DNA of 64,000 bases from Stegostoma tigrinum (Eukaryota), in contig NC_081374.1 in the NCBI RefSeq assembly GCF_030684315.1, positions 31,036,630-31,100,629 of the forward strand, in the 5' to 3' direction. The translations under genes and the position numbers were made by a program. How positions within the stretch are numbered: position 1 is the stretch's first letter; every line of letters begins with the position of its first letter. This document shows positions 1-64,000 of this stretch, in pieces. Under the pieces are notes generated by a model. It made no database searches. It saw nothing but the letters and a program-made list of their open reading frames with translations, and was not told the DNA's origin.

Positions 1-2135
1 ATTTAACATCCTGGCGTCCACTGCACTCCGCGGCAATGAATTCCACAAGCCCACCACTCTCTGGCTGAAGAAATGTCTCCTCATTTCTATTTTAAATTTT
101 CCCCCTCTAATTCTAAGGCTGTGCCCACGGGTCCTAGTCTCCCCGTCTAACGGAAACAACTTCCTAGCGTCCACCCCTTCTAAACCATACATTATCGTGT
201 AAGATTCTATTAGATCTCTCCCAACCTTCTAAACTCTAATGAATACAATCCCAGGATCCTCAGCCATTCATTGCACATTAAACCTACCATTCCAGGGATC
301 ATCTGTGTGAATCTCCGCTGGACACGCTCCAGTGCCAGTATGTCCTTCCTGAGGTGTGGGGCCCAAAATTGGACACAGTATTCTAAATGGGGCCTAACTA
401 GAGCTTTATAAAGTCTCAGAAGCACATCGCTGCTTTTATATTCCGACCCACTTGAGATAAACGACAACATTAAATTTGCTTTCTTAATCACGGACTCTAC
501 CTGCAAGTTAACCTTTAGAGAATCCTGGACCCACATTCCCAAATCCCTTTGTACTTCTGCTTTATGAATTTTCTTACTGTTTAGAAAATAGTCTATGCGT
601 GTATTCTTTTTTTCCAAAGTGCAAAACCTCGCATTTACTCACGTTGAATTTCATCAGCCATTTCCTGGACCACTTTCCTAAACTGTCTAAATCTTTCTGC
701 AGCTTCCCCACCTCCTCAGTACTACCTGCCTGTCCACCTATCTTCGTATCATCGGCAGACTTCGCCAGAATGCCCCCAGTCCCTTTATCCAGATCATTAA
801 TATATAAAGTGAACATCTGCAGCCCCAACACTGAACCCGGTGGGACACCACTTGTCACTGGTTGCCATTCCGAAAAAGAGCCTTTTATCCAAACTCTCTG
901 CCTTCTGTCAGACAGCCAATCCTCAATCCAAGCCAGTAGCTCACCTCGAACACCATGGGCTCTCACCTTACTCAGCAGCCTCCCGTGAGACACGTTATCA
1001 AAGGCCATTTGGAAGTCTAGATAGATAGCATCCACTGGGTTTCCCTGGTCTAACCTACTTGTTACATCTTCAAAAAATTCTAACAGGTTTGTCAGGCACG
1101 ACCTCCCCTTACTAAATTCATGCTGACTTGTTCTAACCTGACCCTGCACTTCCAAGAATTTAGAAATCTCATCCTTAACAATGGATTCTAGAATTTTACC
1201 TACTACCAAGGTTAGGCTAATTGGCCTATAATTTTCCATCTTTTGTCTTGATCCTTTCTTAAACAATGGGGTTACAACAGCAATTTTCCAATCATCTGGG
1301 ACTTTTCCAGACTCCAGTGACTTTTGAAAGATCACAACCAAAGCCTCCGCTTTTCCTCAGCCACCTCCCTCAGAACTCTAGGATGTAGCCCATCAGGGCC
1401 AGGAGATTTATCAATTTTTAGACCTTTTAGCTTTTCTAGCACTTTCTGTTTTGTAATCCTACCATACTCAACTCTGCCCCCTGACTCTCCTTAATTGTTG
1501 GGATACTACTCATGTCTTCCACTGTGAAGAATGACCCAAAGTACTTATCAAGTTCTTCAGCTATTTCCTTATCTCCCATCACTAGCCTTCCAGCATCAAT
1601 TTGGAGCGGCCCAATATCTACTTTTGCCTCTCATTTGTTTCTTATGTATTGAAAGAAGCTTTTACTATCATTTCCAATATTACTAGCTAGCCTACCTTCA
1701 TATTTGATCCTCTCCTTCCTTATTGCTCTCTTTGTTATCCTCTGTTCGTTTTTGTAGCCTTCCCAATCTTCTGATTTCCCAGTGCTCTTGGCCACTTTAT
1801 AGGCTGTCTCTTTTTCTTTGATATATTTCCTGACTTCCTTTGTCAGCCATGGCTGTCTAATCCCACCCCGGATAATCTTTCTTTTCTTTGGGATGAAGCT
1901 CTGTACCGTGTCCTCATTTACACCCATAAACTCCTGCCATTGCTGTTCGACTGTCTTCCCCGCTAGGCTCTGCTTCCAGTCGATTTTCATCAACTCCTCT
2001 CTCATGCCCTTGTAATTGCCTTTATTTTACTATAACACCATTACATCCGATTTTGCCTTCTCTCGTTCAAACTGCAGACTGAACTCTACCATATTATGAT
2101 AGCTGCCTCCTAAGTGTTCCTTTACTTTGAGATCT
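1..2135 (-). mobile_element. CR1-clade LINE (HER1-like) ORF2 fragment, frameshifted; runs off the window start
   Basis: ORFs 1631-2005, 574-1341 and 210-617 carry CR1 motifs: PWLT, NYRPISLT, GRSCLTNLL, VDAIYLDF, SGVPPGSVLG, SADDTK (FADD variant) and LYKALVRPHLEYCVQFW. Confidence 0.93.
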
Positions 2136-3442
2136 TTGGACACTTTCCACACGGAGACAATCACCCAACTCATGGAGTGGTACAGGGTGTACTTCAGGGT
2201 CCCTTGCTTTCTGTCTTAGTGCTCAACCACTGTGCATCAACTTTGCTCACAGCATCCCCACCCTGCCTTGTCCTTTTGTGTTTTGTCTTCCTTGTTCAGA
2301 CATTAAAGATTCACCGTACTTTTACCTTTACTTGCTGTTTGATGCAGACACAAAGTCAGGCAGTTTGTCATTGTTGCCAGCAGTGATCTATCAAGGGCGT
2401 GGGTATGTCAATTTTTGGTACCATGTTGCATTATAGTTGTACTTGCACGATGTACCAGCAACGGACATGGCTAATGCACTGCAAGTGCTTCAACCAAAGG
2501 ATTATGTCTCAAATCTTCAGTCAAGTCAAGAAAGATAATCTTCAGTCAGGGTATCTAGCACAGAAAGTCAAGGGCAACATCTGATATTTTATAAAAGCTT
2601 GGACACAGCTTAGGCTTTTAGGGTTACTGGGTTTGTATCACTAGGCTAGTGAATTGGATTAGCCAACTAGGGAGCTACACGGATCAGCCAGGGGTCGCTT
2701 AATGTCAAGAGATTATCTGAGCCACTGCTGTGGTAGAGAAGTTGGGTAAGTCAGTTATCTAGATTAGGGGCAGCATGTTCAGCTACAGAGGTGACAATAA
2801 TTGTGAAGGTTGGGGAAGGACAACTCAACATATGAGGGAGAAAACAATAGTGGATAGGAGAACATGGATTACAGTGGGGGAGTGGGAACTCATTAATGGT
2901 CATAACCGCTCTGGCTTTGATGTGAGCCAGTAGACTACAATGGTTGGTATGTCTAAGTAGGACTGAAAGCAGGGTAATGGTTGTAAGATAAAATGGTAAA
3001 TGAAAGAGGCGCATGGGAACTTCTGGAAATGTAGTACTGATGGACTCGACAGGTACTGACAGCAGTACAACAACAAGGTGATTTTGGGTGCGGTGGGTTG
3101 TAGGGCAAGCATTTGATTAGCAGGCTAAGCCTGGGACTCACTGTGCCAAGCATGACCTGCACAGCTTGTAAATGCACATTGAGAAATGGAAAATGACTAC
3201 AACTACACAGAGTGACCAGAATGTGTTTTTTTCCTGTCTGAGAATGCGGACTCTATTTGTAAGTTAAGTGAGGCTGGACTCAAAATGTTAACTCTGTTTT
3301 TCTCTCCACAGATGTTACAACATTTTTCTTTGCCTTCAAGGGACAATTGCATTAATTATGCACTTACACAGTACGAGTTGAAGTTATCTATAATCATTGT
3401 ACTCTGCATAAAAAATGCATGCAGTGTCTATTCCAAATCGTG

Positions 3443-4239
3443 ATATTGAGGTGCCAGTGTTGGACTGGGGTGGACAAGGCCAGAATTTACATGACACCAA
3501 GTTATTGTCCAACAGGTTTATTTGAAATCACAACTTTTTTTTCCACACTGCTCCTTCGTCAGGTGAAGTGAAAAAAAGCACGCAGGCAGAGAATGTGTAG
3601 GCAGAGAGATCAAAAGATCATACAAATGGTGTGAATGGAATTACTGAGCAGAAACTGACAGCCAAGCTGCGAACCCATGAAGACAACCATGATCTTTGAT
3701 TCATGCTGTGCTACATGTGATCCCACCATACTATTCTGTATTTGTAAAATCTTGCTTACCGTCCTGTTTTAACAGCATCACCTTGATAAGTTGTTATGAT
3801 CTCGCTACCTTAATTAGGTTCAACAGTTTTGAATTACTTGTTACCTTGATTAGATCCTTGCCATGCAACTCTTATACTTATCATGTAATTCCAGCCATTT
3901 GGTTTGTCTCCAGCATGACCTTATTTTTAATTTGTTGAAATTATCTCTCTGCCTCAATTAGTTGGGTTATAGGTCATCTCCTTCATTTACTTTTCAGCTG
4001 TTGATACTTTACTCATACAGCTTGACACTTTTGATCACCTGCAGAGACTTATTATTCAATACTCCACTCATGCCATTTGTATGACCTTTTGATCTCTCTG
4101 CCCAATGATTTCACTGCCTATAAATTCTGTGCCTGTAAACTATTCTTCACTTCATCTGATGAAGGGGCAGCACTTTGAAAGCTTTTGATTTCAAATAAAC
4201 CTGTTGGACTATAACCTGGTGTCACGTGACTTCTGACCT
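3443..4239. mobile_element. Penelope-like element family C, asymmetric inverted (palindromic) insertion
   Basis: Left ~200 bp is the reverse complement of the right end. TSD tattccaaatc(g/a)tg at 3429-3442 and 4240-4253. The left arm has a 33-nt extra tail. 3645-3720 reads as a decayed GIY-YIG C-terminus (EQKLTAKLRTHED). Confidence 0.75.
4156..4185 (+). ncRNA. Minimal hammerhead ribozyme motif (PLE family C)
   Basis: CTGATGA-aggggcagcacttt-GAAA-gctt. Core boxes present, with a palindromic AAGCTT in place of helix III; helix II is decayed. Confidence 0.55.
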
Positions 4240-4918
4240 TATTCCAAATCATGGCCACAAGCAATCTTTCCCATGTCATTGGTAATTGCTCTGCACAAAT
4301 GAAACAGGTAAAGAGGGGATATATTGGACACTGAAAATCTGGGAGAACATCGGTAGGTGAGGACATTGAGTGGGGACAAATGTTACCTTCAGTATAACAG
4401 AGTGCTGCAATGTAGACAGATGGGACTGAATTGACATCCACTTTCAACAGATGTATGTTGGATTGTTCATTAACTCTAAGTCTGTTGTTGATCATGTCTT
4501 TTCCCTGAAGCAAGTGCAACTTTTCTCTGTTTCTTTGTTTTTCTTGTTGACGAATAAAAGTGTATGTTTCCAACCATTTGAAGACTTTTCACACTGCCAC
4601 GGTCCTGTGTTAAATAATGAGAAATGTTAAGCTATACTGGGCTTTAAGGGAAAAAATTGCACTCCCTTGGACAGGGCTCTAAGATGGGAAGATGCTTAGG
4701 ACAAGTAATCTATGTTGCTTGGTGATAATGTGATGATGTGAAGGAACAATGTATTGACAAATGTGTTTGCGGTGAAGTCTCAACCATGCTACCTACTGGG
4801 TCTGCAGAAGTGTTTCCTTTTCATTCTCTTACCAATAAATGGCCAGTGACACCCACACACTGTGAGTGAATTTTGAAAAAACACAAGCAATGTGAAGGGC
4901 AACTCCTGGCTGGCTATG

Positions 4919-6026
4919 ATAATAAAATGTGAGGCTGGATGAACACAGCAGGCCAAGCAGCATCTCAGGAGCACAAAAGCTGACGTTTCGGGCCTAGACC
5001 CTTCATCAGAGAGGGGGATGGGGGGAGAGAACTGGAATAAATAGGGAGAGAGGGGGAGGCGGACCGAAGATGGAGAGTAAAGAAGATAGGTGGAGAGGGT
5101 GTAGGTGGGGAGGTAGGGAGGGGATAGGTCAGTCCAGGGAAGACGGACAGGTCAAGGAGGTGGGATGAGGTTAGTAGGTAGCTGGGGGTGCGGCTTGGGG
5201 TGGGAGGAAGGGATGGGTGAGAGGAAGAACCGGTTAGGGAGGCAGAGACAGGTTGGACTGGTTTTGGGATGCAGTGGGTGGGGGGGAAGAGCTGGGCTGG
5301 TTGTGTGGTGCAGTGGGGGGAGGGGATGAACTGGGCTGGTTTAGGGATGCAGTGGGGGAAGGGGAGATTTTGAAACTGGTGAAGTCCACATTGATACCAT
5401 ATGGCTGCAGGGTTCCCAGGCGGAATATGAGTTGCTGTTCCTGCAACCTTCGGGTGGCATCAAGGTTGCAGGAACAGCAACTCATATTCCGCCTGGGAAC
5501 CCTGCAGCCATATGGTATCAATGTGGACTTCACCAGTTTCAAAATCTCCCCTTCCCCCACTGCATCCCTAAACCAGCCCAGTTCATCCCCTCCCCCCACT
5601 GCACCACACAACCAGCCCAGCTCTTCCCCCCCACCCACTGCATCCCAAAACCAGTCCAACCTGTCTCTGCCTCCCTAACCGGTTCTTCCTCTCACCCATC
5701 CCTTCCTCCCACCCCAAGCCGCACCCCCAGCTACCTACTAACCTCATCCCACCTCCTTGACCTGTCCGTCTTCCCTGGACTGACCTATCCCCTCCCTACC
5801 TCCCCACCTACACCCTCTCCACCTATCTTCTTTACTCTCCATCTTCGGTCCGCCTCCCCCTCTCTCCCTATTTATTCCAGTTCCCTCCCCCCATCCCCCT
5901 CTCTGATGAAGGGTCTAGGCCCGAAACGTCAGCTTTTGTGCTCCTGAGATGCTGCTTGGCCTGCTGTGTTCATCCAGCCTCACATTTTATTATCTTGGAA
6001 TCTCCAGCATCTGCAGTTCCCATTAT
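4919..6026. mobile_element. Neptune-type PLE family A, near-perfect palindromic insertion (~530 bp arms)
   Basis: Arms are reverse complements around the spacer cgggtggcatc (~5451-5461), which gives mirror ORFs 5234-5659 and 5253-5678. TSD ctcctggctggctatg at 4903-4918 and 6027-6042. 35-nt tail on the right arm only. Confidence 0.93.
5903..5930 (+). ncRNA. Minimal hammerhead ribozyme motif (family A); mirror copy on - strand at 4982-5009
   Basis: CTGATGA-A-GGGT(CTAG)GCCC-GAAAC-GTC: intact core, helix II and GUC cleavage triplet. Confidence 0.75.
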
Positions 6027-6104
6027 CTCCTGGCTGGCTATGTTTGAGCTGATGCCCAGTTGAGCTTTAAAAATTGTGCTGGCTTGATTGATCAAACTAC
6101 CAGT

Positions 6105-6592
6105 TTTGAGGTTGTGGACTTGTTTGCCGAGCCAGTGTGTTTCAGTGCAGATGTTTCATAACCCTGCTGGGTAACATCATCAGTGCGCGTCCAGTGAAGC
6201 GTTGGTGTTCTGTCCTGCTTGTTATTTATCTACTTCGGTTTTCTGGGGTGGTTGGCATCACTTCTGGTTTTGTCTTTCAGTGGTTTGCATATCGGATACA
6301 GTTCTGTCTGTCTGTTGATGGAGTTCCAGATGGAATGCCAGGCCTCTAGGAATTCCCTGGCATGTTTCAGCTTGGCTTATGCTATTTCTGGCTGTGTTGT
6401 CCCAACCGAATTCGTGTCCCTCTATGTCCATGGGTCTTGAGACTAGCGAGAATTTGTCATGTCTCTTGGTAGCTAGTTGATGTTTGTGTATCTTTATTGT
6501 GGGTTTTCTTCCATTTTTGCCCATGTAATGTTTCTCACAGTCCTTGCATGGTATTTTGTATATTATGTTGGTTTTATTGGGAGTGGGCATGG
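6105..6592 (-). mobile_element. Poseidon-type PLE (family D) 3' fragment with decayed GIY-YIG endonuclease
   Basis: ORF 6258-6590 reads NIIYKIPCKDCEKHYMG..GRK..IKIH.H. Hammerhead motif CTGATGA-tgttacccagcagggttat-GAAAC-ATC on the - strand at 6150-6183. Confidence 0.8.
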
Positions 6593-8479
6593 GATCATTT
6601 ACGTTTCAATTTACACCCTTTCTGGCTGTCTGCAGTGTCTTAATAATGGTTGAGAGATCTTCTATTTCCCAAGTTACCAACGAAAACACTGCAAAGGAAC
6701 ATTGATATAAGAAATGAGCACAGAAGTAGATGCTTATGACAATTGTGACTTATTCCTATTATCACTTGCAGAGATGGAACTGAATTACACATTTCTTTTC
6801 TGGATTTAGTATTGATGCTCAGGTAGAATTCTTTGGAACAGGGCATCATACAATTTGTCTAATTATTTAGGTTATTTTCTGCACCCTTCAGTTTAAAATG
6901 TTTTGCTCTGAAAAGGGTGACCTGATAAGAGGACAACAGGGTATCTGGGTTCTTGGTGAATTATTGTATCAAAAGCATATTCCCTAAACCCGTGAGATTC
7001 ACAGATTGGGATGCAGAAAATACTGAGAAAGAGACTGAAATAAATGGGCGAAGTGTGGTCAAATCAGATACTGTGAAAGAAACTGACAGAATAAAAGATT
7101 GGATTAAGAGAAAGTGAAAAAGGAACAAAGGAAAAGTTTTGTCATCTTAAGAAGGATACTTATGATAAATAATTATAAAGTGTAAGATTCTGTCGTAAAA
7201 TTTTCTGGAATTAACATGCAAATGCAGCAACTTTATGAAACATAGCGAAATTGAGTGTGTTGCTATATTATAAAGCTAAAAGTCAGCCAATAATTTGTAG
7301 CCAAATTGAATTGATGGGGTATCTTTTTCACCTCACAAATTTTTATATTCTAAACAGAATGCATCATTATTTTTGCCCCTATATTTCCAGTAAATGCTGG
7401 CTCATTATAATGCAGTGAGGCTAAAAGCATAAAGCTAGACTGAATGAAGTAGCAAGGATGATGGAACAAGAACTGTTGAATTGTCGATGTATTTGGAGAC
7501 GTGAGTGATCATCTCTTGGATGGATTTGTCTAATCCAGGGTCCATCAGCCAGGGGCACTAATAGTCAATATTGTTCAGCTCTCTTTTCTTTTTATACTTC
7601 ATCCTATCATTCTTCTTCCAGCTGTTATTTTAAGACCAGCAGATATTAGTAACAGCTGGTCAGTCATGATAGCAACGTCATATAAAATGCAGAAAGCAAC
7701 AACAAATCTGGAAACATGGCTTGGCCAGCACCACAAAATTTGTCCTCAGTGGTTCAGGAAATGGATGTATTATTTGAATATTAACTGTCTTCTCAATGAC
7801 GCTTTCATTGCTGTGCCCAGGTTCTGAACAGGAGTCATGAACTATGCCACCCATGTATCCAATCCGTGACTCGATTGCCCAGTTGGAATAAAAGTGGCAT
7901 GAGGATGAAGGAATTGTGATTTGAGACTTGCGTTATGGCTGAAAAGCCTCTTCATTAGGCAAGGGCACCTTAGGTAAATGAGTGGTGGAGTCCATGAGCC
8001 AAGAAGTTCAGGTATAAGAAGTGCTGTCCTAAGAATAGATGTAAGTCCAAACTCACCACAGCCTAACTACCCAGCACTGCAGTTAATCTGTTTTGAAAGC
8101 AGCAAAAAGCAGTTTAGAACTGTAAAAATTAATCATATATCAGTGTTGAATAGATTAATAATTGGCCATAGGTTAGCCTATACCCTAAAAGGAAGATCAG
8201 CAACTTACCTGTATGTAAGAGGTATTTAATTGAGGTGTCCGTGCTACTGATTACCACAAATTCTGAATGTGTTTGTCCCTGAGAGTTCACCCAATTTCAT
8301 GCATGATGTCATAAACAGCAGACGAGGCTTTCTGAAATACCACAGTAAGCATCTTGAATCATTCCTAAGGACATCTGAAAAGATACTAAATCCAAAAAGC
8401 CTGTCAAAACCATCATATTGGAAGCTTAGGTATTCCTTTTTTTATCCATTAAAATGACCAAGGTAACACAAATTTCAAG

Positions 8480-9277
8480 CCCAACATTCATATGAACATG
8501 AAGTATAACATTATGTACTTTGGTGTGAAGTAGCGAGGCATAGATTAGTTTCTAGATGGGGAAATGCTTCAGAAATCTGAAGCACAAACAGTCTTAAGAG
8601 TCCTAGTTTAGGATTCTTTTCAGGTCAACATGCAAGTTCAGTTGGCAGTTAGGAGGGCAAATACAATGTTAGCATTCATTTCAAGAGGGCAAGAATACGT
8701 ATGCAAAGATATACTGCTGAGGCTGTATAAGGGCCTGGTCAGGCTGCTCTTGGAATATTGTGAGCAATTTTCGGCCTAAGGTAAGATGTGCTGTACTGGA
8801 GAGGTCTGGAGGAGGTTTACAAGGATGATCCTGGGATGCAGGGCTTGTCATATGATGAGCCGTTGCGGACTCTGGGTCTATTCTGGGAGTTTCGAAGGAT
8901 GAGGGTGAACTTGATTGAAACTTACCGAGCACTGAGAGACCTGGATAGTGTGGCTTTGAAGAAAGTATTTCCACGAGTAGCAGATACTAGCACCCATGGG
9001 TACAGCCTCTTAGTGAAGGGGTAACCCTTTTGAACTGAAATGAGAAGGAATTTCTTTAGCCAGAGAGTGGTTAATTTATGGAACTTATTGACACAGAGGC
9101 CATGTCACTGTGTGTATTTAAGAAAAAGATAGACAGGTTCTTGATTAGTAAGGGGATTAAGGGTCATGGGGAGAAGGCAGGAGAATGGAGTTGATAAATA
9201 TACCAGCCACGATTGAATGGCAGAGCAAACTTGATGGGCCAAATGGTCTAATTCTGCAGCTATATCTTATGGTCTAA
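8480..9277 (+). mobile_element. CR1 LINE 3' fragment, degenerate
   Basis: Matches the CR1 ORF2 C-terminus (LLRLYKGLVR, RRMRVNLIETYR). Ends in a CR1-type 3' tail (ggtctaattctgcagctatatcttatggtct). Confidence 0.85.
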
Positions 9278-9781
9278 CTGTCGACACACACATACACACA
9301 AATGTCTGGCTTTTGATCTTGAATCAATCCACCAAATAGTGTTGACAATGGCTCAGGGAAATTGACTTTCAGATTGCGTTGTTTCAAAATTTCCAGAAAA
9401 CAGCCTGAAAACAGGATGTCTCTTTCTACCAAAACTCCATTTTTTCCAAACTCGTTTCTGTGACTTAATGCAGCTTAGCCACAAACTCGGACTGAGGCCA
9501 TAGTTCCATGTCTCACCAGCAGGAATTTTAAATGAGCATCTTCTGGAATTGAAACATTCATCTCCCTCTTGTGATCAAATATAGAGGCAGAAAATAGATA
9601 CATACCAATGACATTATTGACTTAGGCTTACAGATTTCCTTTCTGTTCAATTGAAATCTGAATTGATGTTTCAATTTTATTAGTTGTCCTTAAAACAAAG
9701 ACACACGTGTAATTTTTTAATAATTATTACCACTGGGAACTGGTTTATTTTCAGATATCAAATCAGCAGGCATGTTATGTA

Positions 9782-10958
9782 TATAGTGTGAATCTTGATG
9801 AACACAGCAAGCCAAGTAGCATCTTAGGAGCACAAAAACTGACGTTTTGGGCCTAGACCCGTCATCAGAGAGGGGGATGGGAAGAGTGTTCTGAAATAAA
9901 TAGGGAGAGAGGGGCAGGCAGACCGAAGATGGGTAGAGGAGAAGTTAGGTGGAGAGGATACCGGTGGGGAGGTAGGGAGGGGATAGGTCAGTCCAGGGAG
10001 GACAGACAGGTCAAGAAGGTGGAATGGGTTTAGTAGGTGGGAAGTGGAGGTGCAGTTTGAGGTGGGAGGAGGGGATAGCTGAGAGGAAGAACAGGTTAGG
10101 GAGGTGAGGATGAGCTGGGCTGGTTTTGGGATGCAGTGGGGAAAGGGGGAGATTTTGAAGCTGGTGAAGTCCACATTGATACCATTGGGGTGCAGGGTTC
10201 CCAAGCAGAATATGAGTTGCTGTTCCTGCAACCTTAGGGTGGCATCATTGTGGCACTGCAGGAGGCCCATGATGGACATGTCGTCTAAGGAATGGGAGGG
10301 GGAAGTTAAAATGGTTCGCAACTGGGAGATGCAGTTGTTTGTTACGAACCGAGCAGAGGTGTTCTGCAAAGTGGTCCCCAAGCCTCCCTCCACCTTGGTT
10401 CATAATAAACAACTGCACCTCCCAGTCGCAAACCATTTTAACTCCCCCTCCTTAGACGACATGTCCATCATGGGCCTCCTGCAGTGCCACAATAATGCCA
10501 CCCAAAGGTTGAAGGAACAGCAATTCATATTCCGCTTGGGAACCCTGCAGCCCAATGGTATCAGTATGGACTTCACCAGCTTCAAAAGCTACATCCCCAA
10601 ACCAGCCCAGCTCGTCCCCAATTCCCTAACCTGTTCTTCCTCTCACCTATCCTGTCCTCCCACCTACTAACCTCATCCCACCTCCTTGACCTGTCCATCC
10701 TCCCTGGACTGACCTATTCCCCCCCCCCTACCTCCACACCTATACTCTCCTGTCCACCTATCTTCTCCTCTATCCATCTGCAGCCTGCCTCCCCCTCTCT
10801 CCCTATTTACTTCAGAACCCTCTCCCCATCCCCCTCTCTGATGAAGGCCCAAAACATCAGCTTTTGTGCTCCAAAGATGCTGCTTAGCCTGCTGTGTTCA
10901 TCCAGCTTCACACTTTGTTATCTTGGATTCTCCAGCATCTGCAGTTCCCCTTTTCTCT
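9782..10958. mobile_element. Older family A-related PLE palindromic insertion
   Basis: Diverged inverted arms meet near 10360-10395, with GIY-YIG C-terminal peptides on both strands. Tail on the right arm. Decayed hammerhead motifs near 9841-9868 (-) and 10838-10858 (+). TSD not resolved. Confidence 0.85.
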
Positions 10959-11199
10959 TATATATTATAGTCATGTCTGGTGGAATCATCTGACATGCCT
11001 TGGGTTGATTCACGAACACCAATCCTTCTTATTGGCATTAGTTTAACTAATTGATTTCAGGTGGAGAAGATACAGAGTTCCCTTACATATTCTTTGACAG
11101 AAATGAAGTTTAGTCTTGTTAAACAAAATAGGTTTATCACATAATAGTTACATTATATCTGAATTACATAAGAGTACTTTGTAGGGCCTTAAGCGATCC

Positions 11200-11522
11200 T
11201 GGGAAGGCAATGGCCCAGTGGTATTATCACTAGACTATTAATATGGAGATCCAGGTAATGTTCTAGAGACCTGCATTCGAATCACATCATTGCAAATGGT
11301 GAAATTTGAATTCAATAATGACCTAGAATTAAGGGTCTAATGATGACAATGAAGCAGTGTTGATTGTTAAGAAAAATTGATATGGTTCACTCGGAAAGGA
11401 AATCTACCATCTGTGTGACTCCAGATCCACAGCAATTTGGTTGACTCTTAGCTGCTCTCTGACCAATTAAGGATTGGCAATAAATGCTGACCTCAAAAGC
11501 AATGCCCACATCCTGTGAATTA
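11200..11522 (+). mobile_element. tRNA-headed SINE, DeuSINE/SacSINE1-like
   Basis: tRNA-like head (ggcccagtggta...ttcgaatc) and a central domain. The 3' tail ggcaataaatgctg...gcccacatcctgtgaat is shared with the LINE end at 63280-63330. Confidence 0.55.
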
Positions 11523-12299
11523 TTGTTTTTTAAAACACTTAAATAAGTCTGAATTGCTGTTACCAACTTGGCACTGAGCAGGAATAGAACCACCTTACTG
11601 GTTAGCTCTTCCCAGAAGTAGTCCTTTCATATCCTGATGGGTGGAACTCATCACATGATAGTTTAGTTAACCCTTTCAGGTAATAGCTGCCTTATAAAAC
11701 AAAGATCACATGGCTACGTTTGTTCCCAGGCACATGGTGTATACCAATATTCTTGATGACTTTAGAGAGAAGTAAGCACTGCAGGAGATAGAGTGCTTTA
11801 TTACCCCTTCCAACTTCATTTTCATTTAACTCCTTTCCCTCTCCCTCACCTTTGATGGTTTGCATTGCGCTTAACAGGCATTGCACACAAATTATTCAAT
11901 TGGAAACATGGATGATTTACTGGTGTTAGTGAACAGATGGATAAAAATATGACAGTGGAGTAAATACTAGAATCTATTATTAAGGATGTAATTACTGGGT
12001 AATTAGAAAATAATTGTGTGATTAGTCAACGTGGATTTATGAAAAGTGAGTTATATTTGACAATGGTAGACATTTTTGTGGGTGTGACTAACAAAATTGA
12101 TAAGAAGGAACCAGTGTATGTGCTGCATTTGGATTTTGAGTTTGCTCTTGATGAAGTCCTATATAGGAGGCTGGGACCAAAACTAAAACACAGGGAATGG
12201 GCCAAATATACTAGCATGGATGCAGGATTGGTTAATGGGAAAAATGCGGAGATTAGGAATAAATGTGTCATTTTCAGGTCAGCAGGCTGTACCAGTTGC

Positions 12300-12525
12300 A
12301 ATTGTTGACTTGCTTGCTGAGCTGGTAAGTTTGTTTGCAAACATTTTGTTGCCACACTAGATAATATCATCAGTGCACCTCCAGTGAAGCGTCGGTGTTC
12401 TGCCCCGCTTGCTATTTATGTGTCTCTGTTTGCTGGGTTGGTTGGCATCACTTCCAGATTTGTTGCTAAGTTGTTGGTAATTTGCGTCCGGCTCTACATG
12501 TTTGTTAATGGAGTTCCGGTTTGAG
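12300..12525 (-). mobile_element. Family D (Poseidon-type) PLE 3' end
   Basis: Visibly homologous to 6110-6330 (atcatcagtgc.cctccagtgaagcg..ggtgttctg). Confidence 0.75.
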
Positions 12526-12529
12526 GTTT

Positions 12530-12652
12530 GAAGTGAAGTTCACCTCACCTGACAAAGGAGCAGTGCTCAGAAAGCTTGTGATTTCAAATATAACCTGGTG
12601 TTATGTGACTTCTAACTTTGTCCACCCCAGTCCAATATTGCCACCTCAATAT
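12530..12652 (+). mobile_element. Family C PLE 3' end including tail
   Basis: ctgacaaaggagcagtgctcagaaagcttgtgatttcaaat...gtccaccccagtccaa matches 4150-4240 and the reverse complement of 3443-3560. Confidence 0.75.
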
Positions 12653-13651
12653 TTGTGTTGAAAGGGACCTGGGTGTCTGTTTGTTAGTATCTGAGATCTA
12701 AAAAGTAAGTGCAGCAAGCAATTTGTAAAGTAAGTGGGATGTTGACCTTTATTGCCAGAGGAATTGAGTACAGGAATGAAGAAGTCCATCTTCAATTGTA
12801 TGGAATACTCGTGAAACCACACCTGTAGTATTGTAAGCTTTTCTGCTTCCCTTACCATGGAGGAAGTGCAGCAGCAGCTCACCAGGCTGATTCCTGGGGT
12901 TGTGGGACTGTACTAAGAGGTGAGATTGGGAAAATTGCACCTGTATCCTCTGAAGTTTAAAAGAATGAATGGCTATTTCATAGAAATTCTCAAAATTCTT
13001 AGACAAATAGACAGTTTAGATGCAGAAAGGTCAATTTCCCCACCTCTGACACCCAGCAACACAGATTCAATAAAAAGAACAAGCCATTTAATACTAAGCT
13101 GAGGAGTTTTTTTATCACTCAGAGGGTGGTGAATCTTTGAAATTCTCAATCTCAAATGACAATGGGTGCTTAGATATTAAGTAAGTTCAAGACAAAGAAT
13201 GATAGATTTCGAGATACTAACAACTCCAATGGATCCAGGGATAATGTGGGCACATGGCGTTGATGTAGATGATGAGCCCTGAGCTGGATTGGTTCGAGGG
13301 GTTGAATGGCCCATTCCTGCTCTTATGTTCCTTTGTCCCATGTTCTGTGCAGCCAGTCATTCCATCCTTTTATCAGCTTACAAAATTGAAAAGCCAGGAA
13401 GTTATGCAAAATCATATCAACCTTTGCTAGATCGAGAGAACATTGGGCAACTTTTGTTTTCTATATTATTAAAAATGAGAGAAAGGTTGTTAAGTCGGGG
13501 GAAGGGAAGTTTGAAGGATGATGTATAAAATAATTGCTTTGAAAGGGTTAATGTTGGAGATTGTTACACTCCACCCAATTTGATGATGTCAGAATCTTTG
13601 GCTAAAGAAGCAGTCTAGCATGAGCTCCCAATGGATACCGATGTGTCTTTG

Positions 13652-13865
13652 ATAACAAAGTGTGGAGCTGGATGAACACAGCAGGCCAAGCAGCATCTCA
13701 GGAGCACAAAAGCTGATGTTTCGGGCCTAGACCCTGCATCAGAGAGGGTCTAGGCCCGAAATATCAGCTTTTGTGCTCCTGAGATGCTGCTTGGCCTGCT
13801 GTATTCATCCAGCTCCACACTCTGTTACTGTGGATTCTCCAGCATCTGCAGTTCCCATTGTCACA
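13652..13865. mobile_element. Miniature palindromic family A PLE insertion (non-coding)
   Basis: Inverted arms of ~85 bp centred on the hammerhead region; tail on the right. TSD gatgtgtctttg at 13640-13651 and 13866-13877. Confidence 0.88.
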
Positions 13866-14264
13866 GATGTGTCTTTGTTGGGTCCTGATAGTCTCTGTAA
13901 TTATGCCAAACTCATCAAGGTAACATGTACATTGTCACCATACATAAACAACATCTTGTGATTAAGAGAAGTGCCTCAACTTAACACGATGCATTCGTGG
14001 TTTATCATCTACCATTGGTAATGGATAGGTCCTTAAACTCAGTGTAGAGTGTTGGTACAGCAGTAAAATAGAAGCCTTCAGAGACCAGTGACATTGGAGG
14101 GGCTCGGGGTGCTTCTTTACCCTGCACAATGTTATTGTGATTTAGTAAGTTTCTGTTTCCTTTTGTAAGTTTCTATTAACTATTAGTTTTGTATTTTTGT
14201 TATAATGCTTCATCAGTGGGTTCTTTAATCTAATCTCGTTTGGTATAAGAAGTAGAGTGTTGAG

Positions 14265-14380
14265 GTCTCTGCGACACTATGGTAATCTCCCTACCATTGG
14301 ACCAGATGGCCTGGGTTCAACTCCCAAGTGCACCAGAGGTGTGTCATGACATTCCTGAACATTTTGTTTTAGAATATCTG
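14265..14380 (+). mobile_element. Short (~110 bp) tRNA-derived SINE
   Basis: A/B-box-like head (tggtaat...gggttcaactccc), ending agaatatct. Homologous to 15455-15548 and 16906-17020. Confidence 0.55.
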
Positions 14381-14391
14381 TAATGTTCAGA

Positions 14392-14742
14392 GGCGGCACA
14401 GCGGCTCAGTGGGTTAGCACTGCTGCCTCACAGCGCCAGGGACCCAGGTTCGATTCCACCCTCGGGCGACTGTCTGTGTGGAGTTTGCACATTCTCCTTG
14501 TGTCTGCCTGGGTTTCCTCTGGGTGCTCAGGTTTCTTCTCACAGTCCAAAGATGTGCAGGCTAGGTGGATTAGCCATGCTACATTGCCCATTATGTTCAG
14601 GGGTGTGTAGGTTAGGTGCGTTGGCCATGGTGGGGTTGCAGAGATGGGGTAGGGAGCTGGATCTGGGTGGGATGCTCTTCCGAAGTTTGGTGTGTTGTTG
14701 GGCCGAATGGCCTGTTTACACACTGTAGGGATTCTAATTCTA
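14392..14742 (+). mobile_element. HE1-type V-SINE
   Basis: tRNA head ggcggcacagcggctcagtgggttagc...ggttcgattcc, V-domain gtgtggagtttgcacattctcc, and CR1-derived tail gggccgaatggcctgttt...ctgtagggattcta. Confidence 0.88.
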
Positions 14743-14779
14743 GTCTTTGACGTGGGGCAGAATGCCACATTATAAGGCC

Positions 14780-15005
14780 TGAAGAAATAGGAACAGATGT
14801 GGTCCATTCAGCCCGTGAAGCCTGTTCTGCAATTCATTAAGACCATGGCTGATGTGATAACCCTCACATTCACTTTCCTGCCTTTTGCCGTAACTCTTGA
14901 TTCCCCTACTGATCATGAATATGTGCAAGGATTCTGTCCCCATGGCCATTCATAGCAAAGACTCACAACTTTGTAAGAGAAAAAAATTCCTCCTCATCTC
15001 AGTTT
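14780..15005 (-). mobile_element. CR1 LINE 3' end fragment
   Basis: Reverse-complement CR1 tail (ccattcagccc...aaattcctcctcatctcagttt). Confidence 0.7.
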
Positions 15006-15007
15006 GC

Positions 15008-15282
15008 CCCTCCTCCCGGATCAAGCTCCGGGTTTCCCCCCCCCCAACTTCCGGACCCAGCTCCGGGATTCTCTCCCCCTCCTCCCGAACCCAGCTCCGG
15101 GTTTTCCCCCTCTCCCTGATCCAGCTCCGGGTTTTCCTCTCCTCCCGGACCCTGTCCGGTGTCTCCCCTACCCCGCTCCTCCGGGACCGTGCTCCGTGTT
15201 TTCCGCTCCTCCCGGACCCAGCTCTGTGTTTTTACTCCTCCCGGATCCAGCTCCGTGTTTTCCGCTCCTCCCGGACCCTGTC
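15008..15282. repeat. CpG-rich minisatellite, about 9 units of ~29-35 bp
   Basis: Recurrent unit ctcctcccggacccagctccg(g/t)gttttcc. Confidence 0.85.
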
Positions 15283-15289
15283 AGTTATT

Positions 15290-15400
15290 TGCTCCGGTTT
15301 CGAGGCGGTGAGTTTAAATTTGAATTCTCTCTCTCTTTCCGTTCCCGGGCGGTGGTGTTGAATCGGGAGAAGAAGCCGCGGTCAGTGTCTGAGGTAGGAT
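15290..15400 (+). promoter_or_regulatory. UBE2T: Putative UBE2T promoter / non-coding exon 1 with CDE-CHR-like element
   Basis: CpG-dense patch. GGCGG (15304-15308), a 4-nt spacer, TTTAAA (15313-15318), then TTTGAA (15319-15324). Candidate donors GTCAGT (15381) and GTAGGA (15394); exon boundaries uncertain. Confidence 0.5.
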
Positions 15401-15454
15401 TCCCTGACTCCCACCGTGGCTTTCACATCGCGGGGTGGAGCCCGCCTCAACCCC

Positions 15455-15548
15455 AACGTAGTGACCCACCCTCTGGGTTAGGAGGCCCGGGTTCTAATCC
15501 CACCTCTTCTAGAGTTGTTACAGAAGGTGCTCGGCTAGAAAATATCTT
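15455..15548 (+). mobile_element. Short tRNA-derived SINE, second copy
   Basis: ggaggcccgggttctaatcccacc...agaaaatatct. Confidence 0.5.
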
Positions 15549-15706
15549 TAATCCTGCGGGACCTTCGTATCTCCGATTTGAATCATCGCACCGCTGGTGG
15601 CCAGGCCTAGGCTCCAAACATTGGAACGTTTCCCCTTAAACCTCACTCACCTCCTTCATTACAATCTCTCTACTCTGCTTTGATCAACCAGGTTTGGTTC
15701 ACAGAG

Positions 15707-15867
15707 ATAATGGGAACTGCAGATGCTGGAGAATCCAAGATAACAAAGTGCGAAGCTGGATGAACATAGCAGGCCAAGCAGCATTTCAGGAGCACTTTTG
15801 TGAGATAGGAGCACTCCTGAGATGCTGCTTGGCCTGCTGTGTTCATCCAGCTTCACACTTTGTTATC
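15707..15867. mobile_element. Miniature palindromic family A PLE insertion in UBE2T intron 1
   Basis: Inverted arms, tail on the left, hammerhead core absent. TSD ttggt(t/g)cacagag at 15694-15706 and 15868-15880. Confidence 0.85.
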
Positions 15868-15977
15868 TTGGTGCACAGAGCCTGAGTGAGAGACCTTTAC
15901 AGTGATGTCTGCTGATGTGGTTTGTGGCTGTAACCCTCCCATTTGTGCTTTTGTTTGTGCTGCAGGTCAACTGCCAG

Positions 15978-16089
15978 ATGATGCAAAGAATTACCAGGTT
16001 AAAAAAAGAAATGCAGTTGTTGGCGAGCCAGCCTCCTCCTGGAGTCTCCTGTTGGCAAAATAATGACCAGATGGATGACTTACGAGCCC
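15978..16089 (+). CDS. UBE2T: UBE2T first coding exon: (M)MQRITRLKKEMQLLASQPPPGVSCWQNNDQMDDLRA
   Basis: Acceptor tgcag at 15965, tandem ATGs at 15978 and 15981, donor GTACGT at 16090. Closely resembles the vertebrate UBE2T N-terminus (MQRASRLKRELHMLATEPPPGITCWQ). Confidence 0.95.
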
Positions 16090-16395
16090 GTACGTTTCTT
16101 TTTGCACACTGGAGAGTCATGCTCAGCCTCCCCTTACCACAAGTATAATGTTAGCTAATCTTTAAAGCTGAAGCTCTGACTGTACAGTGGAATTTTGACA
16201 TTTATTTCCTTAATTTACTTTGTTCCCGATTAGTAACTGCAGACAGAATATTGTGGAGGCAACAACGGTCTGTCCACCCAGCTGGACAGTGGGCAAAAGG
16301 CCTGTGTCATCCTTTCTAGGGAAATGATTTTTTTGTAGCGCTCAACAAACCAACAGCCACCTTCACTCACGGTCAAGAGCCGCTGATTGTTCAGA

Positions 16396-16606
16396 GACAG
16401 TAGGATCTGCAGATGCTGGAGAATCTGAGATAACAAGGCATAGAGCTGGATGAACACAGCAGGCCAAGCAGCATCAGAGGAGCAGGAATGCTGATGTTTC
16501 AGGCCTAGACCCTCTGATGAAGGGTCTAGGCCAAATACGTCAGCTTTCCTGCTCCTGAGATGCTGCTTGGCCTGCTGTGTTCATCCAGCTCTACACCTTG
16601 TTACGG
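16396..16606. mobile_element. Miniature palindromic family A-related PLE insertion in UBE2T intron 2
   Basis: Arms fold around ctgatga, tail on the left. TSD gctga(t/c)tgttcaga at 16382-16395 and 16607-16620. Confidence 0.85.
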
Positions 16607-16905
16607 GCTGACTGTTCAGATGGCTGTTACACCATACGTGACAGCACTACTGGGGGTGTTGCAGGTATTCGACCCACCTGAGGCCTCTGATCAAGATGGG
16701 ATCCAAATTCCAGTAATTGATGGTGGCCAGGATATTTGGCTGATGGAGATGATTTTTAGTGTACCCCTTCTCTATCTGGGACCCCGGGGAGCTTCTGAGC
16801 GAACAGCTTGTTGTATTTTCTCACATGACAGATACCCAGCTTTGGATTGAATTTGGAACTTCTACTTCAGTTGCACTTGTTATTTCCATGTAGACCTGTA
16901 TTCCA

Positions 16906-17020
16906 GGGCCCTTGTGGTGCAGTTGTAGTTGCCCTGCCTCTGGACCAGGAGACCTTGGTCCAAGTTCCCTACTCCAGGAGCATTTAAGAACAACTCTGCA
17001 CGGGCTGATTATAAAATATA
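16906..17020 (+). mobile_element. Short tRNA-derived SINE, third copy
   Basis: gggcccttgtggtgcagttgtag...ggtccaagttcc...gattataaaatat. Confidence 0.5.
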
Positions 17021-17334
17021 TGGACTTGTATTCTAATCCATTTCTATTGATCCTCCTTTCTTAAAGTCCACAAAACAAAAGGTCACACCTAAAGTATTAA
17101 CTTGGCTTTTCTTTTAATAGCTGCTAGTGTGGAGTATTTCTGCTGTTTGGTTAATTTCCATCATGCTGTTGTACCTGTGGGAAGTGTGAATAAATATTAC
17201 ATAATACATTCAATCTGTAAGAAATAAACAATGTATTGGGGACACTAATAAATAAGCTACATCAAATGAAGCTTTGCCTTGTTCCCCTCTTCCCAATCGT
17301 GTGCACACAGAAAAATTAGATATGATTTAAAACT

Positions 17335-18069
17335 TGTCAGATATTAAGAGTGATGCCTAAATGAGTTGAATTAGAAAAGTTGCCTTAACCAAGCAAAAGC
17401 AGTTTATGTCAAGAGTGCTCAAGTATTCACTTGAGCTTGCCAAACGATTACAGGTAAAAATTGAACCCAAATGCATGTTAACTAGTTTGATGATACTATG
17501 CGTTTCACAGGTCTATTTTATCATAGTCTGTTTATGAAAAGAAGTTGAAACAGAGATACTGTACAGTCCATTCTAACCCAATAAAGCAGTCTACTTGTTA
17601 GGCCTCAGGTTTTTTTTTAAGTTTGAAATATAGAAGCAGAATGAAGGGGTAGGTCCTGCTCCCACAGAACTAGGATTTTAGTTTAACTTACAATAGTAGC
17701 TGGGGTCTTGAAGCTGGATGTGGAAGCTCTTATTTCTCTCTGCTGCGAAAACTACATGAGAGACAATCTGTTTTGCTGAATTTGCCTTTGCCAAGGGTGT
17801 GTTTATGCATTGTTACTATTTTGGAACAGCTGCTGTTTAGTAGTTAAGTAATATGTTATTCTGTTAAGTTCTCCAATTGAGTTCAGTTATTCTAATTTCT
17901 TCTTTCTTTAGTTTGTATTTTAATTTGTTTTGCTTCATGCCTGCAAGTTTGACCAAATGAATTGCATCCGGAACATGCTGCCTTACATTTGCCTTTAAAA
18001 ATAAGAAAATGTTGGGGTCTAGGCTGTCGTCTTAATATAGTTTGAGAGGCTTCGGTGTGGTCCATAACA
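17335..18069. mobile_element. Possible solo LTR-like repeat
   Basis: Non-coding block ending ggtccataaca (a TGTTATG terminus on the - strand). Left boundary uncertain; no TSD found. Confidence 0.3.
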
Positions 18070-19187
18070 CTAGTATGACTTTATTAACTCCATTCACAGC
18101 AACTAATAATGCTAAATGTAGTTAGTGATTGAAGTAGCTGCTCTTTAATATCAATGAAAATATAAGCTGTCAAGGTGCAATTATTTACATCAATATATGC
18201 ATACAGAATAGTCCTTCAAAATATTTGTAAAACTTGACTGTAAGCTAGTGTAAAGATGCTAAGTAATTGCATGTGACTGTACTAGAATGTCTGGTTGTCT
18301 TCTGGGTGTACACGAGTTGTACAGCAGTGGTTCAGGAAGGTGGCTCACCATCACACCATGGACCTTCAGGACAATTGGGAATGAACAACAAATGTAGATC
18401 TTCCCAGTATGACATTCAATGACAAAATAAATAAGAAAAATGCATTTTTAAAATTTTTGTGTAATATACATATTTGTGAATAATTATAACCTTTTTTGTA
18501 TTTAAATTCCTTTTAAGGAAAACATGTATGGTGAAATTAGGTATTTGTATGATTATTTTGTTAGGTCCACAATTTAATGAACAAAAGAATGGGATTCCTT
18601 TCCTATTGTATCATGATTTCATTTTTTTAAAAAACCTTAATTGCAGTTTGCTAAGTATCTGTTGTCTGATCCTTATGACCACTGTTGTAGCATTCTAATA
18701 TTTTATATTTTTTTTATTGTGGGTAATTACAAAGTGTTTTAAGTCTTCAGTGAACTCAAAGTTAGTTCCATAGATGCCCTTCTAGTTCTTGGAGATCCAA
18801 TATATGTAAACCTTTTGGGTTGAAACTGATGGAAATCTAAACAGGAAAAGTAAATCTAAATTTTGGAATACAGCCAAATAAGATCTAGATATCACGTCAA
18901 AAATACAGCATGTTGATGTCGTTCAGCGTCAAGTCATTTTCCTTGTTGGAATTTGTGAAGCAGTAACCGTTTGTTATCCTTAATGTAGAACTTTGCCAGT
19001 TTTTATTGTTTAAAACATTTGTTCCCTTTTTTTTGAAGTTAAATTGGAAAACCAGTTTTCACTAACAATCTAATATCTAACTGTTCTGCTTTAGATCCAA
19101 ATGTCATGATTGACATCCATGTTTTTGACTCATACGCTCATGACTAATCATAAATTATATTGACTCTCTCCACTTTCTTTTCTTCAG

Positions 19188-19257
19188 AGATTTTAGGAAG
19201 TGTTGATTCACCGTATGAAGGAGGAATATTTAACCTTGAAATTATTGTTCCTGAAAG
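19188..19257 (+). CDS. UBE2T: UBE2T coding exon 2: (Q)ILGSVDSPYEGGIFNLEIIVPE(R)
   Basis: Polypyrimidine tract plus cag acceptor, GTACAA donor. 70 nt, phase-compatible; contains the E2 PYEGG motif. Confidence 0.95.
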
Positions 19258-20444
19258 GTACAATTTTTAATTTTTTGACTAGATTTTGATTTTCCTGCTA
19301 TCATTCTCATTTACACTATATATTCTTGTACTCACTCTATTTTGATTAACTAATTACAGTGGCAGTTTAAGTGTAGCCTTCCATCTACCTATACTAAATA
19401 CAAAAGTGGTTGTCGAAACACTAATGTTAACAATGTACTATACATGAATGTATTCATGCCACATGCTTTTTGGCTCACTGTTGTAATATATTAATAGGAA
19501 AATGTTAATTTGAGTTTTGATTAAATTCTGCGATGTAAAACAAGGAAAATCTCAGGCTTAAGTACTTCCTGTTCAAAATAGAGACTTTATGTCTTTACAA
19601 AGACTTATTGTTTGTCTCCTCTCAGCTAATCTGGTGATAACTTTTTAAAGGCCTGTTGAGATCTGTAGTAACTTCATATATTGGCATAGCAATATAAATT
19701 TTTGATTTTTTGTGGCACCTAATTCAAACCCGCTGATCTAGGGAAGGCATTGCATTCTCTGCAAAGTTTCCTTTCACTTTTAAAATAAAATTTATGATTT
19801 CACAATAATGGCATCGCACCTAAATGATGGTTGGTGATATACAGAATCATCCCACAATTATTTCAGGTTTTATTTAAAAATATATCATATGTAAAGATAT
19901 TAGAGCAGCTACCTAATACTTTTCCACTCGTTTATTTTTTAAAGAAGTGTAGTCCCTAATGACTGCTGATAAATATCTTGAGTTATTTGGATTTGTGGCT
20001 TCAGTGTTAAATGCTGATTATCGCAGAATTAGCCATTCTTAGCTGAGTATTGAGCTTGTTATTTCCTGTTCTGACAGAACGAGGATAAGAAGAATTACCA
20101 GTTTTTCAATCTTAATTGTTTTCTGGTAATCTTTGCTGCCAAGTATACTTATGTTACTGTGGGGTGAGCAGAGAATTGGTAGCACTCATCATGATCAAGT
20201 ATCTAACATTCTCTATTTGGCTTGTTGATCAACAATGAACTTGTGTAGATATGCTACTAAGTTTCACTTTCTAATATGTATGTAAATATGATCAGCCAAA
20301 TTGTCTACTGTTTCTATTTTCTAAGTTTATATGTTTAAAAGTTGTGCATTGGAGTCCTATATGTAAATGTAATTCAAGAGAATTTGATTTAAAATGAATA
20401 AATTATAATATTATTCAGTCTAATTTATAAATAGATGATATTAA

Positions 20445-20717
<273 letters not shown>

Positions 20718-20937
20718 TGACTTAAATAACACAGAAAAAGGCAATCTACAAGTTGATGTGGCACCTTTTAGGATTGTCATGTTTTCTCCATAACTTCGAT
20801 ATGTAGTATAATTTACTTGGTAGGTATCAGCCATAATTTTAGCGATTTATGATGGTCTCAATGAATGAAAACATTTAATCTTGGAGGCAGAATTTCCAAT
20901 GAGAATATACGTTGAGTAAAGCTACTCCCTAATATCT

Positions 20938-21163
20938 AAAGCAAAGTTGCTGGAAAAGCTCAGCAGGTCTGGCAGCATCTGTGGAGGAGAAAACAGAGTT
21001 AACGTTTCGGGTCCAGTGACCCTTCCTCAGAACTCACCGCACCTGAAACATTAACTCTTTAACTAAATGTTTTCTCCTCCACAGATGCTACCAGACCTGC
21101 TGAGCTTTTCCAGCAACTTTGCTTTTGTTCCTGATTTACAGCATCCACAGTTCTTTTGGTATT
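20938..21163. mobile_element. Miniature palindromic PLE insertion, family B
   Basis: Inverted arms aaagcaaagttgctggaaaagctcagc... and ...gctgagcttttccagcaactttgcttt, with a ~37-nt tail on the right. TSD tactccctaa(t/g)atct at 20923-20937 and 21164-21178. Confidence 0.85.
20996..21035 (-). ncRNA. Minimal type I hammerhead ribozyme motif (family B)
   Basis: GAGTT-CTGAGGA-A-GGGTC(ACTG)GACCC-GAAAC-GTT-AACTC: perfect 5-bp helix I and 5-bp helix II. Confidence 0.78.
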
Positions 21164-22117
21164 TACTCCCTAAGATCTGCTCTTTAGAAAACGCCGACAT
21201 GTTCACCCCTCGACTCCACAGCAAACCTGATGTTCATCAATACTGAAGGCCAATTCTTGCTTCCTCAGTGTATCCTCACTTACAGACCTAGCCCATTAGC
21301 AATATTTCAGCAATAAACTGTAGTTGATTCTGTGGATTGTTATCGCATACTTTCTCTCCTTGATCATTGATTTGGAATCCATCCTATACTCCTGGCACGT
21401 CTGATAGCCCAGTTTTTAATCCTAAGTAAACAGCTCTTGTGAAAATACACAAATTCATTGACCTTATTTGCAGGACACAATGATGACTGTGTTAAAACAA
21501 AAAATTACAATGGAAAAGAAATGTTTTTAAAAAGCCATATCTGAGGTAGGTAGAGTAAGAGCTTTGTAGCTGCCCATTTTATGTTGTACTTGGCTGTTTA
21601 ATACTACCATGTTCTAAGAGCAAAACTACTAAGATTTTCTGAATTTCAACTTCGCAATCTTGAGAACACTCAGCAGCAGTTCCCAATGTGAATTTCAACT
21701 CATGATGGTGTTTAAAAGTACCATTTAGGGCCACAGGCTTTTCCAAAGCAGCAATGACAGCTGTTGTGCGGAGAGTAGCAGGTCTTGAGACTTTGGCAGG
21801 ACAGCCTCGACTCACTTGAATATTTCCAGTAAAACATAAGGATTGCACAATGTGCCAAAAGCATGTTTAATCATTTGAAATATTTTTAAAATAAGAGCTG
21901 AAACTTCTAAGGATGTTGAAGGAAAGAGACAAACGTAGATGCTACAAGCGTGTTTACTCCCTTGATGCAAGTAATTTTTCTTAAAGTAGTGTTCTGTTTC
22001 ATTTTTATTTGTTTAATACTGTAACATCCGGGGAGAGTTCAAGGGAAAACCTTGCCATTGGCACCACCTTGTGGCAGCTGTGAAAATGTTGATCTGCTTT
22101 TGCAGTCATCCATTAAT

Positions 22118-22445
22118 TGAGGTTGACTTGCTCGCCGAGCCGGCTTGTTTTCGTTTAGGCTTTTCATTACCATGCTAGGTAACATCAGTGAGGCCTCCGA
22201 TGAAACAATGTTGTTCTACTCCACTTGGAATTTATACTGTCCAGTCTGTTTATGGTGGGTTGTGTCATTTCTGGTTTTGTTCTGTATGCGTTTGTATATG
22301 GGGGCCAGTTCTACACGTTTGTTGATTTGCATTATGGTTGGAGAACCATGCCTCTCGGAATTCCCATGCATGCCTGTAGTTGGCTTGGGCTACTACGGTT
22401 ACATTTCCTAAGTTGAACTGATGCCCTTTGTTTGAGTGTACTGAT
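22118..22445 (-). mobile_element. Family D (Poseidon-type) PLE 3' fragment
   Basis: Homologous to 6110-6430 (gacttgctcgccgagc...ggtaacatcagtg...ggaattccc). Confidence 0.7.
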
Positions 22446-23837
22446 ATTAGGGAAAGTTCATCGTGTCATTTTGCTGACAGCTAATTTTTGCAAAAACCTT
22501 AATCATCCATTAGTTTTGACTGAGTTTTGCTTACAAGTAATGAGCTTTGTATCTGTTGTCAGGACCACTCTGAGTAAAACCTGAGCAATTTTATGACAAA
22601 AGTCAATTTATAGCTGTCACTGTTTGTGTTAAGCTTTCAGTGGACAAGGTTGATATTGAGTAAATTGTAAGAACATGCATTGTATTTGGAAATATAAACT
22701 GAAAAATGGAAGTTTGTGTTTTTTTTTTAATACAAGGACCCAACAAAGGTTGAATATGTGTTAATGGTAGCCACTTAATGGTTAAATAACAGCCTGTAAC
22801 GTTCAGAGAAATTAGAGGTAATGTTTTCATGAGACCTGCTGGCTTTGAGTATTAAACAAAAAATCTGCCCAGCAACAGCTTCTGGATTAGTTGTAAATTG
22901 CAATTTGTCGCAAATCTGAGGTTCACTTTACTAAACCTCCACAAGGCTGCAAAAAGCCAAATTTTTGTCTCCATCTCACACACTCACTGATGTTTGCCCC
23001 CTGGATAAGTGAAAACCAAAGCTAAAAGAATTTGAAAAGAAGAATTTCAAATTCCAGCAAAGCCTTTGGTCCAACTGATGGCTGCTGAATCAAGGATCAC
23101 AAGAAAACATTGTGTTAAACTTTACCATTTATTGAGATCATGGCTGATCTAATAATCCTCACTGAAGTTTCTTGTTTTTTTTCCTCCTAGCCCTCTTTGC
23201 CTTTACTGTTTGAAAATCTGTGTCTCGGCCTTGAATATATTTTTCACTCTATGACTAAATAGAGAAAGCATTTTGATCATTGGTATCTTTGGCACTAAAA
23301 TTTGAAATTCAATGTGTATAAGATGTAACAATTCAACTTGCCTTGCCTTAATTCCAAATATTGTGGTGACAAGTTTTATATCATTAGATTGGGAAGACAA
23401 ATTGAACATTTAAATTGACTTTCTTTAAATGTGCATTTCTCCTGTTTTTATTTAGAAAAATATTACTTACTTCATCAATTTGTAATGTACAAAAGATTAG
23501 CTATAGCTATAATTTAAAGAGTTCTGTTATACACTGAACACCAATACAGTTCTTAGGATCTGTTTAACTCTGTCACCTTCTCAGTTCTGATAGTATATTA
23601 CTTTGCTTCTGTGGGTGTTTTTGACCTCGTGGAGCTGATGATTCTAACAATAACATGTCTAAATTGTTTGCTTTGAAAATTTATTGACTGGCAAGGATCA
23701 AAAATGTAATTGATGCTAAATAGTATATTTCAAATATGCCGTTGGGTTTTGCATGCTAATACAAAATACTCATTTTGAATTGTCTCATGCTTACTACTAA
23801 AGTGAACTTTGTGCTAAGATGTAACTTTGTTATCTAG

Positions 23838-23936
23838 GGTGCCTGGAAGCCATCCCTTAATCTTGCTACTGTGTTAACTTCCATTCACTTATTGATGTCA
23901 GAACCTAATCCAGATGATCCTCTCATGGCTGATATT
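23838..23936 (+). CDS. UBE2T: UBE2T coding exon 4: [33 protein letters not shown]
   Basis: tctag acceptor, GTGAGT donor, 99 nt; contains the EPNPDDPL motif. Confidence 0.97.
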
Positions 23937-24899
23937 GTGAGTTAATTTCTTTTAAAAGATACTGTTTAGGTATGTAATAAATGTTGAGTCAACTCCTTGA
24001 AAAGTGAAAGCACTGTGATAGTGAGTAGAAAATGTGTAATGCATAAGTGAAGAGGACTGCAGGCTGACAAATGTTGGGAGCCTGTGGCAGAAAAATAGTA
24101 AAATGACAGATTAATAACTTTGAATAAAAGTATAATTCAGTTCTCAAACAGGTGTTGATACTCAAGTGAATGGAATGCTAAAGTAACAGAAGTAATTGCT
24201 GCTGCAGCAGCAGTAAGAATGATGTTAAGCCAATGTGGAAAAGACAGTGTCAGAGTATAGGGGTAGGAGAACCCCCATGACCTTCAGAATTAATTGAACC
24301 TTCATTGTGCCAACTCTTGTGAAAGTATAAGTGCAAGTTTAAATTGTACCCTTCTTTGTCCAGGTGAGTTGTTCAGATAGTATTAACAGTTACTATATAC
24401 AACTTAATGCAGCAGTTTTCATTGGCAGTTAAAGTTCTTTAAAAATAAAGAGAAAAAGGGCGAGATGTTGTTTACACAAAGCAAAACAACAGCAGTATTT
24501 ATTGTGCAGCAATTTCTGACAATTCAGAACTTATGGTATTTCTTTTAATCCATTGAATTTGCTAGCTTACTTATGCATTATTAATAGCAAACTTTATTAA
24601 CCCTCTTTTTCCATTTGAGATATAGATTACTCTTTATTAGCAAGAATCTGCTGGGCTTTTATTGGGAATAGTTGTTTGTGGAATTGGTGAGAGGTAGTTA
24701 CTTAAACTGAAAAGAAATACAGTTTGCACGTGGCTTGGTGGTACATATTAACTGAAAGAATTAGTCTAACTGCATAGATCTTGGCTTTCTAGTGAAAGTG
24801 CAGCTCTATGATTTGGTCGGACGATACGACTTCACGTTTTACCTTTTTATTTAGTATTGTGGATGGGAGCAAAATTCTGTAACGAAAAAAAATGATGGA

Positions 24900-25550
24900 T
24901 TAAGTGAGATTCTAAACTGTCTCAAAGCAGGTAAGGGTGGGGTCATCCATTTTGCACAAAAAAAATGGCCTTAAGGCATTTTTAAATGGTGTAGAGCTAA
25001 GAATGAAAGAAGTCCAATTTGGAAATTATCACACAATGGTGAACTTTATCCCTGTAGGCTTGAAAAGAAAAAGAAAGTTTTTTTTAAACAGCTTTTCAAA
25101 GCCCTGGTCAACCACATGGTGTATCGAGCACAGTTCTGAGCATCTTAAAATGAAGTCACAAAACATATTTACGGAGCTCTGAGGGATAAGTTGAGCAGTA
25201 GTTGCATTAACTAAGCTTGTTTTTCCTGGAATATAGAAAGATAAGTAATTTGATTGAGGTTTTACATTTTGTGAAAGACATTGATAGTAAAGCGGGGGGA
25301 GAAAACGTTGTAACTTGGGAGTCTTAGTTTTAAGGACATAACCTTAACTTGGAGCAAGATCATTAAGGAGAGAAATCTGAAAGTACTTCTTAATGGAATA
25401 AGCAGTAGAAGCGTCAAACCATCTCTCACAGAAAGGAATTGATACTTCATTAATTTAACATTTGAGATTGCAAAAGATGAAGGTCGTGGAGGCAAACTTA
25501 GGTTACAGATCATTCATGATTTCATTAAACGGTAGAGGACTGTGTGGCAT
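24900..25550 (+). mobile_element. Highly decayed CR1 3' fragment
   Basis: Residual CR1 C-terminal/3' UTR phrases (gatttgattgaggtttt, cattaaggagagaaatctgaaagtacttctt). Confidence 0.4.
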
Positions 25551-26986
25551 CTGTTCCGAAAATAAACACGTGCAGTTTATTTTAACGCAATTATCATTGA
25601 TCAACGGTTATATAATAAAATTGCTTTCTTTCATGTTTCTTTCATATCATTTTAAAATGTAAAAATTAGTTTCAGCTCACAAAAATAGCTGCTCTTTGCC
25701 AAATAATTATACTTCAATAAAATCCTGGTGGAACAATTCTTGCCAGATGGTAGCATCAGAATTGTGTAATAAATTTTGAGATCACAACTGCACATATTGA
25801 TAAATGCTAAATAATTTCTCTATTACATTTATTTTGTTCACAATTGATAATCTACTCGAGTGCTCCCAATGAAAATATTTGTTATGATGCCAATCTTTTT
25901 GTTTGAAAATAGTTAGTCTAAACAACAATTATATTAATTAAATATTATAAATTGGTTGCATGTCTGTAGTTCTTCATTCAAGTTACTAGCTTTTGGAAAA
26001 GCGGTATACTGATTCCAGGCCTTTAGAGCCGTCTTTTTTTTTAAGCTCACAGAGGTCCTCTAGTGTTCCAAATTGCTATTACATAGTTTTGTACAAAATA
26101 ATTACTTCGTAGGACAAATGAGGTGTGACACAAAATAGCACTCTTGCACCGATTGATTGTGAAACAGCTAACTCGATTTACTTTTAATACACAAAACACA
26201 GATTTGAATTTTTTAAAAATAGTTTCAGAAAATTGAAGTTAAGCATAATAAATGTAAGTTGTCAAAAGAATGCAAGATTCTGTGAAATTCCGACAAGTTC
26301 ATTGGGCAATGCTAAACATGTACAAGTGCTGCATATGTTGCTTAACTTAAATTCAGCCTACAAAAAGTGAATTATTGAATAAGTTGAAATATGAATTGTT
26401 GATAAGTGGGTGGTAAATCTTTAGCCTTATCAATACATTACTGATTTTAATTAACACTAGATTTCATGGTGACTTTTTTTTGGCCCTTGGACCATGCTTA
26501 AATGGAATTAATCATCTCCACGAGTGTTTTATCATTAGAAATAATAAAGTTGATAACCTAAAATATCTTAAGCCTTTTCTCTTTTAGATTTTTGCAACTT
26601 TAGTTGTTACAAGACATTACATCTATTTTACTGATATGTACTTAATTCTTGATTGTTGGTATTTATGTGAGCATTTCTATTGTTTTATTTAAGTATGTAT
26701 AAATTTGTTTTTATATTGTAGTTGGAACTTTTTTCTGATAATTATAAGAATAAATTGTACGGAGCAATTTATTTTAATTGTAAGCAGTTACATTCTTTTC
26801 TATATCCTTCCAATGTTTTCAAGTTTTGGTGGAGACAGCCAACAAGCTGGTACTTGCCAATAGGCAAAGATCCCTCTTTGAATTGAGTGTATTTTCTATT
26901 CGTCTTTCAGTTGTACTACTAGCTAGTAAAATGCATTCTAAAGATAGAATCAACTGCTTAATATAGTTTTTCCTTTTTTGTTTCAG

Positions 26987-27076
26987 TCATCTGAATTCAA
27001 ATACAACAGACAGTCTTTTTTGGAAAATGCAAAACAATGGACATTAAAGTATGCGACACCAGCAAAAAAAGATGAG
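26987..27076 (+). CDS. UBE2T: UBE2T coding exon 5: SSEFKYNRQSFLENAKQWTLKYATPAKKDE
   Basis: Polypyrimidine tract plus ttcag acceptor, GTATGT donor, 90 nt. Matches UBE2T SSEFKYN...A.QWT. Confidence 0.95.
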
Positions 27077-28282
27077 GTATGTTTAAACTTTCTCAACTTG
27101 TGGGGCTATGGGTGAAATGTGTAAATTTGTATTCATGGGTCATGCCAAAACTGCTTTGTAAGTAACTGCAAAATGCACAAGGGCATAATTCCAAAATGGC
27201 TGCTTTTTTTTTCCTTTTGCGTCCACGACTGGTGGATGGCAACTTAGTTTGCAGGGAATTCAATTATACAGCTATGGTTTAAAGGTTTATACCTGTGAAC
27301 TTATGAAATAAAAACCATAAAACACCAATGAAAAGCTCACCATCTTGGTTAATAAAAATTGTTTCAAAACAGTAAAAATTATTGATCCAACATTTTTTCC
27401 TATACTCAAAAATTAAAAACATATACTACTTAGTAGTTCAGAGATAATGGGAACTGCAGATGCTGGAGATTCCAAGATAATAAAATGTGAGGCTGGATGA
27501 ACACAGCAGGCCAAGCAGCATCTCAGGAGCACAAAAGCTGACGTTTCGGGCCTAGACCCTTCATCAGAGAGGGGGATGGGGGGAGGGAACTGGAATAAAT
27601 AGGGAGAGAGGGGGAGGCGGACCGAAGATGGAGAGCAAAGAAGATAGGTGGAGAGGGTGTAGGTGGGGAGGTAGGGAGGGGATAGGTCAGTCCAGGGAAG
27701 ACGGACAGGTCAAGGAGGTGGGATGAGGTTAGTAGGTAGCTGGGGGTGCGGCTGGGGGTGGGAGGAAGGGATGGGTGAGAGGAAGAACCGGTTAGGGAGG
27801 CAGAGACAGGTTGGACTGGTTTTGGGATGCAGTGGGTGGGGGGGAAGAGCTGGGCTGGTTGTGTGGTGCAGTGGGGGGAGGGGATGAACTGGGCTGGTTT
27901 AGGGATGCAGTGGGGGAAGGGGAGATTTTGAAACTGGTGAAGTCCACATTGATACCATATGGCTGCAGGGTTCCCAGGCGGAATATGAGTTGCTGTTCCT
28001 GCAACCTTCGGGTGGCATCATTGTGGCAGTGCAGGAGGCCCATGATGGACATGTCATCAAGAGAATGGGAGGGGGAGTGGAAATGGTTTGCGACTGGGAG
28101 GTGCAGTTGTTTGTTGCGAACTGAGCGGAGGTGTTCTGCAAAGCGGTCCCCAAGCCTCCGCTTGGTTTCCCCAATGTAGAGAAAGCCGCACCGGGTACAG
28201 TGGATGCAGTATACCACATTGGCAGATGTGCAGGTGAACCTCTGCTTAATGTGGAAAGAGGTTCACCTGCACATCTGCCAAT

Positions 28283-28708
28283 GTGGTATACTGCATCCAC
28301 TGTACCCGGTGCGGCTTTCTCTACATTGGGGAAACCAAGCGGAGGCTTGGGGACCGCTTTGCAGAACACCTCCGCTCAGTTCGCAACAAACAACTGCACC
28401 TCCCAGTCGCAAACCATTTCCACTCCCCCTCCCATTCTCTTGATGACATGTCCATCATGGGCCTCCTGCACTGCCACAATGATGCCACCCGAAGGTTGCA
28501 GGAACAGCAACTCATATTCCGCCTGGGAACCCTGCAGCCATATGGTATCAATGTGGACTTCACCAGTTTCAAAATCTCCCCTTCCCCCACTGCATCCCTA
28601 AACCAGCCCAGTTCATCCCCTCCCCCCACTGCACCACACAACCAGCCCAGCTCTTCCCCCCCACCCACTGCATCCCAAAACCAGTCCAACCTGTCTCTGC
28701 CTCCCTAA
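28283..28708 (+). CDS. Uninterrupted PLE GIY-YIG endonuclease domain (5'-truncated, no RT); mirror copy at 27792-28217 (-)
   Basis: VYCIHCTRCGFLYIGETKRRLGDRFAEH...H...EQQLI...GIN. No ATG start; expression not shown. Confidence 0.6.
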   Translation: MVYCIHCTRCGFLYIGETKRRLGDRFAEHLRSVRNKQLHLPVANHFHSPSHSLDDMSIMGLLHCHNDATRRLQEQQLIFRLGTLQPYGINVDFTSFKISPSPTASLNQPSSSPPPTAPHNQPSSSPPPTASQNQSNLSLPP

Positions 28709-28932
28709 CCGGTTCTTCCTCTCACCCATCCCTTCCTCCCACCCCCAGCCGCACCCCCAGCTACCTACTAACCTCATCCCACCTCCTTGACCTGTCCGTC
28801 TTCCCTGGACTGACCTATCCCCTCCCTACCTCCCCACCTACACCCTCTCCACCTATCTTCTTTGCTCTCCATCTTCGGTCCGCCTCCCCCTCTCTCCCTA
28901 TTTATTCCAGTTCCCTCCCCCCATCCCCCTCT

Positions 28933-28960
28933 CTGATGAAGGGTCTAGGCCCGAAACGTC
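28933..28960 (+). ncRNA. Minimal hammerhead motif (family A), sense to the UBE2T pre-mRNA; mirror copy at 27540-27567 (-)
   Basis: CTGATGAAGGGTCTAGGCCCGAAACGTC. Confidence 0.75.
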
Positions 28961-30124
28961 AGCTTTTGTGCTCCTGAGATGCTGCTTGGCCTGCTGTGTT
29001 CATCCAGCCTCACATTTTATTATCTACTTAGTAGTTCAATCAGTTTAATAGAAAATCTGGTTCTGGTCCAGCTAGGGCAAGAAAGGTGCAAGGTTGCTGC
29101 CTTGTTTGTATCCGAGTTAACCAGTGTCAGTTAGAGATAGGTTACATGTTACATGGCTGATATCAGTTTTGGTTCAGTTTGGTGAAAGGAATGAGCCAGA
29201 CTTCCCGTTCCTAACTTCTATTTGTTAATTTTTGCAGCGGTGTGTTGATATCAAGATGTTGGACAAGACTGTGGCATACTCTGGCTTAGCTTTAACACCT
29301 TCTGTTTGAATAGTTTAGCAATTCACTATCAACTTTAAATCATAAATGGTTATGTGGAGAGAAAATTAATAACAATAAATGCTGATTCATGGAGAACTAT
29401 CGTCATCATCAGAATGCAAGAGAAAGGAGTAAAATAAGTATTTTTTTGTAACAAAGGTCTTGCGTCTCTCCTTTTCAAACCCGGAAAGCTTTAAGCTTAT
29501 GTTGTTGTCCTTTAGTTAAAACACCTTCTGCTTATGTAATAAATTTTGTGACCGCATGCTGTCAATCTAACAATGGCATTGTGTGTGATGTTTTCCAAGA
29601 CCTATGCAGTCAGATAATTCTTTCAGTCAACATGTATCTCCAAGCCACATGCGAACTATTTCTCTTCAGTTTAAGTAACTACCTCTCACCAATTCCACAA
29701 ACAACAACTATTTCCGATTAAAGGCACAGCAGATACTTGCTAATAAATAGTAGTATAAATCTCAATTAGAAAAAGAGGGTTAATAAAGTTTGCTATCAAT
29801 AATGCATTAATGAGCTAGCAAGTTCAATGGATTAAAGGAAATTCCATAGTTCTGAATTGTTGGTTGCTGCTGTCATTTTGCTTTTGTAAACAACATCTCC
29901 CCATTTGTCTGTTTTTTTAAGAACTTTAACTACCGATGGAAACTGCTGCATTAAATTGTGTATAGCAACTGTTAATGCTATCTGAACATCCTGCTTGGCC
30001 AAAGAAGGGTACAATTTGAACTTGCACTTATACTTTGAGTAAAGTTGGCACAATGAAGGTTCAATTGAATTAGTTCCTAAGGTCATGGGGATTCTTCTAT
30101 GATGAGAGGCTATACAAATGCTCA

Positions 30125-30515
30125 CTCTTCATAGTGATTGGAAGAATGAGAGGCAATCTTTTTGAAACGTTCAAGATTTCTGAGGGACCTTAATGGAGTG
30201 AATGCTGAAGGATTGTTTCTGCTGGTCAAGGAGTCTAAAACATAGGAACATAATCTTCGGATATGATGCTGATGGTTTAGGACTGAACTAAGAAATTGTT
30301 TCACTCAAGTCATTGTGAATCTTCATAGTTCCATGTATCAGAGTTGCACATGTTCCTTCATTTAATGCATTTCAAGCTGGGTTAAACAGATTTTTGGTGT
30401 CTTGGGGATTAAAGGATATGTAAAGTAGGCAGCACAATGGAGTTGAAGCCCAGAACAGGTGTGCTCATAGGTCATGGTAGGGCATATGGTTCACTCCTCC
30501 TCCAATTCCTTGAGT
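30125..30515 (+). mobile_element. CR1 LINE 3' fragment
   Basis: agaatgagaggcaatctttttgaaac...agaaattgtttcactcaa...ctcctcctccaattcctt. Confidence 0.75.
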
Positions 30516-30891
30516 GCTATTCTGTCTCCTGTATATGATAAAGTATGAGATTTTTAGAAACTATCTTTCTGTCCCAGACTTAACAAATTCAAGATCTTAT
30601 TTTGTTGTTCTACTCAAGCAAGATAAAATTGCATGTGCATGCCAGACTACTCGACTTCTGTGAATTGAGCATTACCGCCAAAGTATAACTTGCACACTAT
30701 GTGGCGTGTGTGTGTATATGCAGTGGGGGTTTGGAGTTTTGCAAACAATGTGACATTTATTTGGCAATATCACAATTCTACTTTTCACTAAGTAGCGTTG
30801 CTCAATGACTTAAGTTTACACACAACAGAAGTGGGATGAGTAAGCCTGGGCCTAAATGGATGACTTGAAACCTTTTTATTCCTTATTTTAG

Positions 30892-31026
30892 ATATCTAGC
30901 TGCCTGAAGGAGAATCAGAGCCATGTTGAAGACCAGAATCAGAGCCAGGTTGTGAATAAGAATACACCAGTATCGAGAAAGAGATCTGCCTGTGATTCTG
31001 AAAATGCTAAGAAATTTTGTTTATAA
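30892..31026 (+). CDS. UBE2T: UBE2T last coding exon: ISSCLKENQSHVEDQNQSQVVNKNTPVSRKRSACDSENAKKFCL*
   Basis: Strong acceptor (cctttttattccttattttag), phase 0 matches the previous exon. RKR...KKF basic tail resembles UBE2T C-termini. Stop TAA at 31024-31026. Confidence 0.85.
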   Translation: MSSCLKENQSHVEDQNQSQVVNKNTPVSRKRSACDSENAKKFCL

Positions 31027-31135
31027 ATAATGTGGTACTTGTATTTGTGTTTTGATGTTATCTTTTAAAGTTTTTGTAACTAACCTGTAAATTTGTTGCT
31101 TATGTGTTTTCATAAATGTAGTTTTTGGAAATGAC

Positions 31136-31141
31136 AATAAA
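31136..31141 (+). promoter_or_regulatory. Candidate polyadenylation signal of UBE2T
   Basis: First AATAAA downstream of the stop codon, about 110 nt after it. Confidence 0.5.
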
Positions 31142-33339
31142 TTACCAATTGGTGGTGACCAAGAAATATGATGAGTAAATGATTTATTTTTCTCTGCAGG
31201 TGCTGCTCAATATTTCCAGTATTGTTTTTATTTTAGGTTTGCAGCACCTGTGGTATTCTGACTTTTTACTAAATTGAATAAGTCTTTGAGGTGCTTGGAC
31301 TGAATTATCTTGATCACTGCTATAAATTTATGATTGTGTGTGCAGATGTCTGCTCCTGACCTATTTTAATAAGAGGGCAGGGAAGGATTGGAGTTTACCA
31401 CTTACGCAGGGCATGAAGACAGCCAGAGAGGTAGGGATTCCAATACTAGTTGTTCTCTGGCAATAGGGTAATATTACCAAAGTAACAAAGCCAGTTGAGT
31501 GACGATGATTCCTTTCACCACCTCACTAACAAATATTTGACCTGAAGTGGAATGGGGCCAGAAACTCAGCATGGAATTTCATGCTGAGTTTGTCTTTTAT
31601 GTCCAGATGGAACCTAAACATTCAATCCTAAGCATACCTCTTTAAATTATGCTATGACATTCTTAAGCAGTATAAAAACTCGTAAGGGCACTTTCCATTC
31701 TTAAACTATCAAGAGGATTGAGAAGAATACCATATGTGATTTGGTGTTGATAGGAAAGTAGGCAGGTACCCCAAGACCAAAAACAATGTGCAACATAATG
31801 AGGACAGAAATGTCTGCAGTTGTGAGGCCTATACAGAGATTGGAACCAGCTCAACGTGTCATGAGATGCCCTAGAACCAGGACACAGAACAGAATGCAAC
31901 TGATATAAAATCTCAGTTGGGGGTGACTGGCAGCTATCCTAAGACTCACTGAGGCAACGGGCACCAGTGTACAGTGATATTAGGAAATACTGACTTCTTT
32001 TTTCTAGTAAAACTTCAAAATTGCCAAGCTTCAAGAGAAGACTTAGTAAAGAGTGACAGTATTTAGGAGAAAAACAGTTAATTGCATTAATAGGTAGTAT
32101 TGGTTGATGCCTTGATGATAGCATTTTCTTTCTTTTGTGTTTTAGTAGTAGTTCTCTTTGGTTGATAACTTCAACTGAAGCCATTAGAATTTTGACATCC
32201 TTTGCTGTGTAATGTAGATTGGATCAAAAAACCAAATTTTGTAGCAGCCGGTTCCACACAATCCCATATGAATTAATTTCAGTCATCCAGCAGAACAAAG
32301 CATTCATTAAATCAGTGAAAGCTTCATTAAATAATTTTACAAATAAAACAAATCTGGCAAAAACTTAAAACCATATGTGGCGTAATAGAACGCATGTCAA
32401 GTTAACAGTGTACTAAGCAAAACAAACTACTTCATATGTTGTCTTTAGTCTGCTGATCCTTCTGTTGTGCCAGTGAATAACCTGACGTTAGTCTACTTGT
32501 TTAGCTACCAATTCCAAAACGGAACCAAACTGGTAAGAGGGAAAACTGAATTGAAATGTTTTTGGGAAGTATTTGTGGGAGAGGAGGGGGGGGAAAAAAA
32601 AGAGAATTTGGTAACTCTTTGAAAAATGATTTGAGAATCAACTCTCAAACATGACTAAATTAGAAATATTAAACTCACATGCCAGGTCATTCATAGCAGC
32701 TTGAACCACAGACATCTTATGAAATTGATCACTGCAGTAAAACAGGAAATAACATTAGCTTTTGCAAATTAAGTTGTTGCTGGCTTGAACATCCAGCAAT
32801 TAAACTTCTTGTTTGACCATGGGTGGTGGGGGGGGGGGGGGGGGGGTGAAGAAATACTGAAAAGCAAGTTTCAAAACATTGCTTCAACAATCTGCAAAGT
32901 GTTGTTTTTCAAAAGTGTGGGAACAGATCTGTAAAATCTGATTTGCCTGATAATTGTGTCATGTGATGCGCTCCAGGAGAAATAACCTTCTATTAGGCTA
33001 TGTGACAAATCTGCATCATACAACCTGTCAGAACTATGCCAATAATTGTGAAGAAAGGTGAATAAAAGTGAGAACTTTAATTTTCGAGGTCATGCCCTTA
33101 TTAAAAGCCTGAAGATTCAATTGTAGCGCACTATCTAACCATAATCTAATTTGAGCAGCCGAGGTGGGGGGCGGGGGGGTTGTGGGTCAGTCCTTCAGCC
33201 CATAATTGCTCATGAAATAGATATGTTCAGTGGTATCCTCTGGAACTGACCCAACTTAAGTTGGATTATTATTTAGTTGTAGTGTGACAGCTAACTCACG
33301 TACTGTATTTTATTGTGACTTTTAGCAGTTTATTACCTC

Positions 33340-33690
33340 AAGGAGATTCATAAGAATCTTACCAAGCAAAATCAGCTACTGAACCAAAAGAGATATTAGA
33401 TGATGAAAACCTTGATCAAAGATTAGGTTTTACAAAGTGTCTCAAAGGATGAGAGATGGGTAGAGTTTTAGGGAAGATACTTCAGAGGTTAAGACCTAGG
33501 CAGCTGAAGGCACAGTCCCAATACTGAAATAATCAAAATAAGGGATATGTGAGAGGCCAGATGTGAAGGAGCACCGAGATCTTGGAAGGTTGCAGGACTA
33601 AAGAGGTATGAGATACAAAGATTGCAAAGTATCGAAAACTGATGAGAATTTTGAAATAGCATTGTTGACTTGGACTGGAGGCCGATGTAG
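33340..33690 (-). mobile_element. Decayed L2-like LINE 3' fragment
   Basis: Phrases typical of L2 3' ends (ggttttacaaagtgtctcaaagga...agggaagatacttcagag...gcagctgaaggcac). Confidence 0.35.
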
Positions 33691-35270
33691 ATTCATACAG
33701 TGCTGAAAAGGCTCATTGAGTCTGCGTTGAAATAACTACCACTAGAAGTATACTAATCCAGATTTCCTACACATGTCCCATGTCCCTGAATGTTGTGATA
33801 TCTCAAGTGCTAATCCATATTTCTTTTTAAACATTCCCAGCCTTCACACCTCTTACCAGGCAGTGCATTCCAGATTCCCACCAGTCGCTAAGTGAAAAGG
33901 TTATTTCTGAAACCCCTGCTGAATTTCTTGCATCTTACCCTAAAATTATGAAAATTATGCACTGTCATGATTGACCCCTCAACCAAGGTGTACAGCTGCT
34001 CTCTATCCTCCCTGTCCATACCCCTCATAATCTTCTACACCTCAATAGTGTTCCCCCTCTGTCTTCTGTCTCGTCTCTCCTTCTAACTCAATTTCTCCAT
34101 CGAAAGCAACATTCTAGTGAACCTCCTCTGTACCCCATCTATTTCTATCAGATCCTGTAGTGACGTGATCAGAACTGCAGACAGTACTCCAGCTATGGTC
34201 TACCAACACTGTACAATTCTAACATTAGCTCCTTGCTTTTATACTGTATGCCATGACTGATGAAAGCAAGTGTCTGATGTGTCATTGTAACTATCCTATT
34301 GATGTTCCCTGCCCACTTCAGGGATCTGTGAATAATTACTCCAAGATCTCTCTGTTCCTCCAAGCCACCCAGTGTCCTGTCATTCATTTAATATTCTCTG
34401 ATCTTGTTTCTTCAAAACTGCATCACTACACACTTACCAGGGTGAAATACCATCTGTTACTAGTCTGCCCAACTTATCAACCTATCTATGTCTTCCTTCA
34501 ACCTACAACTACCTTCTTTGCCATTAATCACTCTACCAATCTTGATGTTGTCTGAAAATTTGCTTAACACTCCTCCACATTTTCAACTATATCATGTATG
34601 TATATGACAAATAATAAGGGTCCCAATACCGATCCTTGTGGTACACCACTGGACACTAGCTTCAAATCATTACCCCTTGTCTCCTATTACTGAGCCAGTT
34701 TCTGATCCCTCACCAAGTTTCCCTCAGTCCCATATCACTTAACCTTCGCAATCATTCTCGCATGTGTGATCTTGTCAAAATCTTAGCATAAATCCATATA
34801 AACCGTGTCAACTGAACTTTCCTCATCCATACATTTTCAAAAAAATCCTAACAAATTTGATGGGCATGACCTACCTCTGAAAAAACCATGCCGACTATCC
34901 CTAATTAACCCATGCCTTTCTAAGGGGATAGTAATTCTCTCCTTCAGAATTTTCTCCAATAGTTGCCCGATCACTGTTGTGACACTCACCGGTCAGTAAT
35001 TGCCGTGTTCATCTCTACCACGCTTCTTGAGAAGAGGAACTATGCTAGCCATCCTTCAGTCCTCTGGCATTTTCCCTGTGGTCAGCCAGGAACAAAACAT
35101 TTGTGTCAGAGCACCTGAAATTTCCTGCCTTGTCTCCCACAGCAGCCTGGGATACTGGCCAGGGGATTTGCCCATTTTAAGCTTGACAGATCCTCCAATA
35201 CCTCTCCATTTCCTGTGTCAAACTGTGTAAATAGTCCTCTAGTCCTTTCTCCCAAATTCCATATCTGCCC
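33690..35270 (-). mobile_element. CR1 LINE ORF2 fragment with 3' end
   Basis: EQRDLGVIIHRSLK peptide (ORF 34193-34387); SGVPQGSVLGP encoded near 34620-34655. Confidence 0.85.
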
Positions 35271-36477
35271 ATGTAGGGCAGTAAGCACAAGGCTGCTGCC
35301 AAAAGTGGACACTGTGTGAACTAGGGTGTGGTTGACAGAATTTAGTTTGAACTCAAGTTCATAATGTAATAAGAATGTTCAGAAGATGTGAAATGCAGTC
35401 AAAGTGAATGCCTTCTAATCAAATGCTTCCATTATTATTTAAAGGATAAACTTTGCATATGCCCCTAGAATAGTCAAATGCTTAGCCGGATGTGAGGCGT
35501 GCAGATTTTTTATGCTGATGTTTAACAGTTCTTTTTTTTTCAAAGGTCATTTCCTTCACCATCCTGGAATCAATTTGATGCCAGGCAGATGCAGTTTTAC
35601 CAACAACACAATGTCTACATGTTGTTCCTCAGAATTGTTAAGCAACCCTCTTCCCTGCCCTCATTTCTTTAAGAATTAGAATCACTGTAGCTGCCTTCTC
35701 TAGAGAGTTTTTAAAAAATCTGTGATGCTGGAATTATTGCTCAAAATTCTTGAGAAATTAGCTTAAATTATCTTCCTCCTATTCAGTGACTCAGGATAGA
35801 ACATTTGAGACATGTTGCAATGGAATTGAAAAGTACTCCATGAAGCTATTGTTACAATGTTATGTGATAGAGGGCAAATCAAAAACATACAATCATCACA
35901 CATGAGCCAATACTAAGAATTCCAAAGATCTTGGCTTAGTTTCAAAAGAATTCAAATTCCATTCTTATCAATGTAGTACATGCATTTGAGTCATTCTTTG
36001 AAAATGAACATGATAAATGAGACCTGTAGAATTTAGTATACTCAGAGAAAATAATCCAATTTGGACGTGTCCAATTAATTTCTGCACTCGTGATAAATTT
36101 GTTCTATGTTGATTAGTTTCCTGCCTTATTTAGTTGAGCCATATTTTGCTGGAAAACCAATGGCATGTTGATATGAAAATCAGCAAGCAATTTCAGTAGG
36201 CGTATCTTGAATTGGGAATCTAGAGAACTTTGTTTAGTTTAAATTCTTTCATGGATGTGATTTTGTTGGCAAGGTGAATTTTTGTTACCTATTCCAAATT
36301 TTACTTCAGAAAGTGTTGGTGAACTGGCTTCTTGAACTATTGTGGTTTATGTGATGTAGTTAAATGCACAGCAAGTGGCTTAATTTGTACCATGGTAACA
36401 CTCCCTTTGCAGAAGCTGCAACTCATTCTGAGCTTCCCATTATTTTTAAGAATGTGCTTGTTTTGCCCATTAATGTG

Positions 36478-38625
36478 CAACACCCTGGCAACATCCCTGT
36501 AAATCTTTTGTGAACCCTTTCAAGTTTCACAACATCCTTTCTTTAGCAGAGAAACCAAAAGTACATGCAGTATTCCAAAAGTGGCCTAACCAATGTCCTG
36601 TACAGCTGCAGCCTGACCTCCCAATTCCTGTATTCAATGCACCGATCAATAAAGGCAAGCATACCAAACGCCTTCTTTACTATCCTATCTACCTGCGACT
36701 CCACTTTTAAAGAACTATGAACCTGCACCCCAAGGTCTCTTTGTTCAGTAATACTCCCCAGGATCTTACCATTAAGTGTATAAGTCCTGTCCTGGTTTGT
36801 CTTTCCGAAATGCAGCACTTCACATTTATCTAAATTAAAGCCCATCTGCCACTCCTTCGCCCATTGGCTCATCTGATCAAGATCCTGTTGTACTCTGGGG
36901 TAACGTTCTTTGCTGTCCACTAAACCTGCTATTTTGGTATCATCTGCAAACTTACGAACTATATCTCCTATATTCACATCCAAATCATTTATATACATGA
37001 TAAAGAACAGTGAACCCAGCACCGATCCTTACAGCACACCACTAAGCATTGGCCTCCAGTCCAAGAAGCGATCCTCTGCCACCAGCCTCTGTCGTCAACC
37101 TTTGTGCTAATTTTGTATCCAAATAGCTAGTTCTTTCTGTATTCCATGTGATCTAACCCTGCTAATCAGTCTACCATGACGAACCTTGTTGATTGCCTTA
37201 CTTAAGTACATATAGAGCACGTCCATCCCTTTGCCTTCATCAATCCTCTTCGTTACGTCTTCAGAAATCTCAATCAAGACACAATTTCCCATGCACAAAG
37301 CCACATTGACTATCTCTAATCAGTCCTTGCCTTTCAAAATACATGTAAATCCTTGCCCCCAGGATTCCCTCCAACAACTTGCCCACTGCCAATGTCAGGC
37401 TCAGAAGTCTACTCTCCCTGGCTTTTCATTACCACGTTCTTAAATAGTAGCACCACATTGGTCAATTTCCAGTCTTCCAGCTCTGCACCTGTGACTGTTG
37501 ATGGTACGGATGGCGCTGTAATCACTTCCCTAGCTTCCCACAGAGTTCTTAGGTACACCTGATCAGGTCCAGGGTTTTATCCACCGTTATAAGTTTTAAG
37601 ATGCCTAGCACCTTCTTCTCTGTAGTATGGGCATTTTTCAAGTTATCATTATTTATTTCCCACATTCTATATCTTGCTTACCCTTGTCCACCACAAACAC
37701 TGACGTAAGATACTTGTTTAGTATCTCCTCCATCTCCTGCAGTTCCACACATAGGCAACCTTGCTAATCTTTAAGGGGACGTATTCTCTTTCTAGTCACC
37801 CTTTTGTCCTTAATGTATTTGTAGAATCACCTTGAAGTCTCCCTAATCCTATTTACCAAAACTATCTCACGTTCCATTTTTACCCTCCTGATTTCCCTCT
37901 TAAGCATACTGCTGCACTTATATTCTTCTAGGGATTCACTTGATCCCTGCTGTCTATACCTGACATATGCTTCCTTCTTTTTCTTGACAAACACCTCAAC
38001 TTCTGTAGTCACCCAGCATTTCCTACGCTTACCAACCTTGCCCTTCACCCTAACAGGAACGTACTGTCTCTGGACTCTTGTTGTCTCATTTTTGAAGGCT
38101 TCCCATTTTCCAGGCATTCCTTTACCAACAAACATCTTCCCCCAATCAACTTTTGAAAGTTCTTGCCGAATACTGTCAAAATTGGCCTTCCTCCAATTTA
38201 GAACTTTAAATTTAGATCCGGTCTATCCTTTTCCATCACTGTTTTAAAACTAAGAGAATTATGGTCACTGGCTCCAAAGTGCTCCCCCACTGACACCTCA
38301 GTCACCTGCCCTGCCTTATTTCCTAAGAGTAGGTCAATTTTTGCACCTTCTCTGGTAGGTACATCCACATACCGAATCAGAAAATGTTCTTGTGCATACT
38401 TAACAAATTCCTTTCCATCCAAGTCCTTAAAACTATGGCAGTCCCAGCCTATGTTTGGAAAATTAAAATCCCCTACAATAACCACCTTATTATCCTTACA
38501 GATAACTGGAATCTCCTTACAAATTTCTCAATTTCCTGCTGACTATTGGGGGGTCTATAGTACAAGCCCAATAAGGTGATCAACTCTTTCTTCAAACCCT
38601 ATTTCTCAGTTTCACTGAAATAACT
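36478..38625 (-). mobile_element. CR1 LINE ORF2 fragment (APE endonuclease end plus RT)
   Basis: VGDFNFPNI, DLLLGN, SDHN (endonuclease); YINDLD, KFADDTK, LYRTLVRPLLEYC (RT). Confidence 0.92.
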
Positions 38626-39337
38626 TATATCACTTAACAGAACATAGATAGTTTGAAAAAATAAATGCTATAAAAAAGGATCTGCATTTATTTATATTTA
38701 TTCCTTCGTTCAGCAATGTGATTCCCTTTGCCAATTCTATGTTTGTATTGAATAAGACTTCATTTAAATTGTTGCCTGGTAAATACTAGAGAAGGGGACA
38801 AGTATGTCAACTGCCCACAGGGTAGAGCAGAGTCTCTCGTAAGGTGAAGTCATTTATGAATTTATTCTTAGATATCCAGAAAGGAAGTCGCATTTGTGAG
38901 GTGTATGATACACAATACATTTGCGACAATTCCGTTATAGCTATTAAGTTGCCTTTGCTATTTCTTGCAGTCAGTTAATGAATGGCTCAGGTTTAATTGA
39001 AGAGAATAATCTGAGTAATGCAGGTTAGTATGTATCCACAAATTAGTCAGCAATTGGTGATGTGTAAGAGATAACTGTCTGAATCGTGATGCTAACAGCT
39101 ACATCTCACCCTAATTTCACAATTTTCATGAAGTTTCTAAATTTGTATATTAATTGACCATTGGACTGTATGAATATCATTAGCAGTTTGCGCGAGATTG
39201 GAACAGATGAGGACTGGATACAATTTAAATACTAATGTGGCATGCTAAAATTTTAGAACAGTAAATAATTTCAAAACAGTGCAAAGCTAATTTAAATAAA
39301 CATGCAATTATTTTTTAAACGACCATTAAAAATGTAG

Positions 39338-40900
39338 ACAAAAACTAAGTTGCTGGAAAAGCTCAGCAGGTCTGGCAGCATCCGTGAGGAAAAAAGGTCA
39401 GAGTTAATGTTTCGGATTCGGTGACCTTTCCTCAGAGCTCTTGGTGGCTGAGAAAATGTCAGTTTATAAGCAGAAAATAGGGAGAGGGGTGGGGTAGGGA
39501 GTAAATGATAGGATAGAACCTAAAGAGAAAGAAGTACAGTTGGACAGACAAAGGAGTTGATAACAATCAGGCTGGGAGGGTGAATTGTTATAAATGGGAC
39601 TATTAGTGACTAACAACAGGTGGTGTGTAATGGCAGGCTATGTGGTAACTAGGCCTGGTGTGTGGGGTATTGGGGTGGGACATGGGAGAGTTTAGGCTGT
39701 AAAATTACTGAACTCAATATTGAGTCCAGAGGGCTACAGGGCCCTCAAGCGGAAAATGAGGTGTTGTTCTTCCAGCTCGTGTTGAGCTTCGCTGGAACAC
39801 TGTAGCAAGCCAGAGACAGAGATGTTGGCCAGGGAACAGGGTGGTGTGTTAAAGTGGCAGGAAACAGGTAGCTTAGGGTGTTTTTCTTGTAAGCAGAATG
39901 TAGATATTCTGCGAAGTGATCACACAATCTACGCTTCGTTTCCCCAATGTAGAGGAGACCGCATTGTGAGCAGCGAATGCAGTAGACCAGATTCTGGGAA
40001 GTGCAGATGAAGTTTGGGCTCTTGGATACTGAGGAGACAAGAGGTGAATGGGCAGGTTTCAGGGGAAGGTGCCGGAAGGCTATGGGGAGGTGTTGCGGGT
40101 GAAGGAAGTGTGGACCAGGGTGTCCCGGAGGGAACAGCCCCTGCAGAAGGCCGTCAAGGGAGGGGAGGGGAATATGTGTCTGGTGTAGCATCTTGCTGGA
40201 GGTGGCGGAAATGGCGTCTGATGATCTTCTGGATGTGATGCTGGTGGGATGGTAGGTTTGGACAAGGCAAACCCTATCACTGTTGCAGGAGGGAAGAGAG
40301 GGGTTGAGGGTGGATGTGCAGGAGATGGGTCGGACCCAATTGAGGACGCTGTTGACAAAGGTGCTGGGGAATCCTTGGTTGAGGAAGAAGGTGGACATTT
40401 CGGAGGCACCCTTATCAAAGTTGGCCTCATCTGAACATATACAATAGAGGCGGAGGAACTGAGAAAATGGGATGGAGTCTTTAGCAGGGTGTAAGAATGT
40501 ATAGTTCAGGTTGCTGTGGGAATTGGTGGTTTGTAATGGATATTAGTGCCCAGTCTAGCCACAGAAATGGAAACAGAAATGTTGAGGGAGGGAAGGGAGG
40601 AGTCAGAGATAGACCAGGTGAAAGTGAGGGCAGGTGAGAAATTGGAGGCGAAATTGATGAAGTTTTCCAATTCCACATGAGAGAGGGAAGCAACACCAGT
40701 GATATCATCAATGTATTGGAGAAAGAGTTGTGGGTGGGGGCCGGAATAGAACTGGAACAAGGAATGTTCCAAGTACCCCATGAAGGGACAGGCATTACTC
40801 AGGCCTATGCGTGTACCCATGGCCACCCCTCATACCTGAAGAAAATGAGAGGCGTTCAAAGAGAAGTTGTTGAGGGTGAGGACGAGCTCGGCCAAGTGGA
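39338..40900 (-). mobile_element. Neptune-type PLE family B, 5'-truncated and frameshifted (RT plus GIY-YIG)
   Basis: AMGTR..., LQYIDD and LVYCIRCSQCGLLYIGETKRRL peptides. The 3' end matches the 20938 mini-element, with a decayed hammerhead near 39407-39435. Confidence 0.88.
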
Positions 40901-40914
40901 AGAGAGTGGTCGTG

Positions 40915-41535
40915 AGTGGGTAGCATCCCAAATTGTGTGTCAGTGAACAGGTTAATGCTGAGCAAGTACTGCTTGATAGCACTATTGATGGGACCTTCCA
41001 ACACTTTACTGATGATCAAGAGTAGAACTGATGGCCTTTGCAGTATTCAGCCATTTCTTGATATCATGTGGGGTGAATTGATTTTTCTGAAGACTGTCAT
41101 CTTGGATGCTGGGGACCTCTGGAAGAGACTGAGGTAGATCATCCATCTGGCAATTCTGATGGAAAATTGTTGCAAATACTTCAGCTTTATCTTTTGCACT
41201 GATGTGCTGGGCTCCCCCTTATAGAGGGTCAGGATATTTGTGCAGCCTCCTACTCCTATTATTTATCTAATGGTTTACTGTCATTAGTGACTACATGTGG
41301 CAGGATTCCAGAACTGAGATTCAGTCCACTGTGGAACCTCAAGTACTGTGTTCCTCTTGATTCTTAGGCTTTTTCTCATGCAAATAGACCTGTTTTATAG
41401 CTTCACTCAGTTGACTCCTCATTTTCAGGTATACTTCCTGGACTCTTCCTTGAAACAGGCTTGATCCATGATCCAGGTTACAGATTGTAGGCAAATACAA
41501 TTCTGCAGCTGCCGATGGCCAACAGTCCCCATGGA
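40915..41535 (-). mobile_element. Decayed CR1/L2-group LINE RT fragment
   Basis: IISKVLEGPINSAIKQYL..NLFTDTQFG peptide. Confidence 0.65.
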
Positions 41536-41689
41536 TGCAAAGTCATGAGCTGCTGGAGCTGTTCAAAATCTATCCCATTCAGCACAGAGATCGTATTACA
41601 CAATACATTGGAGGTCACATGTCTGGAGTGACCAGACAGGGTAGGAGTCATACCTGGCACAGAAAAATATGGCTACAGTTGATAGAACC

Positions 41690-42590
41690 ATCATGTCTCC
41701 AGGGCTTCTATACAAGACTTCTTCAGGGTAGTGTCCTAGGCACAAATATTCTCAGCTGCTCCATCAATGATCTTCCATCTATCATAAAGTCTAAACTGTG
41801 GCCATCTGCTGATGATTGCATAGTGTTCAGCGCTCTCCATGATTCAGGTGAATCTGAAGCAATCCAACTGCAGCAAGGCCTAGACAATATCCAGGCTTGG
41901 GCCACAGCTGGCAAGTAATATTCAAACCACATGCACCAGGCAATGAACATCTCCAACAAGAAAATATCTAACCAAAGGCACTTGACATCCATTGGCATTA
42001 CCATCACTGAATCAACATCAGAGGGCTTTCCATTTTCCAGAAACTTTTCTGGCCTTGCCAAATAAATACAGAGGTTACAAGAGCAGGTCAAATGTTAGGA
42101 TTACTGCTGTGAGTAACTCATCTTCTGCCTCTTCACAGCCTGCTTTCAATCTATAAGGCACAAGTCAGGAATGTGATGGAATAATCTCCACTTGCTCGAA
42201 TGGATGCAGCTCCAACAACACTCAAGAGGCTTGCCACAATCTAGGACAAAGCAGCCCACAAGATTTGCACCACATCTACAAACTTTCAGGAGTGTGTATC
42301 CTCTATGAGATGCATTACAGAAATTTATGAAAAATCTTTAGAAAGCATTTTCCAAGTTCATAATCACTGCCACCTGCAAGAGTAAGGGCAGCTGATACAT
42401 GGCAACACTAGTGTATGCAAGTCCGCTTTCAACCCACTCACCATCTTGACTTGGAAATATATTGTCGTTCCTTCCCTGGCTCCCTAATGGCATTGTCGTC
42501 TAACTAGATCAAAAGAGCTGCAGCAGTTCAAGAACGCAGCTCACCACCACCTTCTCTAGGGTAATGACGGGTGGGAAATAAATATTGAAA
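41690..42590 (+). mobile_element. Decayed CR1/L2-group LINE 3' half
   Basis: LQGSVLG...INDLPS...SADDC...LQQGLDNIQAWA. 3' end shared with 62985-63335. Confidence 0.8.
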
Positions 42591-43269
42591 TTTAAAATTT
42601 TCTGTAGGTTTGTAAATCATGGTGCATCTACTGAAATTGCTTGCTGATTTTCAATCACATACTTCCATAAACTACTACAACAAGGCCAAGCCATCCACCT
42701 CGATCCTCTCTGCCCTTTGTAATTGCAAGTCTCTGACAAGAAGACCCTCAGCATGTCTGGCCTGTCCAGACACAAAAGCCTCTGTTGTCACGGGACCAAA
42801 TGTTCATGACCAACAAGTTCTATTCCCAAGCAGGCCCACTCCAAACCTGCTGTGGAACCAAAGGGTACATTAAGACTTACTACAAGGGAGAGGAAGGTGA
42901 ACATTTTTTGAGGAGCTTTTGTTGATGTGGATGACAACGTAGTGTTTGTTATTTGGTATGGTTCAGTTAGGTACAACTATGTGAGCTGGATACACCTACC
43001 TTTCCTCTCTTCCCTCCCCCCCCCCCCCCCCCCCCCCCCATAAAATCAGATTCAGAAATCAGGCCTGGAGAGAAGTAAAACCAAAATTAAGTGATAACTT
43101 GCCTCTAAACACAACTTTCTGATGAATTCCACTGAGGCCATTGTGAAGTGGTTGCCACCAGAGGGGAAAACAAGGTCAGTGTTACTAAATCCCAATTCCA
43201 TAGCATGTTCCTGGCTCTTACCTGGTAACCAGCACTGTGGGCCTAGTCTATACTTTTCTTGTTTTGCTT

Positions 43270-43388
43270 GTTGATAGAAAAGGCTCGAAATATCACTTTT
43301 CCTGCTCCCCTGATGCTACCTGGCCTGCTGTGCTCCTCCAGCTCACGCTGTTATCTCTGACTCCAGCATCAGCAGTTCTTACTATCTT
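43270..43388 (+). mobile_element. Old family A-related PLE 3' terminus remnant
   Basis: cgaaatatcacttttcctgctcccctgatgct...ctccagcatcagcagttcttactatct. Confidence 0.6.
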
Positions 43389-44403
43389 ATTGGCAAGATC
43401 TGCTGCTTTACGTTTTTAATAGTCATTTTTTAAAAAACATGCTTATTTAAATTAGCTGTGTATTGTTTTGAAATTAATCACTTTTGTGCCAAACATTATC
43501 TTTCTAAAATTTCTTCACCCGAGTGCAAGAACATTTAGAATGTGCTCTTCCCATGCAAAAATGTTGGACACGACTGTATTACATAAACTTGCTAATTATA
43601 TCTTGTAATTAGCAATGTGGTATGTTGCCTTTATGTTTAATTGCTTTGGTGGACTTGAGTTTGAGAAGTTGTGGATATGTAGGTACCTAAATTGGTTTCT
43701 TTTAAAAGAGTCCATTGAAAGGATAATGGAACTTCTTTTCTTTAATTCGGCAAATCTTAGAGCCCCTATATTTCCAGGAGATTATCAGGCATCGTTGCTC
43801 GAACTCAGTTCAGGAAATAAAAATCTGGCATTTTGCAACTGGGCTTATGACTTTTCTGCTTGAAGAATGTTTTGCAGGCTTGGAATTTCAGTTGTGGGTG
43901 CCTGATCTAAAAAGGAGCTGCTCAGCTGATGTCTCCTGTTTCTGAAGCATACTTGAGGTGAATCCAGTCTGAAACATGATTGTCCTCCTGAAAATTGACT
44001 GGAACACTTCATAATACTATGTTTCCTGAGTAAGGTATGTCTGCAAATATCCCAGAGACAGCTGATTATGTTTTGTGAGCCTGTCTACTGCTGCCAGAAT
44101 ATTCACATGACATCTTTATTCTTCTTACATTCAAGAACGAAGACTGTTTTGAAAAAGTGTGTATTTTCCAAATTGATTGCCTGCAGAGTAAAATATCATT
44201 TTCCCATTGCCAATTTATGTTTGTCTATACCTTGAGTTATTTAGAGAGGTAATCTATATTTTTATGTCGTAAACTAAGTGTTACCCAGTTTTAAAGCGGA
44301 TGAGCTTATTAATGAAACTAGTTGAGTGTTTTGTTTTAAGTAGAATGTAAGTGGAGCAATTGTTTGACCAAGTTTGGAACCAGGCAAAACCATTAAATAT
44401 AAG

Positions 44404-45343
44404 AGATAATGGGAACTGCAGATGCTGGAGAATTCCAAGATAATAAAATGTGAGGCTGGATGAACACAGCAGGCCAAGCAGCATCTCAGGAGCACAAAAG
44501 CTGACGTTTCGGGCCTAGACCCTTCATCAGAGAGGGGGATGGGGAGAGGGAGCTGGAATAAATAGGGAGAGAGGGGGAGGCGGACCGAAGATGGAGAGTA
44601 AAGAAGATAGGTGGAGAGAGTATAGGTGGGGAGGTAGGGAGGGGACAGGTCAGTCCAGGGAAGACGGACAGGTCAAGGAGGTGGGATGAGGTTAGTAGGT
44701 AGCTGGGGGTGCAGCTTGGTGTGGGAGGAAGCGATGGGTGAGAGGAAGAACCGGTTAGGGAGGCAGAGACAGGTTGGACTGGTTTTGGGATGCAGTGGGT
44801 TGGGGGGAAGAGCTGGGCTGGTTTTGTGGTGCAGTGGGGGGAGGGGACGAACTAGGCTGGTTTAGGGATGCAGTAGGGGAAGGGGAGATTTCGAAATCTC
44901 CCCTTCCCCTACTGCATCCCTAAACCAGCCTAGTTCGTCCCCTCCCCCCACTGCACCACACAACCTGCCCAGCTCTTCCCCCCCACCCACTGCATCCCAA
45001 AACCAGTCCAACCTGTCTCTGCCTCTCTAACCGGTTCTTCCTCTCACCCATCCCTTCCTCCCACACCAAGCTGCACCCCCAGCTACCTACTAACCTCATC
45101 CCACCTCCTTGACCTGTCCGTCTTCCCTGGACTGACCTATCCCATCCCTACCTCCCCACCTATACTCTCTCCACCTATCTTCTTTACTCTCCATCTTCGG
45201 TCCGCCTCCCCCTCTCTCCCTATTTATTCCAGCTCCCTCTCCCCATCCCCCTCTCTGATGAAGGGTCTAGGTCCGAAACGTCAGCTTTTGTGCTCCTGAG
45301 ATGCTGCTTGGCCTGCTGTGTTCATCCAGCCTCACATTTTATT
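44404..45343. mobile_element. Family A PLE palindrome with spacer-less centre
   Basis: Centre gagatttc|gaaatctc at 44892/44893. TSD accattaaatataag at 44389-44403 and 45344-45358. Tail on the left. Hammerhead motifs at 44503-44530 (-) and 45255-45282 (+). Confidence 0.93.
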
Positions 45344-46374
45344 ACCATTAAATATAAGTTTTGGCCATGGAATAGCAGGATTAAAGAAAAACAGTGCACT
45401 CTCCCTTCTCAGGCATAGAAAAGAATGTCAATGTGATCTTTTTCAATGGTTGTCAATCAATCCCTTTTACCTAGAAATTGAACAATTAAACACGGGTGAA
45501 TGTCTCCTTACGGTTGTGAATTGTTTTATAATATGTATAAAAGTGTAAAATCTGAAATAAAAAAGATATTTTTATGCTTGTCAAAAGCAAATTATTGCAA
45601 ATGCTAGAGACCTCAAATTAAAATAGAAAGTATTGGAACGCTCATCAGGTATGGAAGCATCTGTGGAGAGAATCAGAACTAATATTTCAGCCCATATGGC
45701 TTATTTGGATGACCTCCTCATCTCCATTTACTAGCTTCTCTTTTCACAACTTTTCTTTCATAACCCAATTTTTCTTTCCACTCTATGTCCTTTCTCTTCA
45801 TTGTTCACTTCTCACTCCAATCCATCAGAAGCAAACTGTAATTTAAATAAAAGGAGATTTTTATTTGGACCGAAATGTTTGTTTTAGAAATGTTTTTGAA
45901 TGCCTCTAAGGCCGAGAAAGAGGGGACATAGGTTCTCAAATCTGACACTGGGAAACTTAATGATAGAGGTCATTGGAAGGAGGAATATCCTATATCTGCA
46001 GAGGAGATCGCCACTTGCCCTCCATCAACAACAGCTTCTAAGCTTGGTTCATGTCCTCCTCCATTCCTCATCCAATCCAAGAGAGGCCCTCAGTAGTATT
46101 CCATGACAAAATATTCCCATTTGCCCAGTTGATTCCCAAGACATAGAATGGCACATCCATTTTATATGAAATCCTGAGAGAACTCCCAGAAGGAATATTG
46201 TTAGAATTTTGGGTATTTGTTGAAAAGGATCATGGAAAATTAACCAGTTGCTGCAGAGATCTTCTTAATGGTTATGACGAAGGTTCATGATCTGTAAATT
46301 TGTGTTATTATTTGGAAACTTGTGTTCCACTGTTGACAGAATCACTTGGATATTTTTGAGTTCAACTTTCTTTT

Positions 46375-47252
46375 CTGTATGAGTGAAGGAGCATATGATT
46401 TTGTTTCATGCTTGTATTCTGCATGTGGTATAGGGGTGTGTGTAAGTATGTTTACATGCATTTAAATGAGGCATTTGAAACAAAATTGAGGTGAAACATT
46501 CCCTGCTTTAGAAAAACAAGTGTAGAAGAGAGAGAAAAAAATGGGCAATGGCCTAGCAACAAGATTTCCTATAAGATAGGGAGAAAGACAAAAAAAGAAC
46601 ATTTTGCTTTGGTAAGGGAGAACCAAAAGTCAGTGGGTGTGCAGGTTTCTTTCAGATAGAAGTCATTCAGACAAACAAGGTCCTGTAAGAGCAGTAATAC
46701 CATTCAGCAGTGTCCAGAACAGTCTGGCAGAAGAAAAGTTGTCCTGAATGGTTTAATATCAGTCAGTGAAAATACTAAAGCAGCAAGTCATGGAAAAGAA
46801 GGTTAAGGAATCAGATTAAAAAATAAGTGAGATGTGTTAGCTGCCTGTTTAAGAGATATTAAGGAAAGAAGCTTACATTGAGGGACTTCAGACATTTACC
46901 AGAAATAAAGTAACTGCAGCTATCGAAGGAACCTTAAAGTGGAAAACAAGTGACCCTAACTGAGATTTGATTATCAGTAACATTGTGACTGAGAGTAAAA
47001 GAGTTGCATCTTTATTTCTGATACTTGTAATATGTCTGTTTCTACTGGTACATGAATAGTGTAACATAATTTCTCTTTTTGTGTGTTATAAATTTTGATG
47101 TTCTTTTTGTTAAAAGTACATTGGCAGACTCTTGAGAACATGTTTAGTGACTGAATGTGACAGTAACCAATTTCAAAAATTAAACTTTGAATCAGCCAGG
47201 TTTCAGTCTTGAATTTGACATGATTAGCATTACCAACAGCTGGAATCCTAAC
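46375..47252. mobile_element. Possible solo LTR-like repeat
   Basis: Non-coding block ending gctggaatcctaaca; a similar terminus occurs near 54385-54400. Boundaries uncertain. Confidence 0.25.
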
Positions 47253-48724
47253 ACAGCTCTAAAAGAAAGTGAATATGAATATCCATTTAAGTATTGCTAG
47301 AAAACAACATTGGTGTTTTGTTCACTCCCAAACAGCTAGTTGCTGTTAGGAGTGGATGTTAATTCAAGTGCTAGCTGCCAACATGCCATGCCACTTCCAT
47401 GATGAATGCTGCAGGCATTTTAATAGCAATCTGCCCCTTAGTGGCCCCTGGGCAGGACTGGGCAGCTCAGCTTCAATTCCTTAATCAAGGTACTTGCTCT
47501 AATATGGTATAAACAAATGGATCAGCTTAAAACCCTATTCTGAGAATCTTCACAACACAAGTATGCTGCTGAATATTGCCTCCATTATTTCAAGAAATCT
47601 TAGTTTCTTATTGAAATGTCAGGAAAAGCTGTACCTTAAGTATAAACAGTGAATATTATTAATATAGTTGTTTTCCATGTTTCTTGGAAACAGCCCAAAG
47701 TATTTTCACACAATAATTTGAAATGCAGTAGCTGTTTTGTGCTTGTTACTATAGCACTTATATTACTGAACTAAAAGTCTAGTATCTTGAACTAATGATA
47801 CAGAAACATGAGTTCAAATTCTGCCAAAACAGTACCCAATTTTCACAACCATACCCAATTTTCACATTTATCTCACAGTGATGAAAATATGAAGCATATA
47901 ACAGCATAGTTTTTCAGCAGCAGTGAGTTTGGAATTTACTGAAGGGCTCTGACCACACTCCAGCTGCCCCGTTCCTACAAGGAGACAGGGTGATGCCCTT
48001 AGAAATCCAACCAGAAGGGCAGCTGTATGCAGGGTCCCGAGAAATATTTTGTCAGAACAATCCAGAGGCTCCAGATACTTCTACCTCCACTCTATCTGTG
48101 ATTTCCAACACATTGGACAAGGGTGAACTTGCATCTGACTGCTACACACTGGTCTGTCTGGATCCTCTTGCCTCAAAGCTATCTAGCTAAAACTCCAAGG
48201 CCAACATGCTCCACCCGAGGTGCCAACTTCAGGAATGCACCCAGATGTGGTGGGAGCTAAAAGAGAAACTTACCAAACATAGAATCTCACCTTGATGAGT
48301 ATGTTCACAATTTATGTCATCACCTGTTTGATGAACCATTATTTTAGCTGCAGCTATATGAATGAAGCTGGGATGACTCCCTTCCTTTATGCCACACCAT
48401 TGTAGAAACATATCTGATAGAGTGTTATGCTTGTCATAATGCCCATTGTAGCACAATGTCTTGTCGTGCTGGCTTGTGGGAACATCAGATGTTGTGAAAC
48501 CTTCCAACAGTTGTTAATGTTAACCTTTATTACGCCACAAGAAAAGCAAAGAAAGAACAAACTGAAAAGCTGTATTTACATTTGGGAATAAACAGAGGCT
48601 GCTTGCCTATCCAGCATCAACAAATTTACAATTGATCAATGAATGATGACTTCACCTAACTCAGTTCCATTGGGAGCAGTTGTCAAATGAGCACTGTCTG
48701 GATTGTTGTGCCTGATATTGCTAC

Positions 48725-49240
48725 ATTCTATCATGGCTAATTATCCAACTCATTGTCGTATTTCTCTCCATATGCTTTAGCCTTAAGAACTATATTTAAC
48801 TACTTGTTAAATACATTCAATGTTTTGTCCTCAACTGTTTTCTCTGGCAGAAAAAATCACTGGCTCCCCACTTACTGCGTGAAGAAAATTTTCCTCATCT
48901 CAATCCTGTATGGCCGAACCCACATACATACATTATGCCCACTGGTCTGGACGCCTTTTGTCATTGGGATAAACCTTACTGCTTTTACCCTGTCTTTCCC
49001 TGTTAGAATTTCATAGATTTCAATAAGGCCTCTCTCATTCTTCTGAACTTTAGTGAGCAGTGTCCTAACCAATCCAGTCTTTCTTATCTGTTAGTTCTAT
49101 CATTCCAGGAATTAGTCTGGTAAGCCTTTTGTTGCACACAGTCCATAGTCAGAACATCTTTCCTCAAATAATAAGACCAAAGCTCCAGCTGTGATCTTAT
49201 AACAAAACCTTATACATTTTCAGCAAGACACCCCTGCTTC
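48725..49240 (-). mobile_element. CR1 LINE 3' fragment
   Basis: RGLIEIYEILTGKDRV...RIEMRKIFFTQ peptide. Confidence 0.8.
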
Positions 49241-49299
49241 TTTTCTTCCCTGGCTTACCAAACATACCCTTCCTTCAGCATAACTCTCTTTTTTCCTCT

Positions 49300-49535
49300 T
49301 TTTCTGGGCACCCTCTCCACCTAACTACTCACTGCTTCCCCCCTCCTGCCAAACACTCATGTTAATCATAAATATCATCTTTTCCTAGCTGCTATCAGTT
49401 CTGAAGAAGGGTCACTGGACTCACAATGTTAACTCTGTTTTCTCTCCACAGAAGCTGCCAGACCTGTTGATTTTCTCCAGCAATTCTGTTTTTGTTTGTT
49501 TCAGATCTCCATCATCAAAAGTTATTTGTTTTATT
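49300..49535 (+). mobile_element. Family B PLE 3' end with decayed hammerhead
   Basis: cagtt-CTGAAGA-agggtcactggactc-acaatgtt-aactc at 49396-49435, followed by the family B terminus. Confidence 0.7.
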
Positions 49536-49907
49536 TTTAAGGTTATGTAGTTGAAATCAGGATGGTTGTGACTGTCAATGACACTGCTCCACCTCTCTGC
49601 AGTTTGCCATGCCCTTTAATGCTCTTTATTGCCTAACTATCGAGTTGTACCTCTTCAAAGTAAATGCGCCCTCTTCATCTCATTTCCTAAACTCCAATCC
49701 CCACATTTGGTCTTCCCAAGTTCTCCAACACAAGAGTAGCCCCCATAATCCCCCCCCCCCCCACCCTGCTTAACTTGCATACAGAACTCCAGCGGACTGA
49801 CTGTGATCCACTGTCCTGACCAACCTGGAATGATAGCCCTGACTGATGACAGACCAGACTCTTGCCTGATCCTTGTGGTCGCCACCCCTGGTTGACCTGT
49901 CCCTTTG

Positions 49908-50221
49908 AATTGAATCCCGATACTGTGGAGATATGCCCTTTGGCCCAACAAGCCCATACTGATTCTCAGAGCATCCTCACCCCACCCAGACCCATCCCCC
50001 TTTAACCCGCCTAATCCACACATCCCTAAACACTATGGACAATGTAGCATGGCCAATCCACCTAGCCTGCACATCTTTGGAATGTGGGAGGAAACCGGAG
50101 CACCCAAAAGAAACCCACACAGACATGTGGAGAATGTGCAAACTCCACACAGTCATTCGAGGGTGGAATCGAACCTGGGTCCCTGGTGCTGTGAGGCAGC
50201 AGTGCTAACCGCTGAGCTACC
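49908..50221 (-). mobile_element. HE1-type V-SINE
   Basis: Reverse complement of the 14392 SINE. Confidence 0.88.
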
Positions 50222-53200
50222 TTCTGTCTGCATAGCTGGGCTCGAGTTGGAGGACTTTTTGGCCTGTGGCCTACTCTCCGGACTGTAATGAGACGGATCC
50301 CTGAACAGTAATCACAACAATTGTTGGCTGACCATGTTCAAGACCTTGGACTGAGATTAGTTATTGACCTTGGCTGACATAGCTACTCATACATGGCCAC
50401 TTGTTTAGCACATTCAGGGTGTCTAACATGTAGGCTGCTTGCACATGCTGTAGATGTGACATTGGCATAGCACGGTACCTCAAACAACAAGTCTGCCTTC
50501 TTTCCTGACCATTTCTGTCAAATGTGATAATTTGTCAGATTTAGTGTCTGTGTTGAAAGGCAAGACAAGATGGGACCATTTTGAGGTTGCCAGTTCTGAA
50601 CGTAGTGGCAATGCACCAACAAACAAAGCAAGGCAAGGCAAAGATGCTGCTGGTATCCAAGCAGGCACAAAGTGAATGAACTTTAAGAATGTAAGGTAAG
50701 AGCTCTGAGATGCATGCTGCTCTGATGCACAAAATGGGTGTGTGTCTCTGTGCTCAAACTGGCCTGGTAGCAGCACTGCAATGCAAGTGTTGATGAGCTC
50801 AAAACTGCAGTAATGAAGTGCTGAGAAGTGTTATAATTGAGTTTGAGGTGTGCCTTGATGAAACAGTTAGGATAGCGCTTTGCTGATGCCAACCTCCCTA
50901 GATGAAGTATGCAGGTGGCCACTGCCCTAAGATGTTGGAAAAAGTTGGTCAAGATGGACACCTGGAAAAGATCTCAATGAAATACAGTCCTTGGACACTG
51001 CTTTCTGTGATGCTAGAATTTACCATTATTTATTTTCTCTCTGCACCCTGGGAAAATAGCAACCTGCATAGATAATGAGGTGAGATTAATAATAATGAAA
51101 TGTCATTGCATGCAAATCAGTCTCATGCCTCTCACTAGTAAGATTATCTTCAAGCCGTTGAAAGCTTATGCGGAAAGCTGGACTTTTATTTCTTGATGTC
51201 AAGAATCTAATCTTTCCATTTTCGCCATGATTTCCCAACTGTCTTGCAATTGTCCTCAGCATTATTCAGAGTCTGGAATAAGTCTGCCTCCAACCTCCTA
51301 GTATTCAAACTATCTCATACTGGCAAGGGCATTTGACCCAAAAAGACACGTAAGGTGCCTGAGAATGGTCCCATTTACACAGTGCTTATTCTTTACAGTG
51401 AAACTAATAAAGAAAAAGGATGGATGTAGCAGCTACCAGACGGGCAGAAAACAGGAATGAATAACTCATAAAATGCCCGTGCACCATTCACTAGTTGTGA
51501 TCTTTGATAAAGAAATGCCATGCACTATATTAATTTCTTATGACATGATCAAAATACACTCAAATTGGTCTAGGGCCATGTTGAAGAGGTGAATCATCTT
51601 TTCAGGGATGCAAGCATGTGCCAATCAGGATAAAAGAAGTGATACAGTGGAGTGAATTTGAAGAGGGAAAGAAGTAAGAGCATCAAAAGACAACATTCAT
51701 CAAGATTGTGACCCTTTACAAAATGCTTGTAATATTTAATCTGTTACATGTTATGTTAAATCACTCTTCTAAGCTTTTATATGTGGCAGAGCTTGTTAGC
51801 TTTCTTGCAGTAAAAATGCCTACTTCTGTTAAAAGTGGTTAAGATCTTTTTTTTAAGTCTTAGAAAAGTTTCAGAATTGTTAATTATGAACATTTTATCC
51901 ATTAAATCAACATGTTTGTACAGACTTTAGTACAACTTTATGGTGAATTTAACATTGATGGATCAACACACTCCATTGAAATAGTGGATAGAGAAATGTC
52001 AAATGACTGTGTTGAGCATTCATGCTCTATTGCTGATTACAGTGATATCCAATCTATGTTGTTCATTTTACCCTGTCAAAAATGTTTATTTTCTTGCACA
52101 AGAAATAAATATAATTACAATTCCAAAAAAAAATTAGTTAACTCTGTCAAGAAAGAGCTGGACTGTTCACTGTTTAGCAATTTGAAGCTGTAGGGATAAG
52201 GACAGAATGAGAAAATGGAATACACTTTGGAAACAATGATTCATGTGCTGCTGGGACAAGGAAAATTTCACTTGTGGGAATTAGCAAGCAGCCAATGTTG
52301 AATACTTGAAATGAAAGGCTAAGTAGATTTACGAGTTCCATTGTTTTACCTCAGGGAGAAATTATGCAAAACCTTTTTGCAGAACATTAAAGAAGTAGGG
52401 CAGAGTCCATCTGCATATTAAAGAGATTGTATATAGTCTTTTGGATAATTTGGCTCCATGGGACAAGTCCGAGAAACTGGCGGATCACATCAAACAGCAT
52501 ATCCCTTTGGCTATTTGCAGTGAGCAAGGCACTGGCTGTTCCCAACCAAGCTGCACTTGCAAAACTTAAAACACAATGTTGAACATTAGATGCAATTCTG
52601 TGATTATTCAAAATTTATGGGATTATCCAGAATGTACAAAGAATAACACTTACAACCAATTTAGGATTGTTAGTTGGGCTTGTAGTGTGTTGCAACTGTG
52701 TGTCCTAGCAAGCACACATGTTAATAGACAGAGGCCTGTTCATTGCAGACATAAAGAACATGAACACACACATTGCATCTGTATCAATCCAACAGAATGA
52801 ATGAGAAGCATTTACTTGTTAAGTTCTCAGGATTTCAACATGTATCACCAAGACGAGTTTGGTGGCACCATTATTGACAAAGCCTGTGCGACTTAATTAA
52901 AATTAATTACTATTAATATTATGATTTTTATTATTGGAAAATTCCAATTTTAATGTTGAGGTAAAATAGACTTTCCTTTTCAGTGCTACGAAAGTGACTT
53001 ATTTCTTTGAACAAAGGCCAGAAAGTCATTTTAAACAGTGAACTTAAATATAATTTCCAAAAATGTATGTGGCTTAAGCAAAATGACTCAGTCTAGGTTT
53101 GAGCTGGGGAGTTAAATGATGAAACATTCACAAAGTTAAACTCTTATGACACAAAGAAAGATAGACCTGTAGCCACAGTCAGCTTTCAGGTGAGAAGAAC

Positions 53201-55024
53201 TGTTTCATGCTAGCAGAAGGGCAGTTTAGGATGTGTAACCCAGGCTTTCAGAGCCAGAAAAGAGTTTTAAAACTGTTAAAAACTAACTTAGTGGTTTAAA
53301 TAAGCAAAACATTTCTTAATGCTCAGTCTGCCCAAAGGCCTATTTCTCTGTTTCTTAGGCAGAAGCAGTAATGAAGAGAATCACACTTGGTGAATATGGC
53401 GAATATTGCTGAAAGGAAATAATTGCAAACCACTTTTGCTATTGCTGTTATGATGTAAACTGTGGGATTTATTGGGACAATTTTTAATGTGTTTGCTGTA
53501 ATCTTGGATTTCTGGTTTTGAATTAGAAACTGGTGGGCTTTTGAGTGTGTATAAAGTTAATTATTAACTTGAATGTATTTCTGTAACTATGATGATTTCT
53601 TCTAAAGGATATTTTTGAAGTCTCACTGTAGAATGAATAGATTTTGTACACAAATTAACTTTTCTACATTTCAGGCTGTTTGTGACCCAACATGGTAAAT
53701 AACGGAGTCTTAAAGATTTGTTGGAAAGTTCTGGAATCCGTTTCTTGTTTATATTTAAGAGAAACATCCTTGGCTGACAGAGAGAACTTTTAGCTTCACT
53801 TTTGACTTTAGGTAATCTTAGTCCTGTGAAGACCTTAGGTTAGGATGGCTGAGAAGAAAATGATAGACTAGTGAATTAAAGTACCTTGGAATTAAATACT
53901 AGAGTTAGTCCCGGACCAGAATGTAGGGAGAAAAAAATCACCAGGAAGGAGCCATCTGCAGTTCCAGTTTAAAAGTCGAAGTCACAAGTGAATTAAACCT
54001 ACCAAGGTTTTAAATGCAGGAAATTTGGTCTGGGTGTTACATAAGGGTGCTTTGGAAACCGTACCAGAAGGGATGTTTTGGCTGCTATACAAAAACTGCT
54101 TTGTTTCTTTCTCATTTAGAAAGCAGAGTTCTGGTATTAGTGGATTCTACTTTCACGGTGTGTTTAAAATCTTTGAACTTGTGTTATAAGTAGTTAGTTT
54201 GGGTTATTCTACCTGATCTATGTTCTTTTTGTAATAAACCTCCAGTTTATTGTGAAAGCAAAATGTGCAGCATACATGCTTATGGCTCAGTGAGAGACTG
54301 CATTGTTAAAACAAAAACAAGTAAAAATATGATCTATAAAGCCTTGTTCATGACTGGAATCTGACTTTTCTAGCAATGACATCTGCTGGGGATCATAGCA
54401 CTGTTTATGTTAAACTTTTTCCAAAGTTATAAAGGAAGTGATAATTTAGTGAAAAAAGATCAGTTGTTAGTTAAGTTAATAGCAATTAATAGAAACAAAA
54501 TGTTGTCTAAGGAATATTTGAATGCATACTAATATGCTAAAACAAAACTGTACGGAAATTCGAAGAATTTCTTGATGGCCATGGGGCTGGAGGATTGCCA
54601 AACACCTGTGACAAAAGCCAGATGGGTGGACCAGTTAAATCTCAATTATTCATAAAGAGATAATATAAGCAAAGTGATAAGGCTTCTATTTATAGACAAG
54701 AATAAATAAGTAATGAAATATTATTCCAACTGGCCTAGAAATGTTAAAAGGCAACACATATACACACAAACAGAAAGACATAAGTCACCAGCCTTAGGAT
54801 ATAAATGGGCCAACATTACCACTAATTCCCCAAGGGTGTTGCAAAGATACACTAAAAAAATTACACTGGATTGTGAATGTAGTTTTCATTTCGTCTTATT
54901 TGTTTGAAAATGTTAAATATTCATGCAAGATTTAAATACTGGGCATAAATCTAAAGTAGAATATTCATGTTATAACTATTCTTATTAACTATATAACTAC
55001 TACTTATTATTAAAACAATAGCAT

Positions 55025-55117
55025 CTCTGATGAAGGGTCTAGGCCCGAAAAGTCAGCTTTTGTGCTCCTGAGATGCTGCTTGGCCTGCTATGTTCATTCA
55101 GCTTCACACTTTGTTAT
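55025..55117 (+). mobile_element. Solo ~93 bp family A PLE terminus that starts at the hammerhead motif
   Basis: CTGATGA...GAAAAGTC at 55027-55054. Possible TSD atagcat at 55018-55024 and 55118-55124. Confidence 0.75.
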
Positions 55118-57722
55118 ATAGCATTGAATATTTACTTTTCTTTAATATTCACTATTTTTATAAATGAATTGATTGTATTTAAGTATTATGTTCTCCACTT
55201 CCCTATTAATTTTCAAATGATAATATGTAATATTTATTTCTATAATGTAATTTAAAATTGATCACAATGTTAAGTATTCATAAACAGTAATAATAATATT
55301 ACAGTCTCACAGTTATATCCTAACAATCCCTCCCTATAATTTTTTTAAGATTCTAAATGCTGATAATGGCAATTATTTTTAAAAAAGTGTTTGTTTCTGC
55401 AATATACCAACAGATATGTTTAACCCTGATGTAAATTTGCTCGTTTGAAAATTATTGGGCAGGTGTAGAAGTCATTGCTAGACAATCTGAAGTATAAACC
55501 TGGCAAATAAAAATGCTTGCAGAAATTGTCAAAAGATCAATATGAGGAAGAAACCTGCTGCCCTTGACCTCATCGTCACCCATCTACCTGTGGCAGACAC
55601 ATCTGACCATAATGGTGTTGGTAGGAGTGATTACTTCATGGCCTTTTGTTAGGAAGGGGAGGTCGAATCCCCCCCACCCACTGATAATCAAAATTAAAAT
55701 ATAAGCTTTCAATCCACTATGGTCATAATAGAGGTCCCCTTCTAATAATTAAACCCAAAACACCCAAAGAAGCTCACCTCACCTCAACTAATCAGTTAAA
55801 AAAGAGTGTTTAAATGAAAGAAAATCTCTGATATTCACTTTATTAGCAACAAGTAATAATTTATTTATTTAACCCTAAAAGTAAACAAATTAACAGAATT
55901 ACTAACAAATCGAACAATTCCCCCTTAACTACTAACTCTTCCCAAACAGAACAAAATTCAAATTGTATGCAGTTCCAGTAAATACAAGTCACACTTATAA
56001 AAACCCAAGTAATAATGAAAAAAACCTAGCCTGTCAAAAGTGCAGCCAGGTTAAATTTTCTGGAATGTTCTTTGCTGGTCCTGTCAGGAATGCTTTCTCT
56101 GTAATTTTTTCTATCAGGAATCTTAGCTAGGCATGCCATGGTACCTTTATGAATCGGTCATGCTTTCTCAGAGAGCTTAGTGATTTGTGTGACAGCCGGC
56201 TATTTACTCTTCAGATGGCAGTTCCCTTTCATTCTGATTTTCAAAAACTGCCTTCATATATACCCCTAATGACTTGTCAATTTTCTAATAATAGGATTGG
56301 TCTGAGGTTGTCAAGACCATCAGATTCAAATTCAATTGGCTTCCAATCTGTAAGCGCTTTGTTTAAATTAATTGGGTGATCTTTAAGCTAGCTGCCAAAA
56401 CATCAAAACAAGCCTAAAGTTTCCCATCACACAGAGAAGTGAAACATGTTTCAATTTCAGAATTTCTGTGCCTCTTCAGCTGCTTACAAACACATTTTTA
56501 TTTAAATCTCCAAGCTAAGAAACACACATCACCTGTTAAAGGGACTACACATACCTCCCTCCAATCATTTTTATAGACAAATTCTAACTTCCTGCCTTCA
56601 AATTCACAAGTACTCTACACATTTTTGTAACAATTTGTGCAGATGAACTTCCTTCTTAATGCTGAAGATATCTTCTATCACCAATGTGTTAAAATGAAAA
56701 CAATAAGAATAGACCCAGCATCTGAAAACTGGCATCCATATGGCACTCTGGGCAGAGTTGCATTTGAAACAAACTTTAAACCTTATGCTTGCCATACTCC
56801 CTTGCTCCAACATTACCACCAAGCCAATGCAACAACATTATTTCAATGCTGAGTTTAGAATGTCATGCCAGTAGGAATATCAGCGATGTTTAACAACGAG
56901 GTGGTTGATCTGGTGAAGCCACGTTAGCTGACCGATATACATACAATACTGTAGACTGCTTAGACACTGCCAAGCAATCCCACAACGTATGGTTCAGGCC
57001 AAAACTCTGCAGTTTTGCTACATCTAGTCTTGAATGATGTTAAACAATTAACCAATGAACCAGACTAAATTAGTTCTCAAATCTTCAGTTATAGGGAATT
57101 CCAATACATGAGTGCAAAAGACAATGTTAAAATGTCTGCATTCATTTTCAGTCAGACTTGGCCAGTAAAAAAAAATCTTCACTGCCTGCTGAAGCTCCCA
57201 TTACAAGAATGTGGTTTTATACTATTGTTGTAAATTCATATCTTGAGCTCTATGTGATTTCAGTCCATGATGAATTAAAAGTTTTCACTTTGGTGAACAA
57301 GGATGCTTTACAAAGCATGACACTGGTGATGATGAGAAGCAGAAGGAATGCGTGAAGATGATTCATCCACATCCAGAGGGTCTGGGTTTTATATTCCTCA
57401 CTGTTTGTGAATGAAGAGCTGACGTGAACTAAACAGTCATGTTAATAGAATGACTGAGAGAGATTGAAAAGAGGTTAGTATATCTTTCTGGCTCCATGTT
57501 GATATATCTGACATTGCCATGTAGGGTTTTTGATGTGTTATGATTTAGTGGCAGTATGCTTGGATTATAATAATCAAAAGTAGTACTGGCATTAGACTTT
57601 TGATCCTGTCATCATAGCAGAATTGTAAAGGGTGATTTATCTGTGTTCTTACAGTAAATCATCATCTCAATAACAATCATAACAAAGGATCATATCATCA
57701 TGCTGAAATCACACGGAGTACT

Positions 57723-59801
57723 CAAGATAATAAAATGTGAGGCTGGATGAACGCGGCAGGCCCAGCAGCATCTCAGGAGCACAAAAGCTGATGTTTCGGG
57801 CCTGGGCCCTTCATCAGAGAGGGGGATGGGGTGAGGGTTCTGGAATAAATAGGGAGAGAGGGGGAGGCGGACCGAAGATGAAGAGTAAAGAAGATAGGTG
57901 GAGAGGAGAGTATAGGTGCGGAGGTAGGGAGGGGATAGGTCAGTCCAGGGAAGACGGACAGGTCAAGGAGGTGGGGAGAGGTTAGTAGGTAGGAGATGGA
58001 GGTGCGGCTTGGGGTGGGAGGAAGGGATGGGTGAGAGGATGAACAGGTTAGGGAGGCAGAGACAGGTTGGACTGGTTTTGGGATGCAGTGGGTAGAGGGG
58101 AAGAGCTGGGCTGGTTGTGTGGTGCAGTGGGGGGAGGTGACGAACTGGGCTGGTTTTGGGATGCGGTGGGAGAAGGGGAGATTTTGAAGCTGGTGAAGTC
58201 CACATTGATACCATTGGGCTGCAGGGTTCCCAAGTGGAATATGAGTTGTTGTTCTTGCAACCTTCGGGTGGCATCATTGTAGCACTGCAGGAGGCCCATG
58301 ATGGACATGTCATCTAAAGAATGTGAGGGGGAGTGGAAATGGTTTGCGACTGGGAGGTGCAGTTGTTTATTGCGAACTGAGCGGAGGTGTTCTGCAAAGC
58401 GGTCCCCAAGCCTCCGCTTGGTTTCCCCAATGCACAGGAAGCCACACCGGGTACAATGGATGCAGTATACCACATTGGCAGATGTGCAGGTGAACCTCTG
58501 CTTAATATGGAAAGTCATCTTGGGGCCTGGGATAGGGGTGAGGGAGGAGGTGTGGGGGCAAGTGTAGCATTTCCTGCGGTTGCAGGGGAAGGTGCCGGGT
58601 GTGGTGGGGTTGGAGGGCAGTGTGGAGCGAACAAGGGAGTCACGGAGAGAGTGGTCTCTCCAGAAAGCAGACAAGGGTGGGGATGGAAAAATGTCTTGGG
58701 TGGTGGGGTCGGATTGTAGATGGCGGAAGTGTCGGAGGATGATGTGTTGTATCCGGAGGTTGGTGGTGGGGTGGTGTGTGAGAACGAGGGGGATCCTCTT
58801 TGGGCGGTTGTGGCGGGGGCGGGGTGTGAGGGATGTGTTGCAGGAAATGCGGGAGACGCGGTCAAGGGCGTTTTCAACCACTGTGGGGGGAAAGTTGCAG
58901 TCCTTGAAGAACTTGGACATCTGGGATGTGCGGGAGTGGAATGCCTCTTCGTGGGAGCAGATGCGGCGGAGGCGGAAGAATTGGGAAAAGGGGATGGAAT
59001 TTTTGCAGGAGGGTGGGTGGGAGGAGGCGTATTCTATGTAGCTGTGGGAGTCAGTGGGCTTAAAATGGACATCAGTTACAAGCTGGTTGCCTGAGATGGA
59101 GACTGAGAGGTCCAGGAAGGTGAGGGATGTGCTGGAGATGGCCCAGGTGAACTGAAGATTGGGGTGGAAGGTGTTGGTGAAGTGGATGAACTGTTCGAGC
59201 TCCTCTGGGGAGCAAGAGGCGGCGCCGATACAGTCATCAATGTAACGGAGGAAGAGGTGGGGTTTGGGGCCTGTGTAGGTGCGGAAGAGGGACTGTTCCA
59301 CGTAACCTACAAAGATGCAGGCATAGCTGGGGCCCATGCGGGTGCCCATGGCCACCCCCTTTGCCTGTAGGAAGTGGGAGGAATCGAAAGAGAAGTTGTT
59401 GAGGGTGAGGACGATTTCTGCTCAGCGGATGAGGGTGTCGGTGGAGGGGGACTGGTCGGGCCTGCGGTACAGGAAGAAGCAGAGGGCCTTGAGGCCATCT
59501 GCATGCGGAATACAGGTGTATAGGGACTGGACGTCCATGGTGAAAATGAGGTGTTGGGGGCCAGGGAATTGGAAGTCCTGGAGGAGGTGGAGGGCGTGGT
59601 TGGTGTCACGGACGTAGGTGGGGAGTTTTTGGACCAAAGGGGAGAAAATGGAGTCCAGATAGGTGGAGATGAGTTCGGTGGGGCAGGAACAGGCTGAGAC
59701 AATGGGTCGACCAGGGCAGGCAGGTTTGTGGATTTTGGGAAGGAGATAGAAATGGGCCGTGCGGGGTTGGGGAATAATAAGGTTGGAGGCAGTGGGTATG
59801 T
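57723..59801 (-). mobile_element. Neptune-type PLE family A, 5'-truncated copy with RT, Cys linker and GIY-YIG
   Basis: One reading frame (59422-59850 plus 58048-59355) broken by a single TGA at 59422-59424. Motifs: LPKIHK, GRPIVS, DVQSLYT, AMGTRMGPSYA, RYIDD, CNRRKCYTC, and VYCI..CIGET (YIG mutated to CIG). TSD ggagtact at 57715-57722 and 59802-59809. Hammerhead at 57790-57817. Confidence 0.95.
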
Positions 59802-60489
59802 GGAGTACTGTTGTCATGTATTCACTTTGGATTGCGCAATATAAGCTCATTAGAAACCTGAATCAGCAGTTGGTACGCATTTGTGGCAAAACATTTGTGA
59901 TACGTATGGCTTATTATTCTATTCGGCACATTGGAAAAGTTGCTATCCTTTCTTCTTCTAGTGATTTGTGACTACAATGTTTTCCTTTACCTATAAGTGA
60001 ATGCAGTTTTATTTTAGTAGGTTTTTGTAAATTCATTTATTCACATTATCACACATAATACTGTTCCTACAAGTGTACTTCTTACTGGCATAGTCTGCTC
60101 GATTCTTTCTTCACAGTCTCTTGTGAATGACGGCTGTTGCTGCTATTACATTGTTCCATACATTACTATTGCATTATCCCATCTGTTCTCTTTTTATTAC
60201 AATAATGCCAGGAGTGATATTGTTCCCTGATGATTGCCTTAACATCTGCTGAGTGCCTATTAGGCAAAAGTTTAACAAGACCAACCATAGATATACCGTA
60301 GCTGCTTCAGCAAGTCAGAAACTCACAAGTGAAATGTAATACATTTCCTGCTGCCTAAAGCCTATCCACCATTTCCAATGTGCAAGTTGGGAGTATGTTA
60401 GAATAGCCTTCAATTTCAGGGATGAGTGCTCGTGCAACAACATTCAGAAACTTGTTAACATTCAGGGCTATATCTCAGGGCCCATTTGA

Positions 60490-61265
60490 TTCACAGTGGT
60501 AGAGAAAAATGGCAAGAGTATCTTAGATTGTTGGTGCATGTGTTCAGTGTTCTGTATCTTCTGCCTGATGGAAGAGGTTTTAGAAGAGCATTACCAAGGT
60601 GGGATGGGTCTTTTCATGATGTTGTCAGCTTTTCTGCAGCAATGAGAGATGTAATGGATTCCATGGATGGAAGGTTGTCTTCCAAGATAGCCTGAGATGT
60701 GCACACAATCTTTGTAGATTCTTACGGTCCTGGACAGAGTGGTTGCTGTACCAGGCCATTATGTACCCAGAGAGCATGCTTTCTACGGTGCGTCTATAAA
60801 AGTTGGTGAGGGTCTTTTTGGACATACCAAGTTTCCTAACACACCTGAGGAAAAAGTGGTGTGGTGTGTCTTCTTGACCTTTGCATCTTTGGGAGATCCA
60901 GGGCAGGTTGTTGGTTATTGTCATTTCTCCACTCTGTTGACATAGATGGGAGCATGTTCTTCTCTGTTCTTTCTGAAGTCAATGATCAGATTTTTTTTGT
61001 TCTGCTGACATTGAGAGAGAGGTTGTTAACATTGGACTATGAATCAAGCTTTCTATCTCCTTTCTGTATTCTCACTCATTGTTGTTTGATATCCATCCTA
61101 TCATGGTAGTGTTATAAGCAAACTAGTAGATGGTATTCATTTGGAATTTGGCTACACGGTCATGGGTGTACAGGGAGTATCACAGGGGACTGAAAATCCA
61201 TCCCTGGGGGCTTCAGTTTTGCATGTTATCATGAAGAATGTGCAGTTGTCTATCTTCACTGATTG
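60490..61265 (-). mobile_element. Rex1/Babar-like LINE fragment, apparently nested in an older LINE (60340-60470 and 61295-61410)
   Basis: FFLRCVRKLGMSKKTLTNFYRRTVESMLSGYIMAWY...DRKNLQR resembles the Rex1/Babar C-terminal RT region. Confidence 0.7.
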
Positions 61266-62267
61266 CTGAAAAGTACTGTGGATGTATTTTCAATACATGG
61301 ACAGCAGCAGTTCAAGAAGGCAGTTCCTTACAATCTTAAGAAGAGCATTTAGGGTTTGTAACACATGTTGGCCAAGTCAAGGCTCCTGAAATCCCATAAA
61401 TGAATTAAAAATAATCTTTTGTCTCATTTACTGAATAGATAATGCTTTCTATGACACCAACATATAACAGGATGTTTTGGTTTCTTATTTGAAACCAAAA
61501 AATTATTGAGAGAGGAAAGAAACATTGCCTAACTTAAATAAGATGTTTACAATATGAGGAGAGAATGTTTTGCACTAGTGCTCACATATTCCATTGATAA
61601 TCAGCCAAATTCAAATTAATACCATGTCCAATTCTCATCTAGCATTGGATCCTCTATAGATGGGGATGGATCACAAGGCAAACATTCAAACTGAAGTTTT
61701 GAGAATGGTACTTCAAATCACAACAGTGAAACTCAAAAGGTATGTTAGTCATTGGCACTTCAGGATTGCTGCCTGTTAATATGTGTCACATTCCACACTC
61801 ATCTTTAAAAATTTTGTATTTGCCATCATTGCTGCTGCTAGTCATGATGTAGTAAGTGACTGGATTTTACAGAGTTCAGAGAGGTTGATAAAAAATGATG
61901 CAAATCCCATGGAACACAAGGTTAGGATCCAAGATTCCATTTAATTTAAGATTCTTTTGGAAGATGGGGAGCATTTTCCAGGCTCTCAAACTGCAGTCGG
62001 CCAGAAAAATAAGAGGGAGCTATTTGGGGATCGCTCCCTGGCTCAATCCAGCTGCCAAGGAAGTCTTCCCATAGAGGAATTGGACACAGATCAGCTGTCC
62101 ATGAAATGGAAACAAGCATTAACATAATTAAATGAGCTAACATAGGCCTTTCCTAGGCAGTTGGCCTCCAGATTCATGGAGGTGGCTGCCCAGCAACTGT
62201 CCTTGTGACTCAGTCTGGTTGCAGAACCCATTTCCTGACGAAGGACCAAGAATAATGTAAAGCACTT

Positions 62268-62598
62268 CCACAGTGGCTCAGTGGTTAGCATTGCTGCCTC
62301 ACAGTGCCAGGAACCCAGGTTTGATTTCATCCTCGGGTGACTGTCTGTGAGGAGTTTGCACATTCTCCCCGCATCTGTGTGGGTTTCTTCCAAGTGCTCC
62401 AGTTTCCTCACACAGTCCAAAGATGTGAAGACTAGATGGATTGGCCATGCTAAATTGCCCATAGTGTTCAGGGGTATGTTGATTGGGGGTGGGGGTGGGG
62501 GGGCGGGGGCACTGCGATGGGTCTGGGTGGGATGCTCTGTGGGTTGGTGTGGACTTGTTGGGCCGAAAGGCCTATTTCCATACTGTAGGGATTCAATG
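62268..62598 (+). mobile_element. HE1-type V-SINE
   Basis: Homologous to 14392-14742. Confidence 0.88.
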
Positions 62599-62984
62599 TG
62601 CTTCCAAGAGGGGCTATTTGCCTGGCCCACCTGATTTTAAGTTTTCACACTTATAGCCATTTTGAAATATTCTCTTGATTCCTAACATGCTTCAAGAGCT
62701 CCCACCCTTCCTGATGGGGTTGCCAAGGCTCCAGGGCCCCCTGATTGAACCAGCAGCATCTGTATCTGACTTGTCATTAGGGGGATAACAATTTGGAGAG
62801 AGGTTGCCTCTTGGAAAATTGCAGAGCCAGTCTTCACTGTTGGCAAGAGTTGACTTAGGACCCGTTTTGGTCCCATATTGGAGACCAGAAGTCCAGACAA
62901 AGATCCTGCCCCATATAGTTTCATCTGGTTTCTAACATGTTCAAATAAATTGAGAACAGCTGAGCACCACATCCAATCTCTCCA

Positions 62985-63335
62985 TAACCGTTGCTCAGTA
63001 GCAGCAGTATTTACTATCAACAAAATGCACTGCAGAAATTCACCAAGGCTCCTTAGTCAGCACCTTCCAAATCCATGATCCAAAAAGAGCAGCCGATATG
63101 TATGAACACCACCACTGCAAGTTCCCCTCCAAGCCACTCACCATCCTAACTTTGAAACATGTTGTCATTCCTTCACAATCGCTGGATCAAAATTCTGAAC
63201 AGAATTGCGAATCTGCCTACAGCATATGGGCTGCAACGGTTCGCAAAGGCAGCTCACACCACCTTCTGATGTGCATCCAAGGATGGGCAGTAAATGTTGG
63301 CCAGCCAGTAATGCCCATGTCCCATGACCAAATTT
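62985..63335 (+). mobile_element. LINE 3' fragment (CR1/L2 group)
   Basis: Homologous to 42290-42590; tail ggatgggcagtaaatgttggccagcc. Confidence 0.7.
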
Positions 63336-64000
63336 TAAAAATAACTGTTGTGGATTATGTTGGAAATTTTACATTTTATACATTTCTAAACAGGAAATCT
63401 ACTAAATGTTTTGAGATAAAACATTATGGTTTTGTTTGTTTGAATATGTTGATGAATAATAGAGAAGGTGACACATATGTAGTTATTAATTGACTGAATA
63501 ATTAGAATAATGTACTAAAACTAAAATTGGATACAGTCAATGAAAACATCAAAATGAGCACTAGTTAATCCTTTGATCAACTGACACGACTGCTAAGATG
63601 TACCGTGAACTGTTAATTGCCACCATAACGCTCATTCTTTGAATGATTAAATCTAAGTGTGATGTGGAAATTACCCTCCTTTTTCAGTGAACATTTTTTT
63701 AACTGTTTTGCAAGTTGAAAGAGGATTCATGTTGCACTGTTGGCTGATAACTGCTATCATGTAACTATTACTGTTTCTTCAGCTTTAGGATGTAGGATAA
63801 TCATAAGCAAGGGATCAATGTAAGAGATGAAAACTCTTAAAAGCCAAAATGATTGATAAATTAAGGCATCTGTGATTAATTTAAACAAATTCATACTTAA
63901 AGCTATACCAGTTTCAAAGTTCATCTTAGAACTAGCTTCTTAGATATTTGACTACAAGAAACATGCTGTGAATCTTTTCACTTTATAAGATTCTCATTTA

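Follow-up and report, generated by a model that had tools for sequence, protein, structure and literature searches.

The question raised by this stretch of the Stegostoma tigrinum genome, a window of 64,000 nucleotides, is how one insertion event can leave two inverted copies of the same retroelement end, of which a single one carries a short extension.

Nine head-to-head insertions in the window

All nine inverted-arm insertions listed in the preliminary description were found where it had placed them. They are given here without strand (.), together with their target-site duplications (TSDs) and the domain encoded in one arm.

3443..4239: e1, family B; TSD 3429-3442 / 4240-4253 (14 bp, 1 mismatch); left arm tailed, ~197 nt; right arm untailed, ~600 nt, carrying a coding remnant of the GIY-YIG C-terminus
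4919..6026: e2, young family A; TSD 4903-4918 / 6027-6042 (16 bp); arms of 533 nt, tail on the right side, untailed arm ~21 nt longer at the 5' end
9782..10958: e3, old family A; right-hand tail; arms ~79% alike
13652..13862: e4, short family A; tail right; TSD 13637-13651 / 13863-13877 (15 bp, 1 mismatch)
15707..15867: e5, short family A; tail left; TSD 15694-15706 / 15868-15880 (13 bp, 1 mismatch); ~18 nt at the centre unassigned
16396..16606: e6, short, older A subfamily; tail left; TSD 16382-16395 / 16607-16620 (14 bp, 1 mismatch)
20938..21163: e7, short family C; tail right; TSD 20923-20937 / 21164-21178 (15 bp, 1 mismatch)
27441..29023: e8, very young family A; TSD 27426-27440 / 29024-29038 (15 bp); identical 769-nt arms; the 13-nt loop is part of the left arm, which carries the tail
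28250-28567, + strand: GIY-YIG domain encoded in the e8 arm (PF01541, 23 bits as compared to a cut-off of 22.6)
44404..45343: e9, family A; tail left; TSD 44389-44403 / 45344-45358 (15 bp); loopless 461-nt arms with an 8-bp palindrome at the centre

The eight TSDs described as readable were recovered by script, with lengths of 13-16 bp; the same search of the flanks of e3 gave no readable TSD. The extension, hereafter the tail, is present on one arm only in each of the nine. Its length is trusted only where a TSD fixes the ends (32-38 nt), and in the eight insertions concerned it amounts to 34, 33, 34, 32, 32, 38, 36 and 38 nt. The one-sidedness stated beforehand is thus present throughout, and the fixed value per family (~35 nt in A, ~37 in B, 33 in C) is replaced by a scatter of a few bases, with 34 nt in family B and 38 nt in family C.

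Identity of the elements

Judged from their coding potential, the families are EN+ Penelope-like elements (PLEs). PLEs are the closest relatives of telomerase. The earlier assignment agrees with the above-cut-off PF01541 match in e8 and with reverse transcriptase (RT) and GIY-YIG frames in families A and C. One family A copy has an open frame of 946 amino acids, with RT followed by a C-terminal GIY-YIG domain; its RVT_1 match (E 2.6e-5) scores under the Pfam cut-off, and a PDB search with the family A ORF gave no match. A DKG motif and a CCHH zinc finger, with CxxC between GIY and YIG, can be read in the translations of families A, C and D, and this combination defines EN+ PLEs in the available text of PMC8557442. 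Upstream of GIY-YIG, family A carries a CX4CxxC zinc finger, which corresponds to the linker criterion (CX2-5CxxC) of Neptune/Nematis; this linker is readable in family A, and the family B and C copies are decayed there. By its predicted order of RT, CX4CxxC linker and GIY-YIG, family A is of the Neptune/Nematis type, and the presence of the linker zinc finger speaks against a place in the Penelope/Poseidon clade.

The layout is also that of PLEs. An inverted 5'-truncated copy, a one-sided tail of 30-40 bp and a TSD occur together, and a sense copy of the 3' end including the tail precedes the ORF start in 18 of 30 loci, as a partial tandem (pLTR). Non-autonomous DNA transposons (MITEs) with terminal inverted repeats were considered and rejected, given the lengths of 0.16-5 kb, the asymmetric ends and the fact that the arms are 5'-truncated RT-EN coding sequence.

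Abundance

A sample of 950 kb contained 188 insertions, 59 of them two-armed; the two-armed share reaches about half in one young lineage, and insertions with a TSD but only one arm are no rarer than two-armed ones. To call the palindrome a dominant integration product, as had been done, was therefore an overstatement. The two-armed density of 62 per Mb would give ~200,000 if scaled to the genome; the window is denser (9 pairs in 64 kb). Counted as exact-pattern matches, the genome holds at least 109,302 tail 27-mers, a copy number far higher than in the systems covered by the accessible portions of PMC8557442 and PMC3846280, and 231,786 copies of the core pattern. The core/tail ratio of 2.1 was discarded as a proof of two arms with one tail, as a mix of pairs and one-armed copies gives the same value.

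Target-site duplications

TSD scores were 11-16, as compared to a 99th percentile of 9 and a maximum of 11 in a control of 237 mismatched flank pairings. Of 32 rows of young TSDs, the script left 6 unresolved; the other 26 all measured 13-16 bp. Directly outside the cut the target is weakly T-rich, and no consensus beyond this bias was found. In contigs over 3000-14200, no empty-site joint occurred among the 15 listed of ~6,060 joints, and two flank junctions covered by just 22-23 element letters were not counted as bridged.

End points and the single tail

The ends of family A can be followed in further features of the window, which also holds one-armed copies.

5995..6029, + strand: family A tail, ~35 nt, from short end to long end; full-length copies run past it into the ORF start
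28933..28960, + strand: family A core motif resembling a hammerhead, identified by eye
57723..59759, - strand: one-armed family A copy of 2 kb with an RT + GIY-YIG frame; short end
55024..55117, + strand: one-armed family A stub with short end, its start at the hammerhead-like core; flanked on both sides by a 7-bp direct repeat (by eye)
39338..40908, - strand: family C copy with a single arm, its RT and GIY-YIG frames broken
6106-6600: family D, with a Poseidon-type reading, without linker zinc finger

Exactly one tail was found in 59 of 68 adjacent head-to-head pairs of the sample and in 41 of its 42 TSD-bounded pairs, an excess over independent ends with a binomial p of 2e-11; among young TSD-bounded pairs the figure was 22 of 22. 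Of the two fixed end points ~35 nt apart that had been proposed, two preferred points remain and the fixedness does not: the short end lies 46-165 nt further in in 4 of 22 young pairs, and the tail end is overrun by 6 and 15 templated nt in two young copies. Among near-full-length loci, 18 of 30 extend beyond the tail and lead into the ORF. Since the element RNA runs beyond both end points, both are internal start sites. Young one-armed copies, 12 of 15 with a TSD of 10-15 bp, end at the tail (11/15) or at the short end (4/15). One-armed insertions use either end alone, and two-armed insertions use one of each.

The family A ends sit 39 and ~74 nt upstream of the first in-frame ATG. On the other side, the 5' edge of the hammerhead-like core is where most short arms stop: 40 of 68 arms end 66-90 nt from the anchor, a range that includes the motif edge at 76, and the pLTRs of long copies often start near this edge too. 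A hammerhead ribozyme in the pLTR is a feature of EN+ PLEs; for the family A core, an Rfam search gave no match, and folding z-scores of 0.08, -0.23 and -0.42 indicate no folding excess.

Coupling of the two arms

Arms were mapped against non-palindromic references. Five of 39 family A/C sample rows were dropped for lack of a clear mapping and two were set by hand from BLAST; L125, a young copy adjoining an older one, was excluded from the pairs, and the coupling test leaves out L107, L120 and L128, which have complex centres. In young pairs, the 5' breakpoints of the two arms lay within 15 nt of each other in 7 of 21 cases and within 130 nt in 14 of 21, as compared to permutation means of 0.7 and 3.4 (p ~1e-5). 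The coupling was repeated in 34 sample pairs (p 1e-5). Strong asymmetry, with differences of 196-1387 nt, was seen in 7 of 21 young pairs, and the tail may occur on the longer or on the shorter arm.

The arms also share variants. In one palindrome, both arms carry a 7-nt deletion with two matches in the genome and none elsewhere, and three nearby substitutions are likewise private to these arms. Shared private changes number 6 in 17,790 young sites, and 7 in 1555 sites of an older palindrome, a density too high for copying errors. Shared private variants could also stem from arm-to-arm gene conversion or from a lost source copy. The arms disagreed in 4 of 90 subfamily-diagnostic cells, as compared to a background of 2.9%; 20 of the young pairs were chosen for both arms matching one lineage pattern and therefore offer no test of subfamily mixing. 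Diagnostic-site differences between arms are confined to a few pairs, among them e6, at a two-base subfamily-like site, and one C9 pair.

Comparison with known systems

The architecture of inverted pLTR, 30-40 bp tail and TSD is already published as general for PLEs. The supposed novelty for vertebrates falls with it: the available texts state the layout for fish (PMC3846280, PMC2377424) and show a tail with two RT starts in green anole (PMC11167929). In the portions considered of Craig et al. (2021, PMC8557442) and Arkhipova et al. (2013, PMC3846280), head-to-head is the most frequent inverted arrangement in complex insertions of EN+ PLEs. As here, these insertions comprise 5'-truncated copies, partial tandems giving pLTRs and a TSD; the 5' end is taken by an inverted 5'-truncated copy, and only one end bears a tail of 30-40 bp. 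Rotifer TSDs are 8-10 bp there, as compared to 13-16 bp in family A, and these portions give the layout without the counts of the one-tail rule and of arm coupling made here.

The green anole Poseidon element PAc nicks and extends both strands in vitro (Frangieh et al., 2024, PMC11167929, in the text available); two internal RT start sites bound the tail, the RNA runs past both, and a dimer is predicted. Like the present families, PAc is a vertebrate PLE with a tail between two internal starts and RNA beyond both. However, it belongs to the Poseidon clade and starts inside the ORF, whereas family A has a linker zinc finger and ends upstream of the ATG; the same text contains no model of head-to-head products or of TSD length. 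For Drosophila virilis Penelope, the corresponding text of Schostak et al. (2008, PMC2377424) reports a 34-37 bp terminal repeat, a pLTR promoter and a commonest form flanked by inverted repeats of variable size, an organisation also given for Tetraodon Poseidon/Xena. In D. virilis the inverted repeats enclose a partial tandem whose ORF is complete, whereas most products here are short pairs of truncated copies.

In the parts available, the 2021 review calls the PLE route to tandem and inverted insertions undefined (PMC8557442), and the 2024 in vitro study does not settle the later integration steps (PMC11167929). The present analysis adds the one-tail count of 41/42, young TSDs of 13-16 bp, coupled breakpoints, a tail on either the longer or the shorter arm, and shared private variants.

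How the palindromes may be formed

In LINE-1 twin priming, both nicked strands prime on one RNA, which gives an inverted junction. LINE-1 inversions copy non-overlapping parts of the RNA, whereas the two arms described here are copies of one and the same 3' part, begun at starts ~35 nt apart, and a palindrome results. The arms tend to stop at one place, so both chromosome ends likely copy one RNA at once. On balance, we regard each as a single insertion made up of two 5'-truncated copies head to head within a 13-16 bp TSD, both 3' ends of the staggered cut being likely to prime reverse transcription on one RNA.

It is unlikely that each arm was primed on a separate RNA molecule and the cDNAs were joined afterwards. 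Such a reaction accounts for the TSD, for both flush ends and for the asymmetric third of the pairs, and the subfamily-like differences within e6 and the C9 pair speak for it; alone, however, it fails for breakpoints coupled at 0.4-2.6 kb, for the rule of exactly one tail and for the private deletion in both arms. We also find it quite unlikely that the first-nick cDNA folds back and is copied into the second arm, the second nick capturing the end or giving a short tail cDNA that anneals. Self-priming is proposed for PLE palindromes in the available text of PMC3846280, and it suits the shared private variants and the near symmetry of the centres, which in some cases (e9, L112) fall on short internal palindromes. 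In its pure form, however, the second arm cannot exceed the first, so the loop must sit on the tailed arm, whereas the longer arm is the untailed one among 13 of 21 young pairs and 16 of 34 pairs from the sample; long asymmetry without fold-back homology is partly seen, and homology at the centre is mostly 0-2 nt. Only the variant with second priming survives, and it overlaps with one-RNA twin priming.

That the tail derives from endonuclease resolution of a DNA intermediate, as suggested in the accessible part of PMC8557442, is very improbable: its sharp ends suit a nuclease cut, but their positions vary by several nt and some extend further along the RNA, and the later in vitro work, as far as its available text goes, puts two RT starts at the tail borders (PMC11167929). 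A fold-back artefact of reads or assembly, which the preliminary description had named as the case to be checked, or a pair of independent side-by-side insertions is largely refuted and hardly credible: the youngest arms are 100% identical and elements do enter older copies (L113, L124, L125), but both arms lie inside one TSD, the arms of older pairs have diverged independently (by 1-20%), tail and loop are asymmetric, the joints recur in 38, 33 and 2 contigs of three independent runs, and head-to-head adjacency (71) exceeds that of other orientations (14-28).

In one-RNA twin priming, the GIY-YIG domains, probably of a dimer, would nick both strands ~14-15 bp apart. The short end would result from priming by one 3' overhang at the inner site, and the tail from priming by the other overhang ~35 nt downstream, at the outer site. 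The two enzymes would share one RNA template, with the leading cDNA displaced by the enzyme that trails, and both may stop near the same place, at the RNA 5' end or at the displacement point. The cDNA ends could then be joined through a template jump or end joining with 0-2 nt of homology. Stubs of ~200 bp may come from priming on the same sites in the upstream pLTR copy, with run-off at the transcript 5' end. The model predicts a longer untailed arm; the untailed arm was the longer one in 13 pairs against 5 in the young set, a trend that is not significant (p 0.10), and in 16 against 13 in the sample. The in vitro reaction of the anole element agrees with one-RNA twin priming, but that element is Poseidon-type, whereas family A is Neptune-type with ends upstream of the ATG; the strongly asymmetric third of the young pairs also speaks against the model.

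It is conceivable, at somewhat under even confidence, that this is a concerted two-polymerase reaction of a kind not known from other retroelements, in which a dimer cutting both strands 14-15 bp apart uses one RNA at two sites 35 nt apart and the trailing enzyme displaces the leading cDNA and then joins or switches onto it, so that palindrome, single tail and matched arms would be one event with ~200,000 records in the genome. The shark genome offers a very large natural record with near-intact young copies, which lends itself to counts of nick stagger, start-site use and arm coupling, and the abundance of palindromes could affect genome stability and double-stranded RNA.

Inverted-arm insertions in the window

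All nine inverted-arm insertions listed in the preliminary description were found, starting at positions 3443, 4919, 9782, 13652, 15707, 16396, 20938, 27441 and 44404 of the window (G000:C25:31036630-31100629). In each of the nine, one arm indeed bears an extension missing from the other, and this one-sided tail, measured between the TSDs, spans 32-38 nt. Eight readable TSDs had been claimed; a script located direct repeats of 13-16 bp bordering eight of the nine insertions, and the same script found no border direct repeat at 9782. When adjacent head-to-head pairs of the degenerate terminal motif (anchor) were scored in the window and in a 950-kb sample drawn from 17 genomic places, 42 of 79 had a TSD score of 10 or more, which is above chance, since 237 mismatched pairings reached 9 at the 99th percentile and never exceeded 11.

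A fold-back artefact of assembly was checked on contigs from four public runs aligned to window 3000-14200. Head-to-head joints (e.g., 5010 to 5902) recur across three runs, in 38, 33 and 2 contigs; one of these runs is from another organism. At the 9782 insertion, one contig crosses the left border and includes 45 letters of the element, and two others enter the insertions at 4919 and 13652 by 22-23 letters, with mismatch-free junctions. The few contig joints displayed for this region included no empty allele. Fold-back is unlikely as the source of the palindromes, because the contig joints are independent, the old arms have diverged separately and a single TSD surrounds both arms.

The window also contains a 520-bp inverted duplication (24264-24784 and 29595-30099, 5 kb apart, 82% alike), present at only those two genomic places, which flanks the 27441 insertion on both sides; it is much older than that insertion and shows neither an obvious TSD nor a PLE terminus. 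The copies of an AT-rich 80-bp inverted duplication (39257-39336 and 43409-43485, 79%), absent from the rest of the sample, sit immediately outside the end of a family C element and that of an old A-like one. LINE-type RT fragments lie at 574-1356 (-), 36543-37028 (-) and 8538-9098 (RVT_1 E 6e-25 and 2e-6), and copies of a SINE-like repeat of about 310 bp, presumably akin to the shark HE1 SINE, lie at 49909-50220 and 62269-62597. Judging by such repeat types, the host is presumably a shark.

Identity of the elements

The 27441 insertion arm codes for a GIY-YIG domain (PF01541, 23 bits vs. a cut-off of 22.6). In a long genomic family A copy, an open frame of 946 aa includes RT (RVT_1 E 2.6e-5, below cut-off), DKG motif, CX4CxxC linker and CxxC-bearing GIY-YIG. 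Judged from its coding sequence, and by the definitions in PMC8557442, family A is an EN+ PLE of the Neptune/Nematis type. Family C has the terminal motif in common with family A, plus a similar GIY-YIG, and decayed family B copies retain the C-terminus of a GIY-YIG that is broadly of this type. Among the one-armed copies are:

window 6106-6600, minus strand: fourth PLE family, Poseidon-type GIY-YIG
window 12302-12517: same family
window 22117-22372: same family
L135:5068-7908 (a locus elsewhere in the genome), minus strand: uninterrupted 946-aa RT-EN frame

In the sample, this fourth family (D) also forms one-tailed head-to-head insertions, two of them with TSDs of 9-12 bp. In the few cases seen, TSDs of families B and D seem shorter (9-14 bp) than those of A and C. 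An ORF-start motif has 478 exact matches, indicating hundreds of near-full-length copies.

Share of two-armed insertions

Exact matches to 27-mers of the family A tail and core number 109,302 and 231,786, respectively (reversed controls 0), and the anchor has 270 matches in sample plus window (controls 0). In the sample outside the window, 59 insertions have two arms and 129 have one, a two-armed share of 31% that is lowered by decay and by very short second arms; for family A the share is 43/122. With 9 pairs in 64 kb, the window is denser than the sample (62 per Mb). One young lineage has 1,914 exact matches, the first 100 of which comprise 31 close pairs and 38 singles by hand count from the list. 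We fetched 20 loci of each kind; 15 of the 20 singles proved truly one-armed, so that about half of this lineage is two-armed. The palindrome, proposed as the dominant integration product, is therefore a major product, yet short of dominant.

End points and TSD lengths

Exactly one tail was present in 59 of 68 pairs, in 41 of the 42 bearing TSDs and in all 22 young TSD-bearing pairs (23 rows, one removed as not a single insertion). Young tails end at one position ±2 nt, two extending by 6 and 15 further templated nt, and the short ends lie 32-41 nt inside the tail end in 18 of 22 cases and 46-165 nt inside in the other four. TSDs of 13, 14, 15 and 16 bp were found in 2, 11, 7 and 6 young pairs, respectively (26 resolved of 32). 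One-armed copies terminate at the tail (11) or at the short end (4); their TSDs, 10-15 bp in 12 of 15, are shorter on average than those of pairs (medians 12.5 vs. 14.5, p 2e-4). At 18 of 30 ORF-start loci, partial tandems were observed in which the tail runs straight on into the ORF, the first in-frame ATG following after 39 nt; both end points are therefore internal to the RNA.

As for the 5' ends, 40 of 68 arms reach 66-90 nt upstream from the anchor and stop near the 5' border (76) of a putative hammerhead-like motif identified by eye only, and pLTR starts often fall in the same zone. Six of the 68 stop near the predicted cut (48), hinting that some templates are self-cleaved RNA. A few short arms of sample pairs on contigs C6 and C1 start at the predicted cut site.

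Coupling of the arms and proposed integration mechanism

Paired arms differ at just 13 of 17,790 sites in young pairs, leaving little time for rearrangement after insertion. Their 5' breakpoints, over a span of 0.2-2.6 kb, are no more than 15 nt apart in 7 of 21 pairs and no more than 130 nt apart in 14 (permutation means 0.7 and 3.4, p 1e-5), and 34 pairs from the sample are likewise coupled. Pair centres mostly show a 0-2 nt overlap or a few added bases. Both arms of a 4.2-kb palindrome have in common a 7-nt deletion, of which they are the only genomic matches, and three substitutions near it are absent from all others among 40 scored matches; gene conversion can also produce such shared variants. 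At subfamily-diagnostic sites, 4 of 90 cells are discordant between arms, vs. 2.9% at invariant sites; the 39 discordant cells expected for independent arms are too generous, as they pool subfamilies of unlike age.

Each pair arises in one insertion event and uses both internal end points once; TSD length varies little, and the arms are coupled. Both strands would be nicked 14-15 bp apart, leaving two 3' overhangs, each of which may prime reverse transcription at one of the end-point sites. We consider it fairly probable that both arms are copied from one RNA, the simplest account of the one-tail rule, the arm coupling and the shared variants. Templating by two separate RNA molecules is unlikely; diagnostic-site differences between the arms of the 16396 insertion and of one other pair speak against one RNA, and the 196-1387 nt arm difference in 7 of the 21 young pairs runs counter to coupling. 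Self-priming has been put forward for this layout (PMC3846280). Snap-back combined with a second priming is also unlikely. The longer arm is the untailed one in 13 young pairs and the tailed one in 5 (p 0.10; 16 and 13 in the sample). Pure snap-back of one cDNA is ruled out, the loop often being on the untailed arm.

Young family A copies also lie within or next to older PLE copies (loci L113, L124, L125, L137, L138); at L125 a short arm and a tailed arm meet at their 3' ends. Some young insertions are complex, with additional strand switches at the centre or several consecutive pLTR copies; they occur at L107, L108, L120, L128 and on another contig (G000:C3:70037454-70039298).

Comparison with known elements

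According to PMC8557442, PLEs in general have a truncated copy in inverted orientation and, at one end, a tail of 30-40 bp. Other papers describe the same layout with head-to-head as the commonest form, fish being named (PMC3846280), a 34-37 bp repeat with inverted terminal repeats in D. virilis Penelope, Tetraodon being cited (PMC2377424), and an anole element in which two RT start sites bound the tail and both strands are extended, with a predicted dimer (PMC11167929). TSDs in PMC3846280 are 8-10 bp, whereas young pairs here have 13-16 bp. Passages of PMC8969392 and bioRxiv 10.64898/2026.07.22.740005 contributed nothing decisive. The literature searches listed no publication on PLE palindromes in sharks or on coupled arms; subscription papers (Arkhipova, 2006; Evgen'ev and Arkhipova, 2005), supplements and Repbase/Dfam may hold such detail. 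The insertions are real, with good support, and their layout is already known; the worth of this work lies in its counts, through which the integration step can be put to the test.

Follow-up and report, generated by a model that had tools for sequence, protein, structure and literature searches.

Hammerhead ribozymes of Penelope-like elements in the shark Stegostoma tigrinum: candidate markers of the RNA start site

Penelope-like elements (PLEs) encode hammerhead ribozymes whose role in the element is still open (PMC8557442). One stretch of the Stegostoma tigrinum genome, the 64,000 nt of contig NC_081374.1 referred to here as the window, raises the question in a concrete form: what is a small ribozyme doing at the same place in several families of one mobile element? 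The answer favoured here, which we regard as rather probable from the arrangement of the sequences, is that the hammerhead would form the first 30-50 bases of the PLE mRNA, with cDNAs of uncut RNA giving rise to the short copies and the ribozyme clipping off the cap.

A strict descriptor (core, helix II of at least 4 bp, palindromic helix III, helix I of at least 2 bp) finds seven minimal hammerheads in the window, six of family A and one of family B, while 200 sequences simulated with the same dinucleotide frequencies gave none. Matches to family anchors, with up to 10 mismatches in 32 nt, number 20; three further decayed copies (C at 3562, −; A at 10838, +, with a deleted helix II; D at 12373, −) bring the total to about 23, in agreement with an earlier note on this DNA, which spoke of more than a dozen intact or decayed motifs. 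Every motif quoted there for families A to D was found in place, with the first base of the core at 5903, 28933, 45255 and 55027 (+) and 5009, 27567, 44530 and 57817 (−) in A, 21030 (−) in B, 4156 (+) in C and 6183 (−) in D. The cited C (4156) and D (6150-6183) copies do carry the motif but are not intact: both fail the strict descriptor and are decayed, as are the A copies at 55027 and 57817. At 20996-21035 the B motif is likewise present with the 5-bp helix I ascribed to it, but the fifth pair comes from the fold-back junction, and the family's own upstream sequence gives a 4-bp helix I. The Infernal-type check that had been proposed did not recover the ribozymes: Rfam gave 43 matches at E up to 10 and no hammerhead family, so that it is blind to the minimal motifs of the window. 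Its microRNA matches at 44800-44985 and 5401-5511 are fold-back centres with scores below gathering, and were rejected.

All four families are indeed PLEs. PLE hallmarks are a pLTR formed by a partial tandem, an inverted 5'-truncated copy and a 30-40 bp tail (PMC8557442); in family A, the pLTR derives from a partial tandem (L098, L093, L099), and inverted 5'-truncated copies occur with a 30-40 bp tail at one end. No 5' pLTR joined to the ORF was recovered for B, C or D. Reverse transcriptase (RT) with a GIY-YIG nuclease at the C-terminus, the single-ORF plan of EN+ PLEs, is found in A and B elements, RT and the start of the nuclease in a C element (25% identity to A, E 1e-11; L058), and GIY-YIG in D, with RT only in its database relatives. 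The CX2-5CxxC linker between RT and nuclease is present in A and C and deleted in the single B copy read; Nematis, like Neptune, also has this linker. D lacks a cysteine linker before the nuclease and has 31% identity to A over 81 residues. On sequence grounds A and C appear to be Neptune-type, B related to A, and D Poseidon-type; the placement of B in the Neptune clade is suggested by 54-58% identity to A. Each family carries a ribozyme, as the earlier note held, but not one separately acquired: A and B have a common downstream tail and the A, B and C proteins are related, which argues for inheritance. Family A is the youngest and commonest (299 of 477 hits), and its motif lies within the pLTR; the first in-frame ATG follows about 165 nt downstream, at +166/+167 counted from the core.

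The genomic copies in the window are dead-end products, most of them with decaying motifs. One of them is an A fold-back at 4918..6029, two 5'-truncated copies head to head with a 35-nt tail on the right arm (5995-6029) and a 16-bp target duplication (4903-4918, 6027-6042); an intact hammerhead lies at 5901..5932 (+), with its core from 5903, a 2-bp helix I and the predicted cut at 5930/5931, and another at 4980..5011 (−) in the mirror arm. Further A fold-backs occur at 27440..29025, where each arm includes the GIY-YIG end and an intact hammerhead (27567, −; 28933, +), with a 15-bp target duplication; at 44402..45353, with intact hammerheads at 44530 (−) and 45255 (+) and a 10-bp target duplication; and, older, at 9781..10958, with decayed hammerheads at 9868 (−) and 10838 (+). 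A 5'-truncated Neptune-type A element at 57722..59830 (−) retains the RT end, cysteine linker, GIY-YIG and 3' pLTR, with helix III of its hammerhead (57817, −) decayed. Other copies are short: the arms begin at the hammerhead in the A fold-back at 13650..13862 (12-bp target duplication) and the A-type fold-back at 16389..16603, and downstream of it in the A fold-back at 15702..15871, while a single A copy at 55024..55120 (+) begins 3 nt before its core at 55027 and has a decayed helix III. Family B is represented by a short fold-back at 20938..21160 with an intact hammerhead (−, core 21005-21030) and a 10-bp target duplication, a 5'-truncated element at 39338..40919 (−; RT end, GIY-YIG, 3' UTR, TATAAA at 39463-39468, decayed hammerhead at 39435) and an older copy at 49397..49495 (+, decayed hammerhead at 49401). 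To C belong a fold-back at 3443..4240 (decayed hammerheads at 3562, −, and 4156, +; TATAAA at 4119-4124; 11-bp target duplication) and a short copy at 12539..12652 (+) that begins about 10 nt before its core at 12549. D has left a Poseidon-type 3' end at 6106..6605 (−) with GIY-YIG and a decayed hammerhead (core 6154-6183), and two fragments, 12302..12521 (−) and 22117..22480 (−), with decayed hammerheads at 12373 and near 22190.

The motif itself is of the published kind: the minimal type I architecture with palindromic helix III, recognised in the earlier note, matches the form described by Cervera and de la Pena 2014 (PMC4209133) for metazoan PLEs (Xena, Poseidon and Neptune; fishes, coelacanth and Xenopus). 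All families have the core CUGANGA and GAAA, a U-H at the cut site (H is C in A and D, U in B and C), one additional base ahead of helix II, a G-C pair that opens this helix and a palindromic helix III (ACGU in A, B and D; AGCU in C). Helix II has 4 bp in A, 5 bp in B and C and 6 bp in D; in many old copies the C of its first pair has become T, a CpG decay. Helix I, about 3-5 bp in the PLE type, has 4 bp in B and C, 3 bp in D and only 2 bp in A and A'. As previously claimed, the core is kept while helix II varies: the majority sequences of A, A', B, C1 and D1 have one and the same core. Pairing in helices I-III is preserved by changes on both sides, seen in helix I of D (G-C in 8/16 rows, U-A in 5/16), in helices I and II of C (3/12 rows each) and in the two palindromes of helix III. 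Shuffle controls on these hand-picked, related rows are mixed: the share of paired cells was reached by 4/500 and 5/500 shuffles, the number of pairs with two-sided changes by 500/500 and 420/500. Within families, conservation is 0.92-0.98 in the core against 0.79-0.95 at other positions (C2, D2 and D3 rows, mixed or too few, being dropped), an excess not used as evidence because only copies with a nearly intact core were harvested and CpG sites fall among the other positions. Aligning the families with MAFFT left the cores out of register.

Does the A motif still cut? Doubt had been voiced over its helix I of about 2 bp, and structure prediction deepens it: in the modelled fold of A, monomer or dimer, the core pairs with the cut site, whereas helices I and II are predicted to form in B, and the dimer in the B copy of the window. 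It is possible, though we lean against it, that A no longer cuts and is kept as a promoter or protein-binding sequence (a 5' RNA hairpin), leaving only B, C and D as ribozymes; the two-pair helix I runs throughout the A subfamilies, and this is the family that is most abundant and youngest. Yet the A core bases and helix III palindrome are all unchanged, the second pair of helix I is retained through three base combinations (U-A, U-G and C-G), and, according to PMC4209133, Penelope of Drosophila likewise has a 2-bp helix I. A non-cutting A motif is compatible with an RNA that starts at the hammerhead.

Evidence for such a start comes from the 5' ends of copies in 129 stretches sampled across the genome (1.29 Mb), with both arms of each fold-back counted. 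Among 216 A-type arms, 48 start at −4..−1, where 2.2 or 4.7 would be expected, against 5 at −8..−5 and 10 at −40..−11. Ends within 10 nt before the core exceed those in the next 10 nt in A (43/110 vs 3/67, p 6e-8), A' (32/48 vs 1/16, p 2e-5), B (32/39 vs 3/7, p 0.046) and C (22/28 vs 2/6, p 0.048); by eye, at least two A, one A' and one to three B 'short' rows were miscalled, being long copies that carry indels or whose upstream sequence is older. The B counts rest on 39 copies, an additional search, unbiased as to upstream sequence, having turned up no more of them. In D no such excess lies at the core (3/33); four of its arms, from three insertions of which one is an internal deletion, start at −16..−18, 30 nt from D's own box. 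The short A arms are true ends, because nearly all abut an inverted arm or unrelated DNA: apart from 65 long ones, the 108 A arms comprise 27 next to an inverted arm, 15 next to unrelated DNA and one next to a same-strand jump. At the other end, copies stop at two points, about +92 and +124 to +128.

In promoters generally, TATA boxes and start sites are typically 30 nt apart, and an initiator consensus describes the start. A TATA-like box lies at −34/−35 in 132 of 141 long A-type copies, as in TATTTAT at 5869..5875 (+) in the window, 34 nt before the core; there, the pile-up at −4..−1 predicts a start at 5899, with 5899..5902 (+) as the 5' strand of helix I. TATAAA occurs at −33/−34 in B (4/6 hits), −37..−39 in C (17/18) and −45..−48 in D (22/23). 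The box is thus about 30 nt upstream of the pile-up in A, B and C, and in D it lies farther back, with the few short copies at about −17. This pile-up and its relation to the TATA box, in four families, are what the genome sample adds to the published motif. An extra G at the predicted start (A 5/7, C 3/3, A' 2/3, B 0/2) is only suggestive, since the inverted arm can supply several of these Gs; a cap-derived origin, first hinted at by B loci whose query had that G, is not borne out by unselected B copies. A splice acceptor before the core was rejected: AG occurs there in B and in neither A nor C, and the short copies have no common upstream exon.

Could the pile-up instead be a place where the RT stalls or switches template, at the ribozyme fold, a bound protein or a pyrimidine run, with the true start elsewhere and the boxes incidental? 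In keeping with this, an inverted arm is attached to 27 of the 43 short A arms, in many cases via short complementary stretches in the hammerhead; starts continue to occur downstream as far as +19; and the DNA before the core is pyrimidine-rich in all Neptune-type families. But an RT coming from the 3' side would stall before the fold, not just past it; the edge at −4 is sharp on its upstream side; and the edge keeps its 30-nt distance from the box, and not its distance from the core, in C (−7) and D (−17). Stalling is therefore an improbable source of the edge.

A different role, proposed for PLEs in PMC4209133, would have the hammerheads cut a multimeric precursor RNA, possibly into circles, to yield the transposition template, with the short copies as ordinary 5' truncations. 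Linear cut templates predict starts at +28, yet only 2 of the 216 A-type arms start at +27..+29, where 4.1 are expected; 16 start at +30..+36, slightly above background, and these could conceal a few cut-and-trimmed templates. Nor would ordinary truncation produce so sharp an edge at −4. No scar at +28 is expected from a circular route, which could still account for long copies and for arrays. Retrozyme-type tandem units, with a hammerhead each and no ORF, are absent from the window but present in two of the 129 stretches (L193 and L169), as arrays whose pLTR plus ORF-start units measure 301 and about 440 bp and which hold three hammerheads apiece; one private base change is common to all three units at L193, and a third stretch has a direct pair at 481 bp. 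As the general explanation, precursor cutting seems unlikely.

If RNA does begin at the ribozyme, the following sequence of events would follow. The TATA/initiator promoter would start RNA at −4 in A, A' and B, −7 in C and −17 in D. A start at −4 or −7 limits helix I of the Neptune-type families to 4-7 bases, which would account for the 2-bp helix I of A. The element's RT would start inside the RNA at +92 or +126, as in the anole element; from so near the 5' end it would run off the cap after 95-130 nt to give short cDNAs, and cDNAs from two nicks would join head to head as short fold-backs with target duplications. Long copies would derive from an RT start at the 3' pLTR. Since no more than the cap and about 32 nt would be lost on cleavage, a role in controlling translation or RNA fate would be indicated, and not the cutting of precursors. 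The ribozyme may be mostly off, given the predicted pairing of the A core with its cut site, and would be a slow switch that needs dimer formation or the element's protein in order to cut; losing the cap would then alter translation or stability, or cleavage would make ends available for circles. The ribozyme is likely not the tool that produces the insertion template, and inserted copies are likely to come from uncut RNA. PLE hammerheads are reportedly cleaved as dimers (Lunse et al.). To the full form of this model we give an even chance: a cap-proximal self-decapping switch in vertebrate Neptune elements, triggered by dimerisation or protein, with tens of thousands of insertions, as short fold-backs, of strong-stop-like cDNAs 95-130 nt long, cut RNA not serving as linear template, and the genome a fossil map of start sites.

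Known systems share parts of this layout. The PLE motifs in the accessible part of PMC4209133 agree in the core, the additional base ahead of helix II, the G-C pair that opens it, the palindromic helix III and the position in the pLTR, and many copies are likewise solo or in opposite-strand pairs a few hundred bases apart; that part covers no cartilaginous fish, gives helix I as usually 4-5 bp, against 2 bp in shark A, and, unlike here, does not relate the motif to a start site. The green anole Poseidon element PAc (Frangieh et al. 2024, PMC11167929) likewise has, in the portion of the paper available, a hammerhead at the pLTR-ORF junction, internal RT initiation at two sites that define the tail, and extension of both strands; its ribozyme is protein-assisted, uncut RNA is the main substrate and cleavage is not needed in vitro. 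The PAc ORF starts inside stem II, whereas the first in-frame ATG of shark A comes at +166/+167, and no mapped start site is given in that portion. Penelope of Drosophila virilis has a pLTR promoter (Schostak et al. 2008, PMC2377424) and a hammerhead near the RNA 5' end, also with a 2-bp helix I (PMC4209133). Its promoter is TATA-less, so that the box-ribozyme layout is not universal, and its start lies 46 nt before an intron, a first exon and intron preceding the ribozyme, whereas the shark families have a TATA-like box and no sign of an upstream exon. A putative TATA and initiator are described for a rotifer pLTR (PMC3846280). Non-LTR retrozymes (PMC7229834) resemble the arrays at L193 and L169, which are hammerhead repeats from a PLE pLTR; retrozymes are tandem with a canonical motif, in contrast with the single or fold-back copies and minimal motif of the window, and a preprint (bioRxiv 10.64898/2026.07.22.740005) describes retrozyme-type arrays in one chondrichthyan. 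Our literature search, which covered the main text of freely available papers, found no paper stating that transcription starts at the ribozyme, in sharks or elsewhere; shark motifs or RNA ends may be given in supplementary files of PMC4209133 and PMC11167929.

If the proposed start site is correct, it would explain both the short helix I arms and the very many short palindromic repeats in such genomes. Such repeats can be mistaken for MITEs or microRNA hairpins. A single master MITE was ruled out as their source, since the centres and flanks of the fold-backs vary among copies, which have target duplications of their own.

Under a strict descriptor the window contains seven intact minimal hammerheads, six from family A and one from family B; 200 of 200 simulated sequences with equal dinucleotide make-up lack any match to it. 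All of the motifs quoted in the earlier note are present where it placed them, and its figure of more than a dozen intact or decayed motifs holds, with about 23 in the window once decayed copies are included (20 and 3 more). The copies it cited for families C and D are located as quoted and are decayed, not intact. No hammerhead family is among the 43 Rfam matches of the window. According to the available text of PMC4209133, Xena, Poseidon and Neptune elements carry minimal hammerheads, in thousands per genome, and those of Penelope-like elements (PLEs) are weakly active as dimers; the hammerhead-bearing copies here are new members of this published kind of element motif.

The PLE identity proposed for the four families is supported. 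A family A copy (57722-59830, -) encodes the end of the reverse transcriptase (RT), a cysteine linker and the GIY-YIG nuclease, and copies elsewhere have reading frames of up to 868 codons. Positions are numbered with C3, where the core begins, as 0, which puts the first in-frame ATG of family A at +166/+167. Among 20 family A loci, chosen by the front part of the ORF, three (in the sampled 10-kb stretches L093, L098 and L099) have a hammerhead-bearing pseudo-LTR (pLTR) directly 5' of it. Remnants of GIY-YIG and RT are present upstream of the family B motif at 39338-40919 and in sampled stretch L075, the nuclease being 54-58% identical to that of A. Family C in stretch L058 retains RT, linker and the nuclease start, at 25% identity to A, and family D has GIY-YIG without the linker, in a frame that continues through the ribozyme. 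By the linker described in PMC8557442 (in part), A and C are classed from sequence as Neptune-type, with B placed beside A, and D, which lacks it, as putatively Poseidon-type. Insertions are mostly head-to-head fold-backs of two 5'-truncated arms with a tail on one arm. Of nine cases, six are flanked by target duplications of 10-16 bp and three by duplications of 6-7 bp; PLEs are described with this architecture in the available parts of PMC8557442 and PMC3846280. The nearest named database relatives of the family D protein (P0001, P0002) come from bamboo shark, at 55-61% identity; the annotation of one as a MAP3K7 isoform points to a gene model incorporating Poseidon sequence.

As the earlier note had it, the core is conserved while helix II differs: the majority sequences of A, its older relative A', B, C1 and D1 have all core bases in common, along with one additional base ahead of helix II and a helix III that is a palindrome (AGCU in C, ACGU in the others), and helix II has 4, 4, 5, 5 and 6 pairs, respectively. 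In family D the third helix I pair is G-C in 8 of 16 rows and U-A in 5, and in family C helix I and helix II each have one pair that is changed in 3 of 12 rows. These two-sided changes separate subfamilies, in hand-chosen rows related to one another. Paired cells make up ∼89-90%, against 23-61% with slid partners. The shuffle controls are mixed: this share is reached by 4/500 and 5/500 shuffles, and the number of pairs with two-sided change by 500/500 and 420/500. Judged by sequence, the motif is genuine and has been constrained in the master lineages.

The 2-bp helix I holds throughout the A lineage, with a second pair of U-A, U-G or C-G and a third never paired; the Drosophila hammerhead likewise has a helix I of 2 bp (PMC4209133, in part). 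As monomer or dimer, A is predicted to fold with the core in a hairpin with the cut site, while helices I and II form in B and the window's B copy gives the expected dimer; none of these folds is better than that of shuffled sequence. Predicted activity is most doubtful in family A, and a rival account holds that its ribozyme is dead.

The 5' ends of short copies were surveyed in 129 stretches of 10 kb at even spacing (1.29 Mb; 31 further positions fell off short contigs and were left out). Among 216 tail-anchored A-type arms, 48 ends fall at -4..-1, where 2.2 or 4.7 are expected from the upstream or downstream rate. Upstream lie 5 at -8..-5, 10 at -40..-11 and 68 beyond -40; downstream, 26 at 0..+9, 17 at +10..+19 and 5 at +20..+26. 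The predicted cut of family A, between +27 and +28, has 2 ends (+27..+29) against 4.1 expected, followed by 16 at +30..+36 and 19 at +37..+47. An independent BLAST count places 46 of 128 ends at -10..+9 and one at -25..-11. Comparing ends in the 10 nt that precede the core with those in the next 10 nt gives 43/110 versus 3/67 in A, 32/48 versus 1/16 in A', 32/39 versus 3/7 in B, 22/28 versus 2/6 in C and 3/33 versus 4/30 in D, where C and D include 20 of 40 top matches each, picked by sequence from the core onward, a few rows are long copies miscalled and both fold-back arms are counted. Of the short A arms, 27 adjoin an inverted arm, 15 unrelated DNA and 1 the element interior, and 3' ends lie at +89..+94 and +124..+130, which define the tail.

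In a rival account the hammerheads process a precursor RNA or serve circles. Linear cut templates would begin at +28, where no excess of starts is seen; passage through circles would leave no such trace. Two retrozyme-like family A arrays do fit such a role: L193 (G000:C22:10000001-10010000, -; cores at 4323, 4624 and 4925 of the reverse complement) and L169 (G000:C13:10000001-10010000; cores at 7452, 7892 and 8340). Their units of 301 and ∼440 bp comprise pLTR end, hammerhead, tail and ORF start, and an inverted copy precedes the tandem units. Retrozymes are treated in bioRxiv 10.64898/2026.07.22.740005 and PMC7229834 (both in part). The arrays are also a natural setting for dimer folding.

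In long copies a TATA-like box stands at a set distance before the core. It lies at -34/-35 in 132 of the 141 A and A' copies with such a word within -45..-20; TATAAA lies at -33/-34 in 4 of 6 matches in B (70 copies, mostly short), at -37..-39 in 17 of 18 in C (56 copies) and at -45..-48 in 22 of 23 in D (65 copies). Transcription starts some thirty bases downstream of a TATA box, which gives -4 for A, A' and B, -7 for C and -17 for D. In A and C this is where the pile-up has its upstream edge; for B that edge lies at -4 to -7. A rival account of the pile-up is a stall of RT at the ribozyme fold. The short arms of D include 4 of 33 clustered at -16..-18, away from the D core. Initiator-like words stand at the predicted starts of A', B and C. 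Cap copying would leave an additional G where the arm begins; this G is seen (A 5/7, A' 2/3, C 3/3, B 0/2) but may derive from the other arm. Same-strand jumps from the predicted start into the element interior (L101, -, 7941; L099, -, 2710; L038; L135) are expected if RT switched template at the RNA 5' end.

The pLTR promoter probably starts the element RNA at the ribozyme; in its strong form we give this reading about an even chance. On an RNA beginning at -4, priming at a 5'-proximal site would yield cDNAs of 95-130 nt ending at the cap, two of which would join into a short fold-back, and priming at the 3' pLTR would yield long copies. The ribozyme would be left with 4-7 bases for helix I and be mostly off; cleavage would take away the cap and ∼32 nt, which may lower translation or open a cap-free route. 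In the available text on an anole element (PMC11167929), RT starts at two internal sites and extends both strands, uncut RNA is used and the ribozyme cuts only with protein; that of PMC13725137 describes viral hammerheads with cleavage-dependent translation. The Drosophila promoter also lies inside the pLTR but is TATA-less (PMC2377424, in part), unlike these shark families, and a putative TATA box and initiator are noted in a rotifer pLTR (PMC3846280, in part). A literature search over the main texts of openly accessible papers found no paper linking the start site to the ribozyme, and no start site inferred from short copies.

All A copies have an ATG in the core (window 5906-5947, +) opening a 13-codon frame that stops before the tail; in an RNA that begins at -4 it would be the first AUG and would be lost on cleavage. 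Family B is without it. Directly downstream of the family C ribozyme (4194-4199, +) stands AATAAA, a possible poly(A) signal within the repeated region, which A and B lack. Other repeats in the window include non-LTR (LINE-type) RT gene fragments at 26-1356 (-; Pfam RVT_1 at 577-1356, E 6e-25), 8538-9098 (+) and 36543-37028 (-), a C-rich degenerate tandem repeat with a unit of ∼30-35 bp (15002-15282), and two dispersed families, one of ∼330 bp in three copies (14397-14734, 49909-50220, 62269-62597) and one of ∼520 bp in two (24264-24784, 29595-30099).

What the first reader, a model, noticed from the sequence alone, without database searches (positions are those of the whole stretch)
27441..29023. 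A ~770 bp near-perfect RNA hairpin in the last intron of UBE2T that would mask its own ribozyme
Seen: the palindrome begins 365 nt after the donor at 27076. I found no mismatch between the arms by eye, so it is very young. Inference: each UBE2T pre-mRNA can fold a long dsRNA, a substrate for ADAR, Dicer or dsRNA sensors and a possible source of endo-siRNA against the whole PLE family. The sense hammerhead at 28933 is transcribed after its antisense copy (27540) and would be trapped in duplex, which could make the insertion harmless to the host transcript. As DNA, it is a potential cruciform or fragile site within a Fanconi-pathway repair gene.
Basis: partly seen in the sequence, partly recalled or inferred. 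Interest (0 to 1): 0.72.

Follow-up and report, generated by a model that had tools for sequence, protein, structure and literature searches.

The report
Young Penelope-like palindromic insertion in UBE2T
The perfect 769-base mirror repeat in the last intron of UBE2T is a very recent jumping-gene insertion, missing from another sample of the same species and built the same way as about a third of this element's sampled copies, so the RNA hairpin it is predicted to form is likely a by-product of how the element lands and not a safety device.

Summary
In detail: arms 27475-28243 and 28257-29025, 769 nt, 0 mismatches, 13-nt spacer, inside UBE2T's last intron (27077-30891). It is one insertion of a Neptune-type Penelope-like element (PLE): two 5'-truncated copies head to head, a 34-nt 'tail' on one arm only, and a 15-bp target-site duplication. 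A contig from another sequencing run of the species carries the exact empty site, so the insertion is polymorphic. The layout is published for PLEs and common here: 84 of 256 sampled insertions are such pairs, roughly 160,000 genome-wide. The hairpin is predicted to pair all 28 hammerhead bases. But the motif is a minimal, dimer-type core with no intact partner in this transcript, and two-thirds of sampled copies lack an adjacent mirror arm, so 'masking makes it harmless' has no support. ADAR editing and fork stalling are plausible from the literature, untested here. The useful part is mechanistic. The tail lies on either the longer or the shorter arm (17 vs 24), and inner ends often meet within 25 nt (7 of 17 long pairs). 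That fits both target ends priming reverse transcription. The scan noted this pattern before in two other genomes.

The parts
27426..27440 (+). Left copy of the 15-bp target-site duplication
   Evidence: present once in the empty-allele contig
27441..27474 (-). 34-nt PLE 'tail', on this arm only, unpaired in the hairpin
   Evidence: one tail in 77 of 84 pairs
27475..28243 (-). Left arm: antisense 5'-truncated PLE (endonuclease 3' part plus pseudo-LTR)
27540..27567 (-). Antisense copy of the minimal hammerhead core
27795..28256 (-). Open C-terminal GIY-YIG endonuclease fragment with CCHH residues; no start, no RT
   Evidence: PF01541 E 2.5e-4, 21.7 bits, just under the 22.6 cut-off
28244..28256 (-). 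13-nt spacer: element sequence present in the left arm only (inner ends at element positions 1 and 14)
28257..29025 (+). Right arm: sense 5'-truncated PLE without the tail
28933..28960 (+). Minimal type I hammerhead core; helix II 4 bp, helix I 2 bp, no helix III loop; predicted cut after 28960
   Evidence: Sequence; no Rfam hit at gathering score
29024..29038 (+). Right copy of the 15-bp target-site duplication; first 2 nt shared with the arm end
26987..27076 (+). UBE2T fifth coding exon (exon 6 by recalled human numbering)
27077..30891 (+). UBE2T last intron, host of the insertion
   Evidence: Splice junction in X15 and X16 contigs
30892..31152 (+). UBE2T last exon (stop at 31024-31026; 3' end at least to 31152)

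Best explanation
This is one recent, polymorphic insertion of a Penelope-like retrotransposon, two truncated copies head to head inside a 15-bp target duplication, likely made when both cut ends of the target DNA primed reverse transcription, and its predicted RNA hairpin is likely a by-product with no role of its own. Shown: target duplication, exact empty allele, tail on one arm, identical sister copies elsewhere with their own centres, and the same layout in a third of sampled insertions. Inferred steps: (1) the element's endonuclease nicks both strands about 15 bp apart; (2) one 3' end primes at the outer start site (arm with tail) and the other at a site about 34 nt inside (arm without tail), either one on either side; (3) the centre is closed by a template switch with 0-2 nt overlap, either a first cDNA folding back or one cDNA jumping onto the other's end, which often leaves a spacer of 25 nt or less. 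In the UBE2T pre-mRNA of carriers the arms would pair and probably be edited by ADAR in the nucleus; the hammerhead would be inactive with or without pairing. Confidence is about 0.95 for identity, youth and by-product status, and about 0.6 for the two-ended priming route.
For: Anatomy. Empty allele: one 3,415-nt contig of run X1 covers 26400-27440 with letters 657-1697 and 29024-29694 with letters 1-671; the overlap is the 15-nt target, once. A 2,138-nt contig of X2 also runs 110 letters past 27440 without the element. Frequency: 84 pairs and 172 singles from 340 arms in 1.624 Mb. One tail in 77 of 84 pairs; duplications found in 40 of 48 young pairs, 29 of them 13-16 bp. Of 44 young one-tail pairs, the tail arm reaches further inward in 17, the tail-less arm in 24, equal in 3. 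A lone fold-back copy cannot gain a tail its template lacks. Inner ends within 25 nt in 7 of 17 long pairs, 4 of 14 outside the window, against 0.039 for random pairs (p 0.0017). Sister insertion L158 on another contig has one arm 100% identical to the focal copy over 547 nt, arms 515/2, its own centre and its own 14-bp duplication. A lizard PLE protein nicks and extends both target strands from two RNA start sites that bracket the tail, and is predicted to be a dimer (PMC11167929).
Against: The in vitro data are for a Poseidon element; this family has the Neptune/Nematis CX4CxxC linker. No run laid showed the filled allele (contigs show presence only), so it rests on the assembly. 10 of 17 long pairs are strongly asymmetric (90 to about 1,000 nt), so no single centre rule fits all. 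3 of the 7 near-symmetric pairs come from the window chosen for this finding, and one (L124) lies near a possible subfamily alignment edge. 7 of 84 pairs have two tails or none. In the tree, arms of one insertion are sisters in 4 of 9 pairs with both arms present (only 1 at full support), identical in the focal pair, and unresolved in the other 4; the bootstrap had not converged. Antisense self-priming followed by endonuclease trimming can also put the tail on either arm.
Confidence: 0.65

Rival explanations
1. Same insertion, but the mirror arm is made by self-priming of an antisense RNA that folds back at its 3' end; the endonuclease then trims the ends and leaves the tail on either side (proposal in PMC3846280 and PMC8557442).
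For: Explains head-to-head orientation and short spacers (7 of 17 long pairs). Overlaps of 4 nt or more occur at 4 of 47 young centres against about 1.4% by chance; one centre is a perfect 8-bp palindrome (44889-44896).
Against: 43 of 47 young centres have 3 nt of overlap or less, and 24 have extra bases, which is little stem for self-priming (edges blurred by up to 12% divergence from the reference). In vitro the tail equals the distance between two reverse-transcription start sites on sense RNA.
Confidence: 0.18
2. One reading: the hairpin protects UBE2T by masking an otherwise active ribozyme, or is a significant source of siRNA against the family.
For: All 28 core bases are paired in the predicted fold and the antisense arm is transcribed first. 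PLE repeats are heavily edited in lizard.
Against: Dimer-type core, no intact partner in the transcript, alternative fold on its own. 172 of 256 sampled insertions have no adjacent mirror arm. The site is empty in run X1. Thousands of similar hairpins exist.
Confidence: 0.06
3. Ordinary one-ended priming followed by the cDNA folding back and copying itself, with no priming at the second target end.
For: Fits the focal copy: the tail arm is 13 nt longer inward, with a 2-nt overlap against the longer copy.
Against: Predicts that the inward-longer arm always has the tail; the tail-less arm is longer in 24 of 41 unequal pairs and in 5 of 7 near-symmetric long pairs (4918-6029, L041, L124, L141, L158).
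Confidence: 0.05
4. Near-symmetric centres or perfect arm identity arose after insertion, by trimming of the hairpin loop or gene conversion between arms.
For: Long palindromes with short spacers are unstable in other organisms.
Against: The youngest copies already show it (focal, L158, 4918-6029 with 0, 2 and 1 mismatches), and unlinked copies share the focal arm's two distinguishing bases, so conversion is not needed.
Confidence: 0.04
5. The palindrome is an assembly artefact (fold-back read or mis-join).
For: No junction-spanning contig for the filled allele was listed in X1, X2, X5 or X10 (list cut); all local contigs seen lack the element.
Against: An exact 15-bp duplication of a site that is single in the empty allele, the one-sided tail, and 83 other pairs of the same build with varied ages. 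X1 differs from the window at several flank positions, so it is another haplotype.
Confidence: 0.02

Closest known systems
Complex insertions of endonuclease-bearing Penelope-like elements: inverted 5'-truncated copy, 30-40 bp tail at one end, target duplication (PMC3846280; PMC8557442)
   Same: Head-to-head inverted copy, 34-nt tail on one end, target duplication, hammerhead in the pseudo-LTR, C-terminal GIY-YIG with CCHH.
   Different: Both arms here run about 470 nt into the endonuclease coding region and meet within 13 nt, giving a 1.58-kb near-perfect palindrome; duplications are mostly 13-16 bp against 8-10 bp in the rotifer examples read; copy number is in the hundreds of thousands.
Neptune clade PLEs (CX2-5CxxC linker; PMC8557442)
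   Same: CX4CxxC motif upstream of GIY-YIG in 26 matches among sampled family copies; RT upstream of the endonuclease.
   Different: Clade not tested by RT phylogeny; Nematis shares the linker. No microsatellite targeting was looked for; duplicated targets are 66% A+T.
Anolis Poseidon element PAc (PMC11167929)
   Same: Tail of similar length, AT-rich targets, hammerhead at the pseudo-LTR; its two start sites and two-strand extension predict the layout seen here.
   Different: Different clade; the parts of the paper read do not explain how inverted pairs form or how the centre is joined.
Minimal PLE hammerheads (PMC4209133)
   Same: Conserved core, short helix I, palindromic helix III without a loop.
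   Different: This family's motif has not been assayed; Rfam does not detect it at gathering score.
LINE-1 twin priming and inverted Alu pairs (twin priming recalled; Alu fork stalling from PMC7999016)
   Same: Second target end primes cDNA and gives an inversion; close inverted repeats form RNA duplexes and stall forks.
   Different: LINE-1 inversions cover non-overlapping parts of the RNA, so no palindrome results. Inverted Alu pairs come from two separate insertions and close ones are depleted in human (PMC3215922, search listing only).

Membership tests
Endonuclease-bearing Penelope-like element | C-terminal GIY-YIG endonuclease with CCHH residues | tested here: met
   PF01541 E 2.5e-4, 21.7 bits vs cut-off 22.6; two Cys inside the core and two His read in the translation
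Endonuclease-bearing Penelope-like element | Reverse transcriptase upstream in the same ORF | tested here: inconclusive
   Absent from the truncated focal copy; the 93%-identical longer copy at 57723-59900 has an RT fragment, PF00078 E 0.0024, below cut-off, in broken frames
Endonuclease-bearing Penelope-like element | Telomerase-like RT placed in the PLE clade by phylogeny | not tested
Endonuclease-bearing Penelope-like element | Inverted truncated copy, 30-40 bp tail at one end, target duplication | tested here: met
   34-nt tail, 15-bp duplication, empty allele; 77 of 84 pairs with one tail
Neptune clade | CX2-5CxxC motif between RT and endonuclease | tested here: met
   26 motif matches in family copies, including the window's long copy; definition; lies upstream of the focal truncation point
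Neptune clade | RT groups with Neptune rather than Nematis | not tested
   Linker motif is shared by both clades
Penelope/Poseidon clade | Linker Zn-finger absent | tested here: not met
   Motif present
Minimal type I hammerhead | CUGANGA and GAAA core, helix II, NUH cut site | tested here: met
   28933-28960
Active monomeric hammerhead | Stable helices I and III | tested here: not met
   Helix I 2 bp, helix III without loop; predicted fold is another hairpin, 72% of the ensemble for the 46-nt piece
Active monomeric hammerhead | Self-cleavage in vitro | not testable with these tools
   Bench assay needed
Hairpin endo-siRNA or hyper-edited locus | 21-22 nt RNAs or A-to-I clusters from this locus | not testable with these tools
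   No small-RNA or raw RNA run was listed

The most novel reading that the evidence does not exclude
This genome holds an active Neptune-type element whose insertion step routinely builds DNA palindromes: both target ends prime reverse transcription at start sites 34 nt apart, and the two cDNAs are often joined at nearly the same element position. About 160,000 such pairs, some 20,000 with arms of 290 nt or more and a few thousand long near-perfect ones, would record the unresolved second half of PLE integration. They would also show a vertebrate genome carrying a load of tight inverted repeats that is depleted in human. This polymorphic UBE2T copy, with filled and empty alleles, allows an allele-matched test of editing, splicing and breakage.
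Probability: 0.5. Interest if true: 0.5.

Novelty: new member of a known kind. Interest (0 to 1): 0.27.

Why it matters
As a single locus it matters little: a young intronic insertion that some haplotypes lack. As a sample of its family it bears on an open question, how PLEs finish integration and why they leave inverted copies with one tail; PMC8557442 and PMC11167929 both call these steps undefined. The counts here rule against the simplest fold-back route and favour priming from both target ends. A filled/empty pair of alleles in an expressed gene is also a ready control for asking whether a perfect 769-bp intronic duplex changes splicing, editing or local stability.

Tried and rejected
Rfam scan of the window: 0 hits at gathering score. 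Genome search with an arm piece returned nothing because common words are skipped, so I sampled fixed stretches instead. Idea that two bases (element positions 503 and 621) are private to the focal arms, which would have shown a shared single template: rejected, L016 and L125 carry both. Idea of local hopping around the window: arms at 99% identity or more number 3 in 264 kb nearby and 4 in 1,360 kb elsewhere, too few to decide. Idea that the hairpin matters by hiding poly(A) signals: 2 AATAAA lie in the insertion but 6 more lie elsewhere in the same intron. My first guess, Poseidon clade, was dropped. First exon coordinates were off by 1-2 nt and gave stops; corrected. The script ended with a file-writing error after all results were printed. 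Literature searches for Penelope + twin priming + inverted (2 papers listed, neither on PLEs by title or abstract start) and shark + Penelope + palindrom + elasmobranch (0) found no description; searches likewise listed none on this family. The library lacks most subscription papers.

Full report
Observation. The palindrome is real. The arms are 27475-28243 and 28257-29025, 769 nt with 0 mismatches, around a 13-nt spacer. Its first 34 nt have no partner, and a 15-bp direct repeat flanks it at 27426-27440 and 29024-29038. The host gene is UBE2T (E 8e-20 against 3e-14 for the next E2 enzyme). Six coding exons (15981-16089, 19188-19257, 20504-20609, 23838-23936, 26987-27076, 30892-31026) give an open 202-aa frame. 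Contigs from two small runs of the same species label (X15, X16; kind not on record, exon-only cover suggests RNA) join the end of the 26987-27076 exon to 30892, and one stops at 31152. So the host intron, 27077-30891, is the last one. The genotype of those two samples is unknown; X16 shares the flank variant at 31129 with the empty haplotype. The organism is likely a shark (recall; the genome is 3.2 Gb; not tested).

What the arms are. Each arm is the 3' part of a Penelope-like element (PLE): the end of a GIY-YIG endonuclease frame (PF01541, E 2.5e-4, just under the cut-off), a pyrimidine-rich stretch and a hammerhead core. A 93%-identical longer copy at 57723-59900 carries an RT fragment. 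Family copies have a CX4CxxC motif upstream of the endonuclease (26 matches), which marks Neptune or Nematis and excludes Penelope/Poseidon (PMC8557442, passages). An inverted truncated copy with a 30-40 bp tail at one end and a target duplication is the published PLE layout (PMC3846280, passages; PMC8557442, passages).

Age. One 3,415-nt contig of run X1 covers 26400-27440 with its letters 657-1697 and 29024-29694 with letters 1-671. The 15 shared letters are the target, present once: an exact empty allele. Its depth (24.8) is like the neighbouring contig's (23.1). X1 differs from the window at a few flank positions, so it is another haplotype. No listed contig shows the filled junction; the list was cut and contigs show presence only, so the filled allele rests on the assembly. 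Two other sampled copies match the focal arm at 100%: L016, about 72 kb away, over 571 nt, and L125 on another contig over 547 nt. L125, completed as L158, is itself a palindrome (arms 515 matches, 2 mismatches; inner ends 18 nt apart; own 14-bp duplication). The mirror arm is therefore built anew at each insertion and is not inherited from a palindromic master.

How common. I sampled 156 stretches of 10 kb at fixed positions on 8 large contigs (20 of them beside the window) plus the window, 1.624 Mb; this is not a random sample. BLAST hits reaching the element's 3' end gave 340 arms: 84 head-to-head pairs and 172 singles (pairs cut by a stretch edge count as singles, and the window's old pair at 9781-10957 was not called). 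Outside the window there are 78 pairs in 1.56 Mb, about 160,000 genome-wide (126,000-200,000), and 11 with arms of 290 nt or more, about 22,600 (11,000-40,000). Long near-perfect pairs with a spacer of 25 nt or less number 2 outside the window (L141, L158), roughly 4,000 genome-wide (500-15,000, my arithmetic). The window has three (4918-6029, the focal one, 44403-45344; 1, 0 and 8 mismatches). UBE2T's first introns hold two short pairs (15704-15871, 16394-16603). The focal copy is at the long, perfect end of a common class.

Mechanism. Of 84 pairs, 77 have one tail, 3 have two and 4 none. Among 47 young (88% identity or more), directly joined pairs, 44 have one tail; the tail arm reaches further inward in 17, the tail-less arm in 24, and 3 are equal (no bias, p 0.35). 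If one cDNA simply folded back and copied itself, the longer arm would be the template and would always hold the tail. A second priming event is needed, or end trimming. Among long pairs (an inner end upstream of element position 650), 6 of 13 have inner ends within 25 nt. Of 8 stretches fetched to complete edge-cut copies, 4 gave further long pairs, 1 of them near-symmetric. That gives 7 of 17, or 4 of 14 without the window, against 0.039 for random pairs of inner ends (p 0.0017). The other 10 are asymmetric by 90 to about 1,000 nt. Centres show little overlap: 17 of 47 overlap (4 by 4 nt or more), 6 are blunt and 24 have extra bases. Short copies start mostly at element positions 680-699, the 5' edge of the hammerhead (38 of 94 paired ends, 24 of 72 young singles), not at its cut site after 717; this may mark an RNA 5' end (inference). 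A purified lizard Poseidon protein nicks and extends both target strands, starts at two RNA sites that bracket the tail, and is predicted to be a dimer (PMC11167929, main text read as parts 1-2 of 4). I infer that both target ends prime, one with and one without the tail, and that a template switch closes the centre (about 0.6). Antisense self-priming with endonuclease trimming (PMC3846280) remains the main rival. The tree of 39 arms places the two arms of an insertion as sisters in 4 of 9 pairs, one at full support, identical in the focal pair, and leaves the rest unresolved; the bootstrap had not converged.

Folding the insertion gives all 769 arm pairs and pairs 28 of 28 hammerhead bases, so in carriers a long duplex is expected. 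Editing is plausible: a lizard Penelope element has over 40,000 edited sites and elephant shark brain shows heavy hyper-editing (PMC5625713, passages). Fork stalling is plausible: inverted Alus with a 12-bp spacer stall forks in primate cells (PMC7999016, passages). Neither could be tested; no RNA holder was listed. The masking idea lacks support. The core has a 2-bp helix I and no helix III loop, and on its own folds into a different hairpin. One minimal PLE hammerhead showed no cleavage as a monomer and low cleavage as a dimer (PMC4209133, passages). The lizard one needed protein and was not required for insertion. Only one intact sense core lies in the UBE2T span, so no dimer can form within the transcript. 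Two-thirds of sampled insertions have no adjacent mirror arm. An intron duplex would stay nuclear, which makes cytoplasmic sensing unlikely (general knowledge). As an siRNA source the copy is one of thousands.

Novelty. The layout is known. Earlier notes of this scan report the same pattern in two other genomes (unchecked AI notes, seen after my analysis). I found no paper that describes this family's palindromes or applies two-ended priming to PLE inverted pairs, within a library that lacks most subscription journals. I read no supplements; those of PMC11167929 (genomic insertion ends) may bear on the mechanism. Verdict: a real but ordinary young insertion; modest interest for what the family's junction statistics say about PLE integration.

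Noticed in passing
window 24264-24784 and 29595-30099: An older inverted duplicate, 82% identical over 530 nt, brackets the second-last UBE2T exon and the new insertion. It has no other copy in 1.62 Mb sampled and lies outside the insertion. It could loop out that exon in the pre-mRNA.
   Followed up: partly
window 4918-6029 and 44403-45344: Two more long near-perfect head-to-head pairs with 16- and 15-letter duplications called. Three in 64 kb against two in 1.56 Mb elsewhere suggests a local excess.
   Followed up: partly
window 44889-44896: The centre of this pair is a perfect 8-bp palindrome with no spacer, created by a variant base; it fits annealing of two identical cDNA ends better than a loop.
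   Followed up: partly
window 9781-10957, 13651-13862, 15704-15871, 16394-16603: Older or shorter pairs of the same build; the last two lie in UBE2T's first introns, and the sense hammerhead at about 16515 has a damaged GAAA.
   Followed up: partly
L016:5711-6281 (G000:C25, about 72 kb from the focal copy): A single tail-bearing copy 100% identical to the focal arm over 571 nt, with no mirror arm.
   Followed up: partly
family-wide, element positions 680-699 (window 28923-28942 on the right arm): Hotspot of 5' ends at the front of the hammerhead, with a smaller group at 715-729 near the predicted cut site; may mark a transcript start or splice acceptor.
   Followed up: partly
window 57723-59900 (-): Longer copy of the same family with RT, linker and endonuclease in broken frames and no tail.
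   Followed up: partly
window 30911-30958: A 24-nt tandem duplication (75% alike) inside the coding part of UBE2T's last exon.
   Followed up: no
window 21001-21030 (-): A hammerhead-like core of a different repeat family in a UBE2T intron, antisense to the gene.
   Followed up: no
window 213-2026 and 36546-38222 (-): Decayed LINE-like reverse transcriptase fragments (CR1/L2 type by recall; translations).
   Followed up: no
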